Of a DNA stretch of 64,000 nt, positions 1 to 64,000 are shown piece after piece. The translations under genes and the position numbers were made by a program. Source of the stretch: Paragordius varius. Its lineage: Eukaryota; Animalia; Nematomorpha. Under the pieces are notes generated by a model. That model was not told the origin of the DNA and ran no database searches. It worked only from the letters and a program-made list of their open reading frames with translations. The stretch covers positions 7,130,001 through 7,194,000 of the forward strand of contig OZ176054.1 of the NCBI GenBank assembly GCA_964247055.1. The letters run 5' to 3'. Within the stretch, counting starts at the first letter, position 1. Every line of letters starts with the position of its first letter.

Positions 1-797
1 AATTTCTGGCCCCATAATATTGATTGTGTAAATTCATTCAAAACGAAACCAATCGCATATGCGTTGAAGTGGTGTGCGTGGTAGCGAAAAGCAACAACTT
101 TTCGATAGCGAGAAAAATAGGCAATACTCTTTACTTTGGAAATTGTGAATATGAATATGTGGGCGATAAAATCGTTAGCGGATAGTAATATTTAGCGGCC
201 GATATAGAAGAAAACGTTTTTTATATTATTTTTTAATTTTTTACCGTTTTTTGCATTCTACAAAATATAAAATACACTTCAACAAAATATTTTCAAAATT
301 AGAATATTATAGCAAAGTACGCAAAGTTTCCTTAGACACTTCAACTTTTAAACATTACAAGGTCAGTTGTCCTGGACCTTAAATTTTTTAACCATAATTT
401 TGCATGCATTTTTCTATTTTATTATTTTGCATGATTTTTTTGTTTGATTTTTCCATTCACAAACAATTTTTTTGTTTAAACTAATTCTATCCAATTTTTA
501 TACTTTTATGCATGTTTTTAACTAAAAATTTCAATTAATAATATTAAAAAACTATATTTAATTAAAAATGATTTTAATATTGAATTAAAAAAATACTATT
601 CTTGAATCATAAAACTGTTTTGAAAAGGTTAATTTTTATAAGAAAGATGTATGATCTATAGTATGGTTAAAAAAATTATAGGCAAAATAAAAATGTTCAA
701 GAAACAAAGTTGAATGGCCAATGAAGTTGTAAGGACTTCTTGAAGTGTTTAAGAGCTAACTTGAAGAGTTAAAAATCACTCTATAGTGTAAATAGTA

Positions 798-1250
798 TAT
801 TGTTGTTGTGGTTGTGTTTAACAGTAAGCTTTGATGGTGCACCATCGTAAGCTATCCAGCTTTTTGTGAAATAGTTCCTTATCAATACAATCTGTTTTTA
901 GCAGTTTGAGTTGTTGGAAATCCAGATCGATCTTTTTAGTCCAGGTTAAACGTAGGCGACCGGGCTTATTGTTGCCGGATGGAATGATGTCGAATGAGGT
1001 CCTGATCTGATTGTCAGGATTCATACGGTCAAGGTGACCGTAGTACCTCATTCTTTTGAATTGAATGAATTTGTCTATTATCTCTATTTGTATGTGATTG
1101 CGGATATCTTGGGGATTTAGTTGCGTTGGCATCAGGCGTAGTATGCGATTTTCCGCGCTGATAAAACGTTTCTTGAGTTTGTGCCAATGCCATGTATTAT
1201 AAAAATTTTATCGCGCTCTATATATTTTTTGCATTCACTTGTTAATTTTA
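798..1250 (-). mobile_element. 5'-truncated RTE-clade LINE fragment (C-terminal end of ORF plus CAA-rich tail)
   Basis: ORF 818-1132 (RMRYYGHLDRM...GRLRLTW...DLDF) resembles the RLRWFGHV.RM...GRP..TW C-terminus of RTE ORFs; followed on the minus strand by a (CAA)-rich tail at about 798-816. Confidence 0.75.
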
Positions 1251-2507
1251 CGAATTGAAAATGTTCGGTTTTCGCTACTCGGATAAAAAAAGTCAAAATT
1301 TATAGAAACATTGTTATATAAAATATATTATTTAACAATTTGTTTTGTGCAATTATCATCCAACAAAAAAATAATATAGTAAATATTAACTGTAAAAGTT
1401 GCTAGAGGCTTCTCGATCAATACACCCTAAAGTTAAATTGACTATGAGCCTGAAACATTATTAATTAAATTGTACTGAGTGTCTCATATATATTCTGATA
1501 GGAAAATGTATCAGGATTATCTTGGTGCTTTTGGTTTTGGCCATCGAGTGATTTAAGAAAGATATTTACTCTTTTGTAGTAACTGCTCCATATCAGAAAA
1601 TCGCAAAATTTACGCATATTTAATAAAAAAAAATTTTGTGAAAGTAAATGCTATATTCCAAAAAATCTCACTAAAATATATCAAAAACCACATATAAAAA
1701 ACAAATCAATATTCATATATAATTTTTACTTCTAGATGTGGGCTCCGAAAGTTCCATTTTTTTTCGTTAAAATAGGCTAGTTCTCTAAAAATAAACGCGA
1801 AAATGCAGGGACGGCATGATCTATGCTAAATTTTGACATAAAATTTTTTATGGTATTTCGAAACATGGCGGTAACAGTATAAAACGCTTTATGATATTAT
1901 AAAAACACTTTTTCCATATAATTTGATGATGCTGAACATTTCTCTCACTTCAGAATTTGAATTTAAAAGTTCGTTTGCTTTTAGATATATGTGAATGTTG
2001 TAAAAAAAAACAATTTACGACGTGAAGGAGTTGCGCATGACCGTTTTCATAACCAATATATATGGCATTTATTTGATATAAGCTTTTTTTATTATATAGT
2101 AATACGAATCCAAAATTATTAATTAGATGATTTGGTGATATTGACAGTGATACATAACATATATGTGTATATAAAATGAATGTGAAATATTTACATTTGT
2201 TTATAATTTAAACAAAAATTTTTTAGCTAACATTTAATAAAAAATATATATGCTTGAAACAATGTAGAGGAGCGCCAAGTTATAACATAAAATATATCAA
2301 AACTATTTTTAATTGTTCCCATATTACTTAGGAAATATTTTTTGATATGAATGTATTTGGTATTAAAATTATGTAATAAAAACTTATACATTGCGGATAT
2401 ATATAAATATACTTCATTATTTCTATTCACAAAATTTGATGCATTTTTTTATTTACAAGTCCCCATAATTTTGGATTGAGATTTAACATTACAGGTATAT
2501 ATTCTAA

Positions 2508-5500
2508 TTAAATAGCAAGCCCAAAAACATTTACAATGCAATACATAGTTTTATTTTCCCATCGGACCGTACAACTTCCTAAACGATATCAAAGATTTTG
2601 ATAAAATTAACATGCAATTAAAAAAGCGTTAAAAAAAATAAAATTTAAACGATACATTGAACACTATTTAATATATTTTAAAAAAACTCAAAATGAGACA
2701 ATTTTCAAAATACTATTTTATACAAATTTTTATGATGAAAATATATCAAATCATCCAAAATAGTTTATAAGAATCAGCCAAAATTATTCGAATTTTAACG
2801 AAAGTCTATTAGAATAAAACAATAAATATATACAAATATCTTTTTCAATCGTTATCCAAAACTTTAAATTAAAATAAAAATTAAATAAAGCACCATCAGT
2901 TGTATTATCCCAATAACATGAGCTAGCAGTATGTAATCCGGCACCGTTTTTTTGCATTATCACACAGGTGACTAAAAATATTGAAACATAAATAAAATTA
3001 TATTTCTCAGCTTTAAAATTACATAAATATTTATAATTCCTTAATTTTTCTCAACAAAAACCATTAATTATTTTTCCAGAATCAAATTTTAGATCATTTA
3101 TTAAATTTAATATATTTTGATAAATAGGTATACCAGTTGTAATTTCTTAACGAAAAAAACTGTTCCAAAACCTAAGTAAAATCAACAATTTATACATATA
3201 TATATATATATGAATGGAATATTAACTAGATATTTTTGTCGTTATTTTTTTTATGTGCATACAGAGACATACATGGATGTATATCAAGGCCATCTTCAAC
3301 ATAAAACAATTTTACATTTTTAGCTAATATGTTGTCTATATATGCTGCTTTGTTTATCACTTAACTTTTACCATGATATGCGGAGAATGAAATTGAAAAT
3401 TCAATTTTCCCATAATGTCACACAAATGCACAAACTTGCAAAAACTTAATACAAATTTATGGATGTTATAAGATATACGGAATTAAATATTCTTATGTTT
3501 CGTTAAAATAATTATTTCTCGGAAAACTAAATGAAATTATATTACTGTTAACAAAAACTAAACGGATGATCACAATATATGTAAAACGTTTTAAAATTCA
3601 TGATTAGTTTAATTTTAACTGGATCTCTCAAATAATTCCGTCGAAAACTTTCAAAAAAGTTAATAGCCATTTTTATAAAATTATTCGATTTAATGCGACA
3701 TACCTATATATTTAAAGGGTTTGCCCAGTTTGGTTAAGCGGGCAAGGCAATTTTCTACGACATTTGAGGTCCATTGATTGACTTTAGTGGGTTGATAGGT
3801 GTTACCACCAATTATATTTTCCACACTCTGTGAAAAAAATATAAATATAAATTTGTTACAAAACAATCAATATCGTAAATATTTTAATTTTTTTAAATAG
3901 AAATAAATAAATTTTGGCAAAATATCTATTGACATAAAGGGGAAACCAATCTAAATTTCCAAATTTTTTGTTAGATCTCTTTCAGATTCATATATTATAT
4001 ATGATCAATTTCTAATATATGAAAATTTATCGTAACGCTAAATGAATGAAAATATTCTAACCTAATGTCTAACCACTTTATAGGTCAACCACCAAGTTGA
4101 TTGATATAAGGGGTGAATAAAATTCAATCATGACGATTACAAAATTGCAAATCTTTAAATACAAATGTATTTAAGCCTTTTTTAAATTAATATAATTTGT
4201 ACAGAGGTATTTTCCATTTCTTAATAAAAAGGAAACGCTAAGAATTTCATAAATAAAATCCAACTAAACTAGTATCAAACTACTTTGTGAGTAAAGAATC
4301 AAAAAAATTATAAGGGCGAAAATATCCATGTTTTTTCCATTTTTCAGGTGTATATATTAAATAAACATACTTAGTTAATTTATTTAAACTGCAAATTGTA
4401 TGGACTAGCAGCCGTTTTTATAATTAAATTTCAACATCTGATCTTAACTAATTGAAAAGGCGTCAAAAATAAATGGTAGAAAATATCTCTAGAGATTTAA
4501 TTTTTTGTTTAAGAAAATTAATTAATAAACTGTGCAATTAAATTTAAACCTTAAAATAAAACGATATAATAATACTAGCAATAACTATCAAATAAAATGA
4601 ATTTAAAATACTAATTTTTTCAGGTTAATTGTTTTAGCATGTTTCTTATACGTTCGCATTTTTTCATTATTTTTCGTTTATATTAGATTTTAATTTTTAT
4701 AAACAAAAAATAAATCTTTAATTTTAAATTATTTTTATATAACATTAATTACAGCAGCAATTTGTTCATGTGTCAATAAATGTTAATTATCTATGCATGA
4801 ATTAATTTAAATTAAAAATTTAAACGCCTAAAACATATATAATATAATCATTAAATATAATTTTCGTAATGTATATTATGTCAAAACCTTTGGCTTTAAA
4901 TATTATTATTAATATAAAAGTTTTTTTGAAGTTTCCTTCCTTATAGATATTATAAAATGAATTTAAATAATAATTAATCAACGATATCTACATGACAAAT
5001 GGTAAGGTTAGAAAACTATCATATTTTTGATAAACTCAATATGGTATTTTGTGTCTTATGAATAAAATATCTAAGGAAAAAATGATAATAAATGTTAAAG
5101 AGATAAAAAAAAGTCTCACATTTTTTCCAAAGATGTGAGAAAAATATTAAATAGATATAACGATATTTTTAATCGGTTTTAAGAGCTTGATTATATAAAA
5201 ATATAGAGACATTAATATAATCGGAAAAATAATTTAAGGTTATAAGAGATCTAATAAAGGAATCAATATATATTTTGCACATGAACAAATATGAAGCTAA
5301 ACAAAGCGATGTCCTTGAAAAATATATATATTGTGGTAACATAATAGGATCTTTATATTAGGCTATAACAACTGATTCTAAAATACTATTTAAATTAAAT
5401 AAAAATATCTTTTAAACTATTTTCAATGCTAAGTTGAAAATTTGAAAACTTTATAAGCCGATTTCAAGGTCAGTTATTATTTGGTAAGTAAAAAAAATTA

Positions 5501-5614
5501 ATAAAATTGCAGGAGAAAAAATAAATTACCTCTTTAATAATCGTACTAACTTCTTCAACGATAAATTGATTCTAAAATTAATATGTAATATACTTCTTCT
5601 GTCTTAACTTCCAT
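2508..5614 (-). CDS. DYNLT1: Dynein light chain, Tctex-type (112 aa, 5 exons)
   Basis: Exons 5594-5614, 5530-5571, 3704-3827, 2894-2971, 2508-2578, all GT-AG and phase-consistent, give [111 protein letters not shown], closely matching recalled Tctex-1. Missed by the ORF track because the exons are short. DYNLT1 versus DYNLT3 not formally resolved. Confidence 0.95.
5572..5593 (-). other. 22-nt GT-AG mini-intron (DYNLT1 intron 1)
   Basis: GTATATTACATATTAATTTTAG; removal joins MEVKTEE to [14 protein letters not shown] in frame. Confidence 0.9.
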
Positions 5615-5681
5615 GAGATTGCGGAGAGGAGAATTTGAAAAATTTTGTCATGCAAATCAAATCATATGGATCATGATGTGA

Positions 5682-8600
5682 ATGTATGCACAAAAGGCAT
5701 GGGAAATTCTCAAATTCAAAAGTCCACAAATTTTGAACAGCCTTACTTCACTGCCCATTATAAATAATGCAAATGATGTATTGATTAAAGTCAAAGCCTC
5801 AAGTTTGAATCCGTTAGATGTATGGATGAGAGGTTTAAATGTGTTTTGACGTAGATTCTTATGGCTCATTCTTATTTAGTAAGCTTAAAGTAATGAATCA
5901 ATTGTACACCGGTTTTGATGAGGATGCCAAACTTGTTTTAGGAAGAGATTTTAGCGGAGAAATAATAGATATGGGTACAAATGTTAAATATGTCATGGGT
6001 CAAGAAGTATAATTTAATTTTTTGCAATTTAACTTTAGTTTTCATATAATTTTTAAAATAAAATATTTACCGTAGTTTTTGTGTCTTTTATTAAAATAGT
6101 AAATCATATAGGAGAAATATTTTAAAACTGTCAAAAGGCCTATTAATAATTTGACCATTATGCAACATTCTACCATTTATTTGTCATATAATTAAAATAA
6201 AAAGTTCGATTGTCGAAATATCAGTTATTATAAAATGATCATATGCAAAGTTTTACATGCAATCTTTATATTACTCCAGTTTTATTCATGTTTTAGCTTT
6301 TTATAATGGTTTTTATTATTTATTTTGTTGTCTGATTCTTAAAGCATGTAAATATTGCTAATCCGTATCACATTTTTGCAGTTTCTTATATGGCATCCTG
6401 TCTCCTAATTATTAGTTTTATTAATAATTTTGAGTTTCCCAAAATTACAAAAAATCTCAAATATTTACTTGCAATGTTTTTTACAAACAATAATGCGGGT
6501 TTATTTTGGGTAGGGTTAAAGTATAATATTTTCTATGCTTTTGGTTCATCTTTTAAATATTTTGACATTAAAAATAAAGAAATTAGATTTTTACATTTAT
6601 TTTTACAAGTTTCAAATATAATTTTTGTTTTTGGGCTAGCTAATTAATCTTATAATGCTCTCTTTTTTTAAGGTTAAATTTGCTGATGATACAAACTTAA
6701 TATAATCCCAATTTCATGTTTTATAAGTTCCCATGTTTCTATTTAATATTTTGATTTAGCAATGTAACATAATACCTTTACATTTCAATTTTAAATATTT
6801 GAAATTCACTCTAATCAGATCTAAATTAACTTATAATTATGAAATTCAGAAATAAATCATTTCTTTTGTAAAGGACAAATGATGAAATTTAAACATTCAA
6901 GGAGGAAATAAATCTAACCTTGAAATATATAGTGCATGAGTTGAGGTGTATTTTTACTTTACACATGCCTTTATGAAAAAACTTGATTAAATAACACTGG
7001 ACAACAAATTTTTCTGCCACTCGAGTTTTTTGCATTTTCTGATATTTAGTATCATTTTAACAGTAAATCTGAAATAAAAATTATAACTCGTTGGAAGAAT
7101 TTTGTATAATTTGATTTTTTTGATTATGCGCCCTCTTTATCAAAATTTTACTAAAAAATGTTTTTCTTTGAAAATATACAAGTTAATGCCCATTTGTAAT
7201 ATATCATTCGAAAGAGTATTAAAAAAACTATAAAATGCATACTAATATGTATTACATCGACAGTTAATATTGGACCCAGAGACCGACAAACGCGCGAAGC
7301 GAGAGCATTTTTTTTTAATTATTAAATTTTTAAAACTAATGGATGAAAATAGCTCAAACTTTGTTTAGATGGTGATGAATGTCCAAAAAAGATAACACAA
7401 GAAAGTTTTTTTGATTAAAACATTTTTTATTGCTTTTATGTCACTCAAAATAGCCATTTTTAAGTTTTTTGTTTTTTAAAAATTACCATATCATCAATAT
7501 TAATTTATTTTCTTTACGAGGCTGATAATTTCGAAATTTTAAAGATAAAAACAAAGTTTAAGGTATTTTTAATCTTTTATAGCCATTATGTAATAAATTT
7601 ACAGTTATAACTATGCATTTTAGTATCCACTAGGTAAAATATTTATGATAATAATAATTTTTATTAAAAAAGCAAACCAAAAGCTTTTTCAAACATTTTT
7701 GGTAAATTAAATACTAATACAACCCTAATAATTATATTAAAATAATTTATATGATTTTCAAATTAGTTTGTCTGTGAAAAGACTTGACTTATTTAAGGAT
7801 TGAAAATTTCGACCATTTAAATCCAAATAACTTTTACATCCGATTGATTTAAATGATTTACTATCTTTTGAAAGATTCAGTTTTTTGCGCTCTTTCGAAC
7901 ATAAAATACATGGCTTCATATCTAAAACTTTAAATTTTCGAAATTTCGAGTTTAATGTTAAATCGGGGACAAAAATTATCGATACTAATATAAAAAAATT
8001 CTTCCATGCTAGACCAATTTTCTTTTCAGATATACTAATTATGTACTTTAATGAAATAAATTTTAAATTTACAAGAATGGCAGTTAAAAAAAGTTAATTG
8101 TTGTCTAGTGTAATGGTTATCAAACAGTAAAAAATGAATTTACAAAAAAACGTCAAAAGTCAAAGGCTAATATTTTTCATCCAAATCTTATTTTTGACCT
8201 TTGATTATTTTAACCTATAAAGGGAAAGAGATGTTGATTGGGTAACGCATTCAATTACATTTATTTGAATTGTCATAAAATAGATAGAGAAAATAAAAAT
8301 TCCCTATTAAAAATTTTTTTCTCATGTAAGATATCTTTAAATGCCTACATGTAAAAAGGTTTGGGGTACACTTGGAATACAACGTTGGTTAGGATCTCAA
8401 TCGAAATATACTATAGCGTCTCAGAATGCACTTTGCCTAAAACCGCGTAATTTAACGCACATTCAATCCGCTTCGCTTCCTTACATCGCTATGACAGTCA
8501 TGTCTTCTTTATTATCGACTTTGCCCAAATTTATTGTTTGTGATAGTATGGCTAATTTTTTGACTGGCCGACGGAATGGCGAATGCGATGTTAACCGAGA

Positions 8601-11280
8601 AAATCATTTTAATCATGAGTACAAAATTATTTTTATATATCACTACTACCTTCTTATCACATAGTTTTTTTGATTTTTTACTTTTCATCTCTTCTCCTGT
8701 AAGTTGAGATATACAGTGCCTCTTCTCCATAATCACTCCGATTTTGGAAAAAACATGTAACCATCATGACCCTTTTAATATAACATCATTTTGAATAATT
8801 AATAAATCATAATTCAAAAAAGATTAAACCAATTTTTTATCTTTGTCTCATTCTATGGGTTACATAATTGCCACAAACTAATAGTTGTCGGAAAAAAGGT
8901 TTAAGGCGCCTTATTTAAAAATCGAAAAAGTGCATGATGATCAGCTAAATCTAGTTTATAAGCGGTTTACTTAAAATTCCATTATGACGGGATGGGGATT
9001 ATTATAAAAGTACCGAAGTGACCCACTGTATTAAAAAATTTTCTTGTAACATTACTAAACATTTGTCATATTTTTTTAGTCCAAATGGTATATTTTTTCC
9101 GTGTAAAGCACGTGTGCAATATATACCATTTACAGTTCAAATTCACCCTTGCACAATTTAAATTCGCCCTCGAACAATTCAAATTCACCTTCACCCTAAA
9201 AAAATATGTGTTTTTGAACTAATATAACTGATTGTCATTATAAAATGCATCTTTATGGCATAGTTTATTATTTTTTCAGTATTATTTTAATTTAAAACAA
9301 ATTTTTTATTTTTCCAAAATATAGAAAAATATAGGTAATTTTTAATCTTAAAAAACATATATATTTGAGGGTGAATTTGAATTGTTCAAGGCTAAATTTC
9401 AATTGTTTAAGGGTGAATTTGATGTAAATGGTATATATATTTAATTTAAAAACAATTGTCATTATACTAATTAGACAATCACCTGAAAAATTTGATGGGA
9501 ATAATCCACGTTATAGGGATGAAGATTTAGACAACCATTTAAGCCATGTGTTTGACAATAAAGATATTTTGCTTAGGGCGGGGAGTGGTGGTATAGCAAC
9601 ATTTTTTGTTCAAGTATAAGTTTTTTCATTTTTTTATATTGATAATAATTTATAGACACTAAAATTATTAAACTTTCAAGATAAAATAATTTATAAATTA
9701 CTTATAATCCGTTTTTTTGGTTTGATGATATCTTCTATTTAAAAATGGGCAAAATATCCATATATATATAATATGTTTAGTTGGCTAAAGCCTATAAAGC
9801 TCGTCAAGTCGTTTGCATTTGTCAATCAGTAAATCATTCAAAAATGCATGAATTGGGCGCAGATTTGTGTTTGGATCATAAAAATCCATCTTTTTACATG
9901 GATCTTAAAACAATTGGCAAGTTTGTCATATCTTTCCTATATCTATACATGTTATTTTATTATAAAAACGTTTTGGAATGAGTGCTTTAAATTTGAAAGA
10001 TATTTTATACCTTTATAATATTCATACAAAGTTGCCAAATTGGGTAAACACTATTTTGAAATCTAATTAATCTATATTGTAGGGAAAAATTAATTGTTTT
10101 AGACAATATTATTAACGATAAAACTTTACAAATTAGCATTATTTTACAAATTATGCACGAACAAATAAATATTTTGATTCACACACCAAAACAATATATA
10201 ATAAATTTTATATTTTCTTATGATTAGATTCGATTTGATTTACGATGCAATTGGTGGAACGCGTGATGATATTGAAGATTTTACCCAATTATTAAAGTCA
10301 TCCAGTAAATATATAAGTCTTTCTACTCCCTTGATTACTAACTTTGATCGATACGGTTATAACCCATTGGGGCTTGTTTTAACCCTAAAGGATTTTGTTG
10401 GAAAAAATATACAGGTATTGTGGTATCTAAACCGAAAAACCCCTATATTATTTACTTTATTATCAAATGATAATTGAAACATCAATTTTCAACATTTAAA
10501 TAATTCTTTCCTTGTAATTTGAGATTCGTTTATTTACAATGGTGCTAGGTATGGTGAATAAATAAAATCCAGTTTAAAATTATATATGATTTTTTAATTT
10601 TTTTAAATTTTAATTAGTATAAAATACAGGAATATTTTAATAATTAATCGCTCCTTATTTATTTTTATTACAAATTTGCCTTTTTAAAATTTGAATCGGT
10701 TGATGTTTATGAAAAGGCTAGAAAAATTATTATTCACAAAAGGATAAGCATTAAAACTTTATATAATGGGGTCGTAATGACAAATTTTTATATTTTACCA
10801 TTATCTTGCTATATATCAATAGACGTTATCAAATAATTCCACCTTTCATTATGGATTCTATCGGCCAAGTTCACGTTTTATGCGCAAATTGACACAACTT
10901 GTTGAATCTGATAAAGTTAGTTTTCTTTTATTATATCATACTTCATTTCTTTTCACAGTAAAATAAGCCACTATGAAATAAAATTCCTTAAAAGTTATTT
11001 TTTTAAATAAACGGGGTTAATAATCGATTTATAAGGAAAAAAGATACACTTTAAAAATTTGCGGCTGTTTTATTAAGAAAATTTGACCACTTCTTACATC
11101 TTACACCAATCTTTTTAAGCTTTTATTTAAATAATAATAATAATATATATGACTATATAGATTAAACCGGTAATTGACCGCGTGTTTGAATTCAATCAAC
11201 TACCTATGGCCTATGAATACTATAAGGACAAAACTAAAGCCATATTTGGCAAAATTGTTATAACTCATGAAAATATTTAA
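5682..11280 (+). CDS. RTN4IP1: Reticulon-4-interacting protein 1-like NADPH oxidoreductase (MDR / quinone reductase family), 8 exons
   Basis: Exons 5682-5832, 5855-6006, 8359-8618, 9475-9613, 9781-9920, 10228-10414, 10823-10915, 11161-11280. Motifs VLIKVKASSLNPLDVWMR, LGRDFSG, LTHIQSASLPYIAMT, AGSGGIATF, ELGAD, IKPVIDRVFEF...GKIVI match recalled RTN4IP1. The exon 3 boundaries (AAG acceptor at 8358, donor at 8619) are the least certain. Confidence 0.88.
5833..5854 (+). other. 22-nt GT-AG mini-intron (RTN4IP1 intron 1)
   Basis: GTTTAAATGTGTTTTGACGTAG; the unspliced frame hits TGA, while splicing gives WMR-D-SYG (cf. NMRSGYG) with near-orthologous spacing to LGRD. Confidence 0.8.
6995..8110. 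mobile_element. Non-autonomous CACTA/EnSpm-like DNA element, copy 1 (about 1.1 kb)
   Basis: Ends CACTGGACAACAAATT ... TTGTTGTCTAGTG; 3-bp TAA on both flanks; nearly collinear with 51255-52374; no transposase ORF. Confidence 0.8.
8714..9028. mobile_element. Possible old Tc1-like MITE
   Basis: TA-CAGTG ... CACTG-TA ends, with only weak similarity beyond the terminal 5 bp. Confidence 0.35.
9126..9431. mobile_element. MITE family A copy (TA TSD)
   Basis: TIRs CCATTTACAGTTCAAATTCACCC ... GGGTGAATTTGATGTAAATGG flanked by TA; related copies at 13539-13784, 48562-48875, 54385-54610 and a partial copy near 37940-38075. Confidence 0.8.
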
Positions 11281-11550
11281 TAAATTTTATTTGATATGTA
11301 TGAATATATGTTTATATGAATATCGTAATATGGCAATAAAAATACTAATGATAAAACTATCTATAATTAATTTTAAATATATATATTGTGATATTGGGAA
11401 TAATAATTTATACTTTGATTAATTGGTATATGGAAAATATTGTAAGTAAAGTATCAAAAATATAAGTACGAATGATTGCAAATTACAAAAAGATTAAAAG
11501 AATAATAATATTTTTAAAGTAATTTAATCTGGTTAAAATATATCGAAAAA

Positions 11551-14500
11551 TTAATATAATTGTTGACGATTATCATCGCCATAACTTTTGTTATTACTAA
11601 TATTCATAAAATTGGTGTATTGATATAATGGTTTTTCCATTTGAGATTGAGCTTTGGTTTGTAAGTTTCCGCAATCATTTACCTTATTATTCAAGTAATT
11701 ATTTTTGTTGGAATAATTTATCATTGAAACATATTCGATCCCATTTTTGGTAGCATCAAAACCATTCGTATTAACATTACCATTTAAATGTGAATTACAA
11801 TTTTGAATGGTTGGACTTCGTAGCAATACGAGTCTGACAGTATGTTCCCATGATTTAATGAGTTCTAGAGCTTGAGCATGGGTTAAGGCATCAGTTTTAA
11901 CTCCGTTAATTTCTAGTATTTGGTCACCAACCTATTGTAAAAAATATTTGAAACAAAATCTAATCATAAGAGTTAGTTTTAGGAAAGAGACATAAATTAT
12001 TCTAAAATTTGGATCTTAAAAATGACAAACATTTGTTTGTTTTATAGAAGTTAAATTTATTTACTAAGAAATATATTATTAATAGAAAACTTTGCTAATG
12101 CAAAGTAAAGATTTAAGCATAAAAATTATTAAATATGTGCGTACATGCAGAATTTTTTTTCTCGATACATTAATTGAAAATCCTTTTGAACAATAATAAA
12201 CTTTCAACAAATTTTTATCTTCAAATCAAAACCTGTATGCGACCATCCTTGTGAGCTGGTCCAGAATCCGCAATGCCATAAACGTACAAAGGCATGTTTT
12301 GAAATTCTTTGCCTCCGCGTATGCTAAATCCAAAACCACGGGTACCTTTAAAAAGTTCGACAGAAAAAATGTGCTTATTATTTGGGCCATTTTCTTTGGG
12401 AATTGTCTGTTGTAAAGTGGTTGTCAGTCCAACTTTGCTAACGTAATGATTGGTTTGTTGCATTTGTTCTTGGTATGAGATCATAGATTGTTGGGATGTG
12501 GTGTGAGGAGGATACTTCCCGATTGACGAATAAGAGTATTCCGGAATAAATGGTGTTAATCCATTATTTGTGTTACCTACAGCGTTTAAAAATATATAAT
12601 TGTCACTTAAAGGGAAGAAGTCGTGATCAAATTTTTTAGATTTATATTATAAATTTACTGTTTTTTACATCGTATTTTTTGGATATAAAATTAAATTTTT
12701 AGACACAATATTAACTTTGCCTGATGTTAAATCTTTAAAAATGTACCTAAATTACAAGAATAACATCCCATCAAATGGTTATATTTAACAAAACATTGCA
12801 AAATGTAAGCATAAATATACAAGGTTGAATTTATTACCATTTGCGATAATATTTGGTTTATTGTAGTCATTAACATTGATACTGGGTGGAGATGTTCGTG
12901 ACAATAAACTAAGATCAGATATACTATCGGCCAAATCTGCGCCAATCTGATCGTTGCCCAGACTATATTTACTAGTGCCCGCGGTTGAAACTGTAAGGTG
13001 TAGCGTTAAACCAGATCTTTTTATAAGCTCAACAATTTGTTGATGGGTAAAGTGAGACGAGGTTTCAGACTCAGAAACAATTGTTTTATCCAAACCATGA
13101 TGATGGGTGTCTTCAGACTGTTTTATCGTAGCACTAGCACGGGGTTGAATATCGATACCATTTATAGCCATTATTTTTTGGCCTCGATGGAGGTCAGGGC
13201 ATCGTGAAGCAGGTGTGTCGGGTAATATTTTATCTAGAGATGAAAAATTTATTAAAATATTTTAATTTTGGTTGGATTGAATTTTAAAAGTAAGAGCGAT
13301 ATAAAATTTGTGCATTCTCTCTCTAAAAAGAAAATTATAAAACAATAAAAATCTCAGCTTCAAATTGTATAAAAGTAGGTAAAAAGAATTTTTAATTTTA
13401 CATTATATTAGGCCATTATTTTCCTAAACCCAATACATGTGTACAACACTGGGGCCCAAATAGATGCCTCCGAAAATAATATTTTATCAAATTAACGAAG
13501 AAATTTCATAATTTTCAATAGCGAAAAATTTTATAATACCATTTACAATTCAAATTCAATTTAAAAATAAATTGTGTTTTCGGGCCAATATATATTAATA
13601 TGAAATAGATCTTTATGTCTTAGTTTTTTATTTTTTCAGTATTATTATATTATTAGAATTTTTAAATAATATAAAAAAATATAGGTAATATTTAATCTCA
13701 AAAAACCATAATTTATTTTAGGGTGAATTTATGTTGTCAAAGGGTAATTTGAATTGTTCAAGGGTTAGTTTGAAGTGTAAATGGTATATATTAATATTAT
13801 TCATTTTTGATGCATTCATTCCTGAGATATCGCTTAAAACGCAATAATAATTAAAAAAGAGAAAAATGCGACAAACCACATATTTCATTTTTCCTATCAA
13901 ATAATTTTACATGGTGAATAAAAATATAGTATTTTAATCAATAATTTTTCAAAAAAACAGATAAAACATGTAGTTACTAATGAAAGAGCCTGATTTTCCA
14001 TCCATCGATGATAGAATGATGAATCCAAATCCTTCATTTAGATTAGGTCGGTGTAAGGTACAAGTTTTGATATTATTATTATTATTATTATTTGGTAAAC
14101 TTGAATTCAATATTGAAATATTATTTCTATCGCCATCATTAACATTTTTGCTAAGGGGTGATGGTGAATTTATCATAGTTTGAGCATCTGGACTATTGGT
14201 AGTACCATAATCTATATAGATTTGAAATTTTTGTTTGTTATTGTTTTTCAAAGCGGATTTTTTCAGCAAATGGTTTTATTATTTATCGAAAATGAGCTTT
14301 AAAAATACAAAAAACTTGAAATAAACGATACTTAAGCAAAGTAGATGAAATTCATATGATTGGATATGACTTTTGACCGGTAAAAAATAAATCAGTCTCA
14401 CCAGTTAATAACTATTTATTAGCAATAATAGTTAACAAAAAAATGACAAAATAAATTTAACTGGTTCTTTGAAATTGACAAACCTTATCCTTGTCATAAC

Positions 14501-17500
14501 CCTAAATAATAAATAAAACAAAAAATCACATGGAAATCCTGGAGGTGTTTTTCCATTATAACGAGTTAAACAATCATTCAATTTCTCCTTAATATGGTCA
14601 TATCGACTTTCTGATCTAGATTGTTGTTGCTGTTGTTGATTATTTATATTTGCCGCCATTTTTTCCGCTTGATGTGGAGGTGGAGTGTGAGCATTAAGGG
14701 AATTTTTAAACCCATTTTTATGATAGGATTGCGATATTTTTGGTGGTGTTATTTTAACCTCATTCGCATTATTAGCCATAAAATAATACGGGGAGGAATA
14801 TTTATTATCCTTATTTTGAGCTTGTTCAAACGCAGAATCCCGCAGCAAATTATCCAATGAATCACCCATTCTCGGTTGTATTTTGGAGTTAAAGGGTTGA
14901 TTGTTTTGCCTTTGAAGTGTTTTTGTTTTATCGAATTCCGCCAACATCTTCATATCATGGTCCACATCATCTTTCAAAAATTTAAATTTGTGTGGCAAAG
15001 TGTGATTACTATAATCGGTACATAAAGTACTATCCTTCCGATGTTTAACTGCTTTAGGGGTTTTAATATGGTTATTGTTGATGTTGTCATGACCATTCAA
15101 ATGTTTGAATATGTTTGTTGGTTTTGCTTTTTCAGACGGGTATGCGTGAACAATACCTCGACAAATGATAATTTGTATAACATTAAAGACTGGAATGGAA
15201 TTAAATAGGTTGAGAATGTCAGAATATGAGTAGCCCAAAACATTAACACCATTGACATAAACCAATATATCACCTGTGATTAAAATTATATGTTTAATTA
15301 TATGTAAAAAGAATTAAACTTACAAAATTTATCAAACCTTTGAGCAAATTTCCATCTCGAAAAGCAGGAGAATCTGGAACAATTTTATTGACAAACAAAA
15401 ATTCTTTGTCACGTTCACCGTGTCCTAGAATGGTAAAACCAAACCCGCGCTCACTTTTAGCTAAATGAAACCCAAGTAAACGGCCTCCATACTTTTCACT
15501 GAGTTGTAATGGATCTTTCGTGAATATAATTACATCATTATTCCCACAATGATTCAACTGTTTTGTACTTTGTGAAAAGCAGCCGTTTGATATTTTCGAT
15601 AAATCTATATACATACGGTATACAAACTATTTTTTCAAAAATTAATTTTAATTAATGGGCTTATGACTGGGCTTCTCAATATTAATATTTATAAGGCCGA
15701 ATTTTTCGTAAAACCAGAATAAAAAGGTTATAACCAACCTGATATTTTAGATTATATTATAGAACCGAATATTAAGTGTGGTTTTTAATTTATCATATGA
15801 AAGGGAACATCTTAAACTAGCCAAAAACATGCAAATTATTTTTTACTATTACTATTATAAATTAAACTAACTAAAAATACCAATAAAAGTATGATTATAA
15901 TAATAATATCGGGATTATACTTGTGAAAGATCGATTCTTGTAATTTTTGTCGCGGTCAATCAAGCTAATAGGGTGATCGATATAATCTAACCTAGTATTT
16001 AGAAATTAAAAATTTTAACGAAAATATACAGCTGGAATTTTTTGAATTCTTATAAATTCCTTGTTAGTGCAAAGTTAAAAACTAATTTAAATCGTTTTCA
16101 AAATAATGCAATTGGATCGATTCATGTGCAAATATAAAGTATTTTGTAGATTCATCAAGTTTTTAAATTTGAAAATATTTACAATGAGAGATTTGAATAT
16201 TACAATGTTTAAAATGTTTATCTCTATGACCATCCTTATTTTAAAATTAATTTTAAAAATATGCAAACTTTCCATTCTGTAAAGCAGACGATTTTTCAAC
16301 AAAATTGTTAGTATTTTGTGGTTGTTTGAAAGTATCGTTTGGCGATATATTCAAAGTTGCGTCCCACCGTTTTATTTTACTTTGGTCATTAGTGATGTTG
16401 GAATTATAATGAATGTAATTGGATTTATAAATGCTAGATTGTATAGTGCTTAACATATCTGTTGTCCCAGATATAATGGATGATGTCGGGGAAAATACTG
16501 TTTTTGCCGAAGATTGTAAATTGGTATTTTCTCTAATATTGATTTTAGAATTATTTATTAAGGTGCTAACAGGTTCGTGCCCTATGATTATGGGAGAATA
16601 CTTGATATGATCGCATGACAATTGATTTCCTTTAAGTTGTGTAGTCTCACTTTTATTGTTTACTGAATAATTTGATTCGTTGGACACAGTTCGATTCAAT
16701 TTATTTGAAATGTGAGTGTGCTTTTTAGTATCAAAATCCTGGATCGTGTTAAAAGTTTGATCTCGTATATCATGAGTTATTGGTTCTGGATTATTAACGT
16801 GCAAGGGTGATTGAAAAGAATCTATTGATTTGCCTACCGGATCGGAAGGGATTGATTCAATCGAATGAGCTGATAAGGAATTTAGTGAATTCAGCGTTTC
16901 ACAGGATACGATAGATGTTTGATCCTTCCCATTTAATGGATAAGGAGGTATTTTATTACTTTGGTTTTTATTACGGCTGTTGTATTCAATATCAATGGTA
17001 CACGTTAAACTTTTTTGTAGATTTGAGTGCTTTTCGCAGAGTGATTCGGGTGTAGTACTGCTATTATCTTCCGATGTTTTAGCTATATTGTCCGTTTTTT
17101 GATCAGTGGTAGGGTAATTAATTGGACATGATTTGATAGAAGTTTCATATAAACTCGTAGGTGATTTGGGAGATGAACTAGTATTGCTACTTAAATTAGT
17201 GGAATTTTCTTTCAAATCGTTTGGAATTATTGGCCGAGGCGTTCCATATAAATTACCTAAAGTAAATATTATTGTGATATCAAGCCGATAAATTATAAAA
17301 ATAATATAAAACGTTTTGTGAACATATAACTTCACATAATCATTTCCTGATTATAATCATTAACCTGTTTTGATTGGTACTCAATAAACTACCTATCTAC
17401 CTACCGCATTACTTCAAGTATATATAACATTTTATCGTACAACACTTTTGTGTTGTAATATTTTATGTGCTTAGCAATATGGATTGTAAATCTTTACAAA

Positions 17501-20500
17501 TATCAATGAATATTAATGAATCAAGCAATTAATATCGTGATTCATGCATTAAATTAAAAAAATTCCATTTCAACATTATTCCACAGAGGCGTGAAAAATA
17601 AGGTATTTAACCTCTATTTCCACAAAGTAAGTTTTTTTAATTTCAATGTGTATACCAAAAAAAGTTATTATGTAAAAACTCAAAAATAATAATTTTGCGC
17701 AATATAATATCGGTATATTATTACACACAAAACAATTTATCACTTTTCCTTTGATCTAATCTAGCTGTTATTATCTGTATCGAAACCAAATTATGATTTC
17801 AATGAATCTACATTTTCTATTGCATTCAAAAAGGATAAATAAAGGTTATAACTAATATATTTGTTTTGTCGAAAATCCCCAACGCAACAAGGGTACCATT
17901 GAGCTGATGAAAAATGGCCAAAATTATACATTTATAGTATATATGACAATAATGAATATTATCAATAATCTGTTATATGCGAAATGCATCGGAAAGATTA
18001 GAAATAATAAAAACATAAAAAACAACGAGTAAAATTGTGGACATTGGGATTACATACGATGCTATTTAAAATTGATTAAATATATTGACAATAAGCTCAT
18101 TAAAGTTTTATAATAATACTTATTTTAATAGCTAAGTGAGAATTAATTTTGACAAAGAAATAAAATTTAACCTAATTAGATAATGTGTACCTATGATAAA
18201 ATATAATAATTAGATCGATTTAATACAAAGTTTATAGTTTACCGATGTTAGAAATATATTTAAAAAATTACCTTCAAATATTCCAAATTCAATCAATTGA
18301 CCAGTTTTTTGAAGAGCTGTAAATTGATCGAAAGATAAAAAATTATAGTCGACACCATCCTGTTCTCCGTGTCTAGGTGGCCGGGTTGTACCTACAAAAA
18401 ATGCAATATAAAAAATTATACCGCTTGAAAAATTATTGAATAATTTAATATTATTTATTAAATGTATATACATAAATTTTATATTCACCCGACTAACTTT
18501 AAATAAATTAAACTTTTGGCACCATATAAGAATATATTAATCGCAATATATAATGAAAAAACCTAAGCTAATTCATATGAGAACTTTCTAAAACAATTTG
18601 GTTATATTCCTTAATGCTCATGTATGAATAGCGGTACAAAATTTTACATATTTTTTGAATATTTAATTTATTACCCGTTAATAATTTAAAATATAATTTA
18701 TTCATAATATATTTATATATTCGTAATTAGATAGATTTGGCTCAAATAGTTTACAAATTAAAGTTTAAAATAATTTAAGTATTTATCAAATTTAATTTTA
18801 TATTATGAATATAAATTTTTTATTAACATACCAGTTATTTGAATATAGCCAATGATTGAAATTTATGAAATGATATTTTCATTAATTACAGTACAGTTGT
18901 AATATATATAATTCCAAAAAATAGCTTATTACCGTAAGTTTTAAGTATTATCATTAATTATGATTTGATTAATATTGAACTATAAAAAATTTATTAATAA
19001 AAATATAGGCTCCTCTTTAAAAAAAACGACGCTAGAATGATACAAAATTCCTGCTTGGTATTTTAAAATCTTGCAAAAATATTTAATATTTATAATAATA
19101 TAAAATAATATGTTACGATAATTTTTATCATTTTGAAAAAAAAATTATTAGCTAGAGTATGACACATAAACACAATGATGAGAGAGGAATAATATGCATT
19201 TCAGGTATTTTAAATATTCAAGTGTTGAGCAAACACACTTTCGAATATGCATATTTAATGCATAAAATAAGGAAAAGTTGGTTTGTATTCTATACTAATT
19301 AAAGGTAAACCTTACAGCAAAGTATGGTATAAAATTGAACTTGTTCACAATAAAAACAAAAATGGTATATCAAAGTAGGGGGAAATATAGTTTTATTATA
19401 ATCAAAAGAAATTTGACATCATACGTTACTGTATAGCAATATTAGGGATTCAATAACTACAATCATTATTATGTATCATAAATATCTGGTCAAACGACAA
19501 TTTATCCTTAATATAAATTTTATGAAATAATTATATTAATTTAATGTTTTGTAATTTATTCAACAATTATGTTCTACAGGTCGACACATCTATGAGGCTT
19601 AAGACTATTTTAGCAGTGATAGCACAATCTAATGAAACATATTACACATTTTGACAAAATTAATGAGCTTTTTTGAAAAAAATACCAAGTATATTTAACT
19701 TTTAGTTGAAGCTAAAATTTAATTAACCATTTATATACAACATCGATTCTCATGTCCCATCTTTAGGTAGGTAAATAAAATCTAAAGATTTAGATATTAT
19801 TGCTCAAAATGTTATATAAATTAAATTACTATCTAATAATAATATGGATTGATCCCGAAATTCCGTAATCCATAATTAAAAAACAGTGGAGGAATTGCAG
19901 GTTTGCGCCTCGGAATAATTTAGGAACTCTTTTTACGTTTTATATTTAAATTTGGTTTATTTGCCCTTTAGTGGAGAATCCCAAGCTAAAATCTTGCGGT
20001 CCGACAGTGTTGAAACAACTCTTATACTATCACATGTGATAAAACCAGAGGCATTAGAATAAAGTTATAAAACAGAACATTATTTCTTTATGATATTTGT
20101 CCGTCGTCAAGTTAAATTGAGTTTTTATAAAAAAAAATACAGAGTTCGCAAGCAAACCAATTATTTAATTAATATTCTGGGGTGTAAGAATTCTTCAGCA
20201 GCTTCTAAATGTATCGAAAAAGTGTTTTTATAATATCTTAAAGTACTTTTATACCGTATGCAGCTTCATCATGAAATTGCCTTTAACAAATTGCTAAAAA
20301 TTAATTTTTAGGCAAAAGTATGCATTTTTAAAAAAATAACTATTTTATAGTTTATTCTAGCATGTATTAAAAATTCTCGGCATTTTGCATTTATTTAAAG
20401 AAAACTAGCCCGTTTTAGAGGGGTGTGATATTTTGAACTTATTAGCCAACATCGAATAATTAATATATTTCATGAAATATATTAACAAAATATTTTGGTA

Positions 20501-23500
20501 TCTTTAATTTCTACCATAAAAATTATTAGACATAACATATGCTAAGGAGTATGCCAAAAGTGAAAACCTTCTTAAATGACTCATAAGCGTTAAAACCAAA
20601 GCACCATTTTGACATCTCTATCTCAGAATTTTGATCCCACTACTTCCATAAAAGCACAATGATCCCTTTTTTGTGTAAAAAACTTTTGAGCTTAAAAACT
20701 GGTGAATGAACAGATATGTTTCTCTATATCAAATAGCGTAGAAAAGGCGTTTTTGATACATTATAAGAGGGTCTATGCATACTTATAATATCTTTTCGGT
20801 ATGATAAAAAACCCTCTTTTTTCGCATAACAAAATATGTAGTTTAAAATTATTTTAATCTTATATAGCGGTTTCTATGGTATTCTTAGTTATAATAAATT
20901 AAGTAAATATTAGAAGCAGTCTTTTAATAATTTCTTGAATTGACGTCGTTCAAATACCATTTTTTAGATTTTGTTCTTAATGGACTTGGACGTCATTTAC
21001 GAAAAATTATAGACTTATAATCAAAGCTAGAATCAATAATCTTCCATACACTTACATAACAAAAATAATTGAGGTGACATTAACTCGGTATATAATATTA
21101 TGTTTAAACCACCTAATGTAGCAAGATGACGCGATTTTCTGATTTTGGCTAAATATAAAAATTTAGCGATATATTTAAAGACCTAAGAACAAAATTAATT
21201 TTGTGTTATGAATATATAATTATTTTAAAACTGTTTCCAGGCTTAAAAATAATTCCTAATTATCATTTTACACACTCCGTGATAATAAATATATTTTATC
21301 AGAATTTTTTGTGTGCATTGTACCAAGATGTAGTCATGTTTTTTCCGGTTTTTTGATTAAAAAACATGTAATTTTGAAGGGAAATTAACAATTCATTTTA
21401 TTCATATAATACATCGGCTTCTAAACATTTCGCCCATCTCTCAGGTAGTGTATTGACTTCCAGAAAAACTGATATGCGGAAAACCATTCAACAAGAAAAA
21501 GCTTTCGAAATTATTGAAAAGCTTCTCTGCGAGGGTGTGCCCCATTGATGCAAAGTAGTATTAGTCAGATAGCGCCAGGTCAGGAGAGTGCGGATGCAAA
21601 AGAATTTTTCATCAAAGCGATAAGGTCTTTTACTTGTTTTACTCTGTGAAACGGAGGATTGTCATTTAAAATAACTTTGCCATGACTCCAGACTAATTCC
21701 GGTCTTTTTTTATGCAGGTTTTATTTTAATCATTTGTTGGCGATAGCGTTGTAACGGTTTCACTGGGTTTCAAAAATTCATAATACACAATATCTATCAG
21801 GTCCCACCAGACACAGAGCTCGGTCTTTTTATCAAAGCATTAGGCATTGGTGTCGATTTGGAAAGGTAGACATCACAATCTTTTCGCTTTGGCTTTAAAA
21901 AACTATTTATCACCACCCCCTCAATTCGATTACAAAATAATTTTTCGGGACTTTGAGCAGCGTTCTAAAAGTTACTCTGCGATTTTGGATTTAGTGTTCA
22001 TTCAAAATGTGGGCCCTTTTATCGGGTTGATTGGTCTTTCTCAATGCTCATAGATATTTGATGTTTTTTGTGAAACATGTAATGCTTCTGCCTATTGTTG
22101 TTAAGTATGAAATAACTCTTGTACTTTAGCGTCATCGCAGTTGTGATCCATTAGAGCCAAACTCTTTCGCATGTGTTAATCGATAAAGCATGTCCACCAT
22201 ATGTTTCTGCCTTTTTCTTCGGATGGCAATGCGTTCCGAAGATGTTCTTTTTCCGCACAAAATCCGACATAATAATTGAATGATAAAAACAATACGTTAC
22301 CTTTTAGTGGGCTTAAATAGTGGGTGTTTTTGGTTTAATGTTAAACGACAAAATGGGGTCTTTATCAAATTAATCATCTGCACATTTTTAGCTGACGTAT
22401 TCTCTTATTTAAATCGCTAATAACTTATGAATATGATATTTATATATATATATGTCCATAGGGTTCATGTCATGGATGCAAAAAAAATTTTATTGTATGG
22501 CACTTAATAACTTAAAAACCGAATGCCTTCGTTTCCAAAACAAGTTATTTGAATTTTTCTTAAAAAATAATGATAAATTCAAAAAAAATGAAATAAATAT
22601 AATACTATTAATTTGAGAAAATCAATATGTATTTGTCATATTTCATATATTCTCGTTTTTGACTAATACTTATGTTATAAACATCTCAGAAATCATTGCC
22701 TAAAATAGGTATTTTCCTATTCAATAATGGTGAATATCAATTATATTTAAGTTATATTTTTCTAAAGGTATCTATATTTTACTTGTTAGTTAATTTTAAA
22801 ATAGACGGTTTTTAACGTTAATTCAGATGGTATAAGGTTGGCTTTGTTTTTCAATTTAAGTTTTTGGTTTTTAATTATATTTCTGTAATCATTGAGTACC
22901 AAAAATGAAGTTATTGAACCATAAAAACAGTGCACACAAAAAAATACTGGTGAAATATATATATTTTGATAGAAAAGGCTATCAGGGTCCTCAATATGCT
23001 ATTGGTTTTGGTCCTTACGAGTGTTATAAGAAATTTCTTTGCAGTTTGTGTAAATGGTCCACAAAAAATCGAAACCACATTATGCTAAACAAAACTTTTT
23101 TGGTGAAAGCCAAATGCTTCATTCCAAAAATGTCATTTAAATATAAGCTTCAGGATTATGAATATCTAAATGATATGTGCGGTTAAAATACTGGAAAAAA
23201 AGTAATCTTAATTTTTATGTTGTCAGCCAAAATTGAAAAATCGCATTATCGCATATTAGGTCAAATAAAATTGAATACAATAGATGAAAACGCGTCAAAT
23301 AAATTTTATTTGTTTAAATATAGGATAAGGATAATTTTGGATGCAAAATTATCAGAATTTACATTTTTTCGGAGGGTCCTAGAAAGACTTACACGAATAT
23401 AGGCTAAAAAATCGGACTTTGCGTCGCATTTGAATGTAAAAAACTTGTTACATGTGTTAAAAGATTTTAAGTTTTATCAAAACAATCATGTGTTTACTTT

Positions 23501-26500
23501 ATATATAGAGTTTACCCAATTATAGCCTTCAAAAATATAAGCTTTAAAATGAAAATTTTTCGAAAAGTTGCAAAGCGGAAGCTGAGTATAATATTTACAA
23601 AACATTCAATATATATTATAAATACTTTTTCCATACAATTCGATGCAGAAAAAAGATGTCTCATCTAAGATATTTCGTTTGGGGTTTTTTTTTACCCGAA
23701 AATCTTGATTATATATTTTTAGCGATTTGCCTTTTAATACCCTCTTTAGGGAATTTCGATATTCATAATTCTGAAGTTTTAGCTATCGAATGATATATCA
23801 TTCCTTAAACTTTATTTTTTGTTAGTGCAATACATGTGGTATGTGATAGCTAAAATTAAGAAATTACGAATATTAGCAAAATACTTAAGTATATATTAAT
23901 TTCTCTTTTAATTTATACAGGGGGTCTCCAGAACAATTGGCTTTCAGACCTTCGTCCATGCGACCGCTTGCTTTTTTTAAAAAAAATAATCAAACTTAAA
24001 CCGTGCTCATATAAATGGGTGATTTTTTTATATATCATTAAAAATAATAACTTTTAAATACCTATTTATTGAAATAAAATTAGAATTCTTTAATATCCGG
24101 CGCCTCTTCAACTATGGCGCCTGGCATCAGCCCCCGTCCCGCTAGCTACGTGTCTGTTGGCTTTCACACAATTTTTGAACCCCAGATTTTTTTTTAAACA
24201 TTCATTTTAAATTTTTAAAACAGGAGGGCCGCATGTCGGACAAACCGGAGAAGAGTATAAATCAGGAATATTTCTTGATCCTATACAAGATGATTTTAAA
24301 ATCTTGTTTATAGATTCTGACCCTATCAAAACAAACGACTGATTTTAAAATATACAATAACAAAAATTTGATATTAATGTGTAATTAGAAAGCTTTCTAA
24401 AGTTAATTAAAAAAATCCAAAAAAATGGCGGGCGAAAAAACTTTTTATGAGGATTTTTTACAATATTACATTTGTTAAAAAATCAAAGTGAAAAAAATGC
24501 ATGTATTTAAATTTAGCCCAATATCTTATAGTATACTTTTTATGATCAAATTATAAAATGCCCTGGGCCAAAAAACCTCAAAATATAATGAAGTGTAGAT
24601 GGTAATTAGATATTGTTGTAAAAATTTAATGTAAAATGGCGTTTACTCCCATTTTTAAATGAAGCGGCTTATTATTTTAAAGCGCTTAACTATTGGTACA
24701 CTGAAAGTACTTCTTGAATCCATATGGTCTTTGGGTTTTCTTAAAATTTGCTTCAAATATTTTTACACAGAGGCGTATTTTATTAAGGGTAAAACTCCAT
24801 CCAGCCTATTGAAAAAAGTGGAATGAAGTTTTTGCTTTCATACTAAAATAGCAATCCTTACATAAATCATATGGTCTCATGGGTTTTCTGAAAATTTGCT
24901 TAAAATAATTTTTATATGGTGGCATATTCAACACTTTGGTTTAACATAAAAAAGGGCTCGTAGTTGAAACTTATATTAATTTTATATGGCCTCATGGAAA
25001 TTCGCTTTCACGTTAATGCGAATTTTACAAAATTAAAGTTCTATCCACCGGCTGATTCAAAAAGCTTTGGTAGGATTATTGTACTTCTACTGGGTATACA
25101 AACCCTTAATAGTTTAACTAGAAAAAATTTCTTTCATAATATATTGGCTAATTGAAAAAAATAGCCCTGATGCTCGGAGCAATCATGAAAAATAAAAAAA
25201 ATCTATAATTGAAAATGAGCCACACACGTTCCTGGATTGTTTCAATGACATGATTTTTGGGGAGTTAGTTTTTCAAAAAATCCCTTATTTTGTCATGCAA
25301 TCTAAAAAAAAGGGGCTCGACTATGTTGAGCATTTATAAATGAGTAAGAATTTTTGACGTTTGAATTTGTTTGAAAAATTTTCTTAAGCCAACATTCTAT
25401 ATTTATTATTTTTTCATTTCAAAACAAATCGGATTTCATAGCTTTTATCGGTTGTCGTTCAGGGTTTAAATATATAATATGTTGATATTAAAAATTATGG
25501 GCACTCTCTTAACTGAAGCGTAATCCTTTACTGTAATTGTTTCATTAGGCTGTGTAAAAATTAAAAAAAAATCGTTTCGAAAATTGGCAGCATAAAAAAT
25601 TACTTTGCCCTTGTTTTTACTCAATTTTCGAGTATCATTGTGTCATGGTTTTAGCTAATTGATGATATTGACACTAAATTAACTTTTCGTGCGCAACGCG
25701 TAATATAATTAAAATAACCCAAAATATCGCTTTATAAAAATAATTTAATAGAACACTCTTAGGAATTTGGATCTTAATGATTTTAGAACTTCATAATACC
25801 TATATATTCATACAATTATAAACTTGTTGTCTAGAAGCAGTTTTTTAGAAAAGGTATAGGCCCATTAAAATAAAATCGGTGATCATATTCGTTTTCAAAA
25901 ATTTAAAATAAACAGTTTTTCCGACGAAGGACACATTCAAATTAAGTAATGATTTTTTATTTGACAATGCGCCGATATTGATCAGTTTTTTAATATTAGT
26001 CCCGGTTAAGTAAAAGTTTATTGTAATATACATTATTTACATTAATATCTCCCTTGTATATACATTTTTTAATTTGTATCAGACAATTATATCTAATAAT
26101 TTCATCATTCGTTGGCTTAAAAATTTCATCCCCTAAAATGAGATATCTTTGTATTGATTTAAGCGCCATTTGAGATATATAGATTTTTGGGCTCTCAATA
26201 CTAGTATTTTTATACTTTTAATTTGGAAAAATTAAGTTAGAAAATAAACCTAAGATATTTTTCAATATTTGAATTTGAAATTGTCTGAAACGGCTGTCAA
26301 AAAAATCAAAATTTGTGTTTATGGTTTAATGCAAATTTTAAAAGAGGTAGAATTATAAATGTGCAAAGAATCATTTTGAAAACCGGTCAAATTTTGTAAT
26401 AAATTCCTTAAACTTTTCTAGTTAAATATAGCATACTTGCAATGCATTCAAAATATTGTTCATTGTTTATTATTTTGTAAAAAATGTATTCAAAAACAAC

Positions 26501-26772
26501 ATGATTTAAAAAATTTGTGTTACCTCATTAAAGCTATATATATATATATATATTTCAGTATCGTTTTAAATTAATTATAAATAATTATACGAGTCAAAGT
26601 TCTGATATAATTTGTTTTATACTTTTTAGACTAAATAATTATTGTTGTTTTGCACAACAGGTTGCAAGCAAAAACATCTTGATTTAAAATTGAATTATAA
26701 TTAAATTGACATTTATTTAAATAAGGTAAAAACGTTTAAACTAATGGAAATTATACAATGTTAAAAATTAAA

Positions 26773-26807
<35 letters not shown>

Positions 26808-28099
26808 TTTATTAATTAAACTAAACTACATAATAAAACATTGTAGCAAGCATACTTTGTACGTTAGAATCTGAAATTAGGTTGATATACTTTACATGTA
26901 TGAAATATTTATTTGTAATATAAATTAATTTGCATTTATATTAACATGTATAAATAAGATTATTAACACCAATATGTAATAATTATACATATTTATAAAC
27001 TTTATAGCATTATTCTTAGCGGTGGTGTTTAAACAAAACAACTTTTTTACGGGAATAAAATTATTTTGGAATATTTATGCATTAAATTAACATCTTAACC
27101 GTATCCGATATAAATATTTTCAAATTTATTTTACAGTTAAAATTGGCTCCTAATTCTATGGATTCAAAGGATTTTTTTAAAAAAAAAATATTTAAATTTA
27201 AAATTATAGGATTGATCAAAACCTCAAATACACTAAATGAATGGTATTATGCTGTTTACGACAACTTCATATCTGAGATTAGTTATTATTCGGTTAAGAT
27301 TCTGATTGATTTGGCAGATAATAGCGATAAAAACTGAATTTATTTGCAAATTAACCACACAACGCACAAATATTTTAATATGTTACGTATGTATATTTAA
27401 CTGTCCATGTATTATATATTTCAAAGAACTAACAAGAATATTACCATGATTTTTCAATTTACCAATATAAAAAACATGATATATATTGATTTTTAATTTA
27501 TTTCTACACTTCATTTTTAGTGCTAAAACTAAAACAAAATCTCTATATCAAAAAGTAAATCGCCTAAAATAAACCGAAAGTCCCCCTTTTGTATATGACA
27601 TTACGCAAAAAGAAAGGTAGTTTTTGGATTTATAAAAAGAATTATAGGATTAATATTTATCAATTGTCATTCATTTTGGTTGATTTTTGATTTAACGATT
27701 AAGTGAAAAAAATTATTAATGATTCTCGTGAAAATAATCCCGAAAAAACAATTATACTTATTGGTTTTTTTTTGTTTCAAACATTTTTCCCCTTCTTACA
27801 TCATCCACGGAGGATTAAATTAATCCCCTGTGAGCCATTCGAAAGACAAAAAAAACATTCATTATTTATATGTGTTGTATGTACACTAAGAAATGTAATG
27901 TGTGCTTAGAGAACATAGTGTTTTGTCTTAAAAACAACAAGTAGACATCTTATTATTCTAATTAGAAAAGGAGACTAGTTTTTTCATAACCAACCAAAAT
28001 TTTATGGAAAAAAATGATAATGATTGAAATTAAACCAATTCATCATTATTACTTTTTACATTGTAATCTTACATTAATCATGACACTCGTTTAAATTAG

Positions 28100-28149
<50 letters not shown>

Positions 28150-31100
28150 TGTCCCATTTTTTCAAAATTATCATATGAAAATTAAGTAAACAAGCACTTA
28201 CAGGGTACAGTCCTGAGATAAAGATTTTCCCTAATTTGCAATTGAAGCGTGTGTTCTGTTGTTCCCTTCTCAAATCGATGGTTCAAGAATGTTGTCAATT
28301 CAGTTGGGAATCCTGATGCTAAGACATAACGCATAATGATAAAAAATATTTTTTAAATTTATTAATATGGCAAAAAACCCTTATATTCTATAAAATATGA
28401 TAATTTTTTCTCCCTATTTCATATTTTAACCAAAACTCAAATATACAGTCATGTATCCATTTTATCAAAAATTTATTTATTCCCGTTAAATGGGTATAAA
28501 TATTTGGTAAAGCATGGTAAAACAAGAGCTCTATGGTAATTCTTATACTTTTTTGATGAATATGATATTGTTACCACAGAGCTCTTGTTTTTTCTATTCT
28601 TTAACAAATATTTCCACCCATTTAACGAAAGAAAATAAATTTTTGATTAAGTAAAGGATATATGACTGTATGTGAAGAGGGTAGTCCAATAACTATTGCT
28701 ATAGGTTTCAAAATTTTATCAACCATTGTATTTTATTGCAAACGTTATGTCTGAATTTTTGCTAATAAATAATAATTAAGTAAGACTGCCCTTTAAAATA
28801 AAAAAGAGTTGAAATGAAGAGAACAGTACACACATAATTTTGAGTACAAAATGTCAAAAGATGCGTGCCCATGCATAAAAATTTATTAATATAATGCGCA
28901 TAATACGAAATAAAATTGTTTTGATAAATGTGTTAATATCAAATTAGAGGCTGACTACCCAGACCTGTTTGAAATCAATTATGTCTAAAAGAAGCCATAA
29001 AAAATATTACACGTTCCTGTATTCACTAAAATAAAAAACTATATAAACCGAAATCATTCTAATAAACAACTTGGCACATGCTTTTAGTAAAATATTGCTA
29101 TCCATTTATGTTTCATTATTTAGGTGGGTTTGACCGGTTAAAAATGCATGCATGACCGTTTGGTAGCTTATAAAAACGACTTATCACAATGTAATTATAG
29201 GTAAGTAACTTTAATGGTATATATTGTATAAAATTAAGTTACATGTAAAAGTAATTTTTGGAATTATTTAACATTTCAATGTTTTTAACATATTATGAAT
29301 CCTATTGAAAACTATTGAATCCAATAAACGGTAATTATTTTGTATATAATCTACAAATTTTATATTTGTGATGATGTAAATGACTTTATTCATAAGCGGT
29401 CAGGCTGGTTATTGGTTTTAGCCGGTTAAATATATAAACCTATCTAAAATGTTAATTTAGCCGTAGGATTCAAGAATTTAAAATTTAATTTTAAATTTAA
29501 TAAAGTTAACTTGTAAACGTTTACAAATAGTCCATTATTAAATTTACATATTTCCAATTCATAAAATAAGCGACTGTAAATGCGAGAAAAAGCTGGATAT
29601 AACATTTTTTTAAAAAAAAGAATTTTCCTGATAAATACTATTAAAAATTTTGGAACATAATATGAAATTTCAATAAAATTAAACTGAAAATAAAATTTAA
29701 AGTGATATGTGAAACCGATCAAAAATGTTCGCAGACGAGTTTCGTGCTTCTTAGTACTCATCAGTATGAAAAACATTTAATTTGAGTTTTTATACAGTAA
29801 CGAGAGATTTATTATTGGTCATATTGATGTTTTATTTGGCAAAACGGGTACCTAATAACCGTCCTTTAGCATATAAGATTGTAGATAAAAAAATATTTCA
29901 ATTATATATCTAACTAATAAAAATAAAAAATCCAAGCAACTAAAATGACCAATAAAAACTCTCGTTACTATATATAAATATTCATTGGCGGGCTGCATGT
30001 AGGGCAAGCCTATTTAGTGTAAAATAATTAGGAGATAAAAACCATGATTAAATTTAGAGGTTAATGAACCATCCTAACATTGTGTAATAAACCCACATAT
30101 AAAACATTTATTTTAAACATGGTTCAAATAATTTTCAATTGTTTAAATATTACGTTATCTTAACAAAAAAAAGTTGAGCCAGAATAATTATCAAAAAATG
30201 TTAATGAGATTTGTTGTAATTAGTATTGTCATTATATCTGGTAGGATTATGGCTAAATGGCAAAAGTAAATTTTACGTGATGAAATAACGTTAATTTATG
30301 CGTATGTATTATAATTCATAATATTACAGATTATATTTGTCACATTAGAAGATTATTAAAATATGTAACTCTCAGTATAGACCTAAGTTTTTAAATATAT
30401 ATATTAGGTATACTGTGTATACACAATCTTTAAAAAGTAATATTTCAGACTCTAGTAATTTTGCATTCCAAATTAACATATTAAACACCTTTAAATAAAA
30501 AAGTTACTTATATTATGTATATTACAAAAGTAAAATTAATATATGTTGCCGGAAATAAGATATGATATCGAAGATGGAAATGTATTGTAGTTAACCTTTA
30601 AATGACACAAAAAATTTCTAAAAATTTTCAACAAGTTTTGTTTAAATGACAAAAATAAAGATAGTAAACGTATTTAAAAAAAGCACTGATATATAAAAAC
30701 ATAGGCTAATTCCTAGGAGGATTATATAATTTCTTGATAGGTTTCAGTTTATATTCCTTATTTCATAACTTAAAGTTTTTCAGCTTTAATTTGGTATTTC
30801 ACTATAACAATAAAATGGAAATATGAACAGTAAAAAATAATTTTGCCACACCTAATTAAAGCTTATTGTTAAATTATGTTTTCAATAGATAAACATTTTA
30901 GAGAAATAATTTGTTAAAGTTTATATTAACTTTATATAACTCATTATTGCCTGATAGAAAATTTATGTAAAATTTTAATTGAAAGCACAAAGTTCAAATA
31001 TTTTTGAATAAATATAAATTCAAGATTCATAAATTTATCTTTTATTACATGATTCAATTTATCTTATGGTATTTAAATATGTTACTAAATAAATTGATAA

Positions 31101-31190
31101 CAATAAAAAAATTATAAAAGTTCAAGTGTTGGAGATAGAATAAAATAGAGATAATAAATGGGCAACAAACTTTAAATAAAAATATATTTG

Positions 31191-31231
<41 letters not shown>

Positions 31232-32920
31232 TTAAATAACTTTAAAAAATGGCTTAAAATTAATAATTAAAACAACTTTAATTAAGAGATACAGTAGCGT
31301 ATGCAGTAAAAGATTGTTAGTGCAAAATAATCTTAAAAGGGGGATATTATGGATATGTTTATAAATAAGACTGAATGATAATCAAATATGAAAATTGAGG
31401 ACATTTGGTCGACACATTTGGTATTGAAAAGCTAATACATAAAATTTTTGTGAGAAATATTTATGATGTTTTTTATTAGAAATTTATTAAATGTTTATGA
31501 ATACTCAGAGGAAAATGAAGCCACAATACCAAATATTCAACAAACTTCTAGAAATGTATTACAGGATATATCCAATTTAGATAACGTTACTAGAAGATTA
31601 GATAATATTATTTAACATGTTGCATTAAAATTATTGTTCATATATACTTATTTCACCCTAGTGTTAATAAATAGATATTTATTATTATAATATATGGTTT
31701 TTATTGTTGCACATTTAAGAAAACATCATTGTAAAATATATTGTGTTTAAAATCTTTCCGTGAATCTGTGAAAAAGACAAGGTGTTGGCTAATAAAAAAT
31801 AATATAAGTAATGTATTTAACAACTAAACTTATGTAATAATCCTTCAATTTTTCACCTCACGCTTAGTTTTAAAGAGATCGAGAAAAGCAAGTAATAATA
31901 ATATAAATAAAGATCTTGTATAATTTCTAATTGTATTTGTATACAGTTTCATAATTCAAATCACAAAAATTAATATTTTTTTATAAGTTTTCTGTGAAAT
32001 AATGTTTCACTAATATTTTTACAATTTTTCATCGCAATTTTACAAAAACCAAATGCGCATTTTTACATATACCAATATTGTCCCCTGATTTTGTATACAC
32101 TATCCATAATATCCCCCTGTTTGTGTTTTTAAGATTATTGCGTACTAACAATCTTTTACTGCATACGCTACTGTATTTATAAAACGTTGTAATATTGTCA
32201 TAAAAATTTTAAAAGTACCATTATTAATGCTTATAATAAATTTAATGGCAATCTATTCATATATACTGATAATATAAAATTTGTGTTTAATTCCCAATAA
32301 GAGATGGAAAAAAGTTTGATCAAGATAGCACGTAAATATGACATATAAATATTTAAACAACCTAAATATTTACATATTTTTTAAAAAACTTTTATTTATA
32401 TTCATTGTCCTAAATATGAAGTTAAAATATTTTTTTGAAGTATATGAGATATTTTATAAATTATTTATGAATGACCAGAGGCCCCAACATTGTCTAAGAA
32501 CCCAAAAGTTGTTTACCTTTTCTGGTTCTAATGACATAATTGTGTAATAAATTCAATGGTATATCAGTAAATATACGCGTTATTAAATGATAGATTTGAA
32601 TATATACCTCGCTCAATAAATTTAATGAAGAATTTAGAATTCTGACTAAAGAGGCATTTAAGGAGATCATTAAAATCTTTTTGACAATAGCCACAAACAT
32701 TTTGCTGATTAATTTCAACAATTATGTCGCCATTATGTAATAAATTTTGATGATTTTTATAAGGAGATACATTCAGAAAATCGTCATTTCCAGCTAAAAT
32801 AAACTGGCCATTTTCAGCTCCTCCGTGAATTACAAAATTGGTTAAAATAGTATTATCAATGCATAATTCCTTTAGTAAATAGTGAATATCATGAATATTG
32901 GAGGATAGTAAATGAGGCAT
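11551..32920 (-). CDS. MAGI: MAGI-family membrane-associated guanylate kinase (PDZ0, partial GuK, PDZ1, PDZ4- and PDZ5-like domains)
   Basis: Exons 32608-32920 (PDZ0: GGAENGQF...GDIIVEIN), about 32517-32582 (junction anomalous), 18272-18391 (TTRPPRHGEQDGVDYNFL), 16269-17256 (NLYGTPRP), 15921-15991, 15338-15604 (FTKDP...RGFGFTI), about 14530-15273 (donor uncertain), 13978-14211 (NEGFGFIILSS), 12838-13233, 12233-12576 (GFGFSIRGG), 11551-11931 (VGDQILEING). Domain order matches MAGI1/2/3. Confidence 0.88.
13539..13784. mobile_element. MITE family A copy
   Basis: TA-CCATTTACAATTCAAATTC ... GTGTAAATGG-TA; internal sequence shared with 9126-9431. Confidence 0.75.
21321..22400 (-). mobile_element. 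Decayed mariner transposon (Mos1/mauritiana-like transposase pseudogene)
   Basis: Fragments read across stops and frameshifts: MSDFVRKKEHLRNAL (ATG 22270), WWDLIDIVYYEFLKPSETV, NDNP, HSPDLALSD*YYFASMGH, LPERWAKCLEA (stop 21398-21400). These parallel Mos1 MSSFVPNKEQ, WWDQSGVIYYELLKP, HDNA, YSPDLAPSDYHLFASMGH, LPERWEKC. One TIR-like end TA-CCAAGATGT near 21321; the other end was not found. Confidence 0.9.
26960..27950 (+). mobile_element. Possible degraded piggyBac-like transposase remnant
   Basis: Broken frames give IIGLIKTSNTLNEW and a Cys-rich end (FICVVC...VC...EHS) reminiscent of the piggyBac C-terminal domain; no clear TIRs. Confidence 0.3.
28101..28147. repeat. (TA)n microsatellite
   Basis: About 23 TA units; shorter runs at about 26776-26805 and 31195-31226. 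Confidence 0.95.
28446..28668. mobile_element. Foldback MITE with long inverted arms, TA TSD
   Basis: TA-CAGTCAT...AACAAGAGCTCTATGGTAA / TTACCACAGAGCTCTTGTT...ATGACTG-TA; arms of about 95 bp. Confidence 0.8.
29795..29970. mobile_element. Short MITE
   Basis: TA-CAGTAACGAGAG...TTGGTCAT and ATGACCAATAAAAACTCTCGTTACT inverted ends. Confidence 0.65.
31292..32173. mobile_element. Non-autonomous Tc1/mariner-type element
   Basis: TIRs of about 30 bp, CAGTAGCGTATGCAGTAAAAGATTGTTAGT, at both ends with TA TSD (31290-31291, 32174-32175). Confidence 0.85.
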
Positions 32921-33329
32921 AAGAAAATTTAAAACTCCCAGACTATATACTAAACATAAAGGAATAATTATAAATACTAATCAGATGTTTTAAAATATAT
33001 AATAATTATAAAAATAATTTGTAAAACTATCAACGGATTGTTTTTTATATGAAATATTTTTTTAAATTGTGTTTTGTAGATTAAAAATGTTACTTTAGGC
33101 TAAATATAGATTATTTTACTAGCATTCATCATTTAGTAAAATTACTATTTGACAGGAAGATGAATCATAGCATTTACAATGCATAAAAAATTATAAAAAC
33201 ATTTTTTCTGGAAATAGCAAGAATCACTAAAATACATATTTCATTCGGAGTGGAGCTAGAATCAAGGGCTAATTTAAAATATGACTAAGTTATCCTCGAC
33301 GTTCCTTCAAAGGGGATATGAAAAAATAT

Positions 33330-34740
33330 CCTGATTATATACATTCTGGTAGCTGATTGTATGAGGATTGTCATGGAGCTTTTGATTTTGGGACTTATGA
33401 GTGATATAAGAAATTTTTGTGCATTATTGTGGTACATATCGGTTAAAGGCAAAATTTGCTGATACATCAAATATAATATATTTGGCAAATCTAAATGCTA
33501 ATCCCAAAAAATCTCACTGAAATATATTTTTAACTACATATAAAAGAAACAATATTTTTATATATTTTAAATTTATAGGGGGCTGCGTAAGTCCGAGGGG
33601 CTCTTTTAAAATGGGCTAGTTCTTTAATAAAAAATGCTCAGATCTCGTGAAAAAAAAAATTTTGATTTATCCTCTATGGTATCAATTATAATATTTATTA
33701 AAAATGTATATTTTATTCAAATATTTGATTCTTAACAAAATTTAAGGCTTACTTTATATTTTGAAGCATGAAGGGTAAAAGTTCTAAGATATCAAAAAAC
33801 TTATACATTCACAATCGAGGACGCACAAAATTACTATCGCCTCAAAATATTAATTTAATGGTTCATTTCATTTAAATGTTTGTTCAAATTGTAAAAACAA
33901 TAATTTATATTTGGCAAAAAGGTCAAGACGAATGAATATTTTAATATATTTTAGGTGAAATATTCAGCATCATCAAATATAGAAAAACTGTTATCACAAT
34001 CGCTCATTTTATTAAACATTGATATATTATTATTAACTAATGGTCATTTGTTAACTTTATCGAACATAAAAATTAATATCTCAAATTCTACGGCTTAATT
34101 AAAATTTTAGACTTTAATAAAATATATATACTAATAGGTAATATATATAACCGGTTAAAACAATAACCAGTCTGATCGCTTATCAAAGCAGTCATTTTAA
34201 CATCACAACAAATATAATATTTGTAGATTCAAAAATAATTACCGTTTAAAATGGGTTCAATATTTTTCGATATGAATAATATTTAAAACACAAATTGATA
34301 AATCCAAAAACTACTTTTACATTAAACTTAATTACTTTACCATTATAGTAAATCATCTATGAAGCTGCGCCCACAAAAAGTAACTTGTAGAAATACATAT
34401 ATTCTGATAGGACAATGCATCAGGAGGTGCTTTTGTTTGGCCCTTAGTGATATAAGAAAAATTTTTACACTTTTGTGGCAAGTGTAAAAAATGGGAAATT
34501 TGAGCATATTTTTTAAAATCTTTTTGAACTCAATGCTTCATTCGTAATATTACTAAAATATAGCAACCACCTATAAAAAGCAGAACCATATTTTTAGATG
34601 TAGGTTCCGACCAAAATCTTCGCTCTTAAAATGGGCTAGTTCTTTAGAAATAAACAAAAAAATACAGAGATTGTGCGATAAAACTAAAACATATGATATT
34701 TTACATACAAAAATAAAAACTGTTCATCTTATTTTTAGGC
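33330..34740. repeat. Old dispersed repeat family (two related copies here; relatives near 1490-1980, 20400 and 61050-61680)
   Basis: Shared blocks ATTCTGATAG...GCTTTTG..TTTGG...AGTGATATAAGAAA and AAAATGGGCTAGTTCT recur at about 1491, 33340 and 34400; boundaries approximate. Confidence 0.55.
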
Positions 34741-34755
34741 ATGATGGAGGTATAA

Positions 34756-35716
34756 CACTTGGATACAACACATTCATTTTTTTCCTTAAATTCAAATTGG
34801 GGTAGTTGGATACCCCAGGCCTGTTAATAAATAAATACTTTAAAAATATGGAAGGAATCAAAACCATGGCAAAATCTTGCACTTATATTACATTAATAAA
34901 CCAGATAAAATAAAAACTTTATTCAAAATTAGACATCACTATTTTAAGGTAAAGATTTAGTCAACCTGACAATTGTTTGGCTAAATTGAAAAATAATACA
35001 TATAAATCACTTTTTCTATTTTTAAAGTTATATCTGATTTAAATAAAAAAATTTGCTTTAATTATACCTTTATCACTTCGATTCAAATTGGGGTAGTTAA
35101 ATACCCCAAACCTGTTTAAAATTATCTTTAAAAATTATGAAAGGAAAACCAGGGCAAAATTATGCACTTATATATAATAAACCGAAATATATAAAAAAGT
35201 TTATTTAAAAACTTGATATAACATATTTTAAGCTAAAACCGAAAGGTGAAAATTTCGTCAACGTGACATGTTTGAAATGGTATAATTTAAAAATAATACA
35301 AAATAAACCGCTTTTTCTATTTCTATCAATGTTAGATGTAATTATATAAATTAGTTTTAATTTTACCCTTAAAATTAAATGAAGACTATATTTTAAAAAA
35401 ATTATGTAAAATAAAAATGGCACGAAATTTTATCAAGATATTTTGGCTTTATAATATAATTTTGGATAAAAGCATAAATTTAAATTGGGGCAGTTTACTT
35501 GAGTAGTTTATCAAAAATCCTGACTCAAATTTTATTTAAATATCTTAATTATATAATTTTTGTTTAGAATAGGAGCAAAGTTGGGACCTTTTCCTTTAGT
35601 AGTTTTTTTAAATTTAACTTTAATTTAGTCCGAAGTGATAAAAACGCTTAGGCCGGGGGTATTCAACTACTCTATTTCGAATCAAAAGATTTAAATAAAT
35701 GTGTTGTATCCAAGTG
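34756..35716. mobile_element. Non-autonomous piggyBac-like element with internal tandem units of about 290 bp
   Basis: TIR CACTTGGATACAACACATT at both ends; flanks ATAA (left) and TTAA (right); internal repeat TTCAAATTGGGGTAGTT at about 34791 and 35082, with a partial copy near 35480. Confidence 0.7.
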
Positions 35717-36064
35717 TTAACATTGATATAAACAAAAATGGTATATTTTGCATTTATGTGTTAATGCACACTTGTCATAATGTCCAAATTTTTAGCTTGG
35801 GGCTTTACCACTGAATAGATAATAAGTATTTTTGAATAAATTTTTTATTATTATGTCGGTTGATTAATGTTATACAAGTCCAAACTTTTGCCATACTTCA
35901 ATTTATTCAATATTTTTTATATTTAATTTTAAACAAGCTAGGGGTATGTAACTACTCAATTTGAAGCGAAGGACTGAATTGAATGTGTTGCATCCAGTAA
36001 TTTTGTGTTATCAAAAGTGACATCCATATTTACTGAATGTTGTTCGTTCACATGCTATAGTAGG

Positions 36065-42039
<5,975 letters not shown>

Positions 42040-43629
42040 ATTTTTAATATTTAATTGGTTCTTAAAAATTTTTTCAATGGTAAAAAAATATTGAACGACA
42101 AACAAATAAAATAGGGGTAAAGTCGATCGTTTTTCGCTAAGATGACAAATGTAATATAATAAGTTTTTCCTAAATTTATAATATGTAATATCCCATCCTT
42201 CCGTTTTAGGTTTCTGGGATTACCATGCACTAACTTTTTGAACAATGTTTTATCAAAGACTTGTTCGTGTTCAATATTGAATTGTAAGAGATCTTGGGTC
42301 TGTTTGGACCATGTGAGTTTAGGGTGGCCTTTTCTGTTTGAGCCGGGTATGTTTGAATGTTGTATTTTCTGTACCCAGTTATCGGAATTAATACGTTGAT
42401 ATGACCGTAATATCGCAATCGGTTGCGCTGAATGAACAGATATGGGTTCTACTTTTTTATGGTATAAGATAATTGTTGCAGATTTTTAGCATGTGACAGC
42501 TCTAGTAAATCTATTTAAGTCTGTTGCTGTAAGGGCCCAGGTTTCTGTAGCGTATGTCAAAGCTGGTAATATTCCCATTTTGTAAATCTTTATCTTGTGA
42601 ATCGATTTAATATTTTTGTTAGTTAATATATTTAATTGTTTGAATTTGGCCCATCCCTGTCTAATTCTATAAGAAATGGTATCTTTCAAACAACCATCAG
42701 ATGCTATATAATGACCAAGATGTGGAAAAGATATTACAATTTCTAGTTTGTCTCCATTAAAGTTTAAATTACGCGGATTAGATATTGGCAGTGGTATCGA
42801 TAAAGCACATGGTGTGGAGATAAAATTATTATTAATTAATTTTCCTTTATTGGAACATTTTTTATAAACCCAATTCCTGAATTTGGTCAACGTAAGTTTA
42901 GTTTTACCTCAGTGAGGCACACTGGGCATGGGAACTTGATAGTTTGATGCTCATCTCCTGTGATTAGAATTTTGGTTTTGTTTGTATTTTTCCTAAGACC
43001 GTTTTGTAATTGTTTTAACCACATTAAATATTTATCGAGTGTTGAAATAGTTTTTGCAGTAATCATGAGCGTCCGCGTAGAGAATTTCATATGGTAAGCC
43101 TTCTCTAATGTCTTTTGTAATGTAGTCTAGTATGGATATGAAAAGAAGAGGGCTTAAGTCAGACCCCTGATGCAGCACAATATTTATACTAAAATACTCT
43201 GAACTCCCAGCAGGTGTAAAAACACAACTGATTGGGTGTAGATAAACATAATTAATTTAATGGTATATTCATCGACCTTGTTTTAGCGCTGTGATTCTAC
43301 TATTAGTGCTCTAGGTACTAAGTCGTAAGCCTTTTCTATGTCGACAAAGAGGTGGAATAGTTTAATTTTTCTCGGTATTTATTTTGTAATTGTCTGAGGA
43401 GTAATATTGGATCGATTGTGCTTTTACCCGCTGAAAAGGCAAATTGCGTTGGATTAGGATGAGTTGGGTAATACGATTTTTTAGGGCATGTTTCAAAATT
43501 TCAACCTATGCTCGGGAAGTTTTAAAGCTCTGTATGAGGGGCAAGTCCGTGGGTATCTTCATTTCAGCTATTTTGTTTATTAAATTTGTTAAAAGCATGG
43601 AATATTGGGTATTAATTTTATGACATCAT

Positions 43630-44628
43630 GGGTGGGGTGATAAAAAAGTCGCACTTGACTTGTAAGCCAATCGTGGCAAGTTGAGCAAGATTACTTCCAG
43701 CAAGTGTACACCTGAAGATCGGTGATAAAAAAACACTTAAGTCAAGTCTTTTGCTTATGAATGTAACAGTTTTTTGCCACCCAATTCAAATTTATGGCAA
43801 CTTTTTTTTATCATCTACAGCCAAAATTTATGAAATAAGGCCCAAAAAGATAAACAATTAATACAATATGCATTTATTGAAGTTTTTCAAACTCACTGGC
43901 ACGTATCATATTTAATATTATAGAGTTTTCTCAATATTGAGCCTGGTAATAATTTTTAGATTGATGAAACCATTCGCCCTTAAAACACTCATTATTTTAC
44001 CACACTACTTATTTTGTTTGGAATTCAGTATATAATGGGAAAATGTTCATACAATATAACATATTATTTTTAATTGATTATCAACATTACATGAAATAAA
44101 TTGATGATGAATTTACATTAGTTAATAGTAACCTTTAGCGTTTAAAAAACGAAGATTTCAAATTTTATAAGATTAATATTTAATTATTAAGTTTAAGAAA
44201 TTTTTAAGAATCAAATTTTTTTGCGTTCACGAAATAGATATATTTATTTTCATATGCCATGCTCTTGAATAGCAGAGTTTTTCTATAAATTTATCCTCGT
44301 TTTTATCCACCCAATGAATAAATTATAAGCCAAAATTTTATAATTTAATATAGCATTAACAAAGGTTAGAATTACATATAAAACAGAAATTTTAAACATA
44401 AATTGTTTCTAAATTTTTCCATATTTTTAAATCTGTAAAGTGTGCCCCACACCACACTTGCAAAATCTTTAAGTTTTACCTGATCATATGATTTTTTATC
44501 ACCTCCGAATCAAGTTTTCTTGCTTGACTTAAGTCGTCTAATATTTAATTTTTTTATCACATGAAAGCAAGCCATGACTTGAAAAACTTGCAAGTCAAGT
44601 CAAAAAAATTTTTTTATCACATCACCCC
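43630..44628. mobile_element. Non-autonomous DNA element with GGG ends and 2-bp AT TSD (ISL2EU-like)
   Basis: Imperfect TIRs GGGTGGGGTGATAAAAAA / GGGGTGATGTGATAAAAAA, AT on both flanks, subterminal AAGTCAAG repeats; excision leaving one AT restores the LINE frame GPSELCYDVIK. Confidence 0.7.
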
Positions 44629-46263
44629 ATAACATAATTCACTGGGGCCAGAAGCTTTGTTGTTCCAAGTCAATTTCGATTTCTTGTAAAGTAAATGTCC
44701 TTAATGGGCCACAACAGGATCTCTGTCAGAGTTAATAATGGGTGTTAAAGGGTTGTTTGTGTTCCCTATATTTTTGCCATATAGATTTAATTAATTCTGG
44801 TTGTTTTTGTAAAATATTATAACTAATTTTTATACATTTATTCGTTGGAATATCCTTTTTGATATTATTGTAATATTTCATATATTTAAAAATTTTATAA
44901 TTTTGGATTTCCTTTTCCAATTTATCGGCAATATCTTTTGTCGTATTCTCTTTGCCATTTCTTCCATTTTTTATACAAACGCGCTTTTTCTTTAAGTAGT
45001 GGTTCAATTGCATGGTCCCACCACCATTTCTTTTGGGCTTTGCTCTTTCTACCACACCATTTTTCTACACATTCAATCGCATTGCTTCTTAGACTGTGCC
45101 AGGAGTCTTCAACGTTTAGATTATCAATGTTTAAGTTAAGCGATTTTTGAAATTTTACATTATCTCAGGTTTTTTAAGCCTGTGTATATTAAGTTTAGAT
45201 TTGGTTTTATGATTGAAAGGCCTATGCGGTGTTTCCGAATTAACTCACACAACTCAACTATGTGGATCAAATTGAAATTTAATTTTTTGCATTGATTATC
45301 TACCAGATATTTTCGAATATGTTGGCAAGTTAGCATGTAGTCATTCGTTGTATTATTATTGCCAGAAGTTTATGTAATCAGTTTATTTTTGCTTTTGTTG
45401 AACAGAGTGTTTGCTATAGTCGGTGAGCTGCACAAAATTCTAGTTATAAAAAGGGTATCCTCCATGTATACCAGAGAAGCCTTCCTGTTTCCAACATATA
45501 CGTTTAGATCTCCTCCAATCATTATACAGTCTGTTTCGGGTATATTGGAACATTTTGATAAAGCTGATCCCAAAAATCCAGCTTGCATTTATCGGGCAAG
45601 TCTTTTTGGGCATATACGGATATTATATCGAAGATCAACTTGTTATATATTATTTTGTACTATCTTATCGTTGTGTCGTGTCATGCAGATTAGGTTTTTT
45701 CCGTGGGTTTCTTTCATCATTATGGCGATGCCAGATTGTCTTTGTTCCCACCTTGGTATAGTTTTGAATATCCATCAAAGTGTTTTATACCTGCATTTTT
45801 TTATATAGTTTCTTGCAGACGTTTCGCACCGTATTTATAACCATCCATTGCTTATTTCCATTGTTCCAACATTCCAAGAGCCAATTTTGAATGATTCCGA
45901 TATAGTTTTGAAGTTTTTATTCATATTCTTATATCTTATATCTTATTTTTATATTTGATTGTTCATTTGTACTTGGTTTATTTATTAATATTATTATTAT
46001 TTTATTATTATTATTGTTATTATGTGTATTTATAAGTGTATTAGCATTATCATATATTATTTATATTAAAATTTCGATTTGAAATAAAGGTTTTATAGCA
46101 AGATTCATTTTTGTAAGTCGTTTATTCATGGTTTTGTAAATGAGGCAGGATTTTACGGATTATATGCCTTTATAAACCATCCCTAACTCAGAAGTGAGGG
46201 TACCACATTCGCTACACCAGGCTAAAGAATATCTAAAAGACTACGATTTTCTTAAATCGGTCT

Positions 46264-46336
46264 CCTCCATTTGACTCATATAATGTGTAAGTTTCCGGCA
46301 TCACCACTCGGAGGTGGAGGTAAGATTTTGATGTCC
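46264..46336 (-). ncRNA. Candidate HDV-like self-cleaving ribozyme at the RTE 5' end (probably slightly decayed)
   Basis: Minus strand: GGACATC (P1) aaaatctta CCTCC (P2) ACC (P3) TCCGAGT (L3) GGT (P3) GATGCC (P1, one base short) GG (P1.1) aa ACTTA cacattata TGAGT (P4) CAAAT (J4/2, catalytic C) GGAGG (P2). Folded by eye. Confidence 0.62.
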
Positions 46337-47031
46337 ATATAATGTAATATAATATTACAATGGCTCACATCAATTATAATATAGGTGTTGTATTTCCTAG
46401 GCTAGTCTCATCAATTTATAAATATACAAGTTTTCAATACCGCTTTATACATTAGTCAATGCCATGTGAATTAATAAAACCGTTTGTTAGTATCTATATA
46501 AGAAATGAAAAATTAAAATATAAAGATACAAAGCGGAGAATTTATACAATTACATTCTAAAAAGGTGGATTGTGCATGCATCGAATATTTGTAGATACTT
46601 TTTCATCAATCGATATTTATAATTAATGCATTTTAAAATTTGCATTCTCAAAGCTTGCAATTGCTGAAATTTTTTCCTCAGTTAACACTAACACACTTAT
46701 ATGTGCAAAACAAATTACACGATTTCTCTATAAATATATCTAAATTATTTTATTCTCAAATTTTAAATTGCTGTATTATACACTAATATTGGATCATTCT
46801 CAATCTAATTCCAAGTACAAATAAATTAATCGGTATTAACTGTAAAAATAGGTGAAAATTGAAGTTTTTAAGTAATTAACCATGTTTATCGTATCTCTTA
46901 ACTGCTTATCAAACCAATATCAATTATTGTGTGTTTCTTATATATTGTTGTGAAAATATTAAAAGATAGAGTTTGTTTTTAGAATCATATGATTTATAAA
47001 CAACAGGGATAGACCAATAATAAGTTAGGTT

Positions 47032-50000
47032 ATGCTGAAAAGGCATGTCAGGTTTTTTGGAAAAAGATTTAGCTCATTATCATTACCGAATTCTGGTAAA
47101 TTTTGTTTATCATATTAAGATTTTGGTAATTTAACCGACAAAAAGCTGACAGGTTTAAATTTTTAATTAAGTAGATGAAACTATTGAGTGGAATGAGACG
47201 GAGGATATAATTTCCGTAAAAAAGAGGTTTAAAAATAATAGTCCGTTTTGGTATTTGTCTCAAGTTAGAAAATTGGTAGATGCCAAAAACGTATTTGTTA
47301 AAATTTGATTTTAGGTTCCAGGAGCTCTTCATCTTTTTGAGCATACGATGGTAGAAGAAGATGGCCTACCACCCATAAATTTAATAAAATATGAATTGAC
47401 TCAAATTTTACAAATGTTAATAAACGGATGTGCACATGCCGGTTACATTCAAAAAGCTTTTAATCTTTTTGAAATGGTAAATCATTTTTCTATCTCTCTT
47501 TAATATAATATATTGGATAATAATACATGAAAATATTTTAATTATTATACTTACATATCAATAATTATTTATATTATTTTATTTTAATAAGTCTATTTTT
47601 GAAACAATAAATTTAACTGCGATGTTAACACTAATCTACGCTTTTTTATTTTTTTGTATCACAAAGTTAGAAATAAACAGTATAAAAAGATGTAAGTTTA
47701 TAAATTTCTATTAATGTGCCTTAAATATCTAAAAAATGCATTCAAAATTAGTTCCATTCTATTTTTGGTTAAATGTCCTTGGATTTCGGTGTCATTTTTT
47801 ATTGGCTCAATTTTCATAAAATAATCCATGAATTTTTAAAGAAAACTTTGTGTGTTGTTTTCTCTAAAATATAATGAATGTACTTGTATATAATAAAAAG
47901 GAAACATAATCAAAATATTAGACTAATATTAAAAACGTAACAAAAATATATACATATTTTTAACTGCAATGGTTTTAAAAACGGATTGGAAAATCCTTTT
48001 AAAACGCATATGCTAATGTTTACGGCTTCAATTCCTTTATAATTAATTTTTTTCCGTTTCGTTTTTTGTTCACAGAATGCATTTTCGATTGCTTATTTTA
48101 CATTATAATTGTGCTATTCGCAACAAATTAGTGTATAAACTAAAACAAAATATTGAATAAAATATTCTACGAGAACAAATATTTTTATTTACATAATATA
48201 TTTGCCTAGATGAAAAAATACAAGCTTGATATCGATGATTCAATTTATACAAGTCTTTTAACAGCATGCTCGGAATTTAATAAAGAAAACCAATCTTTGG
48301 CTCTGGAAAAACTTAAAGAGCTTCGACATTATATGCAAGAAAAGGTTTTTCAAATTCTTTAAATTTTAAGTTTAAATATTTTTGGTAACTTTGCCCAAAA
48401 CATAGCAAAAGGCACACTACACTATCATTTTATCATATAAACATAGTAGTTGTTTGAAATCCATTCATAAGTAAAAATATTAAACACCCTATTGTTTTTT
48501 AATTGTTAAATAGATATTTATCTATCTAAACTATAAGTAAGATATTTGAAATCGATATATACCATTTACATTTCAAATTCATTCCTGGACAACAAAATTC
48601 ACCCTCGAACAATTTTTCTCCTTTGAACATTCAAAATTCACCCTCAAACAATTCAACCCTTGTCACAGTGAACTTTCGGGCTAATATAATTCATTAATAT
48701 AAAATATATATTTATGGCCTAGTTTGTAAATAATTTTTCAGTATTATTTTAATTTTAAACAAAATTTCATTTTTTAAAAAATATAGGTAATTAAACTTAA
48801 AAAACACCAAATATATTTTAATGTGAAATTTGAATTGGTTAAGAATGTTGAACAAGGGTGAATAAGTGTAAATGGTAAAAATTATAAGCTTAAACATTTA
48901 TTTTTAGTTCTAACTTCGCCCAAAACAGTTAATTTATAATCAATAGACACACTACTTGTATTTTTTTTCCTATTAATGAGGTAGTTTGAAATCCAATTAT
49001 AAGAAAAAATATTTACACCTTATTATTTTTTAGTTGTTAAAGGGATATTTATTTATCTTTATTATAAGAAAGATATTAATTTGATATATAAGAAAAAATG
49101 ATTTGATACCATATTATTTTTTATATGATAGCTAAATAATTTAAAACTTTTGATTTAAACCTTTAAACCGGTTAAAATCTAATAATATAAAATATATATT
49201 GCTGCTGATACCAAACAAAATAAACGTTGGCGATTCAATTCAATTGTAAAAATTCACAAATTATTTACTGATTTTTAGTTTCATATCATTTTTTAAATTA
49301 ATTTTCACCTGATATAGTTTTGAACTTGTTTTTTTTCTGAGCCATTAAACGTAACATATTTTGAACGATTATATAGAAAATATAATGTATCGATTAAAAT
49401 ATGGTCTTTTTAGGCTTTTTTATTATTCATATTTTCATTGTACTAATTTTTATATTTTTCGTTTGCATAATGTATTTATTATGTTTTATAGAATATACCA
49501 TATAACCGTTATCATTACAATGCCCTGATAAAATGTTATGCACGATTGGGTGGTCAACACAATATTGCTCATGCCTTGACTCTTATGGACGAAATGAAAA
49601 ATGTTACGAAAAATAACAAATCTACAATGATTTCCAACATAAACAACAGTAAAATTGAAATTTTATGCAAACAATACTTAAAAACTAATGGAGACAAATT
49701 CTTTTCAAAAAAAGACAACCATACTTTGATAACCCTTATTTTCTAATGTAACCTGCCTGAGTTGCAAAATAATAAATTATTTACATTTGGTAAAAGACTT
49801 AATTATACATAAATGCTATATAGAATAATTCAGGGTTTGAAACTATCTATCAATATTTATCCTTGACTTATGTTTTATCTCCCAACTTTATTTAGCCGTG
49901 AAAAATTCAAAAGCATTGGAAGAAAATAATGTCAATAATAAAAAATATGTTCCTGAAATATCATGCAAAATTGGGAAAGATACATTTGCACAATTACTTA

Positions 50001-53000
50001 GTGCTGGAGTGACTGAGAAATCCTATGGTTTTACACTTGCTTTAAAGGTTGGATAACTCATTTATTCATCCTTGATGTGTTTTGTATAATATATAAAATA
50101 ATTGCATTTTAACATTTTTTGCAAAACACCCATTTTAGTTTAACAAATTCGGGTTTATATGGTATTAAAAATGTTTCTATAGTCTTTGTCATTTACATAT
50201 GTGCTATTATGCTAGAAAATGCATGTTTACGATATATCTATATATTACAAATTTTTAAAGTTAAAATGCCAATTTTATTTTCAGATTTGGGCTCTCATGA
50301 AACAGTGTGACATAAAGCCCACTATTATACATTACAATACATTATTAAGGAGTTGTCGGGATAGTAATTTAATCATCCCCAATGATGAAAAGACCGATAA
50401 TACACAGCAATTAAATTGTACTAATAATAATATTAACGATTCAATAAAATTTGTTCGGAATCAAAATCAAACGAATCCTCTTAGTAATAATTGCCCTGAT
50501 AATCAACCCGCAGAATTAGCCCTAAAAAATAATTCATATCATAATACATTTTATGAGATTGATAAACATTTACGATACCTCTACCACCAAGATATAAATC
50601 GATTAGAAAATTTGGTTAATAAAATTCCCCCTAAATCTCTAAGGACGATATGTCCGACAAATAATGAACAAACTAAAATACCGATTGATATGATGACTAA
50701 TTTGGAAGAAAATATTGATAAAAATAACGAAGACGCGTTAGTCAAAAATGAACCTGTTGATATAAAAAATTTGACTTTAACTTCGTTAGAACAACCATCT
50801 TTGATGAATGGTTCAGCAAAGTCATTAGATTTACTCGAAAACACTGATATGAACATTGGTATGAGTGGATTAATATATCTATAATATTTTTGTTATATAT
50901 TAAAATATGGATTAAGTCTGACCCGTCAAAAATGCATCTTTGTGAAGTGACCGGTTTTTAAAAAATAACTCATCAAAGAATGGTTATATTTTATATAAAT
51001 GATAAAATGGGCTGAAATTTATAATATTCTCTAATAATTTTTATAATTTTTTCCATATATTCACCATTCTTATATAATTTGTTTGATTTGTTAATTTTAT
51101 TTTAGTAAATTTAATTACAACATATAGAATTGGGGATTAATTCACTATTTATGATAATAAATGCATCGTAAGTGCACACACCAACGCATAACATTAAGTC
51201 TAGTAATAAGCATGGGATTTTTTAGTAAATGTTGTTAACGTGAAAAATAGCTTACACTAGACAACAAATTTTTCTGCCATTCGAGTTTTTTGCATTTTTT
51301 GATAGTTAGTATCATTATAACAGTAAATCTGAAATAAAAATTATAACTCGTTGGAAGAATTTTGTATAAATTGATTTTTTTGATTATGCGCCCTCTTTAT
51401 CAAAATTTTACTAAAAAATATTTTTCTTTGAAAATATACAAGTAATGCCCATTTGTAATATATCATTCGAAAGAGTATTAAAAACTCAATAAAATGACTA
51501 ATATGTATTACATCGACAGTTAATATTGAACACAAAGAGCGACAAACGCGCGAAGCGAGAGCATTTTTTCAATTATTATATTTTTGAAACTAATATATGA
51601 AAATAGCTCAAACTTTGTTTAGATGGAGATGAATGTCCAAAAAAGATAACACAAAAAAGTTTTTTTTGATTAAAACATTTTTTATTGCATTTATGTCACT
51701 CAAAACAGCCATTTTTAAGTTTTTTGTTTTTTAAAAATTACCATCTCATCAATATTAATTTATTTTCTTTACAAGGCTGATAATTTCGAAAATTTAAAGA
51801 TAAAAACAAAGTTTAATGTATTTTTAATCTTTTATAGCCATTATGTAATAAATTTACAGTTATAACTATGCATTTTAGTATCCACTAGGTAAAATATTTA
51901 TGATAATAATAATTTTATTAAAAAAGCAAACCAAAAGCTTTTCCAAACATTTTTTTTTAAATTAAATACTAATATAACCCTAATAATTATATTATAATAA
52001 TTTATATGATTTTCAAATTAGTTTGTCTATGAAAATTCTTGACTTATTTAAGGATTGAAAATTTTGACCATTTAATTCCAAATAACTTTCACATCCGATT
52101 GATTTAAATGACTTACTATCATTTAAAAGATGCAGTTTTTTGCGCTCTTTCGAATGATATAAAATACATGGCTTCATATCTAAAACTTTAAATTTTCGAA
52201 ATTTCGAGTTTAATGTTAAATCGGGGCCAAAAATTATCGATAAACTCTAATATAAAAAAATTCTTCCATGTAAGACCAATTTTCTTTTCGGATATACTAA
52301 TTATGTACTTTAATGAAATAAATTTTAAATTTACAAGAATGGCAGTTAAAAAAGTTAAAATTTGTTGTCTACTGTTATAGATCAGAAACTCCCAAAAAAT
52401 AATATAAAATTAGATGGTAACATCATCTATTTTCATATCTATTTTACATGATTTCATTTTCTTTCCAACATACCATTAAAATATAAAGGATACCCATTTA
52501 TGATCCTAATATAATACGTAATAGCCATATTATTTCAAAAATATTAAAACGCTTGTAGGTAAATATTTTGTTTTTTCTTGTTTAAATATTTTTTATTAGC
52601 ATATATAAAGTCCTATATAACCAGGCCTTTTTACTGTTTATTTTCATATGTATATATAATATATTTTTAGAAGAAATAATTCAAACTAATTACAGTCCAA
52701 CATTTCATGAGTGGTATGGTGCAATACAAAACTCACAACACATTTCAGCCATAGATACCAACGTGCTAAAATCTAAGATTGATATCCTAAAATGGGCTAA
52801 ACTTAGCCTTCTAGGTGGACTTTCAGGCCTAATTGAACAAATTCAGAAAGATAAGGTGTGAATGCATTTATTTGCATATTTTTTAGTTAAAACAGTCATA
52901 AATAATTTAATTTTTTACACTTATTTATCATACAGTAAATTTAAAAAAATAACTTTTGCATTACCCTCCTAATTTTAATCTTGTTGATATAGTATTAAGG

Positions 53001-56000
53001 TATTTTTTCACTTCAAAAATTGATAATGTTTATTTTTTTGGTCAATTTGTTATATTTTATTTATAGACTTCCTTAATCTGTAATATATATAACCTTTTAA
53101 TTTTATGCTGTGATATCATTTTGCTAACAATATTAAAATACTTGTTTAAATAATAAATATTTTATCGATTTGATTTTATATATTATTTAAAAACGATGAT
53201 GAGTTTTTGTCTTTTTATGTTTCTGCACTTTTAAAATCTTTTCTAGTCATTTACTAATGAATGAAGAAAAAAATATTTTATTTTTCCAGATTACGCCAGA
53301 TACAAAACAATTAACATTATTGGCCGAAATTGTGCCATTACATCCAATGTACATTACAGCACTGTTAAATGGTTTACAATTCGAGGAAAATATAGAAACC
53401 ACACCAACTGTACAGATTGTCAAAGCTAGTCCCTCAATTAAATCCAAAAAATCAAAAGAAAAAATGGTAACAAATAGACCACTGGAAAATTTATCGGGAC
53501 TCGAATCAAGAAAGTATGCATAAAGTTTATTATGACAAAATAAATAAATGATTTGATGACAAAATTTCAATAATCCAAGTTTTGTTTATTCACTTATAAT
53601 TTAAATTATCTTAAAACAAAAAATCCGGAATTTTCAATTCATGATAGTATCTTTTTAGATGGATAAAAAAATCAAAAAGATAGATTAATTTAATGAAAAA
53701 CCTATTAATAAATTAAAAAATAATGTTTTTACATGAAACCCAAATTTTCAAATAATTGTTGTGCGACCCTTTTATATAAAGACAACAAGTTTAATGTGTT
53801 ATAGTGGTTTAGATATTGTATTTATAGACTATTTTTTGGGCATGAAATGGTAGGCGCCCTATTTAACTGTTTTATTTGAGCCCCGCCCGATAAGGCGTTT
53901 CACTTTTTGTCCTACTTTACATTTTTGGGTAATTTTATATCCCACAGCTCAATATTTGGTTATTTTAGTTAAATATTGTTCTCATGTATTAGATAAAAAA
54001 ACTTATAATTTTTAAAGTTTTGTGACTTCTAGAGAATAAAATTGGGACAGCTCCAAAATACGATTGTAACGAACAGCTGATATAAAATTAAAATATATAA
54101 AATTTATACTGGTAAAATGTATCCTGAAAGCTTTGTAGTAAAGTTAATTAATTAAGTTACCTAATTAGATTATACAATTTGTTGTATTAGCAATTAAATA
54201 AATTTATAGGAAGGCGAAGTTAGATGACGATTTTTTTTATAATTTGACATTTTTTAAAAAAATATTAGGATAATGATCCTAAAAGACTTAAGAAATAAAA
54301 TTTCAAATGCTTTTGGCATATAAAACTATCCCAAAAGGTAATGGAGTGTTAATAAAGTTTTGATAGATACAGTAAACAATTATACCATTTACAGTTTAAA
54401 TTCACCCTAAAATAAATTATGTTTTTTAAGATTAAAAATTACTTATACTTTTTTATATTTTAAAAAAGAAAATTACGTTTAAAATTAATATAATGCTGAA
54501 AAATAATAATCCATGCCATAAGAATATATTTCTTATTAATGACGAGTTATATTAGCCCGAAAAGACTTAATTTTTTAGGGTGAATTTAAGTTTTTCAAGG
54601 TGAATTTATATATATATATTATTTCCCTCGACCTATGAAAGGGTTTAATTCAGTTTTATTAATTTGCAAATTTTTCAATAGAGATTTGAAATTTCTGGGA
54701 CCGCGTTACCGCGATAGTTTGGTTGCACAACAAAACACAAGATCCAGGCAAACATTGGATTCAGACTTTTATTTAGTTCTATTAAAAAGGTATGCTGCCC
54801 ATAACTAATAAAATGTTAATGTTTCGGTTATTGAAAATTTAATTTAGATTATATATTTGTTTTTAATGTGTTATCTTATATAAATTTTGTTCTAAATTTG
54901 TCATATGATACTTACGGTTTATCACTAAAATTAAAGAAAACAAGATTATTAAATATCAACTTGTGTACAACCAGCAATGTCTGTTAAATAACAATTGGAA
55001 TTCAATGATTATATTAATTCGTGTAGTCTCATCATAAGAGCTCATTATACAGTGCATGGGAAATTAGAAAACGGGTTTTAGCTAAAAAACCAAATCTGGA
55101 AAACACATGATATCCCGATTACATAGACTCATAAATCGCATAATTTACCATATTTAATAAAAACCTCAGTTTTTTGTAATTATAAGTTATCAATCATATC
55201 GCGAAAATCAACAAAATATTGAAAAACACATGATATCCGTTTACACTGACTTATAAATCGCAAATAAATAAAAACATGGTTATTTTGTAAACTCTATTTC
55301 ATGCATATTTTATTAATAATTACATTTGTTTAGATATGCAACATTTTACAGTTCAAATTATAAGGGACTGATCCCAACACAACGCGTAGAAATTGAAAAA
55401 TGTCTTCAAAATACAATTGATTTAATGACTCGTTGTGGTCATTCTTTAACTGTTGCTCATTTTGGCGCACTAGCAATCGCTTGTAAAAATGTAACAAAGG
55501 CTAAATCATTGATTCAAGATATGGAGGTTCAAAAATACTTATAAATTTATTTTTATACCAATTCAAATTAATCGTATAACCAAAATTAATAGTTCGGTTT
55601 TCAAATATATTTTGATTTTTTAAATAATTAAAAGCTATTTATATAAACTATTTGCTGTTAAAAATCTTATATATTACACCATGTATCCAACTTTTTAAGA
55701 CATTAAACATACATCCAAATGCAATTATTGTGACTACACTTGCTTCTAATGCGGATAGTGGACGAGATATCCCCTACATGAAATGGTGTATGTCCCTATG
55801 CCTTAAATATGATATCGATAATAAAGATGCTTATTTGAATCGCATTTTTGACCAATTTGTTAAACATGTCGATTCCGCCTTGGTTATAAAGGTATATTTA
55901 ATGGATTTTTATTACAATTTTTTTTTCGACTTAACAATTTTACTGCAAAAAAGAAATTATACGGACAAACCATAAAAACTTTATAAAACAACCATAATTT

Positions 56001-56482
56001 TAAAACCTTGATTTTTTATATGACTTATTATGAGTTCCAAAATAAGTTATAGAGATATAAATTAGTAGCACCTAAATTATAATCATATCGTTTATGTAAA
56101 AAAATCAAGGTAAAATATATATCTTTTAGTTTTTATTTTGTCTGTATAATTTCAATTTTACTGTAATTTTTAATTCTATATGCAGCAACATAATCAAAGA
56201 TTCCCGGAGTCTATTGGAAATACATTTAAAAGCACGCGACACTACCATCCTATAGCACTTAGTTATTATTACAGAAATTTTGTTGATAAAAAAGATTACA
56301 ACAAAACTAGGTATGGTGAAAGTTTACCTGACCAAGATTTGACAAATACTGGTGGACATAAGAATAACAATAAGACAACATACAAAATGAATTATGTGGA
56401 TTATAATGAGAAATGTTACATGGATTTCCGAGAAATGTATCAAAAGAAATGGCAAAAAGTTTTATCTTCAAATGGCGATTGA
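47032..56482 (+). CDS. PTCD1: Pentatricopeptide repeat protein PTCD1-like (mitochondrial), 14 exons
   Basis: Exons 47032-47095, 47120-47152, 47175-47290, 47315-47476, 48210-48344, 49492-49648, 49896-50047, 50285-50858, 52671-52855, 53290-53513, 54682-54789, 55334-55526, 55700-55891, 56186-56482. Basic presequence MLKRHVRFFGKRFSS; motifs NSPFWYL, LINGCAHAGYIQKAFNLF, YNTLLRSCRD, LSLLGGL.GL, FGALAIAC match recalled PTCD1. Confidence 0.87.
47096..47314 (+). other. Three consecutive mini-introns (47096-47119, 24 nt; 47153-47174, 22 nt; 47291-47314, 24 nt)
   Basis: All GT-AG; each leads to an in-frame stop if retained; splicing yields a continuous ORF from the presequence into the first PPR. Confidence 0.85.
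48562..48875. mobile_element. MITE family A copy
   Basis: TA-CCATTTACATTTCAAATTC ... GTGTAAATGG-TA. Confidence 0.75.
51255..52374. mobile_element. Non-autonomous CACTA/EnSpm-like DNA element, copy 2
   Basis: CACTAGACAACAAATTTT ... AAATTTGTTGTCTACTG with TTA on both flanks; highly similar to 6995-8110. Confidence 0.8.
54385..54610. mobile_element. MITE family A copy (right end truncated)
   Basis: TA-CCATTTACAGTTTAAATTCACCC ... GGGTGAATTT. Confidence 0.65.
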
Positions 56483-56649
56483 ATATAATACAATAGTCAA
56501 TAAAATTATTTGCCATCCATTGTTTTTTAACATAATATATAAAAAATTTATGGAATAAATTAATTTGATTGATGAATATGACTTAAACTATTTAAAAATA
56601 TGATAGTTGGAGATCATGTATTGTTATGAAACCTGAATTTAATAGTGGG

Positions 56650-56925
56650 TTTATTATTATTATTAATAGAATAAGTAAATGACTGATACGTTCTTTAAAA
56701 TCTATTTAATGATACCTACATTGTGATCTGGTGATGTACAAGCAATTCCACATCCTTCGATCCGATCCCACGAAAAAACATTCTTCTTGGGTTGGTCGAT
56801 GGGACTCGCAAAAGTGGCCGGCCTAAAAAGCGCTCTTGATATTATTAAATCAGTTACTAACCTCCTTCTCTCAAATAATTTGAAAGTCACAAGATAGTTA
56901 GAATGAAAAACACTCATTTATAAGA
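56650..56925 (-). mobile_element. CR1/L2-type LINE 3' fragment
   Basis: LFERRRLVTDLI and KNVFS...WNCL resemble the CR1 C-terminus (LE.RRLR.DLI; FFS.RV...WN.LP); ends in a (TAA)n tail at about 56651-56665. Confidence 0.65.
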
Positions 56926-57503
56926 AAGTTAGTTGCTACGCGACTAACAACCACATATACCCAAAAATATTATTAGTTAATAATTGAATAAAATAATTTT
57001 CTATAGATTTATATATTGATAAATTATCAAGAGTCAACTATTGATTGAATATATTTAAATAAATTTCAGCCACAATTACCGATAGGCATCCATTTTTTGT
57101 TACTTTATATAATTTACTAAATTTAAAAAATTTAACTTTGACGGTTCTAAAACGCGGTTTTGTTTCAGTTTTTACCCTATCTATATCAATTTTATATGAT
57201 ATATAAAAGTGTATTATTTTTACAATAAATTTTGCTGTTATTATAGTTGTTTTGTTCATATATCTCAATTAGGCTACATGGATATTAAAAAAATTAAATT
57301 CAAAAAAATTCTTCCAAAGATCAATAAAACCTAACCATTTTTTCACAAACCATTTCCAAAATTTATCATATCTTTCACTATATATATATATATATATAAT
57401 CAATTTATTTTAGCTTCCCATCAATGTATTTGAGTATGTGAATCAAAATAAAATCTAAGCCCAACAACTCTTTATCCCCTCCAAAAAAGGTAAATAAAAT
57501 TTG

Positions 57504-59658
57504 TTAGTTTTTATGCCCGTTCGTAATGCCTTGTTCCGTTTCAGAGAAAATTCCAAAAATTTGATTGAGTTTACGTATAGTGTCTTGTGGATCAGTCACT
57601 GTGTGAGAAATGGTTCTTTCATGCTCAAATATTTCATAATCGTTTCCTCCCTTGTGTAAAGTAAAAAATTAAAATTACTGTCAAACTTTTGTGCACTAAA
57701 TTAACTTTTGTGTCTATTTTTTGGACTAATTTGTTTTAAATTATGCACATAATATAAGTGATTAACTACATTTTATATAATTGGTAGAATAAAGAAAATT
57801 AAATTATAGTTATTTGTATATATTATATATCATTATTTTCAATCAAATAATTTTGGACTTTAGATAAAACCAAATTATGTTTTAAATTTTGTAGTACAAA
57901 AAATATTTTTCTTGCATTTTACCAATTAATATATTCCAAGAATATTTGCAAATAATTTTGTCAGGCCTTATCTTTTTTGCAAATAAGAGACGGATTAAAC
58001 TGTATAAAATTAGGCTTTAAAATAACTATAATATCCAAATAACATTATTAATTTATTTTAACAGAACCGTATATATATCTTTTAAGATATTATTTTTTAA
58101 ACCATTTTTTTATTTGAACAAAATATTTTATATAAAATTTAAGAAGCCCTGACATAAAGTATATATAATCTATCTTTTTACGTTAAAAAAACTATCTTTA
58201 TCAGAAATAAATTTAAGAGCATACATACTCATTTAAAAATCTGAGTTTTGTTAAAAAATTTGTTGTTTCAAAACATGCATATTTTTAAAAGAATAGAAAT
58301 CAAGTAACCTCCATAGTTTTATCACCAAAAAAGTAGATATTTTCATATTCTGGAAAATGTTGAAGGCAAAATGATTTATCCCAACCTTTGGGGAAACAAT
58401 CAATACTAGTTTGGCCACCTAATTATATTTTCATGCAAAAAAAAATAAAAACATTTTTTTCTAATTTTTAAAAATATATTATTAATTTGATTTTTGCATA
58501 GTTTTACCTATGGAGAAAGTTAATCCGAGATCAGGAAAGGTTTTTCTTAAATCTTTGACCATACTCTCCCTTATTTTGTGTTTCTGATTGTTAAATAAAA
58601 AATTTGTTTCAATAAAATATGTACAAAAAGAATCTTTTTAACCTTGATAATGAATAATAAGTGCCAAAAAAAATTGTATAATGACGGCTTGATAAGGTAA
58701 AAACAAAAAATGAAAAAAATATTTTATTTATATGCATCCAAATGAATACAAGGCTGTGAGCATAATTTATATTGAAATATTATTTGTATCAGGTGATATG
58801 GTGTCGAGAGTTTGGCAAAATAAATATTTTTGTATAGCTATTAAGACAAAAATTTCCCTTATTTGATATTTACATATTTATAAATTATTATTCAAATTTA
58901 ATTTTAGTATATTTTTTTGAAAAAACCTTATCGTATTCTGAAAAAGCATCTCTTTCCTCTTGTGTGGAATTTCTACCGGCCGGCGCTATATTTATAAGAC
59001 CTTTACGGTACTCAATAAATGTTCCCCTACAAAAAATATTCAATTTAATGTAAACAATCATATGACGTTTATATATTTGTATAAATTTGCGTAGTTTTTT
59101 TTTATTTATTTAAGAATGAACAAATATGACGTAATAATGTCAGTAAGATATAAATTAAAATTAGTATACCTTTTAAATGGTAGCCATAGATTTGACAAAT
59201 ATTTTAAAACATAATTTATAAATTTTTGGAGATTATCATCGCCAATTAATTGTTGAAGGCTCTGTAAATTATAAAAATAAAATTACTCACATAAGATTTA
59301 ACATGTTTGCCTTGCTTGTACATAACAACTCCGTTTTCTGGAAGTATGTAATCAAAAAACTCAACTAAATAAATAAAAAATTAATAAATTATAAAAAACA
59401 ATTGTATAAAGCAATCAATAATGTCAGTAAAAACTTAATTCTTTTCCAATTTGTTCGTTAATTTTTGGAAGGTCCGAGCCACTTACAATTCCGATTTCGC
59501 GTTGGGCCTTCAACTTTTTTAAAACCTCTTTCATATCATCTTGAATTAACTAAAATATATGAAGATTAAAATACTTGACGCGGAATAGTTAAGGTACCAT
59601 CCAAATCAAAGAGTATTAGATCTTTTGGTAATTTGGTATTATCGCCGTTTTGATGCAT
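57504..59658 (-). CDS. PMM2: Eukaryotic phosphomannomutase (HAD family), 8 exons
   Basis: Exons 59575-59658, 59435-59549, 59291-59364, 59170-59261, 58927-59026, 58508-58583, 58309-58418, 57504-57650. Motifs [57 protein letters not shown] are intact. PMM1 versus PMM2 cannot be resolved. Confidence 0.95.
59262..59574 (-). other. PMM mini-introns: intron 1 (59550-59574, 25 nt) and intron 3 (59262-59290, 29 nt)
   Basis: GTATTTTAATCTTCATATATTTTAG and GTGAGTAATTTTATTTTTATAATTTACAG; both are required to keep the conserved frame. Confidence 0.9.
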
Positions 59659-60568
59659 ACTTGAAAATTAAGTTGTTTTGGAGGTGTGTCGGCGACGTGG
59701 TTTGTGTTTTTAAGAAACTATGATACACATATGCGAACTTTATATTGCCAATAACCCTACAAAACTATTGTTATTTTTAGCCAAAAACATAAAATAAATT
59801 TGTAAGCATAATTTTAAATACAATTTTACACTATTATTTATTTTATTAATAAAGGAACACCAATAATTAAATAATTATTTCTGTGTAAAACAATTAAAAT
59901 AAAGAATGTTAAATTATTATCACAATTTAGGTTAAATATACCATTATCATTATAAGAATAATATATAGTTTTTAAAAATTTGATGAAGAAAATATTTTTT
60001 TTATATTCGATTAGATCTGAAACATATTTTCTAGGTTAAATAAAAATTATTAAAATATTAACCGTAATTTTATTTTGCCAAGTTTTAAGATATCTAGTCA
60101 TCGTTAAGGGGTTGTTTTATTTGGATATTTTTAACATATTTTTAAAATAAATATAATCTTTTTTTCCAAATCATCCCTAAACCATTTCGTTTGCAAATCC
60201 AATAACATCTTGTTTGGCTGACTAATAACCATGACTTATGCTGTCTATACACAATGCACTAAATCGTAAGTTATAAAAACCTGATAAAATATATAGAATT
60301 TGATAGGTGATGTATCAAGATTTTCATAGTGCCTATGGCTTGGCCCCTTTCGAGTAATACAAGAAAGTTATTTACACTTGATGGTAAATTCTCTATATCA
60401 GAAAAAGGCAAATGTTCATTTTAAATAATTTTTAGTGAAAATCTAAATGCCTCATTCCAAAAAATATCTCTAAATTTAGATTCACACATGAGCGGGAATT
60501 ATAGAGTACTAACCATTTTAACATTTAGATATTCAAATTGAGGTATCTAAAATTCCTAAACTAAAAAA

Positions 60569-60725
60569 GGATGATATAATAGGTAGGGCGTCGGACTCTT
60601 ACACACTAGTGCCAGAGTTCGAACCCCGAAACTACGCGATTTCCCATCACCCTATCAGCCCTGGGCAGGCTGACTGTCAACGGCTTGACAACTCCGGATA
60701 CAATTTAAGTCCTTTCCCTAAAAAA
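60569..60725 (+). mobile_element. tRNA-derived SINE-like sequence
   Basis: A-box-like segment (TATAATAGGTAGGGCG), B box GAGTTCGAACC (60615-60625), then a GC-richer body (CCCTGGGCAGGCTGACTG); no intact cloverleaf. Confidence 0.5.
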
Positions 60726-63099
60726 GAACAAAAGAGACTCTAAACTGTTTTATTAATTCCTATTTATTATTACTAACTCATAATGTCCCGTAAAGAACAC
60801 TACGTATGTCCTCTCTAAAATATGTATGCTCTTTGAAAATATTTAAAAATCACTTTTATATGTATATTTTTCGACCCCTTCTAAAGAGTGAGGGGTTATC
60901 TTTTAGTTTAAATAAATTCTGACTTGGATCAATTTAATTTTAACATAATTAGTAAGAAGATGTATAGTTTTTATATATTCTAAATATACTGCATCCAAAA
61001 TCGGGTGGCATAAAAAATATCCTGATATCTATCAATTTTGAGAAAAAAATGTATCAGTAGTATCATGGCGCTTTTAGTTTTGGCCTTAAGGGGTCATTTT
61101 CTGTGGCAAAATAAATATTTGGGGGAAAATAAATTCATTTTAAAAAATGTCACTAAAGTATAACATCCTATATAAAAAAGCAAACAATAAGTCTCAGATT
61201 TTTTCACCCTTCTAATGGGCTGATAAAGTTAGCTTTTAAATTTGGGTAAAGTCTTATGAAAAAACAACTTAATATAACATAGTGAAAAATAATATGTTAA
61301 AGCGTTTTAAGCCGTTTGCATCATGCTTTGCTAAAAACTAAATTTATCAAAATATCTATATTTTCAGTAAACTCTTTTTTGGTGTCATTTAGCATTATTT
61401 AAAAGGTTAACACGCTATTTCGGCATTTTTGATTGTCCATTTTAGAGGTGTCCAATAATTTTAGACTTTTGAGGTCATATCTAAATATTATATTTTTAAA
61501 ATATTTTGCTCTTTATATATAGTTTATGTATATTTTAGTGATATTTTTTTAAATAAAAAAATCAAAAAATTTTATTTAACAATATATGCGCAATTTTGCC
61601 ATTTGATATAGAGCATTTACCACAATAGTGTAAATAACTTAAACTACACCTAAGGGCCAAAACTAAAAAGACCATGAACAATCTGAATTTATATTTTCAG
61701 AATATTTTTTGTGGACACGATGTTATCGATAGAAATATAATGATTTTAATATCTATTGAGAATTATTTAAACATTTGTAGTTTTTACTATTATAAAATTT
61801 CAAGTAATAATAATTTAATATAATTCGAAACTAATACCATATTTTTTTCCTGCGCACGGTTTTTTCGTCACTATTCGGACAATAAGGCAACTCGTGGACG
61901 CTTCTTGTCTGCTTCGAAATCTTAAACATATATCCCATGAAACACGCTTGAAATCGGTGGTCATAAAAAGTCCTGAAATATAATGAAAAAAATGTATTAA
62001 AATATTCATGGTGCTATTATTTCTTTGTGCTTATGAGCAATTAAAAAAATATTATTTTCTATTCGTTTAAAATTTAATTGCAGATTTGTTTATAGGAAGG
62101 ATTTTTAAATGCAAACTTATTTTACCCATCCTTTATACAATAATAATTGGTTATTATTTGATCAAGGTCGGAATACCAATAATGCCGCTGAATGTTTATC
62201 TGGTAACAAAATACTAAATGGTAGCCAAACTGTTATATTTAAAGCAAACGCAACTTTTCATTTCGCTCTTCTTTGCAAATGTCGGGTTTGCTGGATATGG
62301 TATATATGAACTGCCTTAGCAAATGTACAATACGAAGAAATAAAAGGTTCTCTTTTATACTATGGCTGCCCTGCAACGCACTAGCAAGCCCGTGGTAAAA
62401 ACCTAGTCGCAGCAAGATAAATTTTAAAAATGAAAATAATTTATAGCATCAATCTATATGGAACTTTATTGAGCAAACGTGATTATGCTCTTCTATATAT
62501 ATAAATTGGTATATTTTATAAAAGGTCCCCGACAATAATATAATTTGGGAAATCAAATAAAATATCTCGTTTTTATAATTAAAGACGATAAATATGCATC
62601 CAGAATATGAAAGTCGTGCGCGGGAAACATGTCAATGATTTAATTTATTCATCAATTTCAACTCAAACGATAAAAATTCATCCTGATAGGGTTGCTATCT
62701 TATATATCAATACTGTGGAATCTATGTATTTATAAAAATATAAAATACTTGCTTTTTGATCTGTTTCCGGATAACTGGTGGACCCATTCAAATCCAAATG
62801 TCGAAAAAATATAATCATAAATGAATGCTTCAAAAGCTTGGCCCTTTTTTGAATTAGGCCCCCAGTTCGGGCCCACCCTGGGTAAAAAAGGGTTTTTTTT
62901 GAAAACAAAAGTCTACACAAATGGTGTCTTTGAGACAGTATTCCGGAAAACGTGTTGGACCATTCGATTTCAAATATGATTTTTTTACTTATTTTCGATT
63001 GCGCCAAACATAGTCGGCTCGCGTTTTTAATTTAGGCCCTCTTTTTACCCGCTTTCCCCGTAAAATGCCATTTTTTGAATCTGTTTTCACCAAAGGTAT

Positions 63100-64000
63100 G
63101 AGACCGTAAAAATTCAATGAAGATTCCAGGTATTCCCTGTTATAATGCAAACATTATAGTCGTGCATTCTTTCATATTGGCTGCTGGGTAAGGAGATACC
63201 CGCTAAAACTGCCCTATCATACCGAGATAGCGAGCCTTTGGGGTTAAATTTCAGAAAACCTATCAAGCCATATGAGTTCAATAGGTGCTTAAAATATCAT
63301 CTGTAACAAGGCAAAAATTTAGGTCGTGGGATTTTTTAAAATTAGCCGAGGCCTTTCACGCCCTGAAAAATGCGTGGTTTTGAGGAAATTTTTCCAAAAA
63401 ACATAAACATATGAAATCAATTATGATTCCAGGTATTCTCCGTAAAAAGGCAAATTTTTTATCGAATCTCTTTTTTATATTGGCCTCTTCGTAGGGGCTA
63501 CCCGCCAACAACTGCGCCACCAATCGAAATTGGGTTGATTAGATGTTAATTTTCAGATAACTTATCAAACCATATAAGTTCAATAAGTGCCTGAAATATT
63601 AACTGTAAAAAGGCAAAATAAGTGGAGCGGTGTTTATAAATTAGCAGGTATTAGGTGCATTTCGCCCTAAAAAATGCATCATTGAACTATTATTTAGTTT
63701 TGAAGCCATACTTCCAAAAACTATTAAAAACATATGGAATGAATGATGATTCCAGGTATTCCCCTATAAAGGCAAATTATCGAACGTCTTCTTTATTGGC
63801 CTCTGGGTAGAGGGCTACCCGCCTACCACCATATCCAGCGTGGCTTTAGAGGCAAATATTAGAATATTTTTCAGTCCATATGAGTTCACTACGGGCTTGA
63901 ATTACCCGTAAAAGGCAAAAATTTAAGTGGAGCGGTTTTAGTAAATTACCCCTTAATTCGACCCCTGCCCTGAAAAATGCGCCACCATAGAATGACTTTT
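63100..64000. repeat. Tandem array of diverged units of about 300-320 bp (3 or more copies, continues past the window end)
   Basis: GATTCCAGGTATTC recurs at 63122, 63425 and 63748, each followed by ATTGGC...GG.TACCCGC and CATATGAGTTCA-like blocks. Confidence 0.8.

Follow-up and report, generated by a model that had tools for sequence, protein, structure and literature searches.

The closest published parallel to the gene structures described here is provided by the small 5' introns of the blood fluke Schistosoma mansoni. These introns are about 30-40 nt long, Berriman is said to have written in 2009 of an 'unusual intron size distribution' in this species, and to our knowledge no mechanism has been established for the small 5' introns. 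Human ultra-short introns are rare and measure at least about 43 nt, and we know of no 5' restriction among them. In many S. mansoni genes, the small introns occupy the 5' end, among the first four or so exons (PMC3254664), and they defeat standard RNA-seq gene modellers (Protasio 2012, PMC3254664). Introns shorter than 30 nt were found in two animal groups only in a 2026 survey of 51 genomes (PMC13644364). In these groups, the myxobolid myxozoans and Dicyema japonicum, both parasites, 20-30 nt GT-AG introns with weak splice-site motifs occupy conserved animal positions; they constitute the majority of introns (median 22-27 nt) in compact genomes, no 5' restriction was reported, and further lineages with ultra-short introns were predicted (PMC13644364). 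For eukaryotes in general, first introns are described by Bradnam and Korf (2008, PMC2518113) as the longer ones, and one account of human ultra-short introns sets their threshold at 65 nt, i.e. under 66 nt (PMC4463651).

The window analysed here (the whole 64-kb stretch of hairworm DNA) resembles S. mansoni in that its smallest introns, hereafter mini-introns, are concentrated among the first introns of genes (ranks 1-3), with larger introns downstream, in the repeat-rich genome of a parasitic worm; it differs in phylum, the fluke being a flatworm, and in the length of the mini-introns (22-29 nt). Since S. mansoni has small 5' introns, intron polarity of this kind is not unprecedented in animals. 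With the myxobolid and dicyemid type the mini-introns share a length below 30 nt and, in the case of DDX47, a position conserved in other animals, but they make up only 8 of 48 introns, are strictly 5', and lie beside kb-sized, transposon-filled introns of up to 14 kb. Compared with the rule as given by Bradnam and Korf, intron length depends on rank in both cases, whereas the direction is opposite, first introns being the shortest here. The human threshold of 65 nt cited above nearly coincides with the lower limit, 64 nt, of the ordinary intron class in the window.

Two size classes of introns

Six genes were considered in the window, namely DYNLT1, RTN4IP1, a MAGI-like gene, DDX47, a PTCD1-like PPR gene and PMM (Table 1), and 48 GT-AG introns were rebuilt across them, with a median length of about 280 nt. 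Eight introns measure 22-29 nt, none 30-63 nt, and 40 range from 64 to 14,125 nt, the shortest ordinary intron, at the lower edge of its class, being MAGI-like intron 4. A preceding sequence-only reading had listed eight mini-introns (22, 22, 23, 24, 22, 24, 25 and 29 nt), whose places and lengths were recovered as claimed; its total of about 51 introns came down to 48, while its range for the remaining ones (now 40), 64 nt to about 14 kb, stood. GT-AG termini are present in all mini-introns (8/8) and all longer introns (40/40), and each mini-intron either shifts the frame or carries in-frame stops. Among the mini-intron donors, GTTTAA occurs three times, GTATTT twice, and GTATAT, GTAAAT and GTGAGT once each, and the same donor, AG|GTTTAAAT, is found in three of the eight (RTN4IP1, DDX47 and PTCD1-like intron 2). 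Minor (U12-type) introns, defined by a /[AG]TATCCTT donor and a TCCTTAAC branch site, were considered and rejected, no mini-intron donor having TATCCT. A frame-break scan of both strands gave no additional required mini-intron in any gene body. The genome is very AT-rich and repeat-rich.

Table 1. Genes, mini-introns and related features, with positions counted along the window
Feature	Position	Strand	Description
DYNLT1 gene	2508..5614	-	5 exons; introns 22, 1702, 732, 315 nt
DYNLT1 intron 1	5572..5593	-	22-nt GT-AG mini-intron, phase 0, 21 nt past ATG (5614)
RTN4IP1 gene	5682..11280	+	8 exons; introns 22, 2352, ~985, 167, 307, 408, 245 nt
RTN4IP1 intron 1	5833..5854	+	22-nt mini-intron, phase 1, donor AG|GTTTAAAT, 151 nt past ATG (5682)
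MAGI-like gene	11551..32920	-	PDZ and guanylate-kinase domains; 8 GT-AG introns: 14125, 1015, 701, 64, 318, 744, 261, 301 nt
MAGI-like intron 4	15274..15337	-	64 nt; 1,741 nt into coding sequence, inside PDZ domain
MAGI-like exon 1/exon 2 junction	32583..32607	-	Candidate 25-nt GT..AA segment, left out of mini-intron count
DDX47 gene	36065..42039	+	11 exons; introns 23, 108, 351, 1151, 456, 235, 113, 1592, 340, 265 nt
DDX47 intron 1	36195..36217	+	23-nt mini-intron, phase 1, donor AG|GTTTAAAT, 130 nt past ATG (36065)
PTCD1-like PPR gene	47033..56482	+	13 exons, downstream borders approximate; PPR repeats the only verified part; introns 24, 22, 24, 733, 1147, ~247, ~237, ~1806, ~434, ~1820, 173, ~294 nt
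PTCD1-like intron 1	47096..47119	+	24-nt mini-intron, in-frame stop, 63 nt past ATG (47033); single GT-AG solution
PTCD1-like intron 2	47153..47174	+	22-nt mini-intron (19-nt alternative), donor AG|GTTTAAAT, after 33-nt exon
PTCD1-like intron 3	47291..47314	+	24-nt mini-intron (18-nt alternative), two in-frame stops, 258 nt past ATG
PMM gene	57504..59658	-	8 exons; introns 25, 70, 29, 143, 343, 89, 658 nt
PMM intron 1	59550..59574	-	25-nt mini-intron, phase 0, 84 nt past ATG (59658)
PMM intron 3	59262..59290	-	29-nt mini-intron, phase 0, 368 nt genomic/273 nt spliced past ATG, downstream of 70-nt intron 2

Position of the mini-introns near the start codon

All eight mini-introns have rank 1, 2 or 3 within their gene and begin 21-368 nt past the ATG on the genomic sequence, or 21-273 nt past it on the spliced one; such distances, and with them the term 'cap-proximal', refer to the ATG only. 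As the sequence-only reading had proposed, intron 1 is a mini-intron in five of the six genes (DYNLT1, RTN4IP1, DDX47, PTCD1-like and PMM), and GT-AG solutions were found for all five. Mini-introns account for 8/12 of the introns starting within 370 nt of the ATG and for 0/36 of those further downstream (hypergeometric test, 1.3e-6); none of 200,000 within-gene rank permutations over the six genes was as 5'-biased, and mini-introns also differ from the other introns in coding-sequence position (Mann-Whitney, p=2e-5). The polarity first noted in the sequence-only reading is thus borne out within the window, with two discrete size classes, and the concern that six genes could produce it by chance is answered by the permutation and hypergeometric results, which argue against chance.

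Because the ordinary short introns (64-143 nt) are scattered over ranks 2-7, only the mini class is bound to position. The 5' zone also holds kb-sized introns, namely DYNLT1 intron 2 (1,702 nt), which begins 85 nt past the ATG, and RTN4IP1 intron 2 (2,352 nt), which begins 325 nt past it and contains a very high-copy repeat (6994-8114), whose word depth in DNA run X1 is 1e5-1e6; this zone therefore permits tiny introns and is not simply compact. The two mini-introns of PMM are separated by an intron of 70 nt. Since this intron and the two kb-sized ones lie in the zone, position alone does not set length.

Coding continuity across the mini-introns

Across four of the eight mini-introns (DDX47, RTN4IP1 and both of PMM), the coding sequence aligns without gaps to human proteins of solved structure or to Pfam, and judging from these alignments their removal restores a continuous homologous frame. 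In DDX47, query residue 42 of exon 1 aligns with residue 78 of human DDX47 (3BER) and residue 2 of exon 2 with residue 82, the interval being filled by K43, a split-codon G and H1, with no residue missing or extra. The RTN4IP1 mini-intron has one GT-AG solution only; exon 1 matches human RTN4IP1 (2VN8, E=6.8e-5) as far as residue 70, and exon 2 resumes near residue 71-72 of this chain, offset by one residue and with a weak match (E=0.83). In PMM, human PMM2 (9HN3) is matched at its residue 20 by residue 28 of exon 1 and at its residue 22 by residue 2 of exon 2, so that the join is contiguous. Introns 1 and 3 of PMM have one GT-AG solution each; exon 3 ends at position 57 of the Pfam PMM profile plus two more residues and exon 4 begins at position 60. 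Exons 2-8 tile this profile from 1 to 219, with 1-5 unaligned positions at the junctions, exon 1 being N-terminal of it.

For the DYNLT1 mini-intron and the three PTCD1-like ones, reading-frame logic points to introns. A single GT-AG join is possible between the ATG exon of DYNLT1 (MEVKTEE) and exon 2, which has no ATG and has a stop one codon upstream. Residue 3 of exon 3 aligns with position 11 of the Tctex-1 profile, so that, by extrapolation from this match, the C-terminal residues of exon 2 would be the start of the profile; no homology spanning exon 1 was found. The peptide of PTCD1-like exon 1, MLKRHVRFFGKRFSSLSLPNS, is basic and has no acidic residues, and would fit an expected mitochondrial presequence. 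Among the eight mini-introns, confidence is lowest for PTCD1-like intron 2. Intron 3 connects an open frame of 45 codons with the first exon that carries PPR repeats; Pfam recognised no PPR repeat across the exon 3/4 join.

A first mini-intron had also been considered possible in MAGI, but no GT-AG pair of up to 90 nt joins the exon 1 and exon 2 frames, and this case was excluded. Both flanks of the junction resemble coding sequence, and the break between the two frames could be due to an intron with non-canonical ends, an error in sequencing or a genuine frameshift.

An independent DNA run (X1) reproduces the sequence and contains a second haplotype in which both 22-nt mini-introns are exactly 22 nt long, with one substitution each, while the adjoining long intron carries an indel. 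No RNA reads or contigs were found over the mini-introns; the RNA runs are from a related strain or species, about 86-89% identical, and cover only DYNLT1 exons 3-5, where their contigs confirm two ordinary junctions (introns 3 and 4, at 2972/2973 and 2579/2580).

Origin and splicing of the mini-introns

Size classes, positions, statistics and the coding continuity of four mini-introns are direct observations. The reading that we favour, to which we give an even chance, is that there are two intron classes, the mini-introns being old introns that shrank to a floor length and are confined to a permissive 5' zone. Both discrete classes, mini (~22-29 nt) and ordinary (at least 64 nt, often transposon-enlarged), would consist of ordinary GT-AG spliceosomal introns, with the mini class restricted to the few hundred nt after the transcript start (ranks 1-3 here), where tiny introns would be allowed and not compulsory. 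Near the cap or promoter only, the splicing machinery would still remove introns below the usual ~60 nt limit, candidate reasons being help from the cap-binding complex (CBC) for U1 and the tri-snRNP, or the early-elongation polymerase. Deletion drift would then take introns to ~22-25 nt in the 5' zone only, and downstream introns under ~64 nt would be removed by selection. We infer that the mini-introns are themselves spliced, that the pattern is genome-wide and that the mechanism is cap- or promoter-proximal, a permissive zone near the cap or promoter being our best guess; position-dependent splicing (cap/CBC/U1), one of two suggestions of the sequence-only reading, fits the pattern. More tentatively, and with some doubt, the spliceosome may have two length regimes set by position, in which introns of ~22-29 nt could be spliced nowhere but in the few hundred nt nearest to the cap or promoter, 30-63 nt would be forbidden everywhere, and at least 64 nt would be needed downstream.

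The DDX47 mini-intron lies at an old animal intron position, in agreement with shrunken ancestral introns: genomic ORFs of other animals begin and end at identical codons, position and phase are common to unrelated animals, and in one of these the intron at that place exceeds 340 nt. The sequence-only reading had proposed shrunken ancestral introns from a match of DYNLT1 and PMM to the human orthologues; the shared position found here is that of DDX47, compared with other animals. Both PMM mini-introns presumably match introns 1 and 3 of human PMM2. These two genes argue against recent gains biased to gene 5' ends, which we consider improbable, even if the identical donor in three of the eight mini-introns could hint at a shared origin. 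It is somewhat less unlikely that compaction took place without special splicing, a deletion bias shrinking all introns and transposons re-expanding them, with insertions or length selected against near the promoter. Such a process would suit the present genome, whose contents of AT and of repeats are very high, as in the Gordionus genome already published (64% repeats). One long-intron repeat of the window reaches 1e5-1e6 word depth in run X1, and 33-64% of four long introns (RTN4IP1 introns 2-3, PTCD1-like introns 5 and 8) is repeated within the window; the claim that many introns are filled with transposable elements thus holds for some of the long ones only. However, the long second introns of DYNLT1 and RTN4IP1, the latter with its repeat, indicate that neither length nor insertions are kept out of the 5' zone, and they likewise weaken the earlier suggestion of selection for very compact 5' regions. 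Moreover, six introns without within-window repeats measure 64-143 nt, four of them beyond the 370-nt zone and none below 64 nt, and the absence of any length from 30 to 63 nt suggests two thresholds instead of a continuum.

It is very unlikely that mini-introns are spread along genes throughout the genome and that the window happens to display the 5' ones. Six genes is a small sample, and frame-preserving, stop-free mini-introns inside long open exons would escape frame-based detection, but the permutation and hypergeometric tests, the frame-break scan and the almost gapless tiling of the Pfam profile by the PMM exons all argue against such a spread. We give least credit of all, and very little, to the segments being assembly indels, decayed genes or translational recoding sites, although the relative's RNA leaves the mini-introns uncovered and no canonical intron would resolve the MAGI-like junction. 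Each of the eight segments has GT-AG ends and falls within a tight 22-29 nt range, all flanking exon frames are open, four joins fit human proteins or Pfam to the exact residue, and run X1 reproduces the sequence, with lengths preserved in the second haplotype.

Significance

If confirmed by RNA and found genome-wide, these introns would make hairworms a third animal lineage with introns below 30 nt, and the first in which such introns are position-restricted and lie beside kb-sized, transposon-filled ones. Gene finders and spliced aligners with a minimum intron of ~20-40 nt would break many gene 5' ends, the same effect as described for the fluke by Protasio et al. The published Gordionus genome has a BUSCO score of 71.6%, and one may speculate that missed mini-introns exaggerate the 'gene loss' that has been reported for hairworm genomes and contribute to their low BUSCO. 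With RNA confirmation across the genome, the old question of what sets the minimum for intron length would become testable, together with a possible influence of the cap or promoter context on it. Should the two-regime reading be true, minimal intron length would not be a fixed steric constant and would vary with transcript position, possibly with an independent origin in hairworms and blood flukes.

Gene models and intron lengths

Six recognisable animal genes sit among repeats in the window, whose composition (23-34% GC) agrees with that of the published Gordionus genome (26.9% GC, 64% repeats). Coding segments were found by codon-usage scoring together with lists of ORFs in all six frames, and every GT-AG pair joining successive coding segments in frame was enumerated, giving a total of 48 GT-AG introns across the six gene models. 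A tRNA scan and an Rfam scan of the window returned no matches, and the empty Rfam result indicates that snRNA genes are absent from it.

Gene models, basis of their identification and intron lengths in order from the start codon
Gene	Basis of identity	Intron lengths (nt)
DYNLT1	Tctex-1 profile match	22, 1702, 732, 315
RTN4IP1	match to human structure 2VN8	22, 2352, ~985, 167, 307, 408, 245
MAGI-like	PDZ and guanylate-kinase domains	14125, 1015, 701, 64, 318, 744, 261, 301
DDX47	match to human DDX47 (3BER); DEAD and Helicase_C domains	23, 108, 351, 1151, 456, 235, 113, 1592, 340, 265
PTCD1-like	PPR repeats only	24, 22, 24, 733, 1147, ~247, ~237, ~1806, ~434, ~1820, 173, ~294
PMM	Pfam PMM profile 1-219 tiled by exons 2-8; exon 1 matches human PMM2 chains	25, 70, 29, 143, 343, 89, 658

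The start codons of DYNLT1 and RTN4IP1 lie head-to-head only 68 nt apart, so that the two 5' UTRs should be very short or overlapping and the bidirectional promoter tiny. The RTN4IP1 start corresponds to residue 22 of 2VN8, and an obvious mitochondrial presequence was not seen. Between DDX47 and the PTCD1-like gene there is a decayed LINE-type retrotransposon with frameshifted ORFs, within which an RVT_1 fragment gives a weak match (E=0.0014, under the Pfam cut-off).

Features located in the window
Feature	Position	Strand	Length
DYNLT1 mini-intron	5572-5593	-	22 nt
RTN4IP1 mini-intron	5833-5854	+	22 nt
DDX47 mini-intron	36195-36217	+	23 nt
PTCD1-like mini-introns	47096-47119; 47153-47174; 47291-47314	+	24, 22, 24 nt
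PMM mini-introns	59550-59574; 59262-59290	-	25, 29 nt
ATGs of DYNLT1 and RTN4IP1	5614; 5682
PTCD1-like exon between two mini-introns	47120-47152	+	33 nt
MAGI-like GT..AA segment	32583-32607	-	25 nt
LINE-type element	42050-46300	-
RVT_1 fragment	43035-43256
Repeat, RTN4IP1 intron 2	6994-8114		~1.1 kb
Repeat, PTCD1-like intron 8	51254-52378		~1.1 kb
Second haplotype	5244-5921
RNA contig matches, DYNLT1 exons 4 and 5	2938-2972; 2508-2579

Introns of 22-29 nt occur only close to the start codon

The enumeration recovered the same eight candidate introns of 22-29 nt (mini-introns) that a previous sequence-only reading had proposed, and their restriction to the vicinity of the ATG, with long introns downstream, was borne out. 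All eight are of rank 1, 2 or 3 and start between 21 and 368 nt from the ATG in genomic distance, or 21-273 nt in spliced distance, accounting for eight of the 12 introns that begin within 370 nt of it as against none of the 36 further downstream (hypergeometric 1.3e-6). The observed rank sum was reached in none of 200,000 trials in which mini status was shuffled within genes, and a Mann-Whitney test on position gave p=2e-5. When GT-AG segments of 18-45 nt lying between coding-like frames were sought on both strands, no additional required mini-introns came to light in the gene bodies. A length-by-position rule is shown for this window.

No intron among the 48 falls between 29 and 64 nt in length, and the short introns above this interval (64, 70, 89, 108, 113 and 143 nt) are scattered over ranks 2 to 7, indicating that the introns form two discrete size classes and that only the smaller one depends on position. 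The order is not strict within a gene, given that in PMM a 70-nt intron separates those of 25 and 29 nt. Nor is the 5' region simply compact, as had been suggested, since intron 2 of DYNLT1 begins at +85 and intron 2 of RTN4IP1, half of which is a very high-copy repeat, at +325. The ~1.1 kb repeat present in the latter and in intron 8 of the PTCD1-like gene has a word depth of 1e5-1e6 in the DNA sequencing run X1 (baseline ~300) and is therefore an extremely abundant element.

Support for individual mini-introns

For every mini-intron the GT-AG solution was single or clearly best, and each of the eight contains in-frame stops, a frame shift or both. In four cases the joined exons match known proteins with residue-exact continuity. 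In DDX47, exon 1 reaches residue 78 of 3BER and the second residue of exon 2 is residue 82, with K, a split-codon G and H as residues 79-81 at the join. Around the 25-nt intron of PMM, the match of exon 1 extends to residue 20 of human PMM2 (9HN3) and the second residue of exon 2 is residue 22; the exons on either side of the 29-nt intron meet at Pfam profile positions 57-60. The fourth, RTN4IP1, is included on a weak match, exon 2 resuming one residue off from where exon 1 stops, at 2VN8 residue 70.

Support is weaker for the DYNLT1 intron and the three PTCD1-like ones. DYNLT1 exon 2, which carries the start of the Tctex-1 domain, contains no ATG and is preceded at one codon's distance by a stop; it therefore needs to be spliced to a preceding exon, and the sole ATG exon available is 22 nt away. 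The PTCD1-like introns are based on frame logic; in their favour, exon 3 (~39 codons) lies within an open frame of 45 codons and exon 1 resembles a mitochondrial presequence. No PPR repeat was recognised by a Pfam scan in the 50 aa spanning the join of exons 3 and 4. In this gene the first two introns and the exon between them occupy 79 nt together, and the footprint of a single spliceosome is usually assumed to be larger than that.

U12-type introns and recoding in place of splicing were set aside on the strength of the donor sequences and GT-AG ends. A possible ninth case, at the junction of MAGI-like exons 1 and 2, was not sustained: a frame change is needed there, yet an exhaustive search found no GT-AG pair of up to 90 nt that provides one, and the junction was left uncounted; a GT..AA segment at this junction would yield the best-looking protein.

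Three mini-introns in unrelated genes (those starting at 5833, 36195 and 47153) share the identical donor AG|GTTTAAAT, which is found in none of the 40 longer introns. Counting both strands, the window has 24 copies of this 8-mer, compared with ~15 expected; the sequence may be a favoured signal of the mini class.

Age and sequence variation of the mini-introns

A protein search with DDX47 exon 2 matched genomic ORFs of many animals, no close relative among them, with identical start and end codons, and in one animal contig the intron upstream of this exon is longer than 340 nt and has the same phase, from which it follows that the position is old and widely shared. Other animals have no intron at this site. 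Searches with the 222-aa PTCD1-like exon and with RTN4IP1 exon 1 found no matches. Both PMM mini-introns would coincide with human PMM2 introns 1 and 3 (exon borders c.66/67 and c.255/256). The shared position of the DDX47 intron, at least, fits the proposal that these are shrunken ancestral introns.

The locus is present in all five DNA runs (X1-X5). The three RNA runs (X6-X8) have the species label of the DNA runs, yet none of their sampled 31-mers is in common with the locus (word share 0.00), and at a likeness threshold of 85% their contigs match DYNLT1 exons 4 and 5 alone. Since coding identity is ~86-89%, these runs probably derive from a different strain or a cryptic species. Where the contigs extend beyond these exons, their translations match the ends of the preceding exons (among them KLGKPFKYI), so that DYNLT1 introns 3 and 4, both of ordinary size, are confirmed in that related strain or species; the mini-introns are outside the coverage. 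In DNA run X1 there is a second haplotype, diverging by ~1.8%, in which both 22-nt introns (DYNLT1 and RTN4IP1) are unchanged in length with one substitution each. Its exons differ by substitution at 2 of 281 nt (one A-to-V change, one synonymous), versus 7 substitutions and one indel in 286 nt of long intron, a contrast that is suggestive only (Fisher p=0.09).

A proposed 5' zone permissive for very short introns

The observation made in the sequence-only reading is confirmed, and its interpretation is partly supported. The few hundred nucleotides at the 5' end may constitute a permissive zone for a length class that would be unspliceable elsewhere, old introns having drifted to the floor length only inside it. 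Assistance by the cap-binding complex and U1, as that reading envisaged, would be the most concrete version of such a zone, and early-elongation polymerase could be an alternative cause. A purely mutational account, combining deletion bias, transposon re-expansion and constraint at the 5' end, does explain the long downstream introns, but it leaves unexplained the absence of introns of 30-63 nt, the downstream floor of 64 nt and the kb-sized introns within the zone.

PMC2518113 describes longer first introns as general among eukaryotic genes. Within animals, reports of introns shorter than 30 nt are limited to Dicyema and myxobolid myxozoans, in which such introns form the majority and a positional bias has not been described (PMC13644364). 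A myxozoan source for the DNA is unlikely, as mini-introns are a minority here and the introns are rich in repeats. In Schistosoma mansoni, the genome of which was reported in 2009 to have an 'unusual intron size distribution' (quoted in PMC4723143), many genes have small introns towards the 5' end, and gene-model accuracy was restored after leaving out the first four exons (PMC3254664). In the literature covered, including the Gordionus and Mermithidae/Nematomorpha preprints and excluding the main hairworm genome paper, we found no mention of introns in hairworm genomes. As judged from genomic gene models in one window, P. varius resembles flukes in the polarity of small introns towards the 5' end and dicyemids and myxozoans in the size of these introns, and it would be a third lineage, in which the two features are combined.
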